A DNA stretch of 64,000 nt from a virus. Positions 1 through 64,000 of the stretch are shown piece after piece. The notes under the pieces were generated by a model. It saw nothing but the letters and a program-made list of their open reading frames with translations. It was not told the origin of the DNA and ran no database searches. Location: positions 1-64,000 of IMG/VR virus record IMGVR_UViG_3300043468_001414; one strand, written 5' to 3'. The position numbers and the translations under genes were made by a program. The first letter of the stretch is position 1, and each line of letters opens with the position of its first letter.

Positions 1-127
1 GGATTCGCCGTGACATATTCGCGACTCATTCCCTTTCAATTAACAAGGGGATTCGCCGTGACATATTCGCGACTCATTCCCTTTCAATTAACAAGGGGAT
101 TCGCCGTGACATATTCGCGACTCATTC
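1..127. repeat. 48-bp perfect tandem repeat, about 2.6 copies visible (may extend left of the window)
   Basis: Unit GGATTCGCCGTGACATATTCGCGACTCATTCCCTTTCAATTAACAAGG restarts at 1, 49 and 97; no spacers. Confidence 0.95.
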
Positions 128-157
128 AGGCGAGATCAGGAGCAACTATTTTCCCGA

Positions 158-189
158 GATATACATACTTATACATAAGTATATATATC
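158..189. repeat. AT-rich near-perfect palindrome
   Basis: GATATACATACTTAT-AC-ATAAGTATATATATC, 15-bp arms with one mismatch. Confidence 0.8.
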
Positions 190-265
190 CGTCGATTTCA
201 AATGTGTGAGGGGGCCGTCCATCTGGAATTGGTGAAAGGGGCCGTCCGTCTCTTGTCGGTGAATG

Positions 266-290
266 GTTGACCATTTCGCGGAATGGCATG
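266..290 (+). promoter_or_regulatory. GTTGAC-N15-18-ATG motif, first of 20 copies (putative late promoter / leaderless start)
   Basis: GTTGAC at 266, ATG at 288; the other copies are listed in findings. Confidence 0.7.
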
Positions 291-530
291 AGCAATGATT
301 GGATCGAGATTTACCGCGACTACACGCCTGTGGAGTTGGATGCGGAGATCACGAAATTGAAGCAGGAAGCCACGCTCTACACCGCCCAAAACATTGGGGA
401 CAAGGGATACCAGAAGTCTTTGGAAATGGTGCAGAACCGGCTCCATGCCGCCATCCGTGTGCGGAGCGAGCGGCGGGTGGTCGGCGGGCAAAACCCTTCT
501 TGGGGTGTCCCCGACTTTTCGGGGATGTAG
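288..530 (+). CDS. Putative head completion protein (lambda gpW-like)
   Basis: 80 aa; helix, short beta hairpin (TAQNIGDKGYQKS), helix; upstream of a lambda-type portal; start set by the GTTGAC motif. Confidence 0.5.
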   Translation: MSNDWIEIYRDYTPVELDAEITKLKQEATLYTAQNIGDKGYQKSLEMVQNRLHAAIRVRSERRVVGGQNPSWGVPDFSGM

Positions 531-546
531 GTTGGGGAGGCGTGGC

Positions 547-738
547 ATGAGGTGGTCGGAAAAACATCGCGCGACAGGGCGGGAAGTTTTCTTTCAAGAG
601 CTTCGTAAGAAATTCAAGCGTCCCGCGCCGCCTGCCATCGAAGAGCGCGTGGAGTCGAAGCCAGAGCCAAAAGTCCGACAGATGGGGCTGGCGGAATATA
701 TCCAGGCAAACAAGGCGCCGTCCGTGGCGCATTTATAG
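547..738 (+). CDS. Hypothetical protein
   Basis: ATG 547 fills the gap between flanking genes. Confidence 0.45.
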   Translation: MRWSEKHRATGREVFFQELRKKFKRPAPPAIEERVESKPEPKVRQMGLAEYIQANKAPSVAHL

Positions 739-744
739 TAAGTT

Positions 745-778
745 TAGCAAGTTTAGCTAAACCGCGATAAACTTGCTA
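745..778. promoter_or_regulatory. 11-bp perfect inverted repeat (operator or hairpin)
   Basis: TAGCAAGTTTA-N12-TAAACTTGCTA, intergenic, just upstream of GTTGAC at 791. Confidence 0.5.
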
Positions 779-813
779 TAAGGTCGGCCCGTTGACCCGT
801 CCGTAAAGGGGCG

Positions 814-1374
814 ATGAAGACTCGAATGGTCGTGGTGGATACGGAGACGGGGGGCTTGCGGGCGGATCGCCATGCGTTGCTCTCGATTGCGGCGGTGGAT
901 TCCTTGGGGGGTGATGCCTTTCATTCCTTGATCCGCCCCTCGGCGGATTGGCTGGTGGATGAGGAGGCTCTTAAGGTGAATGGGTTGTCGTTGGATTTTT
1001 TGCGGGATGCGGGTCGGGCGGAGTCGGTGGTGATGCAGGAATTTGTGATCTGGATGCAGGCGCGCAAGGGGGCGCTTTTTGCAGGGGCGAATCCGGCGTT
1101 TGATGCGGCATTTTTGGAAGCGGCGGGGAAGCGGTGCGGGGTCGCATGGCACGCGGGCCGTTCGCTCGACCTCCGCGCGGCGGCGTGGCTGGCCTACGAG
1201 ACGCAGGGGCTGGAGCTTCAAGTGGACAAGGAGGGGAATCCCAAGCTGTCGCTGGATAGCATCGCGGGGGCGTTGGGTTTGAGCCGTTCGGGGGATAAGC
1301 ATGATGCGCTGGAGGATGCCTTGCTGACGATGGCGTGCTTTAAGATGCTGTGCATGGACGGGGTGAAGGCATGA
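814..1374 (+). CDS. DEDDh 3'-5' exonuclease (DnaQ-like family)
   Basis: Exo I DTETGG, Exo II NPAFD, Exo III HDALEDA. Confidence 0.9.
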   Translation: MKTRMVVVDTETGGLRADRHALLSIAAVDSLGGDAFHSLIRPSADWLVDEEALKVNGLSLDFLRDAGRAESVVMQEFVIWMQARKGALFAGANPAFDAAFLEAAGKRCGVAWHAGRSLDLRAAAWLAYETQGLELQVDKEGNPKLSLDSIAGALGLSRSGDKHDALEDALLTMACFKMLCMDGVKA

Positions 1375-2012
1375 GCGAGTTCCAAGAATTCCCCAAAATG
1401 GCTCGCCTTTCGCGCGAGATGATCGTGACGGAGAAGATCGATGGCACGAATGCCCAGGTGTTTATCGCTGGTCTTGGCACGAGTTTCCCACCCGCCTTTG
1501 TGATTGCCGAGGGAGCTTGCGACGGGAATCCAGCGGTGATGCTGGCGGGGTCGCGCTCGCGGTATCTCACGCCGGAGAATGACAATTTCGGTTTCGCGGC
1601 GTGGGTGAGGGATCACGCGCAGGAGCTTTTCGGGCTGGGGGTTGGCAGGCATTTCGGGGAATGGTGGGGGAGCGGCATTCAGCGGAATTACGGCCAGAAG
1701 CGGAAGCGGTGGAGCCTTTTCAATGTCTCGCGCTGGTGCTTGCGCGGGCAGGAACCGCAGCGCATTCCTTCCGCAGATCCCCGCGTCGAGAAATACCAAG
1801 AGGTATTGCCCGAGTGTTGCGATCTGGTGCCGGTGCTGCATCGGGGGGTGTTTTCGACTCTGCAATGCGAATTGGCGCTGGACGAGTTGCGGATGGGGGG
1901 CAGTAAGGCCGCGCCAGGGTTTATGAATCCCGAAGGCATCGTCGTTTTTCATGTGGCGGGGAATGTGGGATTCAAAAAAACCCTCGGCAATGACGGGGCT
2001 AAATCGGTATGA
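1371..2012 (+). CDS. RNA ligase-like nucleotidyltransferase (Rnl2-type adenylation domain)
   Basis: Motif I TEKIDGTNA, FGEWWG.GIQ, EGIVV, terminal FKK; ATGA overlap with the upstream gene. Confidence 0.8.
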   Translation: MSEFQEFPKMARLSREMIVTEKIDGTNAQVFIAGLGTSFPPAFVIAEGACDGNPAVMLAGSRSRYLTPENDNFGFAAWVRDHAQELFGLGVGRHFGEWWGSGIQRNYGQKRKRWSLFNVSRWCLRGQEPQRIPSADPRVEKYQEVLPECCDLVPVLHRGVFSTLQCELALDELRMGGSKAAPGFMNPEGIVVFHVAGNVGFKKTLGNDGAKSV

Positions 2013-2188
2013 AAGAGGCTAAGCCCGAGTATCCTAACTGGGTCTGTATGGAGTGCGGCCTCAAGCATGGGCGGCGCGCTCCAGGGGTGGCTACTTGGCA
2101 TGAGGAGGAATGTGATGTGTGCGGGCGGAAAGCCTCGGTGACTGAGCCGAGGGATTTCGGACATTTCCCGCGCTGGGGGGATGAGTGA
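2009..2188 (+). CDS. Small zinc-finger protein (59 aa, not in the ORF track)
   Basis: MKEAKPEYPNWVCMECG...CDVCG; two CxxC pairs; ATGA overlap. Confidence 0.65.
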   Translation: MKEAKPEYPNWVCMECGLKHGRRAPGVATWHEEECDVCGRKASVTEPRDFGHFPRWGDE

Positions 2189-2211
2189 GGTTGACCCTTC
2201 CCTTTAAGGAT

Positions 2212-2367
2212 ATGAAGATCAATAAATCTCAAATCAGACAGATGTATTGGGAGTGGGTGCAAGAGAATGTCGAGGATTATCGTTGGACTACCTATATGAA
2301 CCCGCCCGATATTGTGGATATTATTTGCGACCTCGTTGAGAAGGCAACCTCCGAAACAGCGGAGTGA
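2212..2367 (+). CDS. Hypothetical protein
   Basis: GTTGAC 2190, then ATG 2212. Confidence 0.55.
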   Translation: MKINKSQIRQMYWEWVQENVEDYRWTTYMNPPDIVDIICDLVEKATSETAE

Positions 2368-2561
2368 TTCACGAATTTCGTAATCCCCTGCCGGTTGTGA
2401 CTCCTGTGGGGGGTGGGTATGCGATTTATGTGCGGGATGGGGGCACTTGGGAAAATGATGTGTGGGCCGTGGCTATGGAAGAAGGCGGGCAGGTGCGACA
2501 TTTTCGGAGCGATCAGATCCGAGTCCACGCAAATGCCACCTTCGATATTTCCAAGGAATGA
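2364..2561 (+). CDS. Hypothetical protein
   Basis: Overlaps both neighbours by 4 nt (translational coupling). Confidence 0.6.
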   Translation: MIHEFRNPLPVVTPVGGGYAIYVRDGGTWENDVWAVAMEEGGQVRHFRSDQIRVHANATFDISKE

Positions 2562-2875
2562 ATTGCCCTGTCTGTGGCAAGGCGACAAGGGTGGTGGATA
2601 GTCGATCCCTTGAGGGCGAAGTCAAGCGCCGTCGAAAATGTCCTAAAGGCCATCTCTCCTACACGATGCAGGCTCCCGAGTATTTCGTGGCGGGCCGTGC
2701 GGCGGGCAGGCCCAAAGCGGCAGAAAAAAAACTCCCCAAGCCCAGGAAGAAGATCAAACCGAAGAAGGCCGCTCCCCTCCCCTACCCGCCTGCGATGAAA
2801 GAATGGGGGCTTGCCGTCACCAAGGACTCCCCGCTGTGGCTCAAGAGCATCGCCATGAAGCTGGACGAGCGTTGA
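2558..2875 (+). CDS. NrdR-like N-terminal zinc-ribbon protein (no ATP-cone)
   Basis: MNCPVCG..TRVVDSR...KRRRKC matches the NrdR N-terminus; Lys/Pro-rich tail. Confidence 0.7.
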   Translation: MNCPVCGKATRVVDSRSLEGEVKRRRKCPKGHLSYTMQAPEYFVAGRAAGRPKAAEKKLPKPRKKIKPKKAAPLPYPPAMKEWGLAVTKDSPLWLKSIAMKLDER

Positions 2876-2893
2876 CCGCCCCGCAATGAGCGT

Positions 2894-4618
2894 ATGAACT
2901 TTCTGGATCGCGCGGTTTCGTTTCTCAATCCCCAAGCAGGCGTTCAGCGGGCGTTTGCGCGGGAGAAGCTCAAGGCGTTTGGCTATGATGCGGCGCATCC
3001 TGGCACGGCGCGTGGCGGAAGTGGGGGTAGAAACAAAAATGCCTCGTCCGAGACTTGGCGGATGCAGCGGGATCGGGTGATCTTGATGTGGGATGCGCGG
3101 GATGTGGTGCGGAACTTTGCTCTCCTGCGTGGCATCGTGGCTCGCATCGTGCAGTATGTGGCGGATACCGTGCAGTATGTGTCGCAGACGGGGGATGAGG
3201 AAATCGACTCCCTTTACCAAGACTTCTTCCATCAATGGTGCGAGCGGGCCGACATCACGGGGCGTCACCGGCTCGGCGATCTGGTGAATATGATGGTGTG
3301 GGCGATGATCGTGGATGGCGATCACGGCTGGCATATTGTCTCGGTGGATGAGGATGGCAAGCAAGTGCCTAAAATTCAACCGATCGAAGCGGATCGAATC
3401 GGCGACCCGAACAACCCGATTGCCCCCGGCGAGGAGAGCAATATCGGCGGGATTTTAGTCGATCCTGTGGGCCGCCCGTTGAGCTACAAAATCTTCAAGC
3501 GCGACCGCCGCACGGCGATGTATTCGTTTGACCGCGAGATTCCTGCCGATCAGTTCATTCATATCTTTGACCCTCAAAGAGTGGATCAGTATCGCGGCGT
3601 CACAGCCTTGGCTACGGCGATTGCGCCCGCCCGCGACCTCTACGAGATTTACCAATTTGAAAAAACCGCCGCGAAGTGGCAAGCGGGCTATGCGGGATTC
3701 CTCAAGACGCCCGATCCGACTCGGGGCGATGGCGGCGTGAGTGCGTGGAATGGCACGACCATGGGAAGCAAGTCACAGACGAACATGGGCTTAATGGAAG
3801 TGGCCCCAGGGAAAATCCAAAAGCTCGCGGCAGGCGAAGACATCACTTTTGCGCCCGGCACGAATCGTCCAGGCGGGGCGTTCATGGCGCTGGTGCAGGT
3901 GTTGGTTCGCGAAATTTCGAGCGGGCTGAATATGCCCTACGGCTTCCTTTACGACATGACGGCTTTCAGCGGTCACACAGGGCGCATCGAGATCGCTCAG
4001 GCCATGCGCGGCATCCGCCGCCTGCAAAAGCTCGTCGGCGAGCGGGCGTTGAATCCCGTCCGTGATGCGGTGCTGGGCTATGGGATCGGAATTGGCGAGT
4101 TGCCGCCGCACCCTCAATGGCGCAATGGGCGGTGGGGCTTTGGGCGTTCGCTCACAGGGGACTACGGCCACGATACCACGGCAAATTTGCAGATGCTCCA
4201 AAGCGGGCTCGTCACCGCCTCGGATTTGATTTCCGAGACAGGACAGAGCTTCGAGGAGATAGTGCGCCGCAGCGCCAGCGAGGTGGCCTATATGCAGCGA
4301 GTCGCCACCGAGACAGGTGTGCCGATCGAACTCTTTAATCAACGCATCCCGAATCCGACCCAAGCCCTTGCCGCTATGGCCGAGCCGCCACAGCCGCCGC
4401 CGCCTGGCCTCGTTCCGCAGGGGCTGGATGTGAAGCCGCTCTTGGAGCTTCTGAAAAATGTGGGCGAAGGAATATTGGATCGCGAAAGCGCGATTATCAA
4501 TCTGATGAACCTGTATGGCGTGGAGCGCAATGCGGCGGAGAAGATGATCCCCGATGGGCCGGTGCAGAAGAAGGGATTGACCACGGAGGACACGGAGAAC
4601 ACGGAGGGGAAAAAATGA
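2894..4618 (+). CDS. Portal protein, lambda family
   Basis: 574 aa; YDAA, ARDVVRN, IEADRI, GILVD..GRP..Y, QYRGV motifs of lambda gpB-like portals. Confidence 0.9.
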   Translation: MNFLDRAVSFLNPQAGVQRAFAREKLKAFGYDAAHPGTARGGSGGRNKNASSETWRMQRDRVILMWDARDVVRNFALLRGIVARIVQYVADTVQYVSQTGDEEIDSLYQDFFHQWCERADITGRHRLGDLVNMMVWAMIVDGDHGWHIVSVDEDGKQVPKIQPIEADRIGDPNNPIAPGEESNIGGILVDPVGRPLSYKIFKRDRRTAMYSFDREIPADQFIHIFDPQRVDQYRGVTALATAIAPARDLYEIYQFEKTAAKWQAGYAGFLKTPDPTRGDGGVSAWNGTTMGSKSQTNMGLMEVAPGKIQKLAAGEDITFAPGTNRPGGAFMALVQVLVREISSGLNMPYGFLYDMTAFSGHTGRIEIAQAMRGIRRLQKLVGERALNPVRDAVLGYGIGIGELPPHPQWRNGRWGFGRSLTGDYGHDTTANLQMLQSGLVTASDLISETGQSFEEIVRRSASEVAYMQRVATETGVPIELFNQRIPNPTQALAAMAEPPQPPPPGLVPQGLDVKPLLELLKNVGEGILDRESAIINLMNLYGVERNAAEKMIPDGPVQKKGLTTEDTENTEGKK

Positions 4619-5472
4619 AGGAGTTGGCGCGGGGAGATTTTGCGATTCCGGCGCTTGGGAAGTTGCTGAAGGATCGTTCGTTTCTGGAGCAGTTTGCGAC
4701 CGGCAAGCGCGGGCCGAAGTTGGGGGATTTGAGGGCTTTTCGCTGGGGGCGGGTGGGGAAAAACCCAGTTTTTGCGCCGCAGGTAAGTTGGATTGGAACC
4801 GAATCTGTTATTCCCGCGATGAAGCAAAGCGGATTCGATATTCGCGCTGGCGGGAATCGCCAAGAAGCCCGCAATCACATCGCCAAAATGCTCCGCACGG
4901 GGCGTGCGGGCGGGGATGTGTATGAGCATATAGGCCGTTTTTTCTCCGTCAAGCTGCGCTTGCGCGAATTGGCGCGTGGTGACTATGCGATACCGGCGTT
5001 GGGGAAGATGCTCAAGGATCGTTCGTTTTTGGAGCAGTTTCTGACAGGCAAGCGCGGGCCGAAGATGGGGGATTTGTCTGTTGGGAAGATCTACCCAGGG
5101 GGTATGATTTCTGCGAGAAGACCTCCTAAAAAATCAGATTTCCAAATTGCAGGATGGACTAAGGGGCAGATGCTGGGCACTGAGCCGGTGGGGCCGCAGA
5201 ATGCCCGATGGAGAGATGCCCTTATCGAAGAAAGAATTCGCGGGAGAAAAGAAAACTTCAAAAAAAATAGGAGTTCCCTATCTGATGTTGCCAGGAATGT
5301 GCCGTTTCCTCTGGGTCTCACTGCCGAGGAGGCCGCTTGGGCTCAATCTGCTCGAACTGCTGCTCGAAATAATGCTGCCAAGATGTTGCGCAAGGGGCGG
5401 GCTGGCGGCGATGTGTATGAGGACATAGACCGCAAGTTTTTCGCTGTTGACCGCACGCCCTTCGGGGAATGA
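4615..5472 (+). CDS. Basic two-module protein with LRELA linker (putative head cargo)
   Basis: Internal duplication ELARGD[FY]AIPALGK...AKMLR.GRAGGDVYE; linker FSVKLRLRELA at 4942. Confidence 0.7.
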   Translation: MKELARGDFAIPALGKLLKDRSFLEQFATGKRGPKLGDLRAFRWGRVGKNPVFAPQVSWIGTESVIPAMKQSGFDIRAGGNRQEARNHIAKMLRTGRAGGDVYEHIGRFFSVKLRLRELARGDYAIPALGKMLKDRSFLEQFLTGKRGPKMGDLSVGKIYPGGMISARRPPKKSDFQIAGWTKGQMLGTEPVGPQNARWRDALIEERIRGRKENFKKNRSSLSDVARNVPFPLGLTAEEAAWAQSARTAARNNAAKMLRKGRAGGDVYEDIDRKFFAVDRTPFGE

Positions 5473-5732
5473 AGAAAAAGCGTTCTCGCCCCAGTCTGGC
5501 AGGTAAAACTTCTTTGAGAGGCACGGGCTGCCTCTCGGCTAATCAAGCCAAGCAATTCAAGGTGCATCAATCTTCGGAATGGAGGGAGATGAAGTGGGGG
5601 GAGCGTCTCAAGCTCGAAATGGAGCGCGCGGAGGCTTATTTCTGGCGGCAAACAGCAGATCGCCGACAGATTCAAAAAAATTATCTCGCGGCAAAAATTT
5701 GGAAAAGTGGATTTAATTATGGAAAAGCATAA
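5469..5732 (+). CDS. Hypothetical basic protein
   Basis: GTTGAC 5446, then ATG 5469. Confidence 0.55.
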   Translation: MKKKRSRPSLAGKTSLRGTGCLSANQAKQFKVHQSSEWREMKWGERLKLEMERAEAYFWRQTADRRQIQKNYLAAKIWKSGFNYGKA

Positions 5733-6057
5733 ACAAACCCTGCGCGAGCTGGCGGCTCGCAGTGAACGACTCGTAGAATTTAAAGATCCGCGCCTTGAAC
5801 GCGCGGGCGTTTCGGGATTTAATCAACCCAAGCGCACTCCGAACCATCCTACAAAATCTCATGTAGTCGTGGCGAAGTCCGGCGATCAAGTGAAGACGAT
5901 CCGGTTCGGACAGCAAGGAGTCTCGGGCAGTCCGCGCAAAAAAGGCGAGTCCGATTCCTATCGCAAGCGGCGGGAGTCCTTCAAGGCGCGCCATGCGAAG
6001 AACATCGCCAAGGGTAAGATGAGCGCGGCGTATTGGGCAGACAATGTGAAATGGTGA
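5719..6057 (+). CDS. Small basic phage protein with an N-terminal LRELAARS..EF leader
   Basis: Core KSHVV.AK.GD..K.IRFGQQG...RR.SFKARH...SAAYWA..VKW recalls a widespread uncharacterised phage family. Confidence 0.7.
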   Translation: MEKHKQTLRELAARSERLVEFKDPRLERAGVSGFNQPKRTPNHPTKSHVVVAKSGDQVKTIRFGQQGVSGSPRKKGESDSYRKRRESFKARHAKNIAKGKMSAAYWADNVKW

Positions 6058-6061
6058 TCCT

Positions 6062-9000
6062 ATGAGCGAGTTCATCCGCAAGGCCATCCAGAAGAGTCTC
6101 CTTTTAAAAAAGAAACCGCACTTGGCTCCCAAGGCCACGCCGGTTACTGATCCTGCGAATTGGGAGGATGCGAAGTCCAAATTGCGGGAAATCCTTCGCG
6201 CTAATGGCGGTAAGCCAGGGCCGTGGCTAGATGACAATGGGCAGATGCGGTTGTTGACGCGGCGGTGGGTGGGGATGAAGCGTTTGAAAGAATTTCGATA
6301 TGATGCGCCTACTCCTCAAGAGGAGCGCCGAGGGTTGTTGCGGACGGGGCTTCTGGCTGGGGGCATTGCTGCTGCTGGAGGGCTGGCGGGCTTGGGGTTG
6401 TATAAGTCTGGGTTGTCTTCTTATGCTCGGCGCGCCGATCGTTTGGAAAAGCTTGTAAAGAAAATCCATGGGCAAAGGACGAATCTTGGCCAGAAAGCCA
6501 GGGATGCAGCGGCATCCCGCGGAGCGGCCAAGCAATCGGCTCAAGACGCTTCTATTTTCTCTCAAGGGCTTCGCGAGAAGCGTCAAGCAGCGGCAGCGGC
6601 TGTTGCGGCCAAGGCCGCGCAGGCGAGCGAGGCCGCCAATGTCGCGGCAGCAAAGAAATTTAATAAAACAGCGACTGCTTACTACGATCCCGCAAGTGCC
6701 GCGAATAAGCGGGTGGCTCGTGAGGCGTCTGTCGCCGCAAAGAAAAAGGCGCCAGTTTCCGCGCCCTCAGTTCCTAAAACAGAAATTCCCGAGGAAGTTT
6801 TTTCGGCGGTTCCAGAGGCTCCGATCAAGAAAGCTGCTGCGGCTCCGACTGAAAAATTTTCCAGTTGGGCTCAAGCTAAGGGAGCATTTAATAAAGGGAA
6901 AATCACTAAGGAGCAACTTGACAGCATGAAGTTTTCCTCGGCAGAAGTTCCTAAAGAATTTGATTTTCAGAATGACGAGGGGGGCATTCCCCTCACGGGG
7001 CGCGTGGCTCGAGATCGGTTCGTGAAGAAAATCCGTGATGAGGACTTGGATCGCCGCGATGCGAATATCCTGCGCGCTGGCGGCGCAGGGGCGTTGGCGG
7101 GGTTGATGTTCCGTGGCGGCCTTTCCCGAGGCAAGCGTGCATTGATCGGTGCTGGAGCGGGAGGATTGGGGGTAATTGGCATCCGCGCCCTTACGAATAA
7201 CGATCGAGACATTTACGGCGAGCGCAATCGCGGGAGCAAGCGCGCCGAGTTGATTCCTGCCGTAGGCGGACTCGGTGCGGCGGCATGGCTTGGGATGCGG
7301 CGCTTTAAAGGATTATCATCAAAGCTGCGCGGAACAAAATTTTTCGAGAAGCGGGAGCGCCGTGAGAAACGGGAGTTGAATCCCTATGTGGGGGCGGCTC
7401 TCTCGGGTGGCGTAAGCGGGGCGAGCCTCGGCGCGCTGTCATGGCTCAAGCGTGGCACCTCCGTGGCTTCGGCTGGAGCGACTGCTGCGAAGTTGGGTGC
7501 ACTCAGCGCCGGTATCGTCGGCGGCGGGGCCTTGATCGGTAGCCGCATCGTGGGTGATCCTCGCAAGGAAGAGGGAGCGCCGTTTACGAAGCGCGCGGCC
7601 TTGGGCGGGGCTATAAGCGGAGCCTTGGTAGGTGGCGCGGGTGGGCTTTTGCTTCGCAATACGAAGTTTATGAAGGATGCCGCCAAAACTTGGCGTCCGG
7701 CAAAGTGGATGACAGATGCTCCGGCTCTCGGGGCTGGCGCTCTTGGGGCTCTGGGCGGCGCGGTGATCGGTGGGGCGCAGGGGGCCGACGAGGGGCAGCA
7801 GGTTGATTCGATCCGCAACATCCGAAAGGACATAAAGCAAAAGAATTTTTCTCTTCGTGAGTTTCGCGCGTTGCCAGCGGTTGCCGTGAAGCAAGTTTGG
7901 AAGACTGATCCTGCGCTGCGGGCGGATTTTGCAAAACGGGTTGTCGCTAAAGTGCGGGCGGCTGTGGCTGCGAATAACAAGCAATACGGGGTAAAGGAGT
8001 TCCAAGTCTCTCCGCTCAATGTGGAGTCGATGGCCAAGACGAAAGAGCGTCGCGCCAGCGAGCGGGCTAATTTTTTGAAAGGCATTGGCGTAGCGGCAGC
8101 TGTGGGACTTGCAGGAGTTGGCGGGTATAGGGTGGGCCGTGTGATCAGTAAGGTGGATATCAATGCTGCCAAACGGGCGGCAGAAGCTGCTTCTGAGGAA
8201 GCGGGATGGCAAAAGCGTAGTGCTGAAAGATGGCGTAAAAGTTGGCAAGATGAGGCGTCGAGTGCTTCTCGTGCGCGGCAGGAGGCGTCGAGTGCTTCTC
8301 GTGCGCGGCAGGAGGCCCGTGCGAGTTCGTGGAGAGAAGAGAATCGCAAATGGGAAGAAGATTTTCGGAATAAGTGGGGTAATCCCCAAGGTTCCAGTGG
8401 TGCGAGTTCATCTGGACATGACAGTGATTACGCCAAGCGAAGCGCGGACGCTGCCAAGAAGTGGCGTCAAGAGCAGTCCAGATCCTCGGCTTCCTCCTCC
8501 AGCTATCGTGCTGAAAGCGGAACAGGATCGAAGGATTACACCCCCCCGCCTAGATCCAGGGCGAAGGGAACCGGCGAAGATCGCAACCCTCATGTAGGCA
8601 CTGCTAAGGAGGATGCTTGGGAGAAATGGCGCGCGATGGATCGCATGGCTAAGGAATCTAAAAATGAAGGCGAGCGCGAGACTGCTGCTCGCATGAGAGA
8701 TATGTGGAAAAAGAAACATAATTTGGCAAGAAAGCTGCGGGGGTTGAAGTTGTTTGGACGCGATGATCAGCCTCGTTATCGAGAAAGCAAGGTGTGGGCT
8801 GATCCGGTCATGGGTTGGATCCGAGGGGATGACTTGGTGGATAAGGATGGCAATAAATGGAGTCCTACCTCGCCGCAGCTTGTGAATGCGATGCACAATA
8901 AAGCGCGCGGCATTCGCGTGAATGTGCAGCGCGGGGCGGGGTTGGCGGGCGATACTTCGGCTGTATTGCAGGGTAAGGAGCGCGAGCGCGATGCCAGTGG

Positions 9001-9733
9001 CCGTGTTAAAAAACGCGAGTGGGAGAAGGCATGGTTTCGCAACGCGCTGACGACGGCTGGGCTGACTGCGACAGGGCTGGCTGGCGCGGCAGCGTGGCGC
9101 TATGGCCGCATGAATCCTGGCACGGGCTTTGGAAAATTTGTGGCAAATACGGAGCGAGGTGTCCGCAAGACCAAGGATGATATCAAGTCGGGCTTGGGTC
9201 GCATTATGGGTGCCGCTGATGAGGTTACTGGGCCTGCTAAATTTATAAGAAAATTGTTGTCTGCCAAGTTGAAGTTGCGCGAATTTGATCTCTTTGCCAG
9301 CGCGGCAGGGTGGGATACACGCGACCCACGCGGGAGGTCGGTTCGCGTGTATGCTCCAGGCAGTCGCCCGCGTAATAGGCGTGAGAAATACTGGCATGAA
9401 AAGACTGAGAACCAACGCAAGCTTATGATCGCAGCTGGCGTCGGAGCTGCGGCTATCGGCGGGCTTGGCGGCGTGGCGGCTTATCGGCTCGCCAAGGGGA
9501 AATCGCTTGTGCCGAGTTTTATGCTCAAGAAGCCGCAGCCACAGGTTCAGGCTCCTCTGCCTGCTGCGGCTCGTTGGGAAAAAAATTCCAAAGGCAAATT
9601 CGTTCCAAAACCGAGAGGGGTAGAGGGGAAGGTTAATCCTCATTTCAAGGGAGATGCTCCATTGACTCCAGAAGAAATCGCTCGTCAGCAAAGAAAATGG
9701 AGAGACATGGCAAATCCTAATAACGCCGCCTAA
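6062..9733 (+). CDS. Large modular basic polyprotein-like protein (glycine zippers, DUF2786-like segment); alternative start at 6275
   Basis: 1223-aa ORF with about 7 linker motifs and many G/A-rich hydrophobic segments; GTTGAC 6253 precedes in-frame ATG 6275. Confidence 0.75.
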   Translation: MSEFIRKAIQKSLLLKKKPHLAPKATPVTDPANWEDAKSKLREILRANGGKPGPWLDDNGQMRLLTRRWVGMKRLKEFRYDAPTPQEERRGLLRTGLLAGGIAAAGGLAGLGLYKSGLSSYARRADRLEKLVKKIHGQRTNLGQKARDAAASRGAAKQSAQDASIFSQGLREKRQAAAAAVAAKAAQASEAANVAAAKKFNKTATAYYDPASAANKRVAREASVAAKKKAPVSAPSVPKTEIPEEVFSAVPEAPIKKAAAAPTEKFSSWAQAKGAFNKGKITKEQLDSMKFSSAEVPKEFDFQNDEGGIPLTGRVARDRFVKKIRDEDLDRRDANILRAGGAGALAGLMFRGGLSRGKRALIGAGAGGLGVIGIRALTNNDRDIYGERNRGSKRAELIPAVGGLGAAAWLGMRRFKGLSSKLRGTKFFEKRERREKRELNPYVGAALSGGVSGASLGALSWLKRGTSVASAGATAAKLGALSAGIVGGGALIGSRIVGDPRKEEGAPFTKRAALGGAISGALVGGAGGLLLRNTKFMKDAAKTWRPAKWMTDAPALGAGALGALGGAVIGGAQGADEGQQVDSIRNIRKDIKQKNFSLREFRALPAVAVKQVWKTDPALRADFAKRVVAKVRAAVAANNKQYGVKEFQVSPLNVESMAKTKERRASERANFLKGIGVAAAVGLAGVGGYRVGRVISKVDINAAKRAAEAASEEAGWQKRSAERWRKSWQDEASSASRARQEASSASRARQEARASSWREENRKWEEDFRNKWGNPQGSSGASSSGHDSDYAKRSADAAKKWRQEQSRSSASSSSYRAESGTGSKDYTPPPRSRAKGTGEDRNPHVGTAKEDAWEKWRAMDRMAKESKNEGERETAARMRDMWKKKHNLARKLRGLKLFGRDDQPRYRESKVWADPVMGWIRGDDLVDKDGNKWSPTSPQLVNAMHNKARGIRVNVQRGAGLAGDTSAVLQGKERERDASGRVKKREWEKAWFRNALTTAGLTATGLAGAAAWRYGRMNPGTGFGKFVANTERGVRKTKDDIKSGLGRIMGAADEVTGPAKFIRKLLSAKLKLREFDLFASAAGWDTRDPRGRSVRVYAPGSRPRNRREKYWHEKTENQRKLMIAAGVGAAAIGGLGGVAAYRLAKGKSLVPSFMLKKPQPQVQAPLPAAARWEKNSKGKFVPKPRGVEGKVNPHFKGDAPLTPEEIARQQRKWRDMANPNNAA
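8252..8311 (+). repeat. 30-bp tandem duplication (EASSASRARQ x2)
   Basis: GAGGCGTCGAGTGCTTCTCGTGCGCGGCAG occurs twice in tandem. Confidence 0.85.
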
Positions 9734-9739
9734 AAATTT

Positions 9740-12322
9740 ATGAACGATCCAAGACCTCGTAATAACCAAGGCCAATTTGCCTCTCAAAGCATCGATGGCA
9801 TTGATGCCAATACGACTTCCACGGCTTATAATCCCCAAGTCATCGAGCAACGCAAACTCTCGCTGATCGAAAAAATCCGACGGATGCGCGGCGTTCGCAA
9901 TGGCGTGGAGGAGGCGGGGCCTCGACAGCAGCAACTTTCCGCGAAGCTTCGGCTACGCGAGTTGGCGCAGCGGCAGTCTCAAGAAGATCCCGCTTTAGGC
10001 CGCGCCGGAAGTCTGCTTCTTGCGGGTGGGGTTGGAGCCGTGGGGAATCTGGCTGCGGTGACGGTAGCGAAGGAAGTAATGGACGCAAAAAAGCAGCAGG
10101 GGTTGGATTTTTTTGGGCAGCCTCGCGGCTCGGAGATGAAGCCGATGATGGCATGGGGCAGGACGAAAGAAGAAGCCAATGAGAAACTTCGCAAGGCTAC
10201 AGAAGAGGTGAATGGGCGTAACCGCAAGGTGCAGCGCGAGTATCTGCGCTCCAATCCTGATGCCCGCCGTAGTGAGGTGCTTGATAGATTTGCTCGCAGG
10301 AAAGGATATGATATCGCTGTTGGTGATCCCGGCATCGCTCCGAAGGGGGCTATTCCTGGTAAGTCGAGAGGTATATTCCAAAGAGGGCATGCTGACCCTG
10401 ATTTTATAAGGGCGCATGAGGCGGGGCATGTGGCTCAAAATCTCGGCGGCAAAAATCTTCCCTTTAACAAAAGTATCCGGCAGGCCTTTATGTTTGCGCC
10501 TTTGGGGGCGACTTCCGCTCTTGTGAACAAGGACAAGTCGAATGACAAGGTTGCGACGGGAATCGCTGCTGCGGGAACTCTGGCTGCGTTGCCGACATTG
10601 CATAACGAGGTGGATGCTTCTGTGCGTGGCTACAAGATCATGCGCAAGCTCGGCTCAACGCGCCTGCGTGCAGCGGGTGCATTTGTAGGGTTGCCCACCT
10701 ATGCCGCTATCGCCGCCATGCCAGCATTGGGCTGGGGTGCGCGAAAGCTCCGGCAGGCTCGCTCGGAGGAAAAAGATGGCAAGCAGCTCTCTGCGAAGCT
10801 TCGCCTGCGGGAGTTGGCGCGCGTGGCGGCTCAACCCTATCCCGAAGAGGAGCGAAAGGGTGGCATCGGCAAGATCGGTGCATTGGGGCTGGGCCTTGGG
10901 CTGGGTATCGGTGGCGCGATAGGTGGCGCACGGTATCTGCGGCCTATTCTCAAGCGTGGGGTCGGTCGTGCATCGGATAGCTTGGCAAGCGTTGCTGCAT
11001 CGGCAGGGAATGCGATCCCCAAGATGACCAGCGAGGTCGAAAAAACGGCAAGGTCGGCTCAGGCTACAGCCAAGGCAGCACAGACTGCTGTGATTCAAGC
11101 TTCACGAAACATTGACGACGCCACGCTGGTTCCCCGGACGATGGGAAAAATTGCCAGATCGGAGGTTTTCCCGAGGGCTTGGAATATCATGAACCCGCGT
11201 GCGCGTTGGAAGGAAATCAAGAGCGGATTTGATGCTGGGGTGGAAGAGTCTCGCTTGCGTGGTAAATACATAGATCGCGTGCGGCGGCGTGCTGCGGAGC
11301 GAGGGGTGTCGGGATTAGATCAAAAAATGCTAAGGCAGGCGGCAATAGAAAATGTGCCTACTGGCACAGTGCCGATCTTCCAAGCCTGGCGGCCCAGTTG
11401 GGCGCGCGTCACGCCAGAGCGCGTGAAGTTGGCTGGGCCAAAGGCTGGGGCGAAACTTTACTCTGCCAAGCTGCGATTGCGTGAACTCTCTTTTGCGAGT
11501 GATGCGCTGAGGGAATTCGCCGAAGAGAAACGCCCGCTGACCACTAAACAAAAGCTGGGGATAGCGGCTGGGCTGGGCACGGCTGCTGTGGGGGCGACGC
11601 TCATGCCAGCGGCGGGCAAGATGTTTCGTATCGCCACGCGCGATATGGCGCACGATACGCTGACGGGCTGGGCGAAGAAGCGCGGCTTGCGTTCATTTAT
11701 CAAGCCGCCCAAAAGCGATCCGAATCGGGATGGGCGGTTTGTTGCCGATTACATCGACGGCGCGCAATCAATCTTGAACAAGGGAGTGCAGGGTAAGATC
11801 GCGGGTAAGATTCTCCAGCACGCCAAGGCGAACCCGAAGGGTAAGGTGGCTAAAGTAGTGGGTGGCGAATTGGGTGATTATGGAGTGAGCCACTATGCGA
11901 GATTCCGCTCAGGGCCTCGGGAAGCCATGAAGCATTGGGACAGTGAAGTGGGTGATCTCAAAAACCACATCGGCAAGCAACAAGGTATTTTGGATGCAAA
12001 TAACAATTTTGTGCCAGGAGCAAACCCGGCAAAAGTTAAAAAAACCCAAGCGCGGCGTGATGAGATGGCCGCTGGGCGCAAAGCTGTGGATGACGAGATC
12101 AATGAACAGCTTTGGCATCATGGCAAAAGCGAGTCCGAGGCGTTGCGGCATGTGGCGGAAAACACAAAAAATCCTGCTGCCTTGCAATATTTTAAGAACT
12201 TAGCGCACCATAACAGGGGGGCTGCTGCGAAGTATGCCAAGATCTCTTTGGTGGCACCTGGGATGGTGGTTGGTGGTGGAGCCACTGCGGGGCTTTCAAT
12301 GCGGAGAAAGGAAAATCAATGA
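9740..12322 (+). CDS. Modular polyprotein-like protein containing a zincin metallopeptidase module
   Basis: Three SAKLRLREL linkers (9935, 10787, 11459); AHEAGH at about 10412 plus downstream NEVDAS.RG. Confidence 0.75.
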   Translation: MNDPRPRNNQGQFASQSIDGIDANTTSTAYNPQVIEQRKLSLIEKIRRMRGVRNGVEEAGPRQQQLSAKLRLRELAQRQSQEDPALGRAGSLLLAGGVGAVGNLAAVTVAKEVMDAKKQQGLDFFGQPRGSEMKPMMAWGRTKEEANEKLRKATEEVNGRNRKVQREYLRSNPDARRSEVLDRFARRKGYDIAVGDPGIAPKGAIPGKSRGIFQRGHADPDFIRAHEAGHVAQNLGGKNLPFNKSIRQAFMFAPLGATSALVNKDKSNDKVATGIAAAGTLAALPTLHNEVDASVRGYKIMRKLGSTRLRAAGAFVGLPTYAAIAAMPALGWGARKLRQARSEEKDGKQLSAKLRLRELARVAAQPYPEEERKGGIGKIGALGLGLGLGIGGAIGGARYLRPILKRGVGRASDSLASVAASAGNAIPKMTSEVEKTARSAQATAKAAQTAVIQASRNIDDATLVPRTMGKIARSEVFPRAWNIMNPRARWKEIKSGFDAGVEESRLRGKYIDRVRRRAAERGVSGLDQKMLRQAAIENVPTGTVPIFQAWRPSWARVTPERVKLAGPKAGAKLYSAKLRLRELSFASDALREFAEEKRPLTTKQKLGIAAGLGTAAVGATLMPAAGKMFRIATRDMAHDTLTGWAKKRGLRSFIKPPKSDPNRDGRFVADYIDGAQSILNKGVQGKIAGKILQHAKANPKGKVAKVVGGELGDYGVSHYARFRSGPREAMKHWDSEVGDLKNHIGKQQGILDANNNFVPGANPAKVKKTQARRDEMAAGRKAVDDEINEQLWHHGKSESEALRHVAENTKNPAALQYFKNLAHHNRGAAAKYAKISLVAPGMVVGGGATAGLSMRRKENQ

Positions 12323-13455
12323 ACTACTTAATGAGGCTTCATGAATTGGCTTCGCGGAGCCAACGCCAAGTAGATCGGCAAGAAGTGCTGAGTAATGCCA
12401 GCGGAGTCGCTGGAGCGGGATTGGTCGGCGCTGGTGGTGTGGCGGCGTATCGGGCGATCAATCCGACAGTAGGCATCACCTACGGCAAGACAAATGCCTA
12501 TCGCGGGCACCTCAGTCATGCCGAGGATGTGAAGAAAATTTTGGATGGAGCGGGTGTTAAGTCGTCCATGCATAATGCAAATACTCGTGGTTTTTTTGGT
12601 TCTCAGCGGCACGCTGTAATGGTGAATACCGGCTTCGGGCCAAATGTTGTGGGGGCATCACGGGTTAAATTCAAGCCGGATTACACGGCTGTGACGGATT
12701 CGGTATTGCCTGTTATGCCCGACGCCATGAGCAAGCCGATCAAATCCCGCAAGAGGACTGCTGGCGTTTATGGCGGCGGCGGTGGGGTGGATGTAGGTGC
12801 CAAGGTTCCGCACCTCGCCAAGGCGCATGAAGATTTTGACGCGATCCATCTCTACGCAGGGCCGAAATCCAAGAACATTAAGCCGGGGTATGCAGGCGGT
12901 GGCTATGAGGAGGCGCAGGCGGCGGTGGCAGAGTTGGCAAAAACGAACCCTGCGGCGGCTGCGAAATTTAAAGTTCATAGTTCGATGAGTCGCAAAGCGA
13001 TCAAAAATGCGGTCCGCGCTCATTCGGTAAATATCGGAAACGCGGGGGCGGGCACGATGCACGAAGTCGCGGCAAGTCCTAAGCCCGGTGTAATCTGGCA
13101 GGCGAGTCCTTACGCATCGAATCATTTCAAGGTGAATGAGGCGTTGGCGCACCGGTATGGGATGCGTGTGGCGCGAGGGGCAAATGATATTGCCCGGAAC
13201 GAGGATGCGGTGGCTCACTTGAGGCATATCGCTCGTGACAGCACGCGCGCGGTAGAGCGTCAGAAGGAATCAGCGGAGCAGATGATTCGAGATGGGGCTA
13301 AGAGCCGATCTGCCTTTGTCGATGATGTGAAGTCGGCTCTCAATAAGAGTCGTCGGCGGAATGTGATGGCGGCGGCAGGACTTGGGGGCGTCGGCCTTCT
13401 TCTTGGGGCGAACGCTATACGCTCTCGAAATTCCAAAACAAAAAATAAACCATGA
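12319..13455 (+). CDS. GT-B glycosyltransferase-like protein (MurG/GT28-like) flanked by glycine zippers
   Basis: N-terminal RGHLSHA, central YGGGGG, C-terminal GNAGAGTMHEVAASPKPGVI resembling the MurG GxxTxxE...P motif; starts LHELASRS. Confidence 0.6.
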   Translation: MNYLMRLHELASRSQRQVDRQEVLSNASGVAGAGLVGAGGVAAYRAINPTVGITYGKTNAYRGHLSHAEDVKKILDGAGVKSSMHNANTRGFFGSQRHAVMVNTGFGPNVVGASRVKFKPDYTAVTDSVLPVMPDAMSKPIKSRKRTAGVYGGGGGVDVGAKVPHLAKAHEDFDAIHLYAGPKSKNIKPGYAGGGYEEAQAAVAELAKTNPAAAAKFKVHSSMSRKAIKNAVRAHSVNIGNAGAGTMHEVAASPKPGVIWQASPYASNHFKVNEALAHRYGMRVARGANDIARNEDAVAHLRHIARDSTRAVERQKESAEQMIRDGAKSRSAFVDDVKSALNKSRRRNVMAAAGLGGVGLLLGANAIRSRNSKTKNKP

Positions 13456-14450
13456 AAAAAACAACCCAATGGGGAGCTGTAGCGCAAGCCGCGCAGGCGG
13501 CGGATCATAAATCGAAGCTCGACCAAGCTCTGGCCGATCTCGATGCCGAGCGCAAGGCGCACGCGGAGACGGTGCGGGCGCTCGAGCGGGCGCGCACGGG
13601 CACTCGCCCGATCGTGAAGGCGAAGCCGACTTCGCCCAAGTCGGGAGCGGGCGACATTGTGGAAGTGATTTTTTCGGATGTGCACGGGAATAAGCATGAC
13701 CCAGCGGCTTTTTCGGCTTTTCTCGGGGATCTTAAGACTTTGCAGCCCGATCGCATTGTGATCGGCGGGGATTTTATTGATTGCGGCGGGTTTTTGGCGG
13801 AGCACCACACGCTCGGCTATGTGGCTGAGACGGAGGATAGCTACGAGGACGATGTTCGTGTGGCGAATGATTTGCTGGATGCCGTGGCGCACTACTCGAA
13901 CTGCGGCGACATTCATTACATCGAAGGCAATCATGAGTGGCGCGTGGAACGCTGGGCGCTCACCCAACGCCTTGCGCATCACAAGGACATCGACTTGCTG
14001 CGCCGAACTTTTTGCGCCGAGCATGTTCTGAAGCTCGCCGAGCGGGGTATCAAATACTACCACCAGGGCAAGGCGCATGGCGACTGCGATGTGCCGGGCT
14101 GGGTGAAGATGGATAAAATGTATTTTGTCCACAAAATCTCAAACGCCCGCGATGCGGCGGAGGTGGCGATGGCGAAAGCGGGGGGCAATATCTGTTACTT
14201 CGACACGCACCGCGCGAGCTTTAAGCCGAAAAACATCCCAGGGCTGGGCCTCATTTCGGCGTGGAATCCCGGCTGTCTCTGCAAGCGGCAGCCACTCTAT
14301 GCGAATACGCGCCCGACCGAGTGGACGCATGGATATCTCATCCGCTTCATTTCGCGAAAGACGGGCGCGTTTCAGATGATCAATGTCACGATCAATGATG
14401 GCGTGAGCTATGCGGGAATGCTGCTCAAGGGCACGGAAAAAAAACCTTAA
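13452..14450 (+). CDS. Calcineurin-like metallophosphoesterase with N-terminal coiled coil
   Basis: SDVH, GGDFID, EGNHE, THR motifs. Confidence 0.85.
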   Translation: MKKTTQWGAVAQAAQAADHKSKLDQALADLDAERKAHAETVRALERARTGTRPIVKAKPTSPKSGAGDIVEVIFSDVHGNKHDPAAFSAFLGDLKTLQPDRIVIGGDFIDCGGFLAEHHTLGYVAETEDSYEDDVRVANDLLDAVAHYSNCGDIHYIEGNHEWRVERWALTQRLAHHKDIDLLRRTFCAEHVLKLAERGIKYYHQGKAHGDCDVPGWVKMDKMYFVHKISNARDAAEVAMAKAGGNICYFDTHRASFKPKNIPGLGLISAWNPGCLCKRQPLYANTRPTEWTHGYLIRFISRKTGAFQMINVTINDGVSYAGMLLKGTEKKP

Positions 14451-14454
14451 AAAT

Positions 14455-14934
14455 ATGGCAAATCTTTGGAAGCGCATCGTCAAGCAACAAATGGTCGAGG
14501 AGCATGAGAGTGATCCGAAATACATGTGGGAGACTTATGCCAAGCAGGGGTGGCAAAAGCGCGAGCATGTGGCCGAGGCCTTGGAGTGCCATGAAGATAA
14601 AGTGCAGTCTCTTTTGAAAAGTGCGATCACTTCCAAGAAGATCGAGCGGCGAGACGTGGTGATCTGGAGCAAGCTCAACAAGGAGCTAATCAAGATCGTG
14701 GCGTATCGCGAGAAAGGAAAGCATCCCGAAGAAAAAGCTCCAAAGCCTGCCAAGAAAGCCAAGCGCAAGGCGCTCAAGCCTGCGGTGGGCATGGCGGTGA
14801 GGTCGCGCCGAGGAAATTCCGGCAAGATCGTTCATGCTGGCAAATCGGTTTTCACGGTGGAGTGGGAGAATGGCTCTGTGACGAATCCCTCCCTCGCCTC
14901 GTTCAAGAAAAGAGACATCATTTTGGAGGGTTAA
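14455..14934 (+). CDS. Hypothetical protein (possible winged-helix N-terminus)
   Basis: ORF in operon; REHVAEALECHEDKVQSLL is HTH-like. Confidence 0.55.
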   Translation: MANLWKRIVKQQMVEEHESDPKYMWETYAKQGWQKREHVAEALECHEDKVQSLLKSAITSKKIERRDVVIWSKLNKELIKIVAYREKGKHPEEKAPKPAKKAKRKALKPAVGMAVRSRRGNSGKIVHAGKSVFTVEWENGSVTNPSLASFKKRDIILEG

Positions 14935-14936
14935 AT

Positions 14937-15176
14937 ATGTCGCGGCGCGGCAAGCCTTCCGATCGTAGTGAGGTTGTCGTGCGGTTGCAGGACAAGTTTG
15001 CAGAGCATTTTGATGCTGGTGTCGGCATTTTCTCGTGGGAAGAGGGCGGCGAGACGCATTTCGTGACGCTTAAATTTGGCAATTCTTTCACGGTAGATGC
15101 CATGATCGATCAGTTGCGGGGCTGTATCGAGGGCGGCGGCGAAGAGGAAAACGACGAGGAAGACGAGGAAGAGTAG
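14937..15176 (+). CDS. Hypothetical protein with acidic tail
   Basis: ATG 2 nt after the upstream stop; ends EEENDEEDEEE. Confidence 0.55.
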   Translation: MSRRGKPSDRSEVVVRLQDKFAEHFDAGVGIFSWEEGGETHFVTLKFGNSFTVDAMIDQLRGCIEGGGEEENDEEDEEE

Positions 15177-15206
15177 TCTTTTCGTTGACGCGCCCCGGAA
15201 AGGGGC

Positions 15207-16517
15207 ATGGCAGACCTCAAAGAATTTTTCGCTCCCTTCGTTACCCAGAAGGTCGATCCAGCCAATGGGATTATCTACGGCGTCTCGGTGATCACCTCGG
15301 GCATCAAAGCCCGCGGGCATGATCTCGAAGTCGATAGCACCACCCTATCTCAAATTAAAGAATGTGCCGAAAAGCTCGGCACGGTTCCCGTGAAGTGGAA
15401 TCACCGCACCGGCGCGGATGCCGTGGCGGGGTATCTGGAAAATTTCCGCATCGAGGGCGGCAAACTCCTCGGCGATTGGCACCTTCTCAAAAGCCACTCG
15501 CAATTCGGCCAAGCGATCGAAATGGCCGAGCGCATGCCCCGCAATGTGGGCCTTTCCGCCGCCTTCATGGGCGAGGACGAAATGAGCGGCGGCGTCAAAA
15601 AGGCGCGCTGCTCAGAACTCATTTCCGTGGATCTCGTGGCGCAACCCGCCGCGAATCCTAACGGCCTCTTCGAGGCGAAGATGCCAGAGCAGTCCACGGA
15701 ACTCGCCTCGCAAGTTGACACAATAACCACAAACCGTATGGATCAAAATACCAACACAAACACCAACGCAGTGGCGGATGAGCCCTCCTTGAAGGATGTT
15801 CTCGCGGCCCTGAATCAACTCTCTGAGCAGGTCACTGCCCAGCAAGAGACTATCGCCGCCCTGCAAGGTGCGGAAAACAATGAGGCCGAGGATATCTCGA
15901 TCGAGGAGATCATGGATCTCACCGACGAAGACATCTTTGCGCTTCTCCAAGCCGGTGAAATTTCCGAAGAGGACGCCGCTGGGATCAAAGCCTACCAAGC
16001 CGAAGTCGTTGCCGCCAACGAGGCCGAGCAATCTGAAGGCCAAGGCGAAGACGAGCCAGCCGAAGGCGAACTCGCTGGCATTGGCGCCGGTTCGGATAGC
16101 TCCTCCACAGGATCTTCCGCCGAACTCTCCGCGCTTCAAAAACAAGTCAAGGAACTCAGCGCCCGTTTCGAGCGCGAAGACGCCGCGACTGAAAATGCCG
16201 AGATCGAACACTATTTCGCAACCATCGAGGGCAACCTCACCACCCTCGCCCAGGAGAAAGCTGCGCTCACCGAGTTCAGCGAGAAACTCCAAGCCGAGAA
16301 CGAGGCTCTCCGTCACGCCGTGAAAACTGGCACCCGCCCGCTGGCATTCAGCGCCGAGGGCCGCGCCACCACTGGCAGCCATGGCGAACTCCATGAGTTC
16401 GATAGCCGCGTGAAGAACCACACCGAATCGGGCAAGACCCGCGCACAAGCCGTGATGCTCGCCCACAAAGAAAATCCGGAAGCCCACCAAGATTGGATCC
16501 GGCAGCAAAGCAAATAA
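15207..16517 (+). CDS. Prohead protease fused to scaffolding protein
   Basis: N-terminal about 160 aa with VKWNH, GLS, SVDLV..PAA (HK97/herpes-fold protease pattern); acidic coiled-coil C-terminus; upstream of the capsid genes. Confidence 0.8.
   Translation: MADLKEFFAPFVTQKVDPANGIIYGVSVITSGIKARGHDLEVDSTTLSQIKECAEKLGTVPVKWNHRTGADAVAGYLENFRIEGGKLLGDWHLLKSHSQFGQAIEMAERMPRNVGLSAAFMGEDEMSGGVKKARCSELISVDLVAQPAANPNGLFEAKMPEQSTELASQVDTITTNRMDQNTNTNTNAVADEPSLKDVLAALNQLSEQVTAQQETIAALQGAENNEAEDISIEEIMDLTDEDIFALLQAGEISEEDAAGIKAYQAEVVAANEAEQSEGQGEDEPAEGELAGIGAGSDSSSTGSSAELSALQKQVKELSARFEREDAATENAEIEHYFATIEGNLTTLAQEKAALTEFSEKLQAENEALRHAVKTGTRPLAFSAEGRATTGSHGELHEFDSRVKNHTESGKTRAQAVMLAHKENPEAHQDWIRQQSK
15738..16517 (+). 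CDS. Nested in-frame scaffolding protein
   Basis: GTTGAC 15714, then in-frame ATG 15738 (MDQNTNTN) at the protease/coiled-coil boundary. Confidence 0.6.
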   Translation: MDQNTNTNTNAVADEPSLKDVLAALNQLSEQVTAQQETIAALQGAENNEAEDISIEEIMDLTDEDIFALLQAGEISEEDAAGIKAYQAEVVAANEAEQSEGQGEDEPAEGELAGIGAGSDSSSTGSSAELSALQKQVKELSARFEREDAATENAEIEHYFATIEGNLTTLAQEKAALTEFSEKLQAENEALRHAVKTGTRPLAFSAEGRATTGSHGELHEFDSRVKNHTESGKTRAQAVMLAHKENPEAHQDWIRQQSK

Positions 16518-16536
16518 TTACCAAGGATAATAATAT

Positions 16537-16905
16537 ATGAACTTCAATACTGTTGTTTCACTTCCAGCGGCTGCGGATTTTAGCGCCGTCGAAAACGCCT
16601 CCGTCAAATTCACATCTGCGGGCGTCGAGCTTGCGGGAGCTTCTGATCGAGTTATCGGAACCGTCATTCGCGCCGCCGCCCAGCCTTTTGTGGTTGGCAA
16701 GGCCTGCGACGTCTTCCTTCGCGGCAATGGTTTCCATTATGTCCGCGTTGGCAATGCCACAGCGATCGCGATCGGCGACGAGCTGGAGCAAGCCGCCGGC
16801 GGCTTGTATGTCAAGAAAACCACCGGCGCCGCTGCTGCCCTCGCCATCGAGGCGGCTCCCGCCAACAGCAATGGAGGCGGCCAAATCCGCGCCATCCTGC
16901 TCTAA
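16537..16905 (+). CDS. Capsid decoration/cement protein
   Basis: 122 aa, Ala/Gly-rich beta protein (IAIGDEL...G) between scaffold and MCP. Confidence 0.7.
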   Translation: MNFNTVVSLPAAADFSAVENASVKFTSAGVELAGASDRVIGTVIRAAAQPFVVGKACDVFLRGNGFHYVRVGNATAIAIGDELEQAAGGLYVKKTTGAAAALAIEAAPANSNGGGQIRAILL

Positions 16906-16935
16906 AACAAATCACAATTAAATAGATAAACCAAT

Positions 16936-17895
16936 ATGGCTTACAATACCACAGATTCCGTTCCACGGCAGGACATCAGCACTCTCCTGATGGAGGCCGT
17001 GCACCAAGAAAAACACTACATCGCTCCGATGCTTCTGCCGATCTACGGCAGCGAGCGCGAAGTGGGTCGCTATCCGAAATTCACCATCGGCAAGGGCGAA
17101 CTCCTCAAGCGCGAGAGCCAAAAGCGCGGCGCTACCGGCACCTACAACGAGTCCGATGAGGTCTTCGAGTGGGACAACTATCAGACCGTCGAATACGGCC
17201 ACGAGAAGCGCATCGATGATGTCGTCCGCAAGCAAATGCGCGACTTCTTCGACGCCGAAATGGTGACAGCGAAATTCTGCTCAAACAAATTGATGCTGGA
17301 TTACGAGATCGAGGCCGCTAACGCGCTCTTGAATCCGACCACCTTCACAGCTTCGGCTGCGAGCACCGCCTACACCGAGGCAAACCTCGACACGATGGAT
17401 GTGCCTGCGGACATCAACGCCACCATCGAGCAACTCACCCTCTTGGGCGAGGAGCCCAACACGATGGTTTTGAGCCTTCCTCTCTTCAACCGCCTCAAGC
17501 GCTCGAAGAAACTCCAGACCTACCTGTATGGTCACTTGAACACCACCCAAGGCGGCTCCAATATCACCTCGGAGATTATTGCGGCTTCCTTCGGTATCGC
17601 CAATGTGATCGTGGCTAAGAAGAGCTACGACAGCGGCATCAAAGGCAAGACCAGCGTTGGCCCCGTATGGAGCAACAACTACATCTGGATCGGCGATGTC
17701 CAAGGCGGCGACTTCATGAACGGCGGCGCAGGCCGCACGATCATCTGGGATGCCGACTCCGAAGGCGGTCTCTTCACCTCGGATCAATACCGCGACGAAG
17801 CTCGCCGCGGCGACAAGATCCGTGTTCGCTCGAACCGCACCATCAAGGTCATCAACCAAAATTCGGCCCGTCTCATCACGACGAACTGGGCCTAA
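16936..17895 (+). CDS. Major capsid protein (HK97 fold, lambda gpE-like)
   Basis: 319 aa; PNTMVLS...L; position; strongly C-ending codon bias; followed by a terminator. Confidence 0.85.
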   Translation: MAYNTTDSVPRQDISTLLMEAVHQEKHYIAPMLLPIYGSEREVGRYPKFTIGKGELLKRESQKRGATGTYNESDEVFEWDNYQTVEYGHEKRIDDVVRKQMRDFFDAEMVTAKFCSNKLMLDYEIEAANALLNPTTFTASAASTAYTEANLDTMDVPADINATIEQLTLLGEEPNTMVLSLPLFNRLKRSKKLQTYLYGHLNTTQGGSNITSEIIAASFGIANVIVAKKSYDSGIKGKTSVGPVWSNNYIWIGDVQGGDFMNGGAGRTIIWDADSEGGLFTSDQYRDEARRGDKIRVRSNRTIKVINQNSARLITTNWA

Positions 17896-17897
17896 TC

Positions 17898-17950
17898 GGG
17901 AGAGGGGGGCCGTTTAGCCGGGCTGCGGCGGCTCCCCTCCCAACCTTTTT
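17898..17950 (+). terminator. Probable intrinsic terminator after the MCP
   Basis: GGGAGAGGGGGCCG...CGGCTCCCCTCCC hairpin followed by AACCTTTTT. Confidence 0.55.
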
Positions 17951-17953
17951 GAA

Positions 17954-18027
17954 TGCAGGATAGAGAAACGGTATCTCACGAGGCCCATAACCTTGGGTTC
18001 CGGGTTCAACTCCCGGTCCTGCTACCA
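17954..18027 (+). tRNA. tRNA-Met(CAT), initiator-like
   Basis: Acceptor (T)GCAGGA/TCCTGC(T), D stem GAGA/TCTC, anticodon stem CGAGG/CCTTG with loop CCCATAA, T arm CCGGG-TTCAACT-CCCGG, encoded CCA. Confidence 0.9.
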
Positions 18028-18047
18028 TTTACCACCACCACGAACCG

Positions 18048-18082
18048 CTGGCAGACCGGTCCCAAAGTCTGCCAATTTTTTT
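18048..18082 (+). terminator. Intrinsic terminator after the tRNA
   Basis: TGGCAGAC-N10-GTCTGCCA followed by ATTTTTTT. Confidence 0.7.
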
Positions 18083-18871
18083 ATGACTGTTAAACAATCT
18101 GACGCAGATCAGCTGCAGAAGCAAAAAAATGCAAAAATGGCTATGCTTCGTTACCAAGCCAGCAAGTCGATCGATGCCCAAGGAGACAAGATGACGATGC
18201 CTGGTCTGGCTTTGGGGGCTCTGACTGGTGCGGCGATCGGATCTAGAAAGGGTGGAGTGTTGCCGGTGGCTGCTGTGGGTGGCGCGTTGGGAATGCTTGG
18301 GCTCCGCATGGCTGGTAAGGCAGATGAAAGAAATCGACTGAACAACTTGGCTAAAGATATGAAAAAAACAAACCTACAAGCACTTAAACCTGCGCTTCGC
18401 GAACTCGCGGCTCGCTCGGAACAACTCAAGGAATTCGCCATGGTGCGCGACGCCAGTGGCCGTTATGTCGAAGTCGAAGAAGATGGATTTCCCGTCGGCG
18501 CGGCTGTAAAGGCAGGTGCGGGCGCGGCTGCTCTCGGCGGCGCAGGCTACGGAGCTTACAGAGGGCATCAAGCAATCATGGGGAAATTCGGCACTTTCGG
18601 TCCTATGGAGGCGGGTAAAAACCGCTATGTCGAGGCTTACAAAGGTGCTGGAGCCGCTGGGTTCGGGGCCGTTAAAGCTGGTGGCCAAGCTGGCTGGGAC
18701 TCTTTAAAAAATGCTGGACAAGGAGCGATGAACTCCTCTCAGACTGCCGTTCAGAGCGGAGTGAACTCCGCTAAGACGGCTGCTCAATCGGGATTGAATA
18801 CCGCTAAAAAATCCGGATTTGGAAGAAGGCTGCGCGCCGGATTGCTCGGGGCTGCTCGCTGGATGAAATAA
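18083..18871 (+). CDS. Two-module glycine-zipper protein with LRELAARS linker
   Basis: LQALKPALRELAARSEQLKEF at 18374; GxxxG-rich segments on both sides. Confidence 0.7.
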   Translation: MTVKQSDADQLQKQKNAKMAMLRYQASKSIDAQGDKMTMPGLALGALTGAAIGSRKGGVLPVAAVGGALGMLGLRMAGKADERNRLNNLAKDMKKTNLQALKPALRELAARSEQLKEFAMVRDASGRYVEVEEDGFPVGAAVKAGAGAAALGGAGYGAYRGHQAIMGKFGTFGPMEAGKNRYVEAYKGAGAAGFGAVKAGGQAGWDSLKNAGQGAMNSSQTAVQSGVNSAKTAAQSGLNTAKKSGFGRRLRAGLLGAARWMK

Positions 18872-18888
18872 TAAGTCTGCCTCTCTTT

Positions 18889-19416
18889 ATGATTAACCAC
18901 AAGCTCGCTTTGGGAATGGGGCGCCTCGGTGACGGCGGCCCTATGGATAAGCTCATGAAGGCGTGGGCTAATTCAAAAATTCGTCCTTCTGCCTCTACAT
19001 TGAAAGCTGCCCAAAAGCTGCCTAATAGTTATCCTCAAAAGAAAGCGGCTTTGAGAGGAGTTATCTCGCGCGACGAGATTGCAGATCTTTTGCGGAACGC
19101 GAGGTCTGAGAAGGATTTCTCAGCCAACCTCAAACTCCAACTCCGTGAACTCGCCGCCCGCTCCGAGCGGGTGGTGGAATTTGCGGGCGGGTATGTGAAT
19201 ACAAGCCAGGGTGTGTTGAACGAATCCGGCGCGGGAGGGCATTTCAATCGAAATGCCGGAGCTTACTACGGCACCCTTTTGTTTCCCGGTGTTGGCACAG
19301 CGATCGGGGCGCTCATCGATCTGAACCGCCGGAAAAAGAATCGCATCTACACCGAAGAGGAAAACCCGATTTCCGATAGAACAGCAGCAAGCTTGGCGCG
19401 GGGATTTTCAAAATGA
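18889..19416 (+). CDS. Two-module protein with LRELAARS linker
   Basis: FSANLKLQLRELAARSERVVEF at 19117; hydrophobic GTLLFPGVGTAIGALI. Confidence 0.7.
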   Translation: MINHKLALGMGRLGDGGPMDKLMKAWANSKIRPSASTLKAAQKLPNSYPQKKAALRGVISRDEIADLLRNARSEKDFSANLKLQLRELAARSERVVEFAGGYVNTSQGVLNESGAGGHFNRNAGAYYGTLLFPGVGTAIGALIDLNRRKKNRIYTEEENPISDRTAASLARGFSK

Positions 19417-19988
19417 GTTCTTTGCGTGAATTTTCCTCGGCAATCATGCAGAAGCATCTCCTTCGGGCCAAGCTTCGCCAATTGGTGAATAAGGCGCGGG
19501 TCTATGGACGCACTCCGGAGAATGTGGGAGAGATTAAAAAGGGCTGGGGCGCATACGATGCCATGAAAGCGCGAGCTTTCGCCGCTCAAGTCGCCGCTCT
19601 TCGTGAACTCGCCGCCCGCTCCGCGCGGGTGGTGGAGCTGGCTCGCGGGGATTATGTAATCAAGCACATGAAGTTGAATCCAGGCGCGTGGCGTGGAGCG
19701 ACCGACACAAAAAGAGCGGCTCAAGGGAAATTTAGCCAGCGGATGACAGAAGCTATTCAAGACGTTTTAGACGACAAGAGAAAGTTACCATTCTCCGTAA
19801 GTAACAATCGGGGCTCGGTTGCTGCTGATTATGCTAAACAGGCCAGAGATGAGATGGCTATGTCAAGAAAGGAGATTGCTTGGTGGCTAAGAAGTCAAAG
19901 AGAGGCCGCTCAAGGTCGATCTTTCCGGCCATTCAGCGATCATCTTTATCACGCGCGAGAGCGCGGCTCGAGGTCGCAAATGTTTTAA
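19413..19988 (+). CDS. Two-module basic protein with LRELAARS linker
   Basis: MSSLREFS start; FAAQVAALRELAARSARVVELARGDY at 19578. Confidence 0.7.
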   Translation: MSSLREFSSAIMQKHLLRAKLRQLVNKARVYGRTPENVGEIKKGWGAYDAMKARAFAAQVAALRELAARSARVVELARGDYVIKHMKLNPGAWRGATDTKRAAQGKFSQRMTEAIQDVLDDKRKLPFSVSNNRGSVAADYAKQARDEMAMSRKEIAWWLRSQREAAQGRSFRPFSDHLYHARERGSRSQMF

Positions 19989-20123
19989 CAAAATTTTAGT
20001 AGGCATGGGCATGGCAGGCAAGCCGTGAGTGCCATGGAGGAGGTTTTTTCAAGGATGCGTCCTTGAAATTCATCCTAAGCGCCGCAAACCGCAGCGGCTC
20101 CTCCGAACCACGGGGCGGAATGA

Positions 20124-20152
20124 AAGCGCCATCTCTCAAGGATGGCGTTTTT
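20124..20152 (+). terminator. Intrinsic terminator directly before a GTTGAC motif
   Basis: AAGCGCCATC-TCTCAAG-GATGGCGTTT followed by TT. Confidence 0.65.
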
Positions 20153-20173
20153 GTTGACCATGCGATTGGGGGC

Positions 20174-20578
20174 ATGGCGAATGTAAACAAGGTGATTCTC
20201 ATCGGGAATCTCACGCGGAATGTGGAGGTGAAGTTCACCTCCAAGGGAACGGCGGTGGCCTCGGCCTCTCTGGCGATCAACCGCAGCTACAAGACCGACC
20301 AGGGCGAGAAGCGGGAGGAAACGACTTTTGTGGATGTGGACTTCTGGGGGCGCGTGGCCGAGATCGTGGCGGAATACGCGAAGAAGGGCGATCCGCTCTA
20401 TGTCGAGGGGCGGCTCAAGCAGGAAAGCTGGGAGGAAAAAGAAACCGGCAAAAAGCGCACACGCTTGAAGATTGTGGGCGAAAACATTCAACTCTTAGGC
20501 TCTCGCTCGAAAGCCCCCTCCCCTGCCCCACAGGCAGGGGCGGAAGCAGGGCCATCCGAAGAGACGGAGCCATTTTAA
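20174..20578 (+). CDS. ssb: Single-stranded DNA-binding protein
   Basis: NKVILIGNLTR...KGDPLYVEGRL; C-terminal EETEPF. Confidence 0.95.
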   Translation: MANVNKVILIGNLTRNVEVKFTSKGTAVASASLAINRSYKTDQGEKREETTFVDVDFWGRVAEIVAEYAKKGDPLYVEGRLKQESWEEKETGKKRTRLKIVGENIQLLGSRSKAPSPAPQAGAEAGPSEETEPF

Positions 20579-20579
20579 T

Positions 20580-20834
20580 ATGCCAAGGATCATTTACACG
20601 ATTTATAACACGAAAGACCTGACTCAAAAGAAGGTCTTGAATGCCATGGGGTATGAGCAGGCGTTGGAGGAGGCTTTACTGGGGTTGGGATTCACTCACT
20701 CCGACATCACGAGGCTTGGAACTGGCGTGGGCGATCTGGAGCTGGCGTTGAGCGATCTGGGCTGGGTGGTCGGCAAGGATGTGGATGCGCCGTATCAAGA
20801 CGAGCACATGATGTCGATGCAGTCGCGGGGTTGA
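20580..20834 (+). CDS. Hypothetical protein
   Basis: ORF directly after ssb. Confidence 0.55.
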   Translation: MPRIIYTIYNTKDLTQKKVLNAMGYEQALEEALLGLGFTHSDITRLGTGVGDLELALSDLGWVVGKDVDAPYQDEHMMSMQSRG

Positions 20835-20851
20835 CCATCGCGCCGGTGGCG

Positions 20852-21178
20852 ATGGGATTCGAGGATTCAATGGCATTGGCAGATGGCGCCCTTTTCGAGG
20901 AAATGGGCGCCTTGATCACGATCGGCGGGCAGACGATCTCGGCAATCCGGCAGCCCAGCGAGGCGACGAGCATGGCGGCGGACGGGGGGTTTGCAAAGGA
21001 TCAGACGGCGAGGTTTGAGATTTCGATGGAGGACTTCGTGGCGAAGGCGGTGAAACTCGGGCAGAAGGTCGCCCAGGGCGCGGAGCAATGGCGAATCGCC
21101 TCCCTGCGTCACAAGGGCGGCACGATGGAACTGGTCTGCATGGCGACAAGCGGCCAGGGCGGGAGGGCGGAATTTTAA
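20852..21178 (+). CDS. Putative head-tail joining / head closure protein
   Basis: About 108 aa beta-rich protein in the neck position; start set by the GTTGAC motif. Confidence 0.55.
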   Translation: MGFEDSMALADGALFEEMGALITIGGQTISAIRQPSEATSMAADGGFAKDQTARFEISMEDFVAKAVKLGQKVAQGAEQWRIASLRHKGGTMELVCMATSGQGGRAEF

Positions 21179-21181
21179 TTT

Positions 21182-21598
21182 ATGGATGAGGTCACTGGGC
21201 TTTTGGAGTCGGAGTTGGCGGCGTTGTTCACGCAGGATGCCGTGGTGGATTGCGATGTCTTGCCAGGGGCGGCGGTCGGCGAGCGGCCCGATGAGTATGT
21301 GAGCATCGTGGCGGTGGAGAGCGAGTATCGGGCGATGCGATCCTATATTGTGGAGGTGGAATTTCGGTGCGTTGTGCCGCTGGATGATGCGGGGGCGCTT
21401 GGTAGGGCGAAGCAGAGGCTTCGCCAAGTTACGGATTTTCTTGCGGGAAATGCCTTGCGGCAATCTGGGCAGACTGGCCCGGGGCCGGTGACGCTGGCGT
21501 TGGCTGGATTTGTGATGCGATCCCTTTCGAGTCAAACCGGAGAGCGCAGTCGTGCGGAGATTGCGAGAGTGCGGTTCGGCGTTTCTGTGGTGAGTTGA
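21182..21598 (+). CDS. Putative tail terminator/completion protein
   Basis: Size and position between neck and tail tube. Confidence 0.45.
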   Translation: MDEVTGLLESELAALFTQDAVVDCDVLPGAAVGERPDEYVSIVAVESEYRAMRSYIVEVEFRCVVPLDDAGALGRAKQRLRQVTDFLAGNALRQSGQTGPGPVTLALAGFVMRSLSSQTGERSRAEIARVRFGVSVVS

Positions 21599-21642
21599 CA
21601 GCGCAGAGATTGGGAAATGCAGTTTTAAAAATAGGAGAAATT

Positions 21643-21981
21643 ATGGCACTAAAAGCAGTTCACAATCCAGAGTCCTTTGTGTGGGGGCCAACAGCAACTT
21701 CTGCGGCTGGTCAGGCCGGCGTCACTGGTATCATTTCGACTTCTACTCGAAAGTCTTTCAATAGCGAAGTCGAGCTTGTTGGTGGAGACGGAGAGTTGAT
21801 CGATGTGCTATATTCAGGAGCGGAAAATACGATCACAGAAACTAAGTATGGCGACACTTTTGTTCATGCGATAGGCGGCGGCACTTATGATACTGGAATT
21901 ACTGTAAAGCAATCAATTCAGTATTCCAATGAAGACGCGACAAGAGTGACTGTAGAAAAACTTCAAAAAAACACTGATTAA
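21643..21981 (+). CDS. Putative tail tube-like protein 1
   Basis: SD AGGAGA; T/S/G-rich; similar to the next gene. Confidence 0.45.
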   Translation: MALKAVHNPESFVWGPTATSAAGQAGVTGIISTSTRKSFNSEVELVGGDGELIDVLYSGAENTITETKYGDTFVHAIGGGTYDTGITVKQSIQYSNEDATRVTVEKLQKNTD

Positions 21982-21983
21982 TT

Positions 21984-22337
21984 ATGGCATTTAAATATAT
22001 AACCACTGATGGACAGAACAAAATAGGCGTCCCGGACGCGGATGTCACACAAGCAGGAATTACTGCAATTACGCAAGCTTCCGCAGAAGCTTCTGCAGGG
22101 ACCATTGTTCGTGCGAAAAATGGCGCAGGAGAAATTGTGGGTGTCTTGCTTGGCAAGAAGACGATTAGCATGTCCGTGAGCGGCTACTCGTCTGTTAAGG
22201 AAGGCGCAAAATTAGGAGAGGTCTTAAGGGTCGGAGCGGTTGATGGAATTGTTACTTCGTCATCAATTGAGGCTACCTCAGAAGATTTTACTAAATTCAG
22301 CGCCGAGGGTCGGGCTATTAACGGCGGGGTTGCGTAA
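21984..22337 (+). CDS. Putative tail tube-like protein 2
   Basis: Paralogous pattern; followed by a strong terminator, as expected for a highly expressed tail gene. Confidence 0.45.
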   Translation: MAFKYITTDGQNKIGVPDADVTQAGITAITQASAEASAGTIVRAKNGAGEIVGVLLGKKTISMSVSGYSSVKEGAKLGEVLRVGAVDGIVTSSSIEATSEDFTKFSAEGRAINGGVA

Positions 22338-22354
22338 AGCCGATAGTCTTTAAG

Positions 22355-22382
22355 AGGGCCGCCTTCGGGCGGCCTTTTTTTT
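22355..22382 (+). terminator. Intrinsic terminator
   Basis: AGGGCCGCC-TTCG-GGCGGCC followed by T8. Confidence 0.9.
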
Positions 22383-22404
22383 GTTGACGCGCGGAGTTTT
22401 GGAA

Positions 22405-22692
22405 ATGGAGAAAACCTACCGCTTTGCCCATGCGGAAACAGCCATTGAGTTGCTGCGGCCGCTTGCCGTGGATTATGTAGCGCAAGGGCAATATACGATG
22501 CAGGGCTTCGCGATCTTGGAGTGGAATGATCCGAGGCCGCAGCCGGAACTCGAAGAAATCCAGATCCTCGTGGTGGCGCTGAGGGCGGCAGAAGATTTGG
22601 CGGTGCCGGTGTATACGGAGGAGCAGCTTGCTGTGATCGGCCCGAGCGAGGAGGTTCAGGAGCCTCTTGATGAGGGCTTGGGTGGCGTATGA
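22405..22692 (+). CDS. Small tail-associated protein (XkdW-like)
   Basis: AIELLRP...ILEWNDPRPQP.LEEI. Confidence 0.45.
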   Translation: MEKTYRFAHAETAIELLRPLAVDYVAQGQYTMQGFAILEWNDPRPQPELEEIQILVVALRAAEDLAVPVYTEEQLAVIGPSEEVQEPLDEGLGGV

Positions 22693-23501
22693 GATTTGTT
22701 TTCGATGAGCGGTTTGCCGCTGGTTTTTTTCATGATCCCTGCAAAAGGTTGTGGGGCAAGAGGCTCCAGCCGTTTTCTTACTGGCATAAGGCTCAGCTTG
22801 AGTATGTGCAGAGTCGATTTTTGACAGGCGAAGTGCCTAAGCTTTGGGATGTTTGGGTGGCAAGAAAGATCTTAGCGACGAGGTATCCCGAGGTGGCTCG
22901 GCTTCGTCCGCGGTATCCGGATTGGTGGTATTTGGGGTGGAAGGCTCTGTATGGCTGGAGAAATCTGTCTCGCGGCGTAAGAGGGATCGTCAAGCATATC
23001 AATAACTTCTCTTCGGGGCCAAAATTTTGGCCGAAGGGCGGGTCTTATCGCCGGTTGGCGGATGCTTACCGGTTGCTGGCGAAAGAAATGGCTGATCCAT
23101 TATTGCTTCAAAAGGCTTACCAGGCCGATTGCGCGGCGGATACGGAAGAGACGGGCAAGCGGGATATGGATGACTCCGTGGAGCAAGTTTCGATTTATAT
23201 GAAATATGCGGGGCGCTCAGCGGTGGAAGCGTGGAATATGCCGATCGGAGAGCTTCTTTGGCATAACGCGTGTTTTCTCAAGATGGAAGGGGCCGATGTG
23301 CCGATCTGGTCGCCTACGGACGAAATGTTCTTCAAGCAGCACAAGGCTCAGCGGCACCAGAAGCTGCTGAAGTTGGGAGAAGAAAAGCAAAGCGAGAACC
23401 CAACATTGACGAGATCTTTGGCTTTTGCTCTGGCGAGCGTGGAGTATTGGGAGGAGATCGTTAGCCAAAAGAAAGGCTCTGTGGGAGGGCGCGGGCGTTG
23501 A
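22689..23501 (+). CDS. Putative tail assembly chaperone
   Basis: Directly upstream of the tape measure; helical; EAWNMPIG. Confidence 0.45.
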   Translation: MRFVFDERFAAGFFHDPCKRLWGKRLQPFSYWHKAQLEYVQSRFLTGEVPKLWDVWVARKILATRYPEVARLRPRYPDWWYLGWKALYGWRNLSRGVRGIVKHINNFSSGPKFWPKGGSYRRLADAYRLLAKEMADPLLLQKAYQADCAADTEETGKRDMDDSVEQVSIYMKYAGRSAVEAWNMPIGELLWHNACFLKMEGADVPIWSPTDEMFFKQHKAQRHQKLLKLGEEKQSENPTLTRSLAFALASVEYWEEIVSQKKGSVGGRGR

Positions 23502-23517
23502 CTGGAGGCTTTCGGGT

Positions 23518-26500
23518 ATGGCATTACCGGGAAATATTACCCCACCAACAGGAGCGTGGAAGTTAGTTAAGGATTTGGTTGCAGACACTGTGGGGCCGAT
23601 GGCGGTTTTGGCGGCTGGAGCCGGGGCGTTTGTGAAGGCCTCCGCTGGCGCGGCTCTCAACGCTCAACAGATGCAACAAGCTCTCGCGGCAAGTGATGGC
23701 GCTGATCGACTAAAAAAGCAATTTGAGACGCTTTTAGGAAGCGCCTCGGCAGCGAAGAGGCAGGTCGAGATGCTGGCGAAGGCGGCTTCGAGCGGAGCAT
23801 TTACTTTTGATTCTCTTGCTCAAGCGAGCAAGAATTTGCAAGTCATGACCAACGGGGCGCTCAACACGGAGCAAGCCCTAAATAAAATCCAAGATGCGGC
23901 GGCGGCGACGGGTGCACCCGTGGATACGATGGCGGCCTCGGTCGCGGATCTTTACTCGACTCTCAAGCAGGGCCAGGGAGTTGAGGGCGCGGCGGATCAG
24001 CTTAAGCAGTTGGGGGCTATTTCTGACGGGACGGCTGAAAAGATAAAAAGTTTGAGCCAGGCTGGGGTCGGCCTTTCTACGACTTGGCAGATCGTCGAGG
24101 CTGATCTCAAAAGGGCCAGCGGAGCGGCCAGTGAACTTGGGGGAACGATTTCCGGGCTTCAACAGCAACTTGCTAATATCCAGCAATCCAGCGACACGAA
24201 GATTGGCGAGATGTTTGCCGAGGGTGAAAAGGCGGGCTTACGGGCGGCGATTGGGTTTCAGAAATTCTCGGCAGCGGTAGCAGAGGCGAATGCTGGCCCT
24301 TGGGCTGCATTCAATGAGGCTATCAATACTGTTAAGGAATCGATCGGAGGGTTCCTTGGCAAGGTGGCTGAGACAGGTGCAGTCAAGGGAGCTTTTCAAG
24401 CTTTGGGCGTGGTGGCGATCGCTGTCCTGGTTGGGATCAATGCGGCCATCTTTGGAGTCCTTGCAAGCATTGGGAAATTTATTGTTGCCACGGGAGCCTT
24501 GAGGGTTGCAATGACTGCTTTGGGAAGTGTTATGGCGGGGTTTGCGGGATTTGTTTCTGTTGCTACGCTTGGCGCTTCGGCGGCGGCGGCGGCTATTATC
24601 GGGATTGGGGTCGCAGCCCTCAATGCAGAAAACAACTTGCGTGGGTTGATTGAGAAGCTGAAGGTCTTTACCTCGGAGTCCGACAAGTCTGCCTCGGCGA
24701 GCGCGGGAGCTTCAACGAATATACGAAGCCCCGAGGAGCAAAAGAAGCAAATAGACATTATCGACCAGCAATTAAAGATGCTGGAGGAGAATAAAAAAGA
24801 AGGCCAGAAAACCATCGAGCAAGGCAGAGAGAATTCGAGTGCCAATCCTGTCTTTAGTCCGATTAAAAGATTTGCTACCGGCCCGGCGCAGGTTGCCGCT
24901 GGAGAGTTCTTAGTGAAAGATGCGGATCGGAGAAAGAAAGAGCTGCTGGATCTAAGAGCTAAGGTCAGCCAGTCCTCTGTCGGCCCCGATAATGCGCGAT
25001 TTGAAAAGGAAGAAGCTCAGAGAAAACAGGAAAAGGAGATTTCAGAAAGAGCCCGCGAGCGAATCCAAGCCAGCGCCTCGCCGAAAGTGGCTAAAGAAAT
25101 GGCGCAGCAGCAGAAAGAAAAAGCTGACAGGGAATTAAATGAGGCTCAAGTTTCTCAAAAGAATGCGTTTAAGGATGAGGGCCGATTAAACAAGGCTTCA
25201 TCAGATTTCTCTACGGGAAGGGATAATATCGCGACCGCCCGCTCGGATTTTTTTACTGCGAAGCAGTCGAATGATGAGGCTATTGAAAAAGAAGTAGATC
25301 GCCTCGCTGGAGGCAAAGGTCTTCGGAAGCGGCAAACGCCTGAGCAGATTAAGCAGTTGCGCGAAATGGCGACGAGCAACTTGATGTCAGACAAAACTTT
25401 TGCCAATAATCAAGCAACCGTCGATGCCGGTCTTCCCACGGAAGTTCTCTCGGTGGAAGGTTTCGATCAGGCGGCCCAAGAGGCGAAGTCTAAAAGCGGA
25501 AAATTACAGGCCGAGCGGGCGAAACGGCAGGCTTTGCTGGAGGAGCGGGAGTCGGCGACTGCGGCGGCAGACCTTGCCAAGCGGCAGGGGGATAGCGTCG
25601 GCGGCGCGGATGCCTTGCGGCGACTGGCTGATGTGGACTTGCAGGCTAGAAATCTCTCTGATCCAGAAACGGGCCAGCAACTTGGGGCGTCCGCTTTAGA
25701 CCCAGAGCAAATGCGCAGTCTGGATTCCCAGATCAGCCAAGCCAAGGACTCGGAGGATGTCGGCAAAAAGCGAGCCGCGAAAGAGGTGGCTGACATTCAA
25801 GTTCAGATGACCTCTGAGGCGGAGGCTGCCGACTCTGCTGCGAATCAAGCGGCAGAGAGAAAACTTAATGCTGAGCGGCAGGTTGCTGCGCTTGGGTCGT
25901 CCGATAGGGCTGCGAAAGCAGAATTGGAACCAGAAATCAAGCAGCTTGAAGAAAAGTTGAGGGCCGTAAAAGCCTTGGAGGCGGCGGAAAGGGCTTATCA
26001 GGCAGCTCAGATGGGTGGGGATTCAAAAGAAATCGCGAAGGCCTCGGCTAATCTCAATGAAAGAAAAATTGAGGCGGCGGGAGCGGGCGTGCAGCAAGGC
26101 GATACTTCGGATTCTGTTACTCAAGAAAAATCGGGAGTGGAGCAGATTTTGAAAATTCGCCAACAACAGTATGCCATCGAGCAGGCGGCGGCGCAGGCTC
26201 GCCGCAACGAAATCATGCAGGAGCTTCGCCTGATGCAGCAGCTCGCGCAGTTGAATCTTTCTAATGCGACAGGAACGACAGGGGGGGGCGAAGGGGTTGG
26301 CGGAGATATAAAAGAGCAAGAAGGGAAGGTGGCGGCTGCTCAGGCTGAGGTGGAGGCGGCCAATAAAAGCGGAGATCAGCAGAAGATCGGCGAAGCGCAA
26401 GCTAAGCTTGAAGCAGAGCAAGCGAAGCTTGGCCAGATGCGGGCCGATGGCGGAGATATAAAAGAGCAAGAAGGGAAGGTGGCGGCTGCTCGGGCTAAGG

Positions 26501-27756
26501 CGGCGGCGCTGGGCGAGGCGTCGAGCGCCGCGCTCGATGCCGAGTTCGGTCCGCGCCATGTGGGACATGTGAAAGAGCGCGATGCGTTGAGCAACCAAAT
26601 AAATGCATCCAAGGAGGTTGCCGAGGCGGAGTCCGCTTTGGAGGCGGCCAATAAAAGCGGAGATCAGCAGAAGATCGGCGAAGCGCAAGCTAATCTTAAC
26701 GCCAAAAAAAATCAGGCCAAAAAAGCCAACGATGTCGCTAGTCAATATAATGTCGATGATCCAGCGGCTCGCGTGAAAGAGCTAGAGGGGTTCATCTTTA
26801 CGAAACAAGGAGCGAACGGCGCTGAGCGCGGGATGACACTTAAGGAGGCCGAGGCCGAGGCTGCGAAGAGCGCTGAGGCAAGTGCGAGTGCTAACGCAAA
26901 GGTTGAAGAGTTGATGCCTGGGCAGATACCTGAAAAGGATTGGAGTTCGCTCAACAATGCGAGGAAGGCCGCCGAAAACGAAGCCAAAGCAGAGCAAGCG
27001 AAGCTTGACAAGATGCAAGAGGGGTCGAGCGAAGTAGGCGCTCGCATCCAGGCCGTGCAGGAGAAAAAAAATCTTTTGACGGGTGGGGACTCGGCGCTAT
27101 GGAGCGACTCGGCAGTGCGGCTGTCTGAGGAACGTGATGTCTTAGCCAAAAAAATGGAAGGCGGCGGCGGCACGGAGGATGATGCAAAGCGGATGGGAGA
27201 GCTGAATGAGCAGCTTTCGGCAAAGGGCATTGGCGAAAAAGAGACGGCTCAAGATGTAAAAAATAAGGTAACGGACTTAACTAACGAGGAGCTTGATCTA
27301 AGGACTCAGCAGGTTGGGGCCAATCGGGACATCGTTCGCAATGCAGAAATTAAAAGCCTTTCCATGCAAGAAAAATACGCTCCGAATCGCGAAGCGGGTG
27401 AAGCGGCCAAGGCTCGGCGCGAGGAATTGGAGGACGAGGCCAAAGTGGAGAGTAAAACGGCGCAATATTCCGAGACTATGGAGTCAGGCAAGGCTAGGGA
27501 GTTGGCTGAAAAAGAGACGGAGCTGGAGAGGGTCGGGATTCGCGCGGAAGAGACTGGGCAGGCCCGGGTGGATAGCTTGACGGCGGTTGGCGGCGGCGCG
27601 ACGGGGTTTATTGGGGCAGACCAAGATCCTGCGAAAAAGACAGCAGACCTTACTGCGCAAATCAAGAGCATTTTAGATTCAGTTACAACAAAATTAGATA
27701 ACCAAACCAGCGAAGCGCAGCGCCTTGCTCAAGAAATGAGAGAAGCTGCTAAATAA
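23518..27756 (+). CDS. Tape measure protein
   Basis: About 1412 aa, A/E/K/Q-rich; FETLLGSA..AK tape-measure motif; hydrophobic stretch; start set by GTTGAC 23497. Confidence 0.9.
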   Translation: MALPGNITPPTGAWKLVKDLVADTVGPMAVLAAGAGAFVKASAGAALNAQQMQQALAASDGADRLKKQFETLLGSASAAKRQVEMLAKAASSGAFTFDSLAQASKNLQVMTNGALNTEQALNKIQDAAAATGAPVDTMAASVADLYSTLKQGQGVEGAADQLKQLGAISDGTAEKIKSLSQAGVGLSTTWQIVEADLKRASGAASELGGTISGLQQQLANIQQSSDTKIGEMFAEGEKAGLRAAIGFQKFSAAVAEANAGPWAAFNEAINTVKESIGGFLGKVAETGAVKGAFQALGVVAIAVLVGINAAIFGVLASIGKFIVATGALRVAMTALGSVMAGFAGFVSVATLGASAAAAAIIGIGVAALNAENNLRGLIEKLKVFTSESDKSASASAGASTNIRSPEEQKKQIDIIDQQLKMLEENKKEGQKTIEQGRENSSANPVFSPIKRFATGPAQVAAGEFLVKDADRRKKELLDLRAKVSQSSVGPDNARFEKEEAQRKQEKEISERARERIQASASPKVAKEMAQQQKEKADRELNEAQVSQKNAFKDEGRLNKASSDFSTGRDNIATARSDFFTAKQSNDEAIEKEVDRLAGGKGLRKRQTPEQIKQLREMATSNLMSDKTFANNQATVDAGLPTEVLSVEGFDQAAQEAKSKSGKLQAERAKRQALLEERESATAAADLAKRQGDSVGGADALRRLADVDLQARNLSDPETGQQLGASALDPEQMRSLDSQISQAKDSEDVGKKRAAKEVADIQVQMTSEAEAADSAANQAAERKLNAERQVAALGSSDRAAKAELEPEIKQLEEKLRAVKALEAAERAYQAAQMGGDSKEIAKASANLNERKIEAAGAGVQQGDTSDSVTQEKSGVEQILKIRQQQYAIEQAAAQARRNEIMQELRLMQQLAQLNLSNATGTTGGGEGVGGDIKEQEGKVAAAQAEVEAANKSGDQQKIGEAQAKLEAEQAKLGQMRADGGDIKEQEGKVAAARAKAAALGEASSAALDAEFGPRHVGHVKERDALSNQINASKEVAEAESALEAANKSGDQQKIGEAQANLNAKKNQAKKANDVASQYNVDDPAARVKELEGFIFTKQGANGAERGMTLKEAEAEAAKSAEASASANAKVEELMPGQIPEKDWSSLNNARKAAENEAKAEQAKLDKMQEGSSEVGARIQAVQEKKNLLTGGDSALWSDSAVRLSEERDVLAKKMEGGGGTEDDAKRMGELNEQLSAKGIGEKETAQDVKNKVTDLTNEELDLRTQQVGANRDIVRNAEIKSLSMQEKYAPNREAGEAAKARREELEDEAKVESKTAQYSETMESGKARELAEKETELERVGIRAEETGQARVDSLTAVGGGATGFIGADQDPAKKTADLTAQIKSILDSVTTKLDNQTSEAQRLAQEMREAAK

Positions 27757-27758
27757 TT

Positions 27759-28499
27759 ATGCCAGTCAAAAAAATAACAGGCGCAGCTCATATCCCCTAT
27801 GTGGTGAAGGATGTAAGCAATCTTTATGATGGCCGCACAATCGTGATGAAGCAATTGGTTCCCACGGACGGGAGTGGGGCGATTGGGCTGAGTCAGCTTG
27901 CTCCTCCTGATCCTGGTGTTCCTTGTGGGATAGATAGCATTAATGTTTCTGTTGAGGATGGGGTTGCGGCGATTGAGTGGACTTTTCGGACTCAGTTTGA
28001 TGATCCGAGCGGCGGGGGCGGAGGTGGCGCAGGTGGCGGAACCTCTCCTGTTTATGAATTAGAGGGTTCTACATCCCAAGAGCCGATCACAAGTCATCCG
28101 AATTACGCAGATTTGTTTAATAAATATAACGGGAAAGAACAAGATGGGTCGGTGGTCTGGGCGATGAAAGATCCAGATGGCGGGGCTGGCGCGACAGGGC
28201 TTGCTTCGGGTGGGGGCGAGGCCTTGAGTCCTATGTATGGCGTTACAGATTATATGGCGGCAAATGCCGTTTACAAAGTTACGGAATACTATAGAACCAT
28301 TGGCGCTATCCCTGGGGACTTGGTTTCCATGTGCGGAAAGATTAATGACGCGGAGGGTCTTGATGCGAGTGGAGTAGCGGGAAGGTGGCTTCGAAGTGGG
28401 GCTTCTGTGCGGCAGATGGGCGATTCGTTTCAGGTTACTAAAATGTGGATGGCGAGCCAAAGCGAAAAAAATCTTTGGAAAAGCGAGATTTATGGCTAA
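27759..28499 (+). CDS. Tail tip protein, family A copy 1
   Basis: QEPITSHPNY...PMYGVTDY; directly after the tape measure. Confidence 0.6.
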   Translation: MPVKKITGAAHIPYVVKDVSNLYDGRTIVMKQLVPTDGSGAIGLSQLAPPDPGVPCGIDSINVSVEDGVAAIEWTFRTQFDDPSGGGGGGAGGGTSPVYELEGSTSQEPITSHPNYADLFNKYNGKEQDGSVVWAMKDPDGGAGATGLASGGGEALSPMYGVTDYMAANAVYKVTEYYRTIGAIPGDLVSMCGKINDAEGLDASGVAGRWLRSGASVRQMGDSFQVTKMWMASQSEKNLWKSEIYG

Positions 28500-29250
28500 A
28501 AAAATTGGCGACGAGGCGTCCGAGGAGCTGGTTTCCGTAACATGGAAGCGTCCGGGGACTCTCGATGTCTTGGTATGCAAGGTAGGGCAGGCCACAGGGT
28601 CTGTTGATTATTCAAAAGTTTTTTTAGGATTGATTAATCCGAAGTTAATTGAAAGCTACACGGAAAATAAATCGGGAATTCTTTACAGGTATAGCAAATA
28701 TCGGATTGGTTTTCCTTTCGCTTCGCCTACGGCGTTTAACTCAGACGATGAAAAGGAGTCGTGGTCGGCGGATGTTATTTTAAATCAAAGGAAAATTACG
28801 CTGCATCCTAAATTTAAGTCTATTTTGGAGGCCGGTTGGGGTGTCGTGGTCAATGACGAGGTGATTTGGCCTCGTATGATATACAAGAAAAAAGAGGCGA
28901 AAGGAGGGGCTGAATTTAAAGGCGGAAAGGCGAAGGGAGATGAAGAGGAAGATGAGGAAAAAGAGGAGCCTGTTCAGAATCCGTTTTTTGGTTTGAAAAC
29001 TTATTTTGCTCCAGCGCTCCGAGTGACGAGGGAGAGATTCAGCGATCAAAGCGGGATTTCGGCGGAGCTTTTGGATGGGATGGCGCAATTTGACGACTCG
29101 GATGCTGCTCGTCGCATTCCATTTGCAGATGTTCGCGCTGTAAAATCGGGTGTATCCGTGAGCAGTTCCCGAAGTGACAAGGTTGTGAAGACGACTTGGT
29201 TGTTTGATCCAAATATTCCAGAGCCTGTCTACGAGGAGAAGGTGAAATGA
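28492..29250 (+). CDS. Tail tip protein, family A copy 2
   Basis: QRKITLHPKF...NPFFGLKTY. Confidence 0.6.
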   Translation: MAKKIGDEASEELVSVTWKRPGTLDVLVCKVGQATGSVDYSKVFLGLINPKLIESYTENKSGILYRYSKYRIGFPFASPTAFNSDDEKESWSADVILNQRKITLHPKFKSILEAGWGVVVNDEVIWPRMIYKKKEAKGGAEFKGGKAKGDEEEDEEKEEPVQNPFFGLKTYFAPALRVTRERFSDQSGISAELLDGMAQFDDSDAARRIPFADVRAVKSGVSVSSSRSDKVVKTTWLFDPNIPEPVYEEKVK

Positions 29251-30002
29251 TATTTCTTATTCCGTTTTTAGAGAAAAGACTCAGTGTGTCTGGCGCGGAT
29301 GGCGTCAAGGTAATCCAACAGGGGAAGAAATCATTTCTCGTGGGGCGGCGGAGGCCAGAGGCTATGGTGGGATCGTGGGATGTTTCGGTGGATATAGTTA
29401 ATAAAAAAGTATTTATCGGAAAGGGGTATGTGGATGAGTTGGAGCCCAAATTAGATGATGAGCCTATCAGTGGGTTTTATCACGACGGAACCGAGAGTGA
29501 TGTGAGGCCCTCCTTGCCTCTGGGGTCTGGAATCCAATGTGTGGCGCTTAAGATCACTCCGAACGCCAAGGGGAGGGTTGCAGGAAAAGATTATCTGGCA
29601 GACAGCTCTTTGATTGTAGAAATGAAAACATTAGATGACATAACGGCGTATTCCGAAGATGAATTTCTGGTGCCGCTGGCGATAGTGGACGATGGCGGTA
29701 AGGTTATGCAAATAGCTTACTTTAATTATAGTTATAAAAAAGATATTATAAAAAAAGAGCACTACCTTTTTTCTGTTGCTGCCTTAACGCGATCGATCAA
29801 TGACAGTAGCGTGGAGGGCTTAAAAAAAGAAGAGTCATTGAATAAGCGCGAAGAATTACGGAAAGAGTTTCTTAAATCCAGCATTTCTGCGGCCAAGATG
29901 GACCCGGATTTCCCGTATCCAGCGGCTGATGGCACAGGCAGCTCAAGCCCTGCGAAATTTATGGCTGATAAATTTCTGGCAAAAATGGTTCGGGTTGGTT
30001 GA
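29247..30002 (+). CDS. Tail protein, family B copy 1
   Basis: IGKGYVDELEP...PLAIV...QIAYFNY. Confidence 0.55.
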   Translation: MIFLIPFLEKRLSVSGADGVKVIQQGKKSFLVGRRRPEAMVGSWDVSVDIVNKKVFIGKGYVDELEPKLDDEPISGFYHDGTESDVRPSLPLGSGIQCVALKITPNAKGRVAGKDYLADSSLIVEMKTLDDITAYSEDEFLVPLAIVDDGGKVMQIAYFNYSYKKDIIKKEHYLFSVAALTRSINDSSVEGLKKEESLNKREELRKEFLKSSISAAKMDPDFPYPAADGTGSSSPAKFMADKFLAKMVRVG

Positions 30003-30018
30003 CCGTTCGCGTTTTTTT

Positions 30019-30717
30019 ATGCCGACATACGCTCTCAGGTCTATTAATTGGCGCCGCCCAGGACGGATTGATGTCGTTATCTCAGCGGTTGGCAAGAAAG
30101 GTGAGAGTTTCGCTGCGCCTAGCGCGAAGCAGCATGTCCCTGCGTTTGAAGGGCGATTAATACAGACTGAGCGGATAGAAAGAGGGAAGAATATTTCTGA
30201 GCGAGTCTGGACATTTCGGCAGGCTAAAGCCTTGCCTGGTGGCGGCGGCGGTGGCGGCGGTGGCGGTGGCGGTAGCGATATTTTCTGGTCTATGGATGTG
30301 TCGCTGATGCAGGCACCTATTACTTCTCATCCGAATCTTAAGAAAATCCTTGCGGCGGGGGGTGGGACTATAAAAAACGGCGAGGTGGACTGGCCTCAGT
30401 ATATAAACGGGAAAAAAAACCCGTGGTATGGGACGAGTGATTTTTTAATTCCTTCCGTGAGAGTTACAAAGGAGTTCGTCGACGCTGGGGTTGCGGGCGG
30501 GAAGCTTTCTATGAATTCAATCGATGAGGTGGGGTATTCGGAGGCTGCCTTGGCTTCGGGTTTTACTACCGCCGCATCTTTCGGGGCGGGGCGAAAAGCG
30601 TGGTTGCTGGAGTCTCACAGTGCGCGATCAAGTGGGGAAGGGTATCAGGCCTCTCGGGTCTGGCGATATGGGGGCGTCTTGGGTTGGCTCGATGCTGTTT
30701 ATCAAAAAGATTATTAG
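30019..30717 (+). CDS. Tail tip protein, family A copy 3
   Basis: QAPITSHPNL...NPWYGTSDF; poly-Gly linker as in copy 1. Confidence 0.6.
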   Translation: MPTYALRSINWRRPGRIDVVISAVGKKGESFAAPSAKQHVPAFEGRLIQTERIERGKNISERVWTFRQAKALPGGGGGGGGGGGGSDIFWSMDVSLMQAPITSHPNLKKILAAGGGTIKNGEVDWPQYINGKKNPWYGTSDFLIPSVRVTKEFVDAGVAGGKLSMNSIDEVGYSEAALASGFTTAASFGAGRKAWLLESHSARSSGEGYQASRVWRYGGVLGWLDAVYQKDY

Positions 30718-30719
30718 CC

Positions 30720-31163
30720 ATGAGAATGCCTTTTTCCGTTAATGGAGGGATTGTTGATGGCCAGTGCGCTTTTGTGATTTCAAAGGGGTTTGTGAATGGG
30801 GTGGAGCCGACGATCAATGGAGTTCCTATAAGCGGAGTGCCAGGGTCCCCTCCTCCGGAGGTGGTTGGCAAGGTGGAATTTGATAGATACAAGAGGTGTT
30901 ATGTATGTCTTAAAATGGTGGTGGATGATGAGGGGAAGGCGGATGGCAGTAATTATGCAAGCATTGTCATATCGAAGGGGATCAGAAAAGACCACAAGCT
31001 CGGCCCGGAGGCGTGGCTTCATCCCTTGGCGGTGATCGCGCAGTGCGAGGCGGGCTACACAATATGCCAAAATGTTTATTTTAATCTGATTCATTGGGTT
31101 GGGCCTGGCGGAGGGGATAGCCTTAGCGCGGCCTCGTATCATCACTATTTTTCTTCGATATGA
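30720..31163 (+). CDS. Tail protein, family B copy 2
   Basis: ISKGFVNGVEP...PLAVI...QNVYFNL. Confidence 0.55.
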   Translation: MRMPFSVNGGIVDGQCAFVISKGFVNGVEPTINGVPISGVPGSPPPEVVGKVEFDRYKRCYVCLKMVVDDEGKADGSNYASIVISKGIRKDHKLGPEAWLHPLAVIAQCEAGYTICQNVYFNLIHWVGPGGGDSLSAASYHHYFSSI

Positions 31164-32251
31164 AGCTTGATTTGCAATGCAGCGGCGGGATTAGCTCAAG
31201 AAAGCTTGGAGCGAGTGTGGTAGCTTACGATCGCGGGGGTAGGTTCGGGCAGGTCAGGGTGGGTAATAAATTAATGATTACCCCGCCCCCGCCGCTGAAG
31301 AGTTTTGCGCATCCGTGGCAGACGAGTGTGAGGTGGTATAAGGACGATGAGGGGTTGAAAAATTTAAAAGGCGAGGCAATAGAGGGGTTCGGCGCGACAA
31401 TCAATCCGGGGCTTGTCGGGGGGCTTGATCCTGTGGCGTTCGGCGCGTGGAGTGATAGTAAATTTTTAGCCGACGTGCCCGCGCAGGGGGAGTATAGTAA
31501 GGCTCCCGGCTTGATGGATAATCCTATCGTTCCGATGTTCCCTCGCGCGTTTCGTATTGTTTCTAGGACTAATCAGCCCTTTGTGAGGTTGCCGGCGGGA
31601 TTGCAGGCGCTTGGGGTGGATTACGAGCAGGGAGAAATTTCCTCAGTTCAAGGCCAGTTTCAGCAGAATGCGGAAAAGGAGCAGCTCTATGCGGGGCATT
31701 GCGGGATCTATCTCAGGGTGGCTCGGCCTCGGGTGGCCGAGAAAGGTGATATTACGGGAGGGTTGTTTGAGGGAACCACTTTTAGGAACAAGTATGACAT
31801 GGCTAATTTATCTAAGTGGGGGAGGAGGGCGCAGGTCATGGTTGGCACGCCGCCGCCCAATCCTCCGCTACCAACAGGACCGGGGGACAAACCTGCCGAT
31901 TTGGGATTTGATTATTTCCCGATCGTGGATGTTTTTATCGTTTCTCCAAAAGTTCCGAGGAAAGATGAACGGGGTAACATGATCCTTGATGGGGGTTGGA
32001 TCCCTTTCGTGAGGCATCGGTGTTTTTGGAATTTGGACTACAGGTATGATCCGAAGCTTTTAGGGCAACCGTTTCAGCTGGGTGGAGAGGTAACTAGGTC
32101 GTTTGCCGGGATATTAGGCGTGCTCGGCGGCGGGTCGGGTTTTTTAGCGGCGGCTTCACAGGCGGCGCTCGAGGGGGAGCTTAACAGGGCTCTCGCTGAT
32201 GCTGCGGCGAGGTCTGCAATCAACAGCATGAAGGGTAATTTTTTTAGTTGA
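31160..32251 (+). CDS. Tail protein, family B copy 3 (diverged)
   Basis: INPGLVGGLDP...PIVDV...HRCFWNL. Confidence 0.5.
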   Translation: MKLDLQCSGGISSRKLGASVVAYDRGGRFGQVRVGNKLMITPPPPLKSFAHPWQTSVRWYKDDEGLKNLKGEAIEGFGATINPGLVGGLDPVAFGAWSDSKFLADVPAQGEYSKAPGLMDNPIVPMFPRAFRIVSRTNQPFVRLPAGLQALGVDYEQGEISSVQGQFQQNAEKEQLYAGHCGIYLRVARPRVAEKGDITGGLFEGTTFRNKYDMANLSKWGRRAQVMVGTPPPNPPLPTGPGDKPADLGFDYFPIVDVFIVSPKVPRKDERGNMILDGGWIPFVRHRCFWNLDYRYDPKLLGQPFQLGGEVTRSFAGILGVLGGGSGFLAAASQAALEGELNRALADAAARSAINSMKGNFFS

Positions 32252-32268
32252 CGCTTGGCTTTTGAACG

Positions 32269-35200
32269 ATGGCGGATTTTGAGTATATTGTCGCAGATTT
32301 AACGAATTCAAGGGTATTGACGCCTGCTGGGCAGGCGGCCTCATTTAGTTGGGTCGCAGGTCAAACCGTAAAATATGCTTTAAAATTCAAGCAGACCAGC
32401 TCCGTGGGGAAGCAGGAGAATGTCGCGATCGACGTAATCAATTTAAGGGCGGCCATCGGTCGGGAAGGGGCTTGGCCGGAAAGCGGATGGTATCAAATTA
32501 AAATTGGAGACGCGCCAATTTCTAAAGCCAATACAACTCCCCGGCTCGATTGGAATGCTGGGGCGCTAGATGTTGAGGCGGCATTAAATACAATAGGGAT
32601 TAGTCCTGGAGATTTTGAGTGCGATCAAGGGAACGGGGCGATTTCGATTAGGAGGGCGACTGGTGAGGACTTCAAGATATCCATCATTTCAGATGGTTTG
32701 ATCCCTGCGTCTTACGCAAGGATTGGGGGCGGGCAGAAAATCACTCCCAGAAGCGCGCGAGTCGATATTGGCGCCATCCGTTTTACAGCGAATTTGAAAG
32801 GAAGTTCTGGGAATTCCATTTCCATTGAATACACGAAAGGGGTTGCGGCGCGGCCTCTTCTTGTTCGGGTTGATGGGTATCGGATTTTCGTGGATCTCGG
32901 GATGGAGGCGGTCTTGTCTGCAGGGGTTGTTGTCGGGCATAAAATTTCAACGACGGAAGCTGATATTTTGGCGGCCGTTAATTCATTTGCCTCTCAGCTT
33001 GTGAGGGCGGAGTCCGTTTTAGATTCCACTTCACTTGTCGGGGCCGTAGGGGAAGTGGGGCAATCTTATCTTACGGGAGGGCTAGATGGTGGAGGGTATG
33101 AGTATTTATTTGAATTAGCTCAAGCTCCTGTTGTTTTTTCTGATTGGGCGGGGGCAGAACTGCCGCCAAAGCCTTTTATTACCAAAATACAAGCTGGTGG
33201 TCAGACGGGTGGTTATCCGCAGGTTAAATGGCCTGACATTCAAGCCCTTCATCTTCCTCCGGATTTTGAGGGAAATTATCAGTTTTATCGCAGATCGAAA
33301 TTTAAGCGCAGCGCATTACTTTCAAAGCTGGATGGCGCGGTTAAAATTCAAAAAGTTATTACTGATTTGATGGTGGATGAGGGGGCTTCCATGAAAGTAA
33401 CGAATCCTTCAAATAATATCGCTCATATTGAGTTTGGCGGGGATTTGCTTGGGTATGATATTGAGAATTTGGAAATCGTGGTCTACTCGGCCCCGCCTCC
33501 TGACATTACTTTTACGCTGGATTTCAGTAATGCCTCTGTGGCTGGAATGCTGCGAGATAGGGATTCTGTAACGCTGCCATTTGAAGTAGATGCAACGGTC
33601 TGGGTAGATTCCAGAGATAAATCAAAGGGGACTCGAACAATAAAGCTATGGAAAACGACTGCCACGATCTCCAAGAATCTTCTTTGGGATGGCATGGCGG
33701 CGCTCCCGCCAATTAATTGGGCGGCTCGCCCCTCGCCGGTGGATTATGTTCCATTTTCAAAAACGCAATATTTAACAGGGCAGCAGGCGGCGTATAGCGC
33801 TGTTGTGGGTAATGGGAGTTCGAAAGTATTTATTGTGAGTCATAATCTCGGTGGGGAAGACGGGACTGGAATTGTTGCTGTATCGCTTCGCGAGAATATT
33901 ACGCGCGGAAGACAGCTTGCTAGTGATGAGTATGTTTTGAGATTTATAGACTCCAACTCCTTAGAGATTACCTTTGAGGAGACTCCTCTCGAGTCGGGGA
34001 TTGCCGTGGTGGTTGTCGGGTATGGGCCTAAAAGTGCTTTTACGATTCACACGCATCCGATTGATCAAGTAAAAACTATTACAGAGGCTGGAGCGACAAG
34101 CGAGTCCTTGCGCGTTATTCTTGATGAATTTAACCTAAGGATCGCTCGGCTCGAGAACTTGTATAGGGGTGACCCGGTTGCTTTGCCTAGCGGTCTCAGC
34201 AAAAAGAAAACAAGCATTCCTGTAATCGGCGAAATTCTTCCGGATATACTCCTTGTGGATTCTGATGGGGAGACCACGATCGCCTCGCAGGTTGTGGCTG
34301 CTCAGAATCCAAAGGTAAATCCCGGATCGCCTCGTGCCGATTCTGCTCCGAAGCCTTTGCCTGGCACGGAAATGGCCGACAAAATGAAAGAGCTTGAGGC
34401 GCAAATTAAGCTTCTTGAGGCGACAAAGGCGGCGGAGACAAAAGCTGCCGCTGAGGCTGCTGTCGCACAAGCGAAGGAAGTGGAGGAGAGGGTAAAGCAA
34501 GAAGAAGCGGAGAAGCCTTCTGAAATTATTACTACTATTACTATCAAGGGAATTTACGAGGCATCTCAGCAAGGCAAAGTTTCAGTGGTCTATCCTGCAA
34601 TGAGGGGCGGCAAGTATCCGATGCTTTTGCCTGCCGTGCATGCGGCAACTCCTGTTAGCACGACGATTGTTCCGAGCGGGTTCACGGCGGGTCTGTTTGT
34701 GAATTCTGGAAGTTCGGCAATCGTCCTGCCTGGCGGAGGAGGGAGGAAGTCGCAGAGCGTTGCTCCTGGGGGTCTCTTCGGCGGTGACGGGCGGGCGTAT
34801 TATTCGGTAAGGCGCAGCGGTAATTCGAACACTTATCATCCTATCGAAATGGAGCGTGATTTGTTCCGTGTCATTATTCGCTCGGGAATGTTCCCTGCTG
34901 ATAGCATATTAAAAATTCCTTTCTCCATTGATTTTAATTTTGCAACAAGCTCCCTGTCTGCTGGGGCTGGTTACTTTTTGAGAATCGAGGCGCAGGAGTT
35001 GCCTGATGCGCTGAATCCTTCGCCGACCTCTGAAAATGTCGGAGGGCTTGGGGCTAATATGCTTCTTGGATCGTCGAGAATATCTCTTTCGGCGGGAGTG
35101 AAGGAGCAGAGGAAATTTTCTCTGATGATGACCAATAACTCGGAGCGAGTCACAGAGTTTACTGATTTCGGTAAAAAATCTGTCGGGCCTCAATTCCCGC

Positions 35201-35322
35201 AAGGGGACTTCTTGCTTTCGGCTCGGTTGGCTCAATGGGATGTGGATGATAGCACCTCATTGCCGACAGGCCAAGTGGGAATACTTGTGCCTGACATGCA
35301 AATCATTATTGAGCAATTATAA
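32269..35322 (+). CDS. Large tail/baseplate structural protein
   Basis: 1017 aa, beta-rich with a short coiled coil; C-terminus similar to the next gene. Confidence 0.6.
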   Translation: MADFEYIVADLTNSRVLTPAGQAASFSWVAGQTVKYALKFKQTSSVGKQENVAIDVINLRAAIGREGAWPESGWYQIKIGDAPISKANTTPRLDWNAGALDVEAALNTIGISPGDFECDQGNGAISIRRATGEDFKISIISDGLIPASYARIGGGQKITPRSARVDIGAIRFTANLKGSSGNSISIEYTKGVAARPLLVRVDGYRIFVDLGMEAVLSAGVVVGHKISTTEADILAAVNSFASQLVRAESVLDSTSLVGAVGEVGQSYLTGGLDGGGYEYLFELAQAPVVFSDWAGAELPPKPFITKIQAGGQTGGYPQVKWPDIQALHLPPDFEGNYQFYRRSKFKRSALLSKLDGAVKIQKVITDLMVDEGASMKVTNPSNNIAHIEFGGDLLGYDIENLEIVVYSAPPPDITFTLDFSNASVAGMLRDRDSVTLPFEVDATVWVDSRDKSKGTRTIKLWKTTATISKNLLWDGMAALPPINWAARPSPVDYVPFSKTQYLTGQQAAYSAVVGNGSSKVFIVSHNLGGEDGTGIVAVSLRENITRGRQLASDEYVLRFIDSNSLEITFEETPLESGIAVVVVGYGPKSAFTIHTHPIDQVKTITEAGATSESLRVILDEFNLRIARLENLYRGDPVALPSGLSKKKTSIPVIGEILPDILLVDSDGETTIASQVVAAQNPKVNPGSPRADSAPKPLPGTEMADKMKELEAQIKLLEATKAAETKAAAEAAVAQAKEVEERVKQEEAEKPSEIITTITIKGIYEASQQGKVSVVYPAMRGGKYPMLLPAVHAATPVSTTIVPSGFTAGLFVNSGSSAIVLPGGGGRKSQSVAPGGLFGGDGRAYYSVRRSGNSNTYHPIEMERDLFRVIIRSGMFPADSILKIPFSIDFNFATSSLSAGAGYFLRIEAQELPDALNPSPTSENVGGLGANMLLGSSRISLSAGVKEQRKFSLMMTNNSERVTEFTDFGKKSVGPQFPQGDFLLSARLAQWDVDDSTSLPTGQVGILVPDMQIIIEQL

Positions 35323-35323
35323 T

Positions 35324-37006
35324 ATGTTTATTCAGACTCTTGCGGCTATTGATGCGACTCCAGTTCCAGCCTTGGGGCTTCTGCCCGCCATTCATGATGT
35401 GGAAGTTGAGTTGGTTTCTCAATTCAATAATGAAGCCTTGCTTGGAAATATTAAAAATGCAGTAACTCAAGGAGCGGCGGCTTTGGTTACTGCTGAAATA
35501 GTCAGTAAAGAGTTAATTCTTACTGCTAAAAGTGTTGGCGTTTTAAGCATTAGTGCAATTTCTGAAGGCAATGGAGTTTTGAGCGTCGTATCTACTCAGG
35601 CAGGTAAGAATGTCGAGGAGGTGACATTGAGCGTAGCAAATTCAGGGGAAGCGGCTTATGTTATTAATGGAGAAAATAATCCAACTCTTTCGTTTGTCCC
35701 TGGAAATAAATATACAATTAATGTGAACGCGCCTGGGCATCCGTTTTGGATCCAATCGGTGCCGGGTGCTTACAGTTCTGCTGCCATTTATTCCGATGGC
35801 ATTACAGGTAATGGAACGGAGAGCGGGGTTATTGTGTTTGAAGTCCCTGTTAATGCCCCTACGCTTTATTATGCGGGCCAGTATCATTCCTCGATGAGCG
35901 GAAGCATTGGCATGTCAAATCTTGGACTGGGGGCTGGAGTGGCTCAAGTTTCAAAATTAAAGCTTAGCGGAAATGTCAATGAGGAGGATGTATATAAGAT
36001 TACTATTGGAGACAATATATACACTATCACTTACGGGTCATATCAGCTCCCGGGGTTTGTGGCGGCGAAAGGGCGCGTGTTTTTGAATGACACGGGGAAA
36101 TCCGTAGTTTTGCCAGAGTCTGGCAAGTGGCCGTCCAGATCCCTGCCAGACAGTCAGCTTTGCGGCGGTGATGGGCGGTTGCTGTATGAGGTGATTCACA
36201 AGCCTGGCTCGTCATCTTATTACCCGCAAGTATTTGAAAGAAATATTTATACATTTTCTTTTTCAGGCGAAACATTTCCTCGTGGAGAAATTTTCGACTT
36301 CAGCAGGTTTTTTTATTTTCGTTTGATTGGCAATAATACAACGGCTGTATGGAGTGTGATTTTTGAGGCTGGAGAAATTCTTTCGCAGACCGCTCCAAGC
36401 AAATCCATTTCCAGTGGCGCGACATTGACCTCTGGGCAAAAAACAATTTTCGTTACTCCGGCTAAGGCTCTTGAGTTGAGCCAATGGATGGTCGTAACAG
36501 GGGATGGTGTCTTGGGGGCGGCGATAGGTGATCAGAAAACCTATATTTCTGCTATTAACACGGAGACGGGGGCGTTGACTTTGACTCAAGCAGCAACAGC
36601 CTCCGGTCAAAAGACATTGGTTTTCACGGCGCCGGTAGGTCCAAATATTGAGCGTATTAATTGGTTGCCGCCACTGATGGAAGAGAAGGTGCATTTAACG
36701 GATTTGAAGTCTGTCAGTGCGCTCGGGGTGTGGATCAAGAATCATGGGACCCGTGAAATTGTTAGGCCAGATGGGGAAATAGAAATAGACCCTAATCGTA
36801 ATGAGATGGGGTTTGAGGGGTGGCGCTTGGTGTATCAAAAGAGATACCCGATTCCTCATGAATGCCTGCCGACTTCTTCGAATTTTGTTATCCGATTGAG
36901 GATTGGCCAATTTGATACCGAAAATAGCGTTTCTTCTCCCAAAGGATATGCCGCTTATTTGATTAGAGCGGACGAGGAGGATGCGGCATCGGCTGATTCC
37001 GCGTAG
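35324..37006 (+). CDS. Tail structural protein with a cupredoxin-like insert
   Basis: NPTLSF..G..YT..VNA.GHPFWI...LYY.GQYHSSM.G.I; shares motifs with the C-terminus of 32269. Confidence 0.6.
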   Translation: MFIQTLAAIDATPVPALGLLPAIHDVEVELVSQFNNEALLGNIKNAVTQGAAALVTAEIVSKELILTAKSVGVLSISAISEGNGVLSVVSTQAGKNVEEVTLSVANSGEAAYVINGENNPTLSFVPGNKYTINVNAPGHPFWIQSVPGAYSSAAIYSDGITGNGTESGVIVFEVPVNAPTLYYAGQYHSSMSGSIGMSNLGLGAGVAQVSKLKLSGNVNEEDVYKITIGDNIYTITYGSYQLPGFVAAKGRVFLNDTGKSVVLPESGKWPSRSLPDSQLCGGDGRLLYEVIHKPGSSSYYPQVFERNIYTFSFSGETFPRGEIFDFSRFFYFRLIGNNTTAVWSVIFEAGEILSQTAPSKSISSGATLTSGQKTIFVTPAKALELSQWMVVTGDGVLGAAIGDQKTYISAINTETGALTLTQAATASGQKTLVFTAPVGPNIERINWLPPLMEEKVHLTDLKSVSALGVWIKNHGTREIVRPDGEIEIDPNRNEMGFEGWRLVYQKRYPIPHECLPTSSNFVIRLRIGQFDTENSVSSPKGYAAYLIRADEEDAASADSA

Positions 37007-37029
37007 GCGTTGACGGGCAAGGATTGATT

Positions 37030-39171
37030 ATGTCCGATTGGATACGATTTGGTCAAAAAATAGTAGGCGCTACCAGCAGCCAGGGGCTCGGCCGCAGTGG
37101 GGCGATGAGTGGCAATGGGATGCGGATGGCTGTAAGTAGCGGGGGGCTTGTCAGGGTTTATTCTTACGCTGCGGGTAATTGGACGCAATTGGGCTCAGAT
37201 TTCGGGGGAACGTGGAACGCGACCGCGCGCCCGATGGCGCTCAATTTTTCAGGCGACCGTATAATTTTAGGAAAGCCTTCCTACTACGCGGGTAGTAGTA
37301 TTTGGCTTGGTGGCTCACTTCAGGTTTACATATATAACGGAAATTCCTGGGAGGAGTATGGACAGGAGATTTCTTGGGGTCAGAATCAGAACTCAGGTTT
37401 CGGAAATGCTGTTGCCATTAATGCCTCTGGAAATGTTATTGCCACTGGTGTTCCTGGCGCCGTGACAGGGCAGTTCTCCGCCGGGCTTGTTAAAATTTTT
37501 AAATGGGATGGGGCAAATTGGGCTCTTGAAAAAGATATTCAAGTAGCCGGATTGGATGTTTCTCTGAATGCCGCCGGCGATCGGTTGGCCGCCTCTGCTT
37601 CCAGTTCTACCCGAGTTTTTGACAAAAATACCAACAACTGGGGAGCGATAGGGCAAAACTTGATTTCTTCGAGTGCTCGAGTCCACTTAAGTGCGGATGG
37701 CGCGCGGTGCGCCATTGCAGACAGCGGCGATGTTCGTGTGTTTGGGTTGCTGGATGGGGCTTGGAGCCAATTAGGGTTTGTCATTCCCGTCGCGAATGCC
37801 CGGGCCAGCCTTAATTCTACGGGCGACAGGGTGATGGTGAAAGATGCGACCAAGGCTTCGGTTTACTCTTTCAATGGGGCAACTTGGAATAAGATCAGTC
37901 AAGATTTCCTATTGGATGGAGCAGGTGATCTGGCGTTCGGCGTTGCCATAAACTCTGACGGGGATCGAATTGCTGTTGCTTCGCCGAACTCGGATGTCTC
38001 TGGAGGTGATTTTGTTGCGGTTGATGCTGGAAGTATTGAAACTTATTTTTCAAATACCCCGGTGGCTCCTCCAGTCATTACAATCCCTGCGTCCTCGCTG
38101 ACCTACCCTGTAAATCAGAATTTCACTTACCAACTCGCTGCGACGAACGCGCCTACATCTTGGAGTTTGAATTCCGGGCAAGCGCTTCCTCCAGGCTTAA
38201 CGCTCAATCAAGGGACAGGGGAAATTTCGGGGGCCATTTCGCAGCTCGGCACTTGGCAAGTGGCTTTCTTGGCCAGCAACGCGGGAGGGGGTAGCTCACC
38301 TGGAGCCATTACTTTTATCGCTTATAATCCTGGGTCTAATCCTGGGTCTGGGGTTCCTCAAGGTAATAATCCAGTGATCAGCAAGGCGCAGGGGGTGGTG
38401 GCCTACGGGGTTGGGCAGAACTTTATTTTCCAGCTAACAGCGAGCGGCAACCCGAGAGCGTGGCGATTAGGCGCGGGCCAGTCGTTGCCGCCTGGGGTGG
38501 TTTTTAATCCTATCTCTGGCACGCTTTCTGGCGCTGGGGTGGCTCCTGGGGTGTGGGGGCTTACTTTCATTGCCACGAATAATAATGGCGATAGTGCGCC
38601 GCAGACTTTTACGATCGGGATTTACGATGTGGGTGGCTCGCGGGAATTTTCTAAAAAGGCGCTGATCAATCTCAAGACCCTTGCGGTGACATTTGAGGAT
38701 CCGGCGAGTGAGATCAAGGGGGCGAATAACGCTGTCGCCGCGGCAGCGGGCCAAGTGCGCTATGGGGATGATATTATTTTCAAGTTGGCGTTTACCGATG
38801 GAACGGGCACCGGGCAGGGGGCGAGTTTGATTTACAATGAGGTGGCGGCGCGGGTCGTGATGGCGCGCTTTTCGATGAAGGGTAATGAGACTGAGGCGGC
38901 GTTTTTTGTAACCCCTCCCCCGGCTTTTAAGAAAAGCGCGGAGTATTTGGCGGGGGTTTATTCTACAAATTATTACTTGAGTGCAAAAATTGCAGGAACT
39001 GCATTGCAATCGTATCTTGGGGATTTTGAGAGTGATTCCGGCACATTTGCAAATGCCTTGTGCGAGTTTGAGTTGGAATTTGAGCGTCCTGCTGCTGCCA
39101 GCGGGCCTTTGACGACTCGTGTGACCACGCAACCCTTCCTGCTTCGCGTAAGCAGGGATTTGATCTCGTAG
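37030..39171 (+). CDS. Tail protein: beta-propeller repeats plus putative Ig (He_PIG-like) domains
   Basis: Repeats FG..VAIN..G.RIA..W..LGQ; LPPGLTLN..TGEISG type motif twice. Confidence 0.7.
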   Translation: MSDWIRFGQKIVGATSSQGLGRSGAMSGNGMRMAVSSGGLVRVYSYAAGNWTQLGSDFGGTWNATARPMALNFSGDRIILGKPSYYAGSSIWLGGSLQVYIYNGNSWEEYGQEISWGQNQNSGFGNAVAINASGNVIATGVPGAVTGQFSAGLVKIFKWDGANWALEKDIQVAGLDVSLNAAGDRLAASASSSTRVFDKNTNNWGAIGQNLISSSARVHLSADGARCAIADSGDVRVFGLLDGAWSQLGFVIPVANARASLNSTGDRVMVKDATKASVYSFNGATWNKISQDFLLDGAGDLAFGVAINSDGDRIAVASPNSDVSGGDFVAVDAGSIETYFSNTPVAPPVITIPASSLTYPVNQNFTYQLAATNAPTSWSLNSGQALPPGLTLNQGTGEISGAISQLGTWQVAFLASNAGGGSSPGAITFIAYNPGSNPGSGVPQGNNPVISKAQGVVAYGVGQNFIFQLTASGNPRAWRLGAGQSLPPGVVFNPISGTLSGAGVAPGVWGLTFIATNNNGDSAPQTFTIGIYDVGGSREFSKKALINLKTLAVTFEDPASEIKGANNAVAAAAGQVRYGDDIIFKLAFTDGTGTGQGASLIYNEVAARVVMARFSMKGNETEAAFFVTPPPAFKKSAEYLAGVYSTNYYLSAKIAGTALQSYLGDFESDSGTFANALCEFELEFERPAAASGPLTTRVTTQPFLLRVSRDLIS

Positions 39172-39172
39172 C

Positions 39173-40243
39173 ATGGGAGTCGAGCCTCCGTCTCGGGATG
39201 TTTTCCTTTATATCCCATCATTTGAGAAAGCTCCGGCGGATCTCAATGATGTGTGGGTGCGGGGCGGCGACTGTGTTTTCGCTCGATGGACGGGGTTGGG
39301 CGCGATTCCTCCGGGGGTGAATTGGGCAGGAACAGAAGAGGGGTTGCATTTCTGGGGGGTGCCAAATCGTGTGGGCACTTGGGAGGCGGAATTTGAGGGG
39401 CCGTATCCAGGGAATTTTGAGAGTTTGCTGACGCGGGGCGGTTCCGATGTGTTGCCGCTTCGGCTTGATGCGGGCGGCGCTCCCGGGGCTGTGCATGTAG
39501 GTAAATTCACCTTGCGGTTTCATGTCTTGAAGCAAGAGGGGTATACTTTGGGGCAGGTGGTGCGGGAGTTGTTTTCGAGCCAAGATGCGGCGCAGACGGC
39601 GCGGCGCGCTTCTTGGCAATGCGCTCGCTGCATCGGAGCACGCCCATTGAGCGAGTTGGTTTCTGAAAGCGGCGTGTTTCCCGAGGTTGATTTGGGTGTG
39701 GCGCAGGGGTTGGATGGGGTGGCGGCAAATTTGGCTGAGCAGATCAACGCTTCGGGCATGGCGACGGCGACAAAGAGCGGGGTGGTAGTGACTGTTACTG
39801 CGTTGGAGGTAGGGTCGCTGACGATCTCGGCGAGTTCCACGAGGCAGGGCTCGATTGCAGCGGTTAATACCACGCCGGGATCAACAACGCAGAAGGCGGT
39901 CTCTACGATTTCCCTTTCGGGAGCTTTTCAGGGTGGAGTGGTTTATGTTGTTGCGGTGGGGGGCGCTTCATTTTCTGTAACGACCTATGCGCCTCCCAAG
40001 TCATTGGCGTTGTGGAGGTATGCGACTCCTGCGGCTTACGCTGACCCGGAGGGGGTCTCTGCGAGGATTTTAGAGTGTGATGACTTGGATCGCGTGGATC
40101 TTGGGGCGAGTGATTGGGTTTTCTCTCGGCCTGCGGGGATTGATCGTTCGCTGGATGGGTGCTTACTTACGGCGGGTGTGCTAGGAAATCCGGAAATCGG
40201 AGCGCGCTCCGAGGTTGCGGTGAGTGCGGTGATCCCTTTGTGA
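39173..40243 (+). CDS. Tail-associated protein
   Basis: 356-aa ORF in the tail module. Confidence 0.55.
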   Translation: MGVEPPSRDVFLYIPSFEKAPADLNDVWVRGGDCVFARWTGLGAIPPGVNWAGTEEGLHFWGVPNRVGTWEAEFEGPYPGNFESLLTRGGSDVLPLRLDAGGAPGAVHVGKFTLRFHVLKQEGYTLGQVVRELFSSQDAAQTARRASWQCARCIGARPLSELVSESGVFPEVDLGVAQGLDGVAANLAEQINASGMATATKSGVVVTVTALEVGSLTISASSTRQGSIAAVNTTPGSTTQKAVSTISLSGAFQGGVVYVVAVGGASFSVTTYAPPKSLALWRYATPAAYADPEGVSARILECDDLDRVDLGASDWVFSRPAGIDRSLDGCLLTAGVLGNPEIGARSEVAVSAVIPL

Positions 40244-40268
40244 TGTTGACAGGTCGGGATTGGTTGAT

Positions 40269-40667
40269 ATGAGCGCATTCTCTGATTACCTTGAAAATAA
40301 AGTGTTGGATCATCTGATGAGCCGCACGACCTATACGGCTCCGGCCTCCGTTTATTTCTCCCTGTATACTTCCGCCCCATCGGATACGGGGGGTGGTGCG
40401 GAAGTCAATGGCGGCGGGTATGCTCGGGTTGGTGTAACGAATGATGTGGCAAACTGGCCACTGGCTACTGGTGGAGTAAAGAAAAACGCCAACACCATCA
40501 CTTTCCCCGAAGCCACTGCGGCTTGGGGGACGGTTGTAGCCATCGGGATTCATGACGCGGCGTCTGGTGGGAATCTTTTATTTTGGACGACGATTACTTC
40601 GCGATCCGTGGTGCAGGGCGATATTCCTCGATTCAATGCCCTGGGCGTCTCGATCAGTTTGAATTAA
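40269..40667 (+). CDS. Conserved phage tail/baseplate protein
   Basis: SDYLENKVLDH...EVNGGGYAR...WGTV..IGIHDAASGGNLL. Confidence 0.7.
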   Translation: MSAFSDYLENKVLDHLMSRTTYTAPASVYFSLYTSAPSDTGGGAEVNGGGYARVGVTNDVANWPLATGGVKKNANTITFPEATAAWGTVVAIGIHDAASGGNLLFWTTITSRSVVQGDIPRFNALGVSISLN

Positions 40668-40683
40668 AAAAGCTAAAATGATC

Positions 40684-40723
40684 AGGCGCGGGGCATTCGT
40701 GAATGCTCCGCGCTTTTATTTTT
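40684..40723 (+). terminator. Intrinsic terminator
   Basis: AGGCGCGGGGCATTC-GT-GAATGCTCCGCGCTT followed by TTATTTTT. Confidence 0.8.
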
Positions 40724-40734
40724 AAGTAAACACC

Positions 40735-43700
40735 ATGGAACTAACTCTACCATCCGCGGCATTTGGGGCATACGGTGTTTTAAAGCTTGCGGATGAGCAC
40801 TGGGAGAGGTTTATCAACTTGGGCGGCGGCGCTCCTATTACGCCAAGTTCTTCCCTTCAAATCTTTTTGCAGGGGTGTTCTGGAGAGGTGTATTTCCCTA
40901 AAAGCATCATATCCGGGAACTATATTTATTCATTGAATGGCTCGGGGCAATTGGTTAGATATGTTTTATCAACCTTGTCGTTGGATAATTCTTTTACGCC
41001 TGTCTATGATGTCAAAGACATGCGGGCGGTTTCTGGTTCTGGTGGCGTGATGCTGCTAAGGGGGGATGGGAGTGTTGATTTTGTAGGAGGGGCGTCTGAT
41101 CCATTTGCAAATTCGGCGGTAGGCAAGATCTCTTCAGGGGCGATTGGCATAGTTTCGAATCGTTACACTTCTCAGGTCGGCGTGCTTAAGTCAGACGGGA
41201 CTTTAGTTTTTCAGAACGGATATTCGGATGTTAAAGTCTCCGGAGCCTCCTATAATTTCGTAGCGATTTCCGACGCAAAGGGGAATAATTATGACAGACG
41301 AGGTTTTTTTCATGCGATTACCCAAGGGGGGGAAGTTTACGGGGCTAGTTATCCTGACGGAACTCTTCGTGAGATATCTTTAAATACTACGCTTTCTGCG
41401 GGTGACGACATAGCGACTGCCCAGTTCTTCTCCTACGGCGATTATTCAATTGTTCTTAAAAACGGGAGAATTTATGATCCCGATTTTAACCCAGACGCTG
41501 ATTTCGCGGGCTTGTATTCTCAAGTGTGTTCTGGGAGTGGGTATGTGATTGCGTTAAGGGCAGACGGCGTGGTTGTTTGTAAAGGAGATAGTCCCCCCTC
41601 GATTCCTTTTGGCTACAACCACTCTTTTATTTCTGTGCGGGATGGATGCTTCACCCGCACTGATGGTTCGCAATTTATCTATTCGGCTGCTAAAGGGCAA
41701 AATATCCCGGAAGACTTAAAGATTCCGCTTTTTGCAAGAAAATCATCTCCTTCAATACGATATGCGGGCTCATTTTATGATTTAGCGGAGGCTGCGGAGG
41801 TTTCTTTTGGCCCGGCGGTATCGCCAGGGTTCCGCCCGCAGGCTTTTGCGGTGGCTTCTAACGTCCCTTCTTCGTCCTTGGTCGCCGGGAATTGGTATCA
41901 AATCGCTGTTTCGGGGACTACAAGTTGGACAGGCGCTGGCGCTTCAAGTAATTCCGTTGGAACAATATTCAAGGCAACAACGGCGAGGAGCGGGACTGGC
42001 ACGGCCAATTTATTAAAGTCTGAATTCTCTGATGTTGGGCAATACGAGTTATTGTCCTCAGACTACTCTTATTCGCTGGAAAATGTGGTCTTGACGATTA
42101 CCCCGGGCGTGCCGGTAATCGAGAATCCGACTGCCGCTGGAAAGGTCGGCGTGGCGTTTAGCAAGTCTTTCTTGACAAACGGAACCAACCGCCCTGTGAC
42201 TTCGTGGAGCGCGGCTGGGCTGCCTGCGTGGGCGAGCCTTAACTCCTCGACGGGGGTAATCTCGGGCACCCCGCAGGATGCGGGGGATTATCAATTTCAG
42301 CTCACGGCCAGCAGCTCTGTGGGTAGCGATACCGAGCAGGTAACGATTTCTGTGGCGGTGGGTGCGGCGACCGTTTTGGCGGGTCAGAGCTTCACGGGTA
42401 AGGTCGGCGAGGCTTTCTCTGCTCAAGTGGCAATGGATGATGTGGTGGATCGGCCTGCGACAAGCTGGGCTGCTGGCAGCTTGCCGACCGGGTTGAGCAT
42501 CAATTCTACTACGGGGGAGATTAGCGGCATACCTACCTCAAAGGGGTCGAAGGTCGCCTCCATTTCGGCAAGCGGGCCAGGAGGGAGTTCGCCGCCTGCC
42601 AGTGTTTCTTTTGCGATTGCCGAGGGCGTGCCGATCATTACAGCAGGGCAGGTGCTGCGTGGGTGGGCGGAAGCGGCGTTGGTTAAATCGCCCGCACTCA
42701 CGGACTCGGCAAATCGCCCCGCGACCTCTTGGAGCGCCTTGGGGCTGCCTGAGTGGGCGGCGCTGGATGCTGGCACTGGAGTTATTACTGGATCGCCGCA
42801 GGAATCGGATATTTATTCGATCGTTGTTACCGCTGAAGGTCCTGGCGGACTCGATACCGAGACGGTTCAAATCAAGATCGATCCAGTCTTCGTCGCTAAT
42901 TTCTCGGGGGAATGTTCTTTGGGGGTAGCTTGGGATAGTCGGCTGGTGGTAGTATTTTCCAGCGAGGGGACTCTGGATGCTCATTTATCGGAGGGCCCGC
43001 AGCTGGTGGTAGTATTTTCCGGCGAGGCGACTCTGGATGCTCATTTATTTGGCGCGGATTCGGTTTTTGTGGATTTTCAGAGCGCGGGATTTCTGGAGGC
43101 CGGGGAGTCTTGGTTATTATATCGGGATTTTGAGCCGAGTTTGCAGGGAGTCTCGAGCATGGATGGCAAGTTTATTGCCAGGGATTTGCAGAGGTTTGCA
43201 TGGGGCGAGTTTGATTTGGCCAAGGATTTCCGAGGGGAGATTTATTTGCATTGCTATACCACCAGCCATGGTCGCATGACTCCTGCTCCGCTGATAAAGG
43301 CGGGGGTGAAATTGTTTAATAGCCGAGTGGAGTCGGAAGCGTATCGCGAGGTCGAGGGGGCTGAGGGGAGGCCTTTTGATTTGGAATTGCAAGCGGCGGC
43401 GGGGGTGTTGAATGGAGTGGTGCCAGTGACGCAATCGAGAGTGCGCGCGGTGTATAATATTTGGGCTATGCAAGTCCCGCCGCCCGAGTCGCAGGTTCAT
43501 TTGAGCATTTACTTGAAGAGGCAGGGCTCTGACTGCGCGGCTAAGCTGGAGGAGGTTGCTGATTCCGGGTGGCCAGCAGGAAATGCTCGGGAGGTTAAAT
43601 ATGCGGAGTGGGATTTGTGCGGGGATTTGCCGCCTCGCTGTCAGCCTGCGGCGAGCGGGTGGTCTCCTGCAACGAATGCGGCCCCCTACCCGTTCATGTT

Positions 43701-44496
43701 CCTTCAAACAAACGCCTCCGCGCCGGGATGCTTGCCTGCCAGCCGATTGGAGCGCGGGAATGGAATTGATTCCGAAGACATCAACTTTGCGCGGGGCGAG
43801 ATTGAGCAGGAGATTGTTATTGATGAAAGCCATTGTGTGACTCCTTGGAGCCCGGATCCCGTTACGATTTGCTATGGGGCGGTCTTTACGCAATCCACCT
43901 GCGATTGTTGCTCGGAGGAAGCGGGGTGCGAGACGACGATACGCTCGGCTGTTGGCACTAAGCCGCTCGTGTGGAGCGGGTGGACCCCGAGCGCGGCCAC
44001 GTATTGCCCGTCGGTATCGGTCAATCAGTCGCGATATGAATTGAATGGATGCGCGGAAGATCAGTCGCAGACTGTCCCTGGAACTCAAGCCGTTGGGGCG
44101 TGGGGGGCGTGGGGGCCGCTGGCGGCTTCGGTTTGCCAAGGGGTTTCATTCCAGCAATCCAGGGTGGACGCGAGTGGTTGCTCGGCTCCGCAAACTCAAT
44201 CGGCCACGGGAACAAAGCAGCCTTCATGGGGAGCTTGGCTGCCATTGCCTTCTGATGTGTGTTCTGGAGAAACCTTCCAGCAAACGCGGCAGGACCAAAA
44301 TGGTTGCTTGGCACCGCAAACTCAATCGGCCACAGGAACCAAGGCGTGCCAATGCTCGAATAGCGTCAGCGATGAAACGGTTTATTGCAAGGGGTCAAGA
44401 TTTACCTGCTGCGGCAATGGGTATGTGCATACCAAGCGCGGATGCGTCTATATCGGCCCAGCGGGGTATTGCGGAGATCCAGCTAACCAGAAGTGA
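40735..44496 (+). CDS. Large virion protein: RCC1-like repeats, three Ig-like domains, Cys-rich WxxW repeats
   Basis: IALRADG.VVC.G; three W.A..LP...L...TG.ISG.P units; C-terminal repeats of about 42 aa with paired Cys. Confidence 0.7.
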   Translation: MELTLPSAAFGAYGVLKLADEHWERFINLGGGAPITPSSSLQIFLQGCSGEVYFPKSIISGNYIYSLNGSGQLVRYVLSTLSLDNSFTPVYDVKDMRAVSGSGGVMLLRGDGSVDFVGGASDPFANSAVGKISSGAIGIVSNRYTSQVGVLKSDGTLVFQNGYSDVKVSGASYNFVAISDAKGNNYDRRGFFHAITQGGEVYGASYPDGTLREISLNTTLSAGDDIATAQFFSYGDYSIVLKNGRIYDPDFNPDADFAGLYSQVCSGSGYVIALRADGVVVCKGDSPPSIPFGYNHSFISVRDGCFTRTDGSQFIYSAAKGQNIPEDLKIPLFARKSSPSIRYAGSFYDLAEAAEVSFGPAVSPGFRPQAFAVASNVPSSSLVAGNWYQIAVSGTTSWTGAGASSNSVGTIFKATTARSGTGTANLLKSEFSDVGQYELLSSDYSYSLENVVLTITPGVPVIENPTAAGKVGVAFSKSFLTNGTNRPVTSWSAAGLPAWASLNSSTGVISGTPQDAGDYQFQLTASSSVGSDTEQVTISVAVGAATVLAGQSFTGKVGEAFSAQVAMDDVVDRPATSWAAGSLPTGLSINSTTGEISGIPTSKGSKVASISASGPGGSSPPASVSFAIAEGVPIITAGQVLRGWAEAALVKSPALTDSANRPATSWSALGLPEWAALDAGTGVITGSPQESDIYSIVVTAEGPGGLDTETVQIKIDPVFVANFSGECSLGVAWDSRLVVVFSSEGTLDAHLSEGPQLVVVFSGEATLDAHLFGADSVFVDFQSAGFLEAGESWLLYRDFEPSLQGVSSMDGKFIARDLQRFAWGEFDLAKDFRGEIYLHCYTTSHGRMTPAPLIKAGVKLFNSRVESEAYREVEGAEGRPFDLELQAAAGVLNGVVPVTQSRVRAVYNIWAMQVPPPESQVHLSIYLKRQGSDCAAKLEEVADSGWPAGNAREVKYAEWDLCGDLPPRCQPAASGWSPATNAAPYPFMFLQTNASAPGCLPASRLERGNGIDSEDINFARGEIEQEIVIDESHCVTPWSPDPVTICYGAVFTQSTCDCCSEEAGCETTIRSAVGTKPLVWSGWTPSAATYCPSVSVNQSRYELNGCAEDQSQTVPGTQAVGAWGAWGPLAASVCQGVSFQQSRVDASGCSAPQTQSATGTKQPSWGAWLPLPSDVCSGETFQQTRQDQNGCLAPQTQSATGTKACQCSNSVSDETVYCKGSRFTCCGNGYVHTKRGCVYIGPAGYCGDPANQK

Positions 44497-44903
44497 TTAT
44501 GGAATCTGAACAAATCGAGAAAATCATGTATGCGCTGACCGTGAACCGGAAGCCGTCTGCGCGGGCTTTGTGGTTGGCTCGTGGGGCGATAAATAAACTC
44601 TTTAAATTCCAGAGATTTTCTTTACTGGATTACTGGGAAAAAAGAATCCGCGAGGAGCCCAAGACAGCTCAATGGGCACAAGAGACTTACGAAGAATATT
44701 TAGAGGGATTGAATGCGGAATCGCAAGAGGATCAGCCTCCTAGCGAGCCAGCGTATGTGGCTAAACGGGGTGATATTTGTGCTGCCTGCCAGTGGCGCGA
44801 GGAGGGCGGGGTAAATGGCGCGGGGGTCTGCGCGCAGTGCGGGTGCAATATATGGACAAAAATCCGAATCTCGAAGTCGACCTGTCCTGTGCAGAAATGG
44901 TGA
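44493..44903 (+). CDS. Cys-rich protein (DUF6171-like)
   Basis: R..ICAAC...CAQCGC....K......CP..KW. Confidence 0.6.
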   Translation: MIMESEQIEKIMYALTVNRKPSARALWLARGAINKLFKFQRFSLLDYWEKRIREEPKTAQWAQETYEEYLEGLNAESQEDQPPSEPAYVAKRGDICAACQWREEGGVNGAGVCAQCGCNIWTKIRISKSTCPVQKW

Positions 44904-44906
44904 TTT

Positions 44907-45650
44907 ATGCTTGTTGTTATTCCAGTATCGGCTTCGGACAATAAAATTTTGCCAGATTTTTGTGCGGCTGTAAAAAACTTTGCGCCTTATTCGCATGAGG
45001 TGTTGTATGTTGCCAGGCCTTCGGATGTCCCGAACTTGGCGGACGTCTCGGATCGCTTGAAGGGGTGCTTTCGTGAGGAGCGGGCGCATCTTTTTGATGT
45101 GGATGGGCCGCGAGGGTGGCCTGTCGGGCCGAATTTTTATTGGCAGCAGACGATTTTGCATTTGGCTAAAACCGGCAATCAGCAGCCATGGCTTTGGCTG
45201 GAGATGGATTGCACTCCGTTGAGGCAGGGGTGGCTCGATGATTTGGATCAAGAGTATCGCGAGTGCGGCAAGCCGTTCATGGGAATGTTTGGCGAGTCGA
45301 GTGTCGTGGGCAAGACGGGGAAGACTATGTTGCTCTCAGAGCATCTCGTGGGGGTTGCGATTTATCCGCCGCAAATTTCAAATTACTTGGAAATTCATGA
45401 CCATGCGGAATTTAATGTGGCTTTTGATTATCTCTATCAATACGAGATGATTCCGCGGTCGCATGAGTCCCGACTCATGCAGCATGGATTCCGAACAAGG
45501 ATGTTTTACGAGCATGAGGGTATAATTAAGTGCCATGATGCCTCGAACTTGCCAGAGGGAAAGCGGCATGACCAGCCCGTGAAGCCGGGGATCGCGCTGC
45601 ATCATGGGTGCATAGATGGTTCTTTATCTAAACTTATTTGCATAAAATGA
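44907..45650 (+). CDS. Putative GT-A glycosyltransferase
   Basis: VVIPV start, WLWLEMD (ExD variant of DxD), C-terminal HHGC.DGS. Confidence 0.5.
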   Translation: MLVVIPVSASDNKILPDFCAAVKNFAPYSHEVLYVARPSDVPNLADVSDRLKGCFREERAHLFDVDGPRGWPVGPNFYWQQTILHLAKTGNQQPWLWLEMDCTPLRQGWLDDLDQEYRECGKPFMGMFGESSVVGKTGKTMLLSEHLVGVAIYPPQISNYLEIHDHAEFNVAFDYLYQYEMIPRSHESRLMQHGFRTRMFYEHEGIIKCHDASNLPEGKRHDQPVKPGIALHHGCIDGSLSKLICIK

Positions 45651-45898
45651 ATACAATTAAATTAGTCGGAATGGCCAAAAGTTTCTTCGATAGTGCCGCG
45701 AAATTCGCGGCCAGCGGATTCCAGATTACGCCGATCGAGATTTTAGAGTCGCGGTTAAAGGCTTGTGAGTCTTGCGAGGATTTGCAGCCGGAAGGCTTCG
45801 CTGGCACGGGGCAATGCGGGCTGTGCGGATGCTCGATCAAGATGAAGACCAGGATGGCGACTATGGAATGCCCTGCTGGGAAATGGAAATCTGTGTGA
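45647..45898 (+). CDS. Cys-rich protein (DUF6171-like), paralog of 44493
   Basis: RLKACESC...CGLCGC....K......CP.GKW. Confidence 0.65.
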   Translation: MNTIKLVGMAKSFFDSAAKFAASGFQITPIEILESRLKACESCEDLQPEGFAGTGQCGLCGCSIKMKTRMATMECPAGKWKSV

Positions 45899-47436
45899 AG
45901 GTTTATACTTATTATAGTGAAATTAAGTTTTCCGCTCAATCAGACTTAATTTCCGTTTGGAAGCAAAGCTGGGAGAAGCGGGGGTTCGAGCCGGTTGTGC
46001 TGAGTGTCGCGGATGCCAAGCGACACCCTTATTATAAATGCTTCCAAGAAGTTGTTCGTAGCCAGAGTGAGCAAATGGGCTTTGCGCTGAGTGCTTACGG
46101 TGAGGCGTGTTGGATGCGTTGGCTGGCTTATGCTTCGCTGGGGGAGAGTGGGCTATTTATTGTCTGTGATTATGATGTGATGAATCGGAACTTCCCGGTT
46201 CCCGAGAAATTACCGGAGGGCTTGGTTTTTTGGGATGGGGCGTGCCCGAGCGTGGCCTCAGGGAATTCCGAAGATTTTTTGAGGTTTTGTAAATCAGTAG
46301 AATTCATGGATGTAGAGTGTTTTTTGGAAGCTAATAAAAAACCCATATCTCACTTCCACGATCAAGAGTTTTTATGTTGCCCTCAGTGCGCAGGGTTGAA
46401 ACATTCACGGATGCGGCCCGCAGAAGTTGTTTCGTTATATTCCGAGAAAGTGGATGCGCCATTGGTGCATGTGTCTCACAGTTCTATTCCTGGCTTTAAC
46501 GAGGCGAAGCGTTTAGCAGCTGCTTGCGAGGTGCTGCAATATGAGGGGGCGGCATGGGGTGGATGTTTGCAGGGCCTCGCGCGGACGGTGATTCGGATGG
46601 ATCTCCTGGCGAGGCGTCCTGTGCCTATTTTTTTACATATCCCGCGATGTGGTGGGACATTTGTCTTGGCGACAATGATGGCCTCTTCAGTTTTTTTAAA
46701 ACAGAGTGGAGGCGGCGGGGTTATCAAGCAAATTTTAGTGAATGAGGAGGGGGTTATCTTTAGGGTTATTGCGTCTTGCGAGGATATTGGCTCTGATGCT
46801 GATGATAGGCATAAACTCACGGTGGATCTTAGTGGTTTTTTTGAGATTCTCCCGAAGTTGGAATTTGTATTTTCGGTCGTTATCGAACCAGCGGGGGTTT
46901 CTCGATTCGCTGGGGGGCTTTTTCACGAAATTTGCGATCGCATTCAAAGAAAGCCAATGTTTTTTACCTGCCTCCGCGATCCTTTTGAGCGGGAGGCCTC
47001 GAAGTTCGCTTATTTGATAACTAAATTGAGCGAAGATTCATTCTGCATTGAAGGCGAAGAAGAGCGCGTGGCTAATGCATTAACTGGCATGGAGTTTGAA
47101 GAGTATATTCAATCGGACAGGCTTTCGGATAGTTGGCTGATCCGGACATTATTGCCGCAGGCGGCGCATATTTGCGAAAATGAAATTGATGAGGCTTGCC
47201 AGCTTCTTGCGGATTTTAGGATTTGCGGGCTCTCGGGCCTTTCGGAGCATTTGGGCAGAGTTTTAAAGGATTGCTATGGCGAGATCGCTGTGCCGCTGGG
47301 TTTTGAGATCAACAGCAACAGCTCGGGAGGGGTCGCGTTTGATAATATCTCTGAAAAAGCTAGGGCGGCGTTTCTTGAAAAAACGAGGCCGGACTACGAG
47401 TTGTATTGGCGATTGATAGCTCGGGCTGAGTGTTGA
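45895..47436 (+). CDS. Glycosyltransferase-sulfotransferase fusion
   Basis: N half RWLAY...CDYDV (DxD); C half FLHIPRCGGT (5'-PSB loop) and LRDPFER..S (3'-PB motif); GTGA overlap start. Confidence 0.7.
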   Translation: MKVYTYYSEIKFSAQSDLISVWKQSWEKRGFEPVVLSVADAKRHPYYKCFQEVVRSQSEQMGFALSAYGEACWMRWLAYASLGESGLFIVCDYDVMNRNFPVPEKLPEGLVFWDGACPSVASGNSEDFLRFCKSVEFMDVECFLEANKKPISHFHDQEFLCCPQCAGLKHSRMRPAEVVSLYSEKVDAPLVHVSHSSIPGFNEAKRLAAACEVLQYEGAAWGGCLQGLARTVIRMDLLARRPVPIFLHIPRCGGTFVLATMMASSVFLKQSGGGGVIKQILVNEEGVIFRVIASCEDIGSDADDRHKLTVDLSGFFEILPKLEFVFSVVIEPAGVSRFAGGLFHEICDRIQRKPMFFTCLRDPFEREASKFAYLITKLSEDSFCIEGEEERVANALTGMEFEEYIQSDRLSDSWLIRTLLPQAAHICENEIDEACQLLADFRICGLSGLSEHLGRVLKDCYGEIAVPLGFEINSNSSGGVAFDNISEKARAAFLEKTRPDYELYWRLIARAEC

Positions 47437-47455
47437 CGAATGATGGGAGGTGGGT

Positions 47456-48727
47456 ATGCGACTCTATGTAGATCTTGATACTCTGGTTGTTTCGGATTTC
47501 CGAAACTCTGGGGCGGCGGCTGGTTTATCGGCAAAAAGGAGTGATCGGTTTTCTGTAGAAGTTCGGTTTGTAAGTCAAGGTGTCATTAAGGAGTTGCCAT
47601 CAGGGGCTTCCGGGCGGATTACTCTTAAAAAGACTACAGAATTTTCTAGTTACCCGGTGGCATGGTCTCCGGCGTGGCGCAAGGTGGGGCATGGCTTGGG
47701 GGCTTATTATGTTTTCCGCCTTAATCTCCATACTCAACAGGTTGTGGATCAATTTTTGTCTCTGCAAGGCGAATTGGCTGCCGTGACTTTTGCCATGGAG
47801 ATTCAATGGGAATACCGCGGAATGCGGAGATCGAGCCGCGCGGTCACATTTGTGGTGGAAAATGATTATGTGCGCCTTGAAGATCGGGATGAGCCGCCGA
47901 TCGCTATTTTTGCTGGTCCTCCCATTGTGGCCTCGGGTCAAAGCTTTGTCGGTAAGGTCGGGGCTTCGTTTTTTGAGAGAATCGTTCTTGGGGAGACTAT
48001 GGATCGGCCGGTTTCAACATGGTCCGCCTCGGGGCTTCCAGCCGGGTTGAGTCTTAATGTTGCGCAGGGCATCGTGTCGGGAGACCCTTCAGCGATGGGC
48101 AGCTTTACCGCGATGATTTCTGCAAGTGGCGATGGAGGGGCTGGTGTTGCTCAAGGGGTGGCGTTTTCTATTTTGCCGGGCGTTCCTGGCATTACAAATA
48201 CAAGCTTTACGGGCAAGGTGGGCGCGGCATTTTTAGCTGCGCCGACTGTCAATGATCCCGTTAATCGACCTGTTACTGCATGGAGCGCGACCGGCTTGCC
48301 AAGTTGGGCCGGCATTGATGCCACGAGCGGCGTCATAGCCAGTATAACCCCCGTCGGGTATCCCCTACTCACTCCAGAGCATGTCGCTACCTATGATGTT
48401 ACATTAAGGGCCTCTGGGCCTGGCGGTGAGGGCGCTAAGGTTGTTACGATTATAATCGGAGTGGGGGCTCCTAGTATTGATGCAGGGCAAAGTTTTCTTG
48501 GCTATGTCGGGCAGCCGTTTACTGTGACTCCTGCGATTTATGACGCCCTTGATCGGCCTGCGACTTCGTGGAGCGCGGTGGGATTGCCTGCGGGGCTTTC
48601 CATTAATTCTGCAACTGGGCAGATTGCTGGGACGCCGGAGGTTGCTGGGAGCGTGGACGCTGAATTAACGGCGACGGGACCAGGGGGCAGCAATACTCGT
48701 AGTGTTTCCATTTCTATCATGCCTTAA
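47456..48727 (+). CDS. Baseplate-anchor-like N-domain plus three Ig-like domains
   Basis: KRSDRFSVEVRF..; W.A.GLP.GL type motif three times. Confidence 0.65.
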   Translation: MRLYVDLDTLVVSDFRNSGAAAGLSAKRSDRFSVEVRFVSQGVIKELPSGASGRITLKKTTEFSSYPVAWSPAWRKVGHGLGAYYVFRLNLHTQQVVDQFLSLQGELAAVTFAMEIQWEYRGMRRSSRAVTFVVENDYVRLEDRDEPPIAIFAGPPIVASGQSFVGKVGASFFERIVLGETMDRPVSTWSASGLPAGLSLNVAQGIVSGDPSAMGSFTAMISASGDGGAGVAQGVAFSILPGVPGITNTSFTGKVGAAFLAAPTVNDPVNRPVTAWSATGLPSWAGIDATSGVIASITPVGYPLLTPEHVATYDVTLRASGPGGEGAKVVTIIIGVGAPSIDAGQSFLGYVGQPFTVTPAIYDALDRPATSWSAVGLPAGLSINSATGQIAGTPEVAGSVDAELTATGPGGSNTRSVSISIMP

Positions 48728-48751
48728 AGTTGACGCTCGGGCTTGGGGCGT

Positions 48752-49216
48752 ATGCGGATCGCGATCAATACCGAGACGAGGCAGGTGGTGACTTGGGCGA
48801 ATGAGCCATTGACTTCCATGGAGTTGACTCGCGGCGACAAATTTCCGCTGGAGATCAAGTTTATCGCCGGGGCGGGATATGTGGAGCTTCCGGATGGCGC
48901 GGCGGTGAGGGTGGTTTTCAAGCAGATCGGGCAGTATGGCGGGCAGATTTTAGCGGGAGCAGTGGAGTGGACGAAGGCTGGCGCGGCCTCGAAGGCTGTT
49001 TACACCGTGCTGCTCGATATGAATACGATCCAACTCAATACGGCGCTCGGCGCGGACACTCCCTCGATCGACTTGGCGGTGGAGATCGAGTGGCGGTATA
49101 CGCAAGGCGCTGTCGCGGTGCGCCAGACGGCGACTCCAGTGCCGGTGACGCTTTCCAATGATTACATTCGCGGTGCCGAGGGGAGTCCTGTCGATGCTGT
49201 GGCTTTATTGGCCTGA
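48752..49216 (+). CDS. Baseplate-anchor-like (BppU-type) protein
   Basis: TRGDKFPLEIKF...EIEW...V...NDY; close paralog of the next gene. Confidence 0.55.
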   Translation: MRIAINTETRQVVTWANEPLTSMELTRGDKFPLEIKFIAGAGYVELPDGAAVRVVFKQIGQYGGQILAGAVEWTKAGAASKAVYTVLLDMNTIQLNTALGADTPSIDLAVEIEWRYTQGAVAVRQTATPVPVTLSNDYIRGAEGSPVDAVALLA

Positions 49217-49221
49217 TATCT

Positions 49222-49890
49222 ATGCGTATCGCTATCAATACCGAGACTCGCGGGGTAGTGACATGGGCGGGAGCGGCTATTGAATCTCTCCAAATTACGC
49301 GAGGTGATTCTTTTCCGCTAGAGATCAAGTTTATCCAAGGGAATGGATATGTTGATATGCCGACGAATGCTGAGGCTAGGATAGCATTCAAGGCTGCCGG
49401 GGGATTCGCGAGCGAGATTTTGGCTGGAAGTGTTTTATGGGAAAAGGCGGGTGCGGGCGCAAAAGCCGTTTATTCCATGGCTTTGAATTTCAATACGACG
49501 CCAATCCAAGCGCTTTTTGCCTCCGAGCCGGCGAGCTTGAATCTGGTGATGGAGTTTGAGTGGTCGTATTCTATTAATTCTCAATTTATCAGGCAAACAA
49601 CGATCCCCGTCCCAGTGGTTTTGGCGAACGACTATGCCCGAGACGCGGACGGGATGCCTGTGGAGGCCTTGGACAGGAAAGCGACCCAGCAAGAAGCTGA
49701 GGCCGGGGTCGATAATGCCAAATGGATGACTCCGCTGAGGACGAAGCAGGCGATCGATCTTGCCGCAGAATCCGAACGCCCAACGATTTCATCTGCTCCA
49801 CCAGTGCCCCTTTATGAGGGGCAGCGATGGACGGATACAACTGATCTCACCACCTACGAATTCATCGGAGGCGCGTGGGTCGAAACATAA
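49222..49890 (+). CDS. Baseplate-anchor-like protein with fibre-type C-terminus
   Basis: MRIAINTETR start identical to 48752; ATQQEAEAG.DN.KWMTPLRT fibre motif. Confidence 0.6.
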   Translation: MRIAINTETRGVVTWAGAAIESLQITRGDSFPLEIKFIQGNGYVDMPTNAEARIAFKAAGGFASEILAGSVLWEKAGAGAKAVYSMALNFNTTPIQALFASEPASLNLVMEFEWSYSINSQFIRQTTIPVPVVLANDYARDADGMPVEALDRKATQQEAEAGVDNAKWMTPLRTKQAIDLAAESERPTISSAPPVPLYEGQRWTDTTDLTTYEFIGGAWVET

Positions 49891-49908
49891 ACAACAATAA
49901 CATAATAT

Positions 49909-50721
49909 ATGGCAGCTATCACATTCCCGGCGTCTCCGACGCTCAATCAAACCCACACGGTCGGAGACCGTAGCTGGAAATTCAACGGCACTGCATGGAA
50001 GCTCGTTCCGCGCACCACAGATGCCATCGTCGAGGGGTCTAGCAACCTTTTCTTCACCGAAAGCCGAGTGCGGGCTACCGTGCTCACAGGCCTAACCCCT
50101 ACGGATGTCGTTATCGATCAGGCGGATTCGGTTTTGGGTGCCGTCGGCAAGGCTCAAGGTCAGATCACCGCCCTCGATAGTCGCATGGATACCGCCGAAA
50201 GCGATATTACTGCCCTTGAAAGCTCCATTACAGCCATTGGTAGTGCTTTCAATTATGTTGGCACGCTGGCAGGTGGAGCTGATGCGGCGAATGCCACGAA
50301 TCTCGCGGCGCTGGCCGAGAATGATCCTGGCGACTACTACAAAGTGGCTACAGCGGGCTATTTTATCCTCGCTCCCGCTTCGGCATTCTATGCCAACGTG
50401 AATGACGGCATCGTTTTTAATAACGCGAGTGGCGTTGATAAGATCGACAGCACCGACAGCACAGTGGCTGGCACATCGAACTATGTCAGTGTCTCTGGAA
50501 GCACAGATACTGGCTACACGGTCGATCTAGATTCGACTTTTAAGACTCGTGTGGATAACGCCGAGGGCGACATTGATGCTCTTGAAACCGGCAAGCAGAT
50601 CAAGGATGTGGTCTCAACCGCCGCGCCTGCGCACTCCGAGGGACTCCGCTGGATCGATTCCGCCGACATGACTGAATATCTTTCATACGGCGGGGTATGG
50701 GTCGAGATTGACAAGCAATAA
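49909..50721 (+). CDS. Tail fibre-type protein
   Basis: FPASPT...W.FNG.AW N-motif, EGSSNLFFT..R, coiled coils, C-terminal W.D.....Y.G.WVE. Confidence 0.65.
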   Translation: MAAITFPASPTLNQTHTVGDRSWKFNGTAWKLVPRTTDAIVEGSSNLFFTESRVRATVLTGLTPTDVVIDQADSVLGAVGKAQGQITALDSRMDTAESDITALESSITAIGSAFNYVGTLAGGADAANATNLAALAENDPGDYYKVATAGYFILAPASAFYANVNDGIVFNNASGVDKIDSTDSTVAGTSNYVSVSGSTDTGYTVDLDSTFKTRVDNAEGDIDALETGKQIKDVVSTAAPAHSEGLRWIDSADMTEYLSYGGVWVEIDKQ

Positions 50722-50729
50722 TAGTCACG

Positions 50730-52151
50730 ATGCCAGCCATCGCCTTTCCGCAAAACCCGCAGACCAACGATACCTACGCTTCCAGTGGCTACACTTGGAA
50801 GTTCGACGGGGCTCGTTGGCGGCGGCTCCCCGCCGCTGTGCCGCTCTCGAGGCTCTCGGGCGCTGATGCGGAGATTGGCGATGTGCTGGCTTTTGACGGA
50901 GAACAATACTCTCCTGTTCCTCCTACGGGCGGCGGCGGCGGCGCATCTGTAACTGTCAGTAAAGTTGCGGCAGATGGCAGCTATAGCGGGGCTGTAACGA
51001 ATGTAACAGGGCTTAGATTTGATCAAGACTCGGGATTTGATGTAATGGACTTGGGGGGCGGGAATGCCAAGGTCCAAATGAACTCTACGTTTAAGTATTG
51101 GGAGGTAAATGGACAACCCGGGCTTACGGCGCAGGGGTTAGACACCGCAAATTTTATTGCCGGTTCTGGAGTAACAATTGCGGCTGATTCCGTAAACAAC
51201 TCACTTACATTTACTTCCGCTGGCGGCGTTTCTGATGGCGACAAGGGGGATGTATCAGTATCCAACTCAGGAGCTACTTGGGCGATCGACAACGGGGCTG
51301 TGAACACAGCAAAATTAGCTGACGGAGCGGTAACAACAGAAAAAATTGCTGCGGGAGCCGTTGTCACTGAGGATATTGCTGCTGGAGCTGTTACATACGC
51401 CAAGATGCAGAATGTTTCGGCAGCGGATCGGCTCTTGGGAAGATCGACAGCGGGGGCAGGGACAGTAGAAGAGATACCATGCACCTCTTTAGGTAGGTCT
51501 GTTTTAGCTTCTGCTGATGCGGCTGCCGCAAGAACATCTTTGGACGCCGCCGCGACTACGCACGGTCACGCAATTTCTCAAATCACAAATCTTCAGTCGT
51601 CGCTGAACGCGAAAGCTAACAGCACACATTCTCATGTTATCGGGGACACGACAGGGCTACAGGCAGCTTTAGACTCTAAAACTGCTGTAGGCCACACTCA
51701 TGTCATGTCGGAAATTACCGACTTAGCATTCCCAACGGCGTCAGTTTATTACGGAGATACCCCGCCAACAAGCACTACATATAACCTATGGATTCAAACC
51801 AGCACAGCTAGGATTTTTAATAAAATTGATGGTTTTTGGGTAGAGGCTGCTGCGGGGTTTGGGTCTTTGGTAATTGAGAACACTACAGGTGGGGGCGGAG
51901 GCGGCGGCACGGGCGGAGAGGTGGTGAGTGTGAATGGTTTAGTCGGGGCTGTCACTCTCACTCCGACAATACTAGGTGCGGCCAATGCTACGCACTACCA
52001 CGCTATAGCTGATACGACAGGGTTACAGGCTTCCCTCAACTCTTTGAGCATCGGGAAGATCACAAACGGCGGCGGGGTATCAAACATAGCAAGAGTTACA
52101 TCTCTTCCAGCAAATCCTGACCCTAACACACTTTACATAGTTATACCGTAA
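50730..52151 (+). CDS. Tail fibre protein
   Basis: AVT..KIA.G repeats; H.H.I...TGLQ repeats. Confidence 0.75.
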   Translation: MPAIAFPQNPQTNDTYASSGYTWKFDGARWRRLPAAVPLSRLSGADAEIGDVLAFDGEQYSPVPPTGGGGGASVTVSKVAADGSYSGAVTNVTGLRFDQDSGFDVMDLGGGNAKVQMNSTFKYWEVNGQPGLTAQGLDTANFIAGSGVTIAADSVNNSLTFTSAGGVSDGDKGDVSVSNSGATWAIDNGAVNTAKLADGAVTTEKIAAGAVVTEDIAAGAVTYAKMQNVSAADRLLGRSTAGAGTVEEIPCTSLGRSVLASADAAAARTSLDAAATTHGHAISQITNLQSSLNAKANSTHSHVIGDTTGLQAALDSKTAVGHTHVMSEITDLAFPTASVYYGDTPPTSTTYNLWIQTSTARIFNKIDGFWVEAAAGFGSLVIENTTGGGGGGGTGGEVVSVNGLVGAVTLTPTILGAANATHYHAIADTTGLQASLNSLSIGKITNGGGVSNIARVTSLPANPDPNTLYIVIP

Positions 52152-53017
52152 TGCCGACTAATGCAGACATAACAGATGTTTATTTAGGCGGTGCTTATGC
52201 CCAAGAGCTGTATCTAGGTAGCACCCGTATCTGGCCCTTAGGAACTTTAGGTCTAGCTTCGGTAAGCGGTTATATTTTAGCTTTACGCTCAAATGGGACG
52301 CCAGTTTGGGATAGACTTCCGGCGAATTACCCTCAGTTGAACACAATACCTGAAATAACTAGAGGCAATACCACAATGGTGTCTATGGGCGAACGCCACG
52401 CTATGGCGCTTCTAAAAAATAAAACCGTTGTGTGTTGGGGCGCAAATACGCAAGGGCAGATCAATACTCCAGCAAATCTTACAAATGTTAGAGAGGTTTT
52501 TGCCGCTGGTTTAGCTTCTTATGCTATACTTGAAAATGGAACCGTGCGGCATTGGGGGACTAATGCACAAGGTGCTGGGAATATCCCGGCAGGGCTTACC
52601 GATGTTGTAGGTTTGGGGTCCTTCGTTGGAGGCGGGAGTGGAACACATGTTGTTGCATGTAAATCTAATGGGACCGTTGTGACTTGGGGCACTAATAATA
52701 CTTACGGGCAACAAAATGTTCCCGCTGGATTGAATCGCGTTATTAAAGTGTCTGCTGTCTTTGAAGGCTCTATTGCTCTACAGGATGATGGAACAGTAGT
52801 TAAGTGGGGCTTCGAAAACACATACACTCCTATCCCATCGAGTGTCAGCCCAGTTGACTTAGTTGATATGGATTTGAAGACCCAGTATGAGCTTTATGTT
52901 TTGAGGCTCAATGGCAATCTTGAAGTTAACAACAATGTTGTAGCTACAGGAGTCGTGGCAATGGCCCGTGGCGGAAGGGCCTATATGAAACAAGACGGAA
53001 CAACGCATCTCATCTAA
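52151..53017 (+). CDS. RCC1/BLIP-II-like beta-propeller protein
   Basis: Repeated L.NGTV..WG.N..GQ..P.GL. Confidence 0.75.
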   Translation: MPTNADITDVYLGGAYAQELYLGSTRIWPLGTLGLASVSGYILALRSNGTPVWDRLPANYPQLNTIPEITRGNTTMVSMGERHAMALLKNKTVVCWGANTQGQINTPANLTNVREVFAAGLASYAILENGTVRHWGTNAQGAGNIPAGLTDVVGLGSFVGGGSGTHVVACKSNGTVVTWGTNNTYGQQNVPAGLNRVIKVSAVFEGSIALQDDGTVVKWGFENTYTPIPSSVSPVDLVDMDLKTQYELYVLRLNGNLEVNNNVVATGVVAMARGGRAYMKQDGTTHLI

Positions 53018-53025
53018 TTTAGCTT

Positions 53026-53325
53026 ATGTTAAACTTTCCAGATTCACCAACAAACGGGTATATTTATCCACCAGAAACCGAAGCAGCGATTGAAGGTCGT
53101 CGCTGGAAATGGGACGCCGCTGGCGGCGTGTGGCTAAACTACTCGGCGTCGCAGCCCTACACACTGCAAATCTACAATGTAACAAACCTTCAGTCAGAGC
53201 TTGATAGCAAGATAGAGAAGCAGTCTGCCGATACAACTCCTGTAAATGCCATTCGGTGTCTTACGCAAGCAGAATACGACGGCACAACGAAAGACCCGAA
53301 CACAATTTATTTCATAAAACAATAA
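53026..53325 (+). CDS. Small tail fibre-associated protein
   Basis: FPDSPT..W.WD; LTQAEYD...KDPNTIYFI. Confidence 0.6.
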   Translation: MLNFPDSPTNGYIYPPETEAAIEGRRWKWDAAGGVWLNYSASQPYTLQIYNVTNLQSELDSKIEKQSADTTPVNAIRCLTQAEYDGTTKDPNTIYFIKQ

Positions 53326-53326
53326 C

Positions 53327-55069
53327 ATGCCTACTGTTGTAAAAGCCTATTTAGGAACAACTCCGCTTTTTACGGGAGACTCTGTATGGGTTCGTCCCTC
53401 CGATTGGCTCGCCCTGCCCTCTGCACAAGCTAATTCTGTAAAAATACTACATGCTGTTTTTGACCAAACTGAAAACTATGTAGTGATTAAAATGGTGACT
53501 TCCGACAGTTCTGCCTACATCATAAATTGGGGGGACGGGAATACCACAACAGCGTTAAGCAATACAAATATCACATACAATTACAGCTACAGTTCTTCTG
53601 GATTGGATGGCACTCTCTCTGCTCGCGGATACAAGCAAGCCATAATTACCATAACACCGGTAGGGTCGGCAACATTTACACTTTGCGATTTATCTCAAAA
53701 GATTACCTCCCCGTCAGGTATGCAAATGTATGCTACAGGCTTGCTTGATGTTAATGTAAATCTTCCGAATCTTATAGCTGGGCAAAGGTTGCTTATCGGT
53801 TCGTCAACAGTTCGCCATTCTTACCTTGAAAGGGTTTATATCGCTTCGTGGGGGCTTATCAACAATATCACCGCTTTGTTCCAGCATTGTCCCGCGCTTC
53901 AATCTCTGAATGAGACAGAGTGGAACATGTCGAACATAACCACCGTTTCAAGCCTGTTTTTTGAGTGCAGCGGTATAAAGGTGATCGACGGGTCTAATTG
54001 GGACACGGCAAAAATCACCACTTTTACGGACATGTTTCGTGCTTGTCAAACTATCCAAAAGGTGAGTTGTGCAAACTGGGTCACATCGACAACCACAGGC
54101 ATCGGAAATATGTTTTTCGGTTGCACGGCCCTTACGGATATAGATGTCGGGAACTGGAATACTGCTAACTGCACAACTTTTGCTTATCTTTTTTCGGCAT
54201 GCCGCTCCTTGACCAGTATAAATGTTCGTAATTGGAACACCGCAAAAGTCACCACGATCAACAACATGTTTGAGAACTGCAATGCCGTGCAAGAAGTGGA
54301 TATTTCTCTTTGGAGCCTGCCGTTATGCACTAATGTGCAGGCGGCTTTTATAAACTGCCATACTTTGAGAAAGTTGGGGCCGTGCAACTTTAATGCCGTA
54401 ACAAATCTTACAGCAACATTCAACAACTGTCGCTCTCTCACTTCATGCACTATATCGTGGCTGAGGGCTACCACAGACTTTACGAGTTGCCGATTGCCTA
54501 AAGCTGCGCTGGATACTGTTTTTTCAAATCTAACTGGCGGTGCAGCATCGAGAACTATAACCATTACTGGAAACTACGGCGCGGTTGCTGCGGTCAGCAA
54601 AACTACTTGCGGAACCACAGCAGGATCAAAAACTGTAACGCAGTCAAACACTTCGAGCTTGCAAGTTGGGATGCAAGTTTTGGGGACGGGGGTGACCACT
54701 GCTGTAGCGGTTACTTTTCAAGACGCGGGGGACACCGTTACACGGACAGCCCACGGACTAGACAATGGAACCATTGTTTCATTTTCAACTATAACTAGCA
54801 CGACAGGGATAGCAATATACGCCCAGTATTATGTAATCAACGCCACTGCCGACACATTTCAGTTGTCCGCAACTTCTGGCGGGGCAGCTATCGCCCTAAC
54901 TACGAATGGTAGCGGGAATATGCTTTACCCTGCCTACATTACCGCAATTACCACGAACTCATCTTTCCAGATGAGTGCTCCAGCGTCGGCTACTGGAAGT
55001 GTGACGCTCACGGCTAGAATTTTGAGCACTTTCCCTGCGACATCAAAAGGATGGACTGTAACAGGATAA
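53327..55069 (+). CDS. BspA/DUF285-like leucine-rich repeat protein (putative receptor binding)
   Basis: About 26-aa repeats W.T..vT....MF..C..L..iD. Confidence 0.75.
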   Translation: MPTVVKAYLGTTPLFTGDSVWVRPSDWLALPSAQANSVKILHAVFDQTENYVVIKMVTSDSSAYIINWGDGNTTTALSNTNITYNYSYSSSGLDGTLSARGYKQAIITITPVGSATFTLCDLSQKITSPSGMQMYATGLLDVNVNLPNLIAGQRLLIGSSTVRHSYLERVYIASWGLINNITALFQHCPALQSLNETEWNMSNITTVSSLFFECSGIKVIDGSNWDTAKITTFTDMFRACQTIQKVSCANWVTSTTTGIGNMFFGCTALTDIDVGNWNTANCTTFAYLFSACRSLTSINVRNWNTAKVTTINNMFENCNAVQEVDISLWSLPLCTNVQAAFINCHTLRKLGPCNFNAVTNLTATFNNCRSLTSCTISWLRATTDFTSCRLPKAALDTVFSNLTGGAASRTITITGNYGAVAAVSKTTCGTTAGSKTVTQSNTSSLQVGMQVLGTGVTTAVAVTFQDAGDTVTRTAHGLDNGTIVSFSTITSTTGIAIYAQYYVINATADTFQLSATSGGAAIALTTNGSGNMLYPAYITAITTNSSFQMSAPASATGSVTLTARILSTFPATSKGWTVTG

Positions 55070-55073
55070 TTTT

Positions 55074-55274
55074 ATGGATGATACATCAGGATTTTACAAA
55101 TTGGATGAGGGGCAACTTTTATACGCGCCTAACTTCGTAATCAGCGCGCTTTATGAGTTAAGCAAAGAAACAAAAAACGAATACAGCTACCCCGTAGATG
55201 GGTGGAGTTGGTTTGACGGCGAGGAAGAAGCGAGAGTCGCTCTACAGTTGCGGGCTCCATTTAGTGTGGGTTGA
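55074..55274 (+). CDS. Small fibre-associated protein
   Basis: GFYK...LLYAPNFV...YPVDGW.WFD. Confidence 0.55.
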   Translation: MDDTSGFYKLDEGQLLYAPNFVISALYELSKETKNEYSYPVDGWSWFDGEEEARVALQLRAPFSVG

Positions 55275-55302
55275 CCCGGATTATATTAAGAAATGAAATA
55301 CT

Positions 55303-55620
55303 ATGACACCACAGGGGGCTATTGATACGGTAACAACGATCGCGCAGCAGAGTGATCGTTGGATTTTTGTTGCGCTGCTGGCGATTGGGATTTTTGCATG
55401 CTGGGTATTATTTCGGCATTTTACCGCCCGCGAATGTGCGTTGGAGTCCAAGATTGATCGAATTGGCAAGCGCGGCGAGGAGCAGACTCAACAATTTATT
55501 TCCTACCTGCAATCGGCCAATAAAGAGCTGGCTGCCATTCTCACGGAGACCAACTCGACTCTCAATAAAAACGCCGCGCTCATGGAGCGTGTCGAACGAA
55601 AACTCGAAAAATTCACATGA
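55303..55620 (+). CDS. Holin/antiholin-like membrane protein
   Basis: One TM segment followed by a coiled coil; first gene of the lysis cassette. Confidence 0.5.
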   Translation: MTPQGAIDTVTTIAQQSDRWIFVALLAIGIFACWVLFRHFTARECALESKIDRIGKRGEEQTQQFISYLQSANKELAAILTETNSTLNKNAALMERVERKLEKFT

Positions 55621-55907
55621 AAGCCACCCTCCTGCGAATCCTGGCCCGTCTCTTGGGTCTCAGTAAAGAATATGTCGCTTTCCTTTTGCCGATCCTGCAA
55701 GACAGCGCGGCGAGCTTGATCTCTCAGCTCGCTCCGATCGCGCTTGAGGTCGTCAAGTCACTCGCGGACTCTCCGCACAGCGGAGCGATGAAGCGCGAAG
55801 CGGCGATCCGCCAAGTGCAGTCTCTCGCCGTAGCGGAAGGGATCCGCGCCAGCTCGAATGCCGTGAATGCCGCGATCGAAATCGCGGTCTTGAATTTGAA
55901 AAAATGA
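55617..55907 (+). CDS. Holin-like protein
   Basis: SGAMKREAA...NAAIE.AV resembles the LL-H-type holin C-terminus. Confidence 0.45.
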   Translation: MKATLLRILARLLGLSKEYVAFLLPILQDSAASLISQLAPIALEVVKSLADSPHSGAMKREAAIRQVQSLAVAEGIRASSNAVNAAIEIAVLNLKK

Positions 55908-56167
55908 GTGATGCCGAGGCCAAGGCTTGGTGGCAAAGTCGCACGATCATCGGGATCGTGGTGATGCTGCTGGCTCAAGCCTTGAAGCTTCTCAAGGTGG
56001 ATATCGTAAATGACGAGCTGACGCAGATCGTCACGCTCGCCATGGATGCGCTGGGAGCCTCGCTCGCCATCTATGGGCGCATCAATGCGCGCAAGCAAAT
56101 CAAGCGCACCAGGCCAGGTGGGGCATTCAACCCGAACGCAGAGGTTCGCAAGGCGAAACGGCCATGA
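55904..56167 (+). CDS. Putative holin
   Basis: K.WWQSRTI, two TM segments, IYGRI.A, basic tail. Confidence 0.6.
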   Translation: MSDAEAKAWWQSRTIIGIVVMLLAQALKLLKVDIVNDELTQIVTLAMDALGASLAIYGRINARKQIKRTRPGGAFNPNAEVRKAKRP

Positions 56168-56382
56168 CTTCTCGGCACGCAGTTTTCAGTGTGGTTGCGG
56201 CGGGATATATCGCAGGGGGCTTTTTTATCGAATCTGAACCTTCGCCGTGGGGGGCTCCTCGCCCGGAGGCGGAGTGGATCAAATTTTCAACTGAAGATCC
56301 GAGGCCTTTTTGGGCGCGCTTGCTGCTCTCTCTGCGCTGGGATTTTCAAAAAAATCAACTGACGGGAGCGGCGGAATTCTGA
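56164..56382 (+). CDS. Hypothetical lysis-cassette protein
   Basis: Hydrophobic N-terminus; coupled overlaps. Confidence 0.5.
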   Translation: MTSRHAVFSVVAAGYIAGGFFIESEPSPWGAPRPEAEWIKFSTEDPRPFWARLLLSLRWDFQKNQLTGAAEF

Positions 56383-56465
56383 TGTTGAATCCGCGCCATA
56401 CGCTCGCTGTCTTTATTTTGTTGGCGGGGATTTTTCTTTGGCTGGCATTTTTCTTTAGCCGATGA
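56382..56465 (+). CDS. 27-aa single-TM peptide (not in the ORF track)
   Basis: MLNPRHTLAVFILLAGIFLWLAFFFSR; TGATG overlap upstream and ATGA overlap with the endolysin. Confidence 0.55.
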   Translation: MLNPRHTLAVFILLAGIFLWLAFFFSR

Positions 56466-57040
56466 ATCGCACAAGCACATCTCAAGACCGGCTCGCCATG
56501 ATGTCCTTTATCGCCAACGCGGAGGCGAGGCGCGACAAGCTAGGTAGAATGCGGGTCTACAAGCTTCCTGCCGCAGACGGTGGCGGATCGTATGAAGTGG
56601 CGGGGATCAATGATCGCTACCATCCCGCCCAGGCGGCGGCGCTTAAAAAATTGATCGAGGACGGGCGATTTTCCGAGGCCGAGGATTTGGTTCGAAAATA
56701 TCTGCTCGAATACACAGATGTCGTCAAACGCTGGACAGAGGAGCCTGCGCTCGAGGCGTTCCTGCGCGACTGCGCTTTCAATCGGGGGCCGAAGGGCGCG
56801 CTTCGCATCCTTCAAATCGCACTCCAAGTCCCGGATGATGGCAAGTGGGGGGCGAAGACCAAGGCGGCGCTTGCCTCCACGCTTAAGTCTCCAGGTGTGC
56901 TCCTGCAAAAGCTCCGAGCTGCTCGGGAGACCTACGAGATTCGGATCGCTCCGCCAGTCGGGGCTCGCGCCAAATTTTGGAATGGTCTCGCGAATCGCTG
57001 GGATAAGGCGCTCTCGTTCTCCGAGACGCTGCTGACGTGA
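56462..57040 (+). CDS. Endolysin, GH108-like with peptidoglycan-binding C-terminus
   Basis: N-terminal Glu, D.AFN.G...A...LQ.AL....DG..G.KT, KF..G..NR. Confidence 0.75.
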   Translation: MNRTSTSQDRLAMMSFIANAEARRDKLGRMRVYKLPAADGGGSYEVAGINDRYHPAQAAALKKLIEDGRFSEAEDLVRKYLLEYTDVVKRWTEEPALEAFLRDCAFNRGPKGALRILQIALQVPDDGKWGAKTKAALASTLKSPGVLLQKLRAARETYEIRIAPPVGARAKFWNGLANRWDKALSFSETLLT

Positions 57041-57331
57041 CTACGCGGTTGCTTTCTCTTTAAAAGAAGATGGCTTGAGGGCTCGCTTCATTTCTTCGCG
57101 GACGAGCACTTTTACGACCTCGAGCGTCAGGGCATTTTTGCGGAGTTCGTCGTTCACGATGCCGCGAACGATCTCGGCCGTCATGGGGTCATTGGAGGCT
57201 TGGCGTAAGAGTTCCTCTACGAGCTGAGAGATGCTCAGTCCGCGATTCTCTGCGATTTCGGCTGCTTTGCGCTTGAGCTTAGGGGTGAGTCGGAGCGTGA
57301 TTTTCGGTTCCGAGAAGTTTATCTTTCTCAT
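57041..57331 (-). CDS. Ribbon-helix-helix DNA-binding protein
   Basis: KITLRLTPKLKRKAAEIAENRGLSISQLVEELL. Confidence 0.8.
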   Translation of the reverse strand: MRKINFSEPKITLRLTPKLKRKAAEIAENRGLSISQLVEELLRQASNDPMTAEIVRGIVNDELRKNALTLEVVKVLVREEMKRALKPSSFKEKATA

Positions 57332-57420
57332 ATTTTAAAAACGCGCAGGTTTGTTGTTTTTGCAATAAAAAAAATATCTTGACGATTTGAGGCGCTCTCC
57401 GGAGCCAGATAAAACCTGGC

Positions 57421-57624
57421 TCAGCGCCGATTTTTTAATTCATCTTGCACGATGCCGCGGACGATTTCTGCCGTAATCAAATGGCTCTCGGCATTCCGGA
57501 TTAAGTCTTCGACGAGTTGGCTGACACTGAGGCCGCGGGCTTCCGCAATTTCGGCAGCGCGGCGCTTTAGAACGGGGGTGATTCTTAAAGTGATTTTTGG
57601 GTCTTCGAAATTGATCTTTCGCAT
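57421..57624 (-). CDS. Ribbon-helix-helix protein, tandem paralog
   Basis: MRKINFEDPKITLRITPVLKRRAAEIAEARGLSVSQLVEDLI. Confidence 0.8.
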   Translation of the reverse strand: MRKINFEDPKITLRITPVLKRRAAEIAEARGLSVSQLVEDLIRNAESHLITAEIVRGIVQDELKNRR

Positions 57625-57744
57625 GAGTAAAAATAAACCAAAAAACAATCTGCGGATCAGTTGAGCCACTCGGAATCGCTCATGAATTCAGGCGGAGCGG
57701 GTTTCTGGCGGTCTGCAATTATTTTTTTCATGTTTTAATTTTAG

Positions 57745-57863
57745 ACGGCAAAAAGCCGCTCTGCAAGTGCCGTGTTTTATACGGCAAAAAGACGACTTTC
57801 GTAAAAAAAGATTGCCGCCGAAAAGGTCCGCGATAAAAATCCAAATCGTCATCTATACGGCAA
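57745..57863. promoter_or_regulatory. Operator-like ACGGCA repeats in the divergent control region
   Basis: ACGGCAA at 57745, 57781 and 57857; inverted TGCCG(T) at 57768 and 57813. Confidence 0.55.
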
Positions 57864-57864
57864 T

Positions 57865-58092
57865 ATGACCACTAAAAAGAATAAGGACATCACCCCGGCA
57901 AAGCGCAAGTCAGTCAAAGCGCGCGCTGCGCAGGCTAAGAAGACAGGGCGCCCCGTGCGGACGGACAATCCCCAAAAAATCACACTCCACCTCGCGCTGG
58001 AAATAAAGAGGAAGGCCTACGATATCGCCACAGAGCGCAGGTGTAGTATTAGTCGTCTGGTGGAGGATCTGCTGCAAGGCTGCAAGGCTTAA
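57865..58092 (+). CDS. Ribbon-helix-helix protein (divergent, Cro-like position)
   Basis: KITLHLALEIKRKAYDIATERRCSISRLVEDLL. Confidence 0.75.
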   Translation: MTTKKNKDITPAKRKSVKARAAQAKKTGRPVRTDNPQKITLHLALEIKRKAYDIATERRCSISRLVEDLLQGCKA

Positions 58093-58093
58093 T

Positions 58094-58417
58094 ATGAGTG
58101 CTGCAAAGACTGCAACAGAGAAATGGGAGGGGAACCTTCCTCTCAACCTTAAGGAGCTTGCCGCTTCGCAGTGCGTTTCTTACAAGACGGCTGTTCGGTG
58201 GGCTTCGGACGCTTCTTTCCCGCGTGTCGGGAGGCTCGTGAGGCCGAGGGACTTTTTGCGCTGGTGGAAGGATAGAGCGTCACATCCTTCCATGGCATCA
58301 CATCCTCAACAGAAAGCCGGTTGTAAACCTCGTGAACAATCTCAGAGGAGTGATTCACTAACCTCATTGCCGCCGAAAGCGGCACGCCTGCGCGATGCAA
58401 TCGCGTCACATAACTGA
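58094..58417 (+). CDS. Putative excisionase-like HTH protein
   Basis: LNLKELAA...VSYKTAVRW...FP; convergent with the integrase. Confidence 0.55.
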   Translation: MSAAKTATEKWEGNLPLNLKELAASQCVSYKTAVRWASDASFPRVGRLVRPRDFLRWWKDRASHPSMASHPQQKAGCKPREQSQRSDSLTSLPPKAARLRDAIASHN

Positions 58418-59282
58418 CGCGCAAATGATGAAAAGTGACCCCATGAACATGGCATCTTTTAAAAAAGCGGGAAAAGGAGCGGCTCGCGTGAGCTGGCAGC
58501 TCATGGCTGATTTTTCGCCCCGCCAGCGGCTTGAGGACAGGCACAAGCTCTCGCGGAAGAGGTCGAGTGAAGGCTCGCTTTCTTCCACCCTTGGGCTCGG
58601 GGAAGGTGATCGTGCCTCGCTCAAAGTCCACCAGCTTCATAACAAGCACGGACTCTCTCAAGCGGCATCCTGTGTGTTGAGCGATCAAAAACGAGAGGCG
58701 CATCCACTCAGGCTCGAGCGGCAAGGCTTCAAGGCATCTCGCGATTTCCTCGTCCAATATCTCGCGCTTTTCTGCGGGGGGGGTTTTAGCGATGCCGAGG
58801 TTTCTAATCGGGTTGGCTTTTGCCATGCCTCGCTGAACAGCGGCTCCCATGACTTGCCCCAGAAGCTTGGCGTCTTGAAGGGCGGTGTTGCGCCCGCAAA
58901 CGCGGTGCTTGGACTTTCGGCCCTCGCGCCATTGAACGAATTCGCTGCCATGGCGGAATTCAACCATCGAGGGATTGACCAGGCCCTTGAGAGTCAGCCA
59001 ATGCTCAATGTGCTTCCAGCGATTACGGTTTCGGATTGTGCTTCGACTGTTCGCCCAGCGGGTGTCAATCCATCCATCCACCCAGCCCCACCCTCCCTCA
59101 AAGGCTGTCTCCGATTTTCCGGTTTCCGCAAGGCACGCTTCCGCGCACAGAACTTTCGCCTGCGCCGTCTCGATTTCGCTCTCGCAACGCAAGCCGGTCG
59201 AATTGGCAATCCAAGTTCCGTCCGGCCCTTTCCTTTTCAAGAACCAGAACGGGCTATTAGGTCGTGTGTAAAGAGAGGCCAT
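58149..59282 (-). CDS. int: Tyrosine recombinase / integrase
   Basis: TGCRLRE, PKGG, FHHLR, VNH, VY give the catalytic R-K-HxxR-H-Y set. Confidence 0.9.
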   Translation of the reverse strand: MASLYTRPNSPFWFLKRKGPDGTWIANSTGLRCESEIETAQAKVLCAEACLAETGKSETAFEGGWGWVDGWIDTRWANSRSTIRNRNRWKHIEHWLTLKGLVNPSMVEFRHGSEFVQWREGRKSKHRVCGRNTALQDAKLLGQVMGAAVQRGMAKANPIRNLGIAKTPPAEKREILDEEIARCLEALPLEPEWMRLSFLIAQHTGCRLRESVLVMKLVDFERGTITFPEPKGGRKRAFTRPLPRELVPVLKPLAGRKISHELPAHASRSFSRFFKRCHVHGVTFHHLRVSYVTRLHRAGVPLSAAMRLVNHSSEIVHEVYNRLSVEDVMPWKDVTLYPSTSAKSPSASRASRHAGKKRPKPTEQPSCKKRTAKRQAP

Positions 59283-59290
59283 ATCAGCCA

Positions 59291-59467
59291 GTGTAACACT
59301 GTAACAAATCGATGCAATTAACAATGTCCCTCAATAGGCAAAATCGAGCAATAATGACCCTCTGCGAGCATGTATTGCTCATTATAAAGAACCGCGGGTT
59401 CAAATCCCGCCCCTTCCGCTCCTTTAAAAGCAACGACTTACGAAGGAAGTGTAACACGAGTGTAACA
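59291..59467. other. attP: tRNA 3'-end core flanked by arm-type repeats
   Basis: Core ACCGCGGGTTCAAATCCCGCCCCTTCCGC (59391-59419) is a T arm plus acceptor 3' strand; TGTAACA at 59292, 59300, 59450 and 59461. Confidence 0.75.
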
Positions 59468-59484
59468 ATTGGGAGGGTTTCCCA

Positions 59485-60207
59485 ATGAGCGATCAGTCGG
59501 AATACTTCGCTCATGTCAGGCGGCAGGAGCTAGAATACTTGCTGGCTTATGAGGAGTGGGAGCGGTCGCTCTCGTCTTCGGATCGGGCTCTCGTAGGGAA
59601 AATGGCGGCTCCGGATTTGGAAGATTTCCATGCTCGTTCGAGCAAGCGGGAATCGCTGGGGGTCGTAGGGGACGCGGCTGAGAGGTCGCTGGCGAGCTAC
59701 ACGCCGGACTTGGCTTCGGACATTGATGACGAGACTTCGATTCTGGCGGAGCGGGCTGGGCTCAAGGCCTGGCAGGCGCGCGAGATTTATCGCTACATCG
59801 AGGAGCGTGTGGAGCGGCGCGTCACAGAAGCGAAGTGCAATGTGATCGTGCGGGTCTGTGGGGTTTTCCTCAAGGCGGGGTCGAATGTGAAGCTGCTTGT
59901 CGCGGGGCTCGCGTATGCGGCGGATCTGGCTGTGACGAACCAACTCGGGACGATGCAAGATTGGGCGGTTCGAAATGGGTTGAGCCGCGCGGCGGTCTCG
60001 AAGGTTGCAAAATTTTGGCAGCGGGAGTTGGGGCTGCCAGCGAGTTCCCACATGCGTGGGGAAGAGAAGTGTCAAGCCTACAGCGAGGCTCAGACACAAA
60101 AACACTGGAGAAAACAAAAGGTGGGTGGGCTGTCTCGAATCTGGGACGGGCTGCTCTCCAAAAAACGAAAACAAAATCGTCGCGCTGAAGGCGAGGAACA
60201 AAAATAA
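59485..60207 (+). CDS. Putative HTH DNA-binding protein (sigma region 4-like C-terminal helix-turn-helix)
   Basis: TMQDWAVRNGLSRAAVSKVAKFWQRELGL. Confidence 0.5.
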   Translation: MSDQSEYFAHVRRQELEYLLAYEEWERSLSSSDRALVGKMAAPDLEDFHARSSKRESLGVVGDAAERSLASYTPDLASDIDDETSILAERAGLKAWQAREIYRYIEERVERRVTEAKCNVIVRVCGVFLKAGSNVKLLVAGLAYAADLAVTNQLGTMQDWAVRNGLSRAAVSKVAKFWQRELGLPASSHMRGEEKCQAYSEAQTQKHWRKQKVGGLSRIWDGLLSKKRKQNRRAEGEEQK

Positions 60208-60208
60208 A

Positions 60209-60412
60209 ATGAATACAGGAACTGGTGGATGGAAGGCTTTCGCCGTGGTGGCGGGGGTATTGGCAGCGCTCAAGATTTTGGGCGTGATTTCGTGGAGTTG
60301 GCTGTGGGTCTTGTGCCCGCTGTGGATTCCGGTCGCATTGCTTGTGGCTTTGATGCTGGGTGCATTGGTCTATGTGCTCGCCTTGGGAGTTGGGAAGGGG
60401 GCAAAGGAATGA
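60209..60412 (+). CDS. Small membrane protein
   Basis: LKILGVISWSWLWVLCPLWIP motif; two TM segments. Confidence 0.7.
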   Translation: MNTGTGGWKAFAVVAGVLAALKILGVISWSWLWVLCPLWIPVALLVALMLGALVYVLALGVGKGAKE

Positions 60413-61098
60413 GCGCGAAGGATGCATTGGAATTGTGGGAATTCACGCTGAGCGTGGATTCGCAGGGGGACGGAGACGGCTTGGATCGCGCGAGGGCGCG
60501 GTGGACGCCGACTGGCTTGGACATTCCAGAGACGACGACTCTGGAGAATGTCAAGGAGATTTTGCGGGCCTTTAAGGCCTTTGAAACAACGGGCACTTTG
60601 GCTCTCGCGGACTTGCTGACTTTTGTGAGTTCTCGGGGATGGGAGAGCGAAGTTGAACAATACTTGGCTCAGCTCGAATTCGATTTGCACTCGGTTCGCA
60701 AGGCTCAAGTGGTCGGAGATATTCCTCGGGCTTTGCGGCATCCGAAACTGACGGCAGAGCATTATTGGGTGGTCTCGAAGCTGGATCGCGAGGGGCAGAC
60801 GAAGTGGCTTGGCTTGGCGGTGAAGCATGGGTTGTCGGGCTTCGAGTTAAAGCGTTCGATCGAGGCTGGGAAGCCGCTGCACAAGGAACAGATCGAAATG
60901 CTCTCGGGTGCTGGTTCGGGAATTCTGACCTACCAAGGCATCTTGACGGACTGGCAGCGTTGGGAGGCGAAGATTGGCGGGGATGATGGAATCCTCGCGT
61001 GGCCTGCTCACTTGCAGGATCGCTGGCTGGAAGACACGCGCCCGATCGCGGAGCTGCGGGAGCGGGTGGTGGCGCGGCGTGAAGGAGGTGCGAAATGA
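60409..61098 (+). CDS. LmbU-like DNA-binding protein
   Basis: TGLDIP...LADLL...R.P.LT..H...V..L....Q..WL..A...G.S..EL pattern recalls the LmbU family. Confidence 0.55.
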   Translation: MSAKDALELWEFTLSVDSQGDGDGLDRARARWTPTGLDIPETTTLENVKEILRAFKAFETTGTLALADLLTFVSSRGWESEVEQYLAQLEFDLHSVRKAQVVGDIPRALRHPKLTAEHYWVVSKLDREGQTKWLGLAVKHGLSGFELKRSIEAGKPLHKEQIEMLSGAGSGILTYQGILTDWQRWEAKIGGDDGILAWPAHLQDRWLEDTRPIAELRERVVARREGGAK

Positions 61099-61559
61099 TT
61101 TCCAGTTTCGCGAACGATAGCGGCTACCCGTGGCCAGGATGCTCGATTGGCTCAGAGGATTTTGATAAGCTGGATGCGGCTCTCGATTTTGAGAGCACGG
61201 GTCGCCGGGCGACGGCGCAAAAGGCTCTGCACTTGATGGTGCGGGGGTCGCATGTCTCGGGCTTTATATTGCGGCCCGATGACGGGCTCTCGGATGTGGC
61301 GATCGTGTGCAATGGCGCTGTGCGCTGGCTGTCTCCTGCGGAGTTTCAGTGGTTGATGCATGAGAGTCGCTCGCCGATCACCATAGATGCGGAGACTGAA
61401 AAGCTGCGTGCCGAAAATGCGAAGCTGCGCGAGGCGGCTCAAGAAGTGGTCTGGAGTTGGGCTGAGGCCACGGGGCACGAGGATTTGCCGCAATGTCTGA
61501 TGGTGAGTCGTTCGGCGCTGGAGAGTTCGATGGGGGGATTGGAGGAGGCATTGACATGA
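61095..61559 (+). CDS. Hypothetical protein
   Basis: SD AGGAGG; ATGA overlaps. Confidence 0.6.
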   Translation: MISSFANDSGYPWPGCSIGSEDFDKLDAALDFESTGRRATAQKALHLMVRGSHVSGFILRPDDGLSDVAIVCNGAVRWLSPAEFQWLMHESRSPITIDAETEKLRAENAKLREAAQEVVWSWAEATGHEDLPQCLMVSRSALESSMGGLEEALT

Positions 61560-61705
61560 GCGCGACGGAGAAGACCTACCAGACCTGCCTGCCCCCCGAG
61601 GCCTACATGCGCATCGCCAAGGCATGCGCTTCTTCGAAGGGGCCGAGATTGAGATCTTCGGTTTATCCGAAGACGGCTCAAAAAGCCCAGAAGCCCTCAA
61701 AATGA
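61556..61705 (+). CDS. Hypothetical small protein
   Basis: SD GGAGG; ATGA overlaps at both ends. Confidence 0.45.
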   Translation: MSATEKTYQTCLPPEAYMRIAKACASSKGPRLRSSVYPKTAQKAQKPSK

Positions 61706-62010
61706 AAAGATCAGACTTAATTAAAAATCTCCGCGCCTACAATAAATGGAGGCGCGGAGATGAGGCGGCGGTGATGCCAGAGCCTGCGGATATCGGGCGA
61801 TGGATTGACCAGGCGTGTGATGAGTTGGGCTTTCTCGATGCGGTTCTGGCTGGCGGGGTGGAGGGCTGGAAAAAGAAGTGGGAATGCGCGGTCACAATGG
61901 CTGCCAAGGCAGAAAATCACTGTGAGCGAGTGAAGCGGGAGCGCGACGACTTGCGGGATAGACTTAATGACATCCTAAACCAACCGGCGCTGAAATCGTG
62001 TAAAAAATAG
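61702..62010 (+). CDS. Hypothetical protein
   Basis: L..YNKWRRG....MP.P..IG..ID. Confidence 0.55.
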   Translation: MKRSDLIKNLRAYNKWRRGDEAAVMPEPADIGRWIDQACDELGFLDAVLAGGVEGWKKKWECAVTMAAKAENHCERVKRERDDLRDRLNDILNQPALKSCKK

Positions 62011-62022
62011 GGGGGTAAAATC

Positions 62023-63342
62023 GTGGTGGATTCGACTGAAATAAAACAGAGGGTATCTTTGCGCTCATTACTTGAGCGTGACAATGTGGATGTGCGGCGG
62101 GCGGGGGCGAGCTGGGTGGCTTGCTGTCCGATCCATAATGAGGATACGCCTTCCTTTCATTTGCATGAATCGGCTGGGGGCGATTGGTTTAAGTGCTTTG
62201 GCTGTGATGCGAAGGGGGATATCTTCGAATATTGGCAGCAGACTCGGGGCGGAGATTTTAAAAAGGCTCTGGAGGATTTGGCGGCGATTGCGGGGCTGGG
62301 CGGGAAGATTTCGGATTCGGCGAAGCCGCTGCCGAAGCGTGAGGTGCGGGAGGAGGAGGCTCCTGTGGAGATCGCTCCGCTGGATGCCGAGGCGTTGCTG
62401 AAATGGGAGCGGGCGGCGGCGGAGCTTTACACGGATTCTGAGGAAGTGGCGCGGTGGGCGGCATGGCGGGGATTGCGGCCTGCGGTGATCGAGTGGGCGG
62501 GGCGGCGGGGGTTGTGCGGACGGGCGATGATGTATGGGGAGTGGCGGGAGGCGTTTTTGATCCGTGATGTGCGGGACGGGGTGGTGCGGGATATGGGATT
62601 CCATGTGCGGATCGCTCCGCGCAAGGCAGAGAAGGCGAGCTGGCGCTACTCGAATCGATGGGTGCAGGGGGAGCGGTTGGAGTGCGAGACTTCGAGGGGG
62701 CTGGGGGCATGGCCGTTTGTGATTCTGCCCGAGGGCGGTATCCAAGAGGCGCGTTATATTTTTTGCTGCGAGGGGCAGTGGGATGCGCTGGCGCTGGTGG
62801 ATGTGATGGGTTGGGAGGCAAAGTGGCCAGGCGTGGCGGTCTTCGGGATGCGGGGCGCGACGAGTTGGAAAAAATTTATGGAATATGATCTGAGGAAGGA
62901 TGCGGTGGCTTTCTTGATGGCAGATAACGACGATGCGGGGCGTGGGTGGTTTGTGGGCGAGCAGAATTTCGCTGATGAGCTGCGCAAGCGGGTGAGGTCG
63001 GTGCACGGGTATTCTCCGGAGGCGAAGGATTTGAATGACGAGGTGCGGGGGATGGATGAGGGGAAACGGGAAATTTTCCGTGCCTTTTTAAGAACTCGCA
63101 TCGCCAAGCAAAAGGGGAAGGTGAAGGTGAAGCCGACTTTCCTGCGGTGGCTGGCGGGGGAGAAGAAAAAGGAGCGCACGGACGGGGTGGTGGAATTCGC
63201 GAAGGTGGCGACTCGGCGGGGGGCGGTAGTGCCGAAGGGTAGGCCGAGGAAGCGGGTATGGGTGAAGTTTGTGCAAGGGGTTTGGCCTGAGCATGAGGCG
63301 GCGTTTTTGAAGGCTTGGGGTGAGTGGGAGGCGATCAAGTGA
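62023..63342 (+). CDS. DNA primase (CHC2 zinc finger plus TOPRIM)
   Basis: CPIHNEDTPSF...FKCFGC..KGD; CEGQWDAL; DNDDAG; KDLND. Confidence 0.9.
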   Translation: MVDSTEIKQRVSLRSLLERDNVDVRRAGASWVACCPIHNEDTPSFHLHESAGGDWFKCFGCDAKGDIFEYWQQTRGGDFKKALEDLAAIAGLGGKISDSAKPLPKREVREEEAPVEIAPLDAEALLKWERAAAELYTDSEEVARWAAWRGLRPAVIEWAGRRGLCGRAMMYGEWREAFLIRDVRDGVVRDMGFHVRIAPRKAEKASWRYSNRWVQGERLECETSRGLGAWPFVILPEGGIQEARYIFCCEGQWDALALVDVMGWEAKWPGVAVFGMRGATSWKKFMEYDLRKDAVAFLMADNDDAGRGWFVGEQNFADELRKRVRSVHGYSPEAKDLNDEVRGMDEGKREIFRAFLRTRIAKQKGKVKVKPTFLRWLAGEKKKERTDGVVEFAKVATRRGAVVPKGRPRKRVWVKFVQGVWPEHEAAFLKAWGEWEAIK

Positions 63343-63842
63343 GCGCGGCGGCGAATGCGATAGTGCAAGCTGGTGCACAGGGTCTTGGCTTGCATGAGGT
63401 GCTGACGGGGGCGATGGCGGCGGAGTTTGGTCCTTTGCCGTTGATTTCGTTGCCGCAGGAGGAGGCGTTGCTCGTAAAATTCGTAAGGCAGATGGGGATC
63501 GTGCTTTCTAATAAGGGGATATATCGCCGTGATTCTGTGGTGGTGATGCCGGATTGGGAGGCTCATCGCTTGAATATCCTCGAGGCAAAGACCTTTTGCT
63601 CTTGGGCGCAGCGCCATGTGGTGAACTACAAACTGCGCTATGATAAGAATGGGGAGCCTTTTACGACTTACAAGGATATGCCGACTGAGATCGCGGAGAA
63701 GACTCTGACATCGGTTGATTTCCTCCCGCATATACCGGCTATCAAGAAGGTTTTGCCTATTCCGATGCCAGTGCTGGCTGGCGATGATTTTTCTTTACTG
63801 AAATCCGGGTTTGATGCTGGGCGATATACTTTTAAGTTTTAA
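63339..63842 (+). CDS. Hypothetical replication-associated protein
   Basis: GTGA overlap with the primase. Confidence 0.55.
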   Translation: MSAAANAIVQAGAQGLGLHEVLTGAMAAEFGPLPLISLPQEEALLVKFVRQMGIVLSNKGIYRRDSVVVMPDWEAHRLNILEAKTFCSWAQRHVVNYKLRYDKNGEPFTTYKDMPTEIAEKTLTSVDFLPHIPAIKKVLPIPMPVLAGDDFSLLKSGFDAGRYTFKF

Positions 63843-63895
63843 TAATTTATGAAAAATACAGAGGCGCAGAAACAAAACAAAAAACGAAAAAATAA

Positions 63896-64000
63896 ATGAA
63901 AACGATAAAAGTTAAATGGAGTGGCATTCGCCCTCTTGTCATGCACAACGGATTGATGGCTGATCCTACCAACCCATTGGTGCGCAGAATTAAAGAAATC
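63896..64000 (+). CDS. Hypothetical protein, truncated by the window end
   Basis: MKTIKVKWSGIRPLVMHNGLMADPTNP... Confidence 0.55.
   Translation, partial: MKTIKVKWSGIRPLVMHNGLMADPTNPLVRRIKEI

Follow-up and report, generated by a model that had tools for sequence, protein, structure and literature searches.

The hexamer GTTGAC, which in the genome of this uncultured phage precedes an ATG at a narrowly set distance, is on balance probably the core of a compact, previously undescribed and lineage-specific late promoter, from which leaderless or near-leaderless mRNAs would start at or beside the ATG. The window that was analysed, a stretch of 64,000 nucleotides, contains GTTGAC-N15-18-ATG 20 times on the plus strand and not once on the minus strand, and all 20 elements listed in the initial annotation were recovered at the same coordinates. 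The two-strand count and the comparison with shuffled sequence that had been proposed there gave a clear enrichment, since 100 dinucleotide shuffles yielded 1.33 matches on average and never more than 6. The hexamer itself occurs 23 times on the plus strand and once on the minus strand of the window, and over the entire 96.7 kb of the genome these numbers are 25 and 2. When all hexamers with at least eight occurrences in the first 55.3 kb were ranked by the fraction followed by an ATG at 15–18 nt, GTTGAC came out on top (20/23, or 0.87), and the runner-up hexamers that do not overlap with it reached at most 0.42. One-mismatch variants of GTTGAC are hardly ever found at gene starts. The plus-strand copies that lack an ATG at N15-18 are three and not two, as position 48823 had been overlooked before, and these are likely chance copies. 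The hexamer is absent from positions 55,276–64,000, in line with its reported absence from the early region (57–64 kb), and none of the 49 called minus-strand genes, presumably the early genes, is preceded by a box. The assignment of the box genes to a late class is based on gene content only. The loci are listed below.

266–290, plus strand: box, N16, ATG at 288 of an 80-aa ORF (288–530); ORF 10–270 ends with the TGA in the box
791–816, plus strand: box, N17, ATG at 814 of a 186-aa RNase T-like exonuclease (814–1374)
2190–2214, plus strand: box, N16, ATG at 2212 of a 51-aa ORF
2871–2896, plus strand: box, N17, ATG at 2894 of the portal protein (2894–4618); the upstream ORF ends with the TGA in the box
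5446–5471, plus strand: box, N17, ATG at 5469 of an 87-aa ORF; the upstream ORF (4615–5472) runs through the box
6253–6277, plus strand: box, N16, ATG at 6275 of a 1152-aa protein without family matches
15184–15209, plus strand: box, N17, ATG at 15207 of a 436-aa ORF located 5' of the capsid gene
15714–15740, plus strand: box within ORF 15207–16517, N18, in-frame internal ATG at 15738 (nested 259-aa product)
20125–20152, plus strand: intrinsic-terminator-like hairpin and T-run, directly adjoining the box at 20153
20153–20176, plus strand: box, N15, ATG at 20174 of a single-strand DNA-binding protein (20174–20578)
20830–20854, plus strand: box, N16, ATG at 20852 of a 108-aa head-closure-like protein
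21594–21619, plus strand: box, N17, ATG at 21617 of a 3-codon ORF; the real start, of a 112-aa protein, is at 21643 after AGGAG
22352–22382, plus strand: strong terminator hairpin and T8, directly adjoining the box at 22383
22383–22407, plus strand: box, N16, ATG at 22405 of a 95-aa ORF
23497–23520, plus strand: box, N15, ATG at 23518 of a 1412-aa protein (tape-measure size, no family match)
29998–30021, plus strand: box, N15, ATG at 30019 of a 232-aa ORF
32247–32271, plus strand: box, N16, ATG at 32269 of a 1017-aa protein
37009–37032, plus strand: box, N15, ATG at 37030 of a 713-aa protein
40245–40271, plus strand: box, N18, ATG at 40269 of a 132-aa ORF
47432–47458, plus strand: box, N18, ATG at 47456 of a 423-aa protein with an Ig-like (He_PIG) domain
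48729–48754, plus strand: box, N17, ATG at 48752 of a 154-aa ORF
55270–55295, plus strand: box, N17, ATG at 55293 of a 10-codon ORF; a 105-aa membrane (holin-like) protein begins at 55303
36574–36579, 48823–48828 and 52853–52858, plus strand: GTTGAC copies within genes, no ATG at N15-18

Most of the 20 ATGs are gene starts, the exceptions being the mini-ORFs at 21617 and 55293 and the in-frame internal codon at 15738. Conservation of the portal protein begins at its first methionine and the DNA 5' of it diverges, which indicates that this ATG is the true start. The terminator U-tracts noticed before immediately upstream of the boxes at 20153 and 22383 belong to hairpins of −14 and −21 kcal/mol. 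The check for conservation in related phages came out in favour of the element, as the hexamer is kept down to approximately 61% capsid identity: five relatives carry 9–17 strand-specific copies apiece, and relatives with 61–73% capsid identity, one of them a complete 66.6-kb genome, retain the box as well. The hexamer has stayed the same at orthologous junctions, where the upstream flank and the spacer have diverged. The boxes at 15184, 23497 and 47432 were kept in all five relatives compared, the one at 266 is found at the orthologous junction in G001, G009 and G007, and the internal-start box at 15714 is present in all relatives with a spacing of N18 or N24. GenBank phages gave no DNA matches and a portal identity of at most 29%, and a literature search with the motif itself returned nothing useful.

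Position statistics were based on 67 box instances, in which TTGAC is invariant and the distance to the ATG is N15 in 10, N16 in 22, N17 in 26 and N18 in 9 cases. The logo revealed no conserved sequence other than the hexamer, including the region upstream of it. The spacer is G-rich, with G frequent at N6-N8 past the box, and the upstream region of box genes contains 0.17 A and 0.40 G, compared to 0.35 and 0.20 for other genes. In 72% of the instances a T or C stands at −1, and +1 is an A. Together with the narrow spacing and the G-rich, A-poor upstream region, this suggests that transcription would start at the ATG. Only 7 of the 67 instances have an A at −11 and none has a T at +5, thus there is no TATAAT-like hexamer before or over the ATG. 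The same scarcity of A at −11, combined with a G/C-rich stretch from −12 to −7, led us to reject a TANNNT leaderless promoter like those of Thermus phages or actinobacteria. We also discarded an RNA hairpin in the spacer, as the mean minimum free energy was −3.86 versus −3.56 for shuffles, and 31 of the 67 instances were more stable than their shuffles. A Shine-Dalgarno (SD) core precedes only 13 of the 108 other genes, indicating that this genome rarely uses SD sequences.

The box matches the TTGACA-like −35 hexamer of sigma-70 promoters, but its distance to the start codon is ~13 bp too short, and the −10 hexamer expected 16–18 bp past the −35 element is absent, its position falling on or after the ATG. 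With sigma-70 geometry the transcript would begin 12–16 nt inside the ORF and leave out the start codon, as had been argued from the outset, and a canonical sigma-70 promoter is excluded by the sequence. A sigma-54 promoter, with its −24/−12 GG and GC doublets 10 bp apart, was also discarded because a conserved GG is missing 5' of the box (the top frequencies in that region were G at 46% at −14 and 42% at −8). The Bacteroidota −33/−7 type (TTTG and TAnnTTTG) was dropped as well, since the 35 copies of TAnnTTTG in the genome lie in genes and not before early or late units. To our knowledge, a hexamer at −22 to −17 followed by a G+C-rich stretch up to +1 does not fit any known mode of promoter melting by a bacterial RNA polymerase, which speaks against the promoter reading.

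Late promoters with a single element and no −35 partner are known, and here too the hexamer alone is conserved. The T4 late promoter, TATAAATA, is recognised by gp55 in concert with gp33 and the gp45 clamp. The late promoters of phiKZ and AR9 consist of TATG and AACA-N6-TA/G (PMC5312081). In all these phages one short and strict element marks the late class, in the manner of the GTTGAC box, but their elements are AT-rich and located at −13 to −6 or at the start site, their leaders vary in length, and their reader is a phage sigma factor or phage RNA polymerase, neither of which was found here. A closer parallel in layout is offered by the Thermus phage Lalka27a, which has dense phage-specific late promoters and leaderless mRNAs (bioRxiv 10.64898/2026.04.20.719267), with YS40 cited there as a further case. 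Its late element is a −10 hexamer, TAGGGT (TANNNT type), that precedes the start site by 6 bp, with a C at −25 (bioRxiv 10.64898/2026.04.20.719267). Shared features are the gene-by-gene phage-specific late promoters, the initiator codon at the transcript's 5' terminus, which is a prediction in our case, and a distinct consensus that implies a re-programmed host RNA polymerase. The difference is that the present phage has no −10-like element, the sole conserved word being the −35-type TTGAC at about −22 to −17. The start-associated sequences (SAS/ESAS) of cluster K mycobacteriophages are 13 bp long, lie 3–7 bp from the start, contain an AGGAG SD core and are confined to non-structural genes (PMC3203893). 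Like the box, they are asymmetric, lineage-specific start-codon repeats in one orientation and without an established function, with a preference for ATG and sometimes with the upstream stop codon inside, whereas the box is 6 bp long, is located 15–18 bp from the ATG, has no SD core and is found mainly in the structural half.

The elements could also act at the level of RNA, in which case the ribosome or a protein would bind to the GUUGAC of a polycistronic late mRNA, and this would prompt initiation, or termination-reinitiation, at the AUG 15–18 nt further on, as a bacterial counterpart of viral reinitiation motifs. The fixed distance to the AUG, the apparently rare use of SD sequences by the host, and the 29 units out of 77 in which the upstream gene ends with the TGA of the box are all compatible with this, and the lack of variation in the hexamer among diverged phages would agree with a reader supplied by the host, for instance the ribosome. 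We nevertheless regard it as quite improbable in the light of the comparative evidence, which favours a promoter. The box is retained where the real start has moved away: at the 21594 junction this start lies 22, 32 or 43 nt off, with an SD-like or A-rich leader in between, and in the orthologs, with N22-N32 between box and real start, an ATG at N15-18 is absent. Before terS the box is found 25–27 nt upstream of the start, and at the two junctions with a drifting distance between box and real start this distance spans 17–43 nt overall. Furthermore, 31 of the 77 boxes fall into non-coding gaps, in some cases immediately past strong terminators, and the orthologs of the 22383 unit in G001 and G003 have the same terminator-box layout with a different stem sequence. 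An orphan plus-strand gene (genome positions 77740–78528) within the minus-strand block has no upstream plus-strand gene, and its box is situated in the 28-bp gap between divergent start codons. The G009 ortholog, which is 34% identical, has aTTGAC-N16-ATG in a 31-bp gap, so that in two distant phages the box is the sole signal in a gap of 28–31 bp. The reverse complement of the box is depleted in late genes (8 observed versus 26.7 after codon shuffling), a real but not outstanding effect that ranks 159 of 4096 hexamers. Avoidance of a restriction site (GTYRAC) cannot account for the strand-specific pattern. An RNA structure signal is absent, and identity to the DNA −35 word would have to be a coincidence. 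The terminator-adjoining boxes, the drifting starts, the orphan-gene gap and the reverse-complement depletion thus argue that the box acts on DNA. Terminators without a following box also occur, so read-through must take place, which counts against the promoter reading.

Organism names attached to homologs were limited to Verrucomicrobiota and Chthoniobacter, hence the host probably belongs to the Verrucomicrobiota. Bacteroidota, a first guess based on the A-rich, SD-poor leaders, was abandoned in view of these names and the lack of Bacteroidota-type promoters. A search for prophages in GTDB genomes gave only Oscillospiraceae matches at 24% identity. In Akkermansia, a member of the Verrucomicrobiota, promoters have canonical −35 and −10 elements and 10% of the transcription start sites are leaderless (PMC4782308). 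As to a phage-encoded reader of the box, a six-frame search found no sigma region 2 (Sigma70_r2), Pfam and PHROG scans of 66 non-structural proteins found no gp55-type sigma family, in both cases with the proviso that a diverged factor could escape detection, and no RNA polymerase motif turned up, with a DxDxD scan likewise giving nothing polymerase-like. The sole sigma4-like protein has a LuxR/GerE helix-turn-helix (HTH) domain (genome positions 71379–71849, minus strand) and is also encoded by G001. It was rejected as candidate reader because no counterpart turned up in G009, a complete relative that carries the box. The most conserved early protein without an assigned function is 244 aa long (genome positions 76822–77556, minus strand; pLDDT of the fold 76.5), and gave no match with Foldseek, VIA-align (best Z 4.5) or a PDB sequence search.

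Another account takes the box as a single −10-like element for an unrecognised phage sigma factor or an alternative host sigma factor, much as TATAAATA works for gp55 of T4, with transcription starting ~7 nt past the box, leaders of 8–11 nt, and the G-run assisting ribosome binding. Some ECF sigma factors are known to use GTTG as their −10 word, and the presence of one conserved element without a second box, as well as the frequent G at N6-N8, would agree with this. In several relatives, moreover, the internal-start box is at N24 with AAGGAG 9 nt before the ATG, and since the transcript would include AAGGAG only with a start near the box, this layout fits a start closer to the box. We consider this account unlikely, however, as it leaves the very narrow spacing between box and ATG unexplained, the G-run is 1–3 nt from the ATG and too near for SD pairing, which is scarcely used in this genome anyway, sigma region 2 was not detected, and an ECF-type −35 element is missing upstream. 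Still less probable, and the weakest contender, is a role as operator for a phage regulator that blocks or licenses transcription from elsewhere at gene junctions, for which the oriented 'stoperators' of cluster A mycobacteriophages provide a model. A repeat in one orientation at junctions, with ~20 copies per genome, and the presence of several RHH proteins alongside the LuxR/GerE HTH protein are in keeping with such a role, but a conserved stretch of six bases is short for an operator, a fixed distance of 15–18 nt to the start codon would be needless, the GerE-like protein was not found in G009, and the orphan gene would still require a promoter in its 28-bp gap.

Returning to the promoter reading, the original proposal of a phage-specific promoter with the box near −22 is favoured over an RNA element, with the position of the start site being an inference. 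The box would position RNA polymerase such that transcription starts ~16–17 bp downstream, in most units on the A of the start codon, giving leaderless or nearly leaderless mRNAs. The genes driven in this way would be the structural and lysis genes with a few DNA and RNA enzymes among them, served by many short-range promoters, and the other late genes would rely on A-rich leaders or coupling. Because the box is a −35 word of the sigma-70 family, our guess is that host sigma region 4 or a sigma4-like protein binds it, with a geometry altered by an early phage product. A more specific version is possible but doubtful: a phage product would free or reposition host sigma region 4, which would then read the −35 word at −22 to −17 and set the start exactly on the AUG without a −10 element, a mode widely used by Verrucomicrobiota phages for leaderless late mRNAs. 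A phage-borne initiator-like tRNA(CAU) might assist these mRNAs.

If the boxes mark start sites, they imply a promoter geometry beyond current models of bacterial RNA polymerase, in which a single −35-type word lies ~20 bp upstream, the −10 element is missing and the melting region is rich in G+C. A large and environmentally common group of phages would then run most of its late units as leaderless mRNAs, in a host phylum whose transcription and translation signals have hardly been studied. For practical purposes the box marks true start codons and late transcription units with precision in hundreds of genomes from uncultured sources, and it could yield compact expression cassettes for Verrucomicrobia.

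The window contains 23 copies of the hexamer GTTGAC (the box) on its + strand and a single copy on the - strand. The full pattern, GTTGAC-N15-18-ATG, matched 20 times, on the + strand only, against 1.33 matches expected and a maximum of 6 in 100 shuffles, which bears out the twenty elements listed in the initial annotation. Among late-region hexamers seen at least 8 times, GTTGAC was a clear outlier in the fraction of copies followed by an ATG at 15-18 nt (0.87). The + strand copies lacking a start had been put at two (36574 and 52853), and to these a third, overlooked one at 48823 has to be added. The ATG is in frame with a long ORF in 18 of the 20 matches, and is the likely ORF start in 17 of those; the 18th, at 15738, is an internal start in ORF 15207-16517. 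The ATGs at 21617 and 55293 open ORFs of 3 and 10 codons, respectively, with the real starts shortly downstream, at 21643 and 55303. Of the 26 variants that differ from the box at one position and have a suitably spaced ATG, only 1-2 lie at plausible gene starts (for example ATTGAC ahead of 50730), and the box is thus used in its exact form.

The IMG/VR record measures 96,663 bp and has 113-bp terminal repeats in direct orientation; no close relative was found among the GenBank phages searched. The + strand carries every gene from 1 to ~70 kb and the - strand the genes of 70.3-96.5 kb, and beyond the window there are 2 further + strand copies of GTTGAC. The main features, in genome coordinates, are:

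within 1-~70 kb, + strand: portal, lambda-E-like capsid protein and large tail proteins
~55.3-57 kb, + strand: lysis cassette
62-66 kb, + strand: primase and ATPase
67036, + strand: box, 27 nt ahead of terS
67-69.5 kb, + strand: terS/terL
70.3-96.5 kb, - strand: SNF2 helicase, C5 methylase, ThiF/E2-like proteins, small HTH and RHH proteins
77718, + strand: box with a 16-nt spacer (N16), heading an orphan + strand gene

A gene for a single-strand DNA-binding protein (window 20174-20578, +) lies in the middle of the head-tail module, preceded by a terminator and then a box. At the right end, 48-bp tandem repeats (genome 96494-96617) continue into the terminal repeat (window 1-113), and every one of them contains a sigma70-like TTAACA-N16-CATATT on the + strand, directed into the left end. 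The tetramer GTAC is absent from the whole genome, window included (~366 copies expected), and is present in 0-1 copies in the related genomes G001-G003, 65 copies in G009 and 32 in G007. The phage under study is likewise strongly depleted in GGGCCC, GCCGGC, CCGCGG, GGCGCC and CGGCCG, and together this looks like restriction-site avoidance.

A portal protein search yielded 14 related viral contigs. A check for conservation in related phages, as suggested in the initial annotation, showed that they share the pattern: five related records contain 9-17 copies each, on the gene strand only, compared to 0-2 for a reversed control pattern. More distant relatives, with capsid proteins 61-73% identical to that of the window, retain GTTGAC ahead of late genes, and these include G009, a complete genome of 66.6 kb. 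At orthologous junctions the hexamer is the same, while the sequence upstream of it cannot be aligned and that of the spacer differs. For eleven boxes of the phage an orthologous junction retains the box, and for five of these this holds in each of the five compared genomes. Individual boxes have also come and gone; in G009 and G007, for instance, the portal gene has none.

Sequence logo and spacing were determined for 67 instances from four genomes, in which the spacer measured 15, 16, 17 or 18 nt in 10, 22, 26 and 9 cases, respectively. No conserved sequence was found in the 30 nt 5' of the box, and RNA structure between box and ATG was no greater than in shuffles. The spacer is rich in G (40%), especially at -4 to -2, and poor in A (15%). 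An A at -11, the position needed by a -10 element, was present in just 7 of the 67 instances and a T at +5 in none, so there is no TATAAT-like hexamer before or over the ATG. The upstream ORF stops at the TGA within the box in 29 of 77 units, reads through the box in 17, and in 31 the box is located in a non-coding gap. Genes without a box have an upstream A fraction of 0.35, versus 0.17 for box genes, and contain a Shine-Dalgarno (SD) core in 13 of 108 cases; SD use is very low genome-wide and upstream regions are A-rich. Because of these A-rich upstream regions and the rarity of SD cores in non-box genes, the two kinds of start look mechanistically different. A few genes, such as 21643, have a textbook AGGAG.

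Four lines of evidence lead us to favour a DNA-level promoter over an RNA-level signal. The boxes at 20153 and 22383 directly adjoin the T-run of strong hairpin terminators, and the orthologs of the latter in G001 and G003 have the same layout with a different stem sequence. The 112-aa gene starting at 21643 keeps its box in relatives, and the distance from box to real start is 43 nt in the phage, 32 nt in both G001 and G003, and 22 nt in G002, the interval being occupied by SD-like or A-rich leaders, and the relatives having no ATG at N15-18; likewise, the terS box has spacings of N27 and N25. If the box were a translation signal linked to the AUG, it should have been lost with such changes in distance, but for a promoter they only mean an added leader. 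Within the minus-strand block, the orphan + strand gene (genome 77740-78528) is separated by 28 bp from a divergent start codon, and this gap contains GTTGAC-N16-ATG; its G009 ortholog, 34% identical, has a 31-bp gap with aTTGAC-N16-ATG. Finally, late coding sequence has fewer copies of the reverse complement, GTCAAC, than expected from synonymous-codon shuffling (8 versus 26.7), and non-functional sense GTTGAC copies are depleted as well. GTCAAC ranks 159th of 4096 hexamers in depletion, and since restriction-type avoidance dominates the tail of this distribution, the support is suggestive. The orphan gene product (L022:13740-14528, L022 being the part of the record past the window) has 262 aa and no family hit; the gene is antisense to the surrounding block and has its own box.

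Transcription probably begins on the A of the ATG and would then yield a leaderless mRNA. This position agrees with the tight spacing, with an A at +1 preceded by a pyrimidine (T in 34 of the 67 instances, C in 14), and with upstream sequence that is not rich in A. Start sites usually favour a pyrimidine-purine pair, as also observed in microbiome Cappable-seq data (PMC4782308). A start ~7 nt after the box, leaving leaders of 8-11 nt, is less likely; it is favoured by internal-start boxes at N24, where AAGGAG lies between box and ATG. Two boxes belong to the 436-aa ORF 15207-16517 (+), which precedes the capsid gene: one lies at its own start and the other at the in-frame ATG at 15738. This arrangement is conserved in all relatives and predicts that a nested C-terminal product is made, as from gene pairs for scaffold or protease. 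Just past the capsid gene lies a tRNA(CAU) (window 17954-18027, +), conserved in four genomes, with initiator-like traits (mismatch 1:72, G2:C71, C3:G70, A73, A11:U24), two of the three initiator G:C pairs in the anticodon stem, and an unusual C33. It is followed by a hairpin and T-run, which the ATG of the next gene (18083) adjoins. An extra initiator tRNA could be helpful to leaderless translation.

As to what reads the box, a six-frame search did not find sigma region 2, neither Pfam nor PHROG scans, which covered 66 non-structural proteins as well as the larger proteins, found an RNA polymerase, and no polymerase-like acidic motif was prominent. The sole sigma-related (sigma4-like) hit in the genome is a 156-aa LuxR/GerE HTH protein (genome 71379-71849, -; L022:7379-7849), encoded at the far end of the minus-strand block; G001 has a copy (73% identity), and none was found in the complete G009, a box user. 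The best-conserved early protein without assigned function (244 aa, genome 76822-77556, -) is 65% identical in G009, and its AlphaFold model (pLDDT 76.5) had no PDB match and no recognisable fold. Since the word matches the -35 consensus of sigma-70 and does not vary among diverged phages, our preferred guess is that the reader might be a host component, for example sigma region 4 in an altered geometry.

The nearest functional analogue is found in Thermus phages, with dense late promoters giving leaderless mRNAs, although what is conserved there is a -10 hexamer (TAGGGT) located 6 bp from the start site. The SAS repeats of cluster K mycobacteriophages share the start-codon association, but measure 13 bp, lie 3-7 bp from the start and include the SD core. 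The late promoters of T4, phiKZ and AR9 follow the same single-element logic, but with AT-rich elements that are read by phage factors. As the box fully matched none of these families, we file it as a phage-specific late promoter variant outside them.

Organism names on homologs were exclusively Verrucomicrobiota. Homologs of the 244-aa early protein came from Chthoniobacter sp. and Verrucomicrobiae MAGs, those of terL from one Verrucomicrobiota MAG and two Chthoniobacter contigs, and one Chthoniobacter contig of 129.5 kb carries both. Of the 49 genes called on the minus strand, none is preceded by the box, which is consistent with a phage-class signal. In Akkermansia muciniphila, Cappable-seq has revealed canonical signals at -35 and -10, with ~10% of start sites being leaderless (PMC4782308), indicating that the probable host phylum is able to translate leaderless mRNAs, and that the phage geometry differs from the ordinary one of this phylum.
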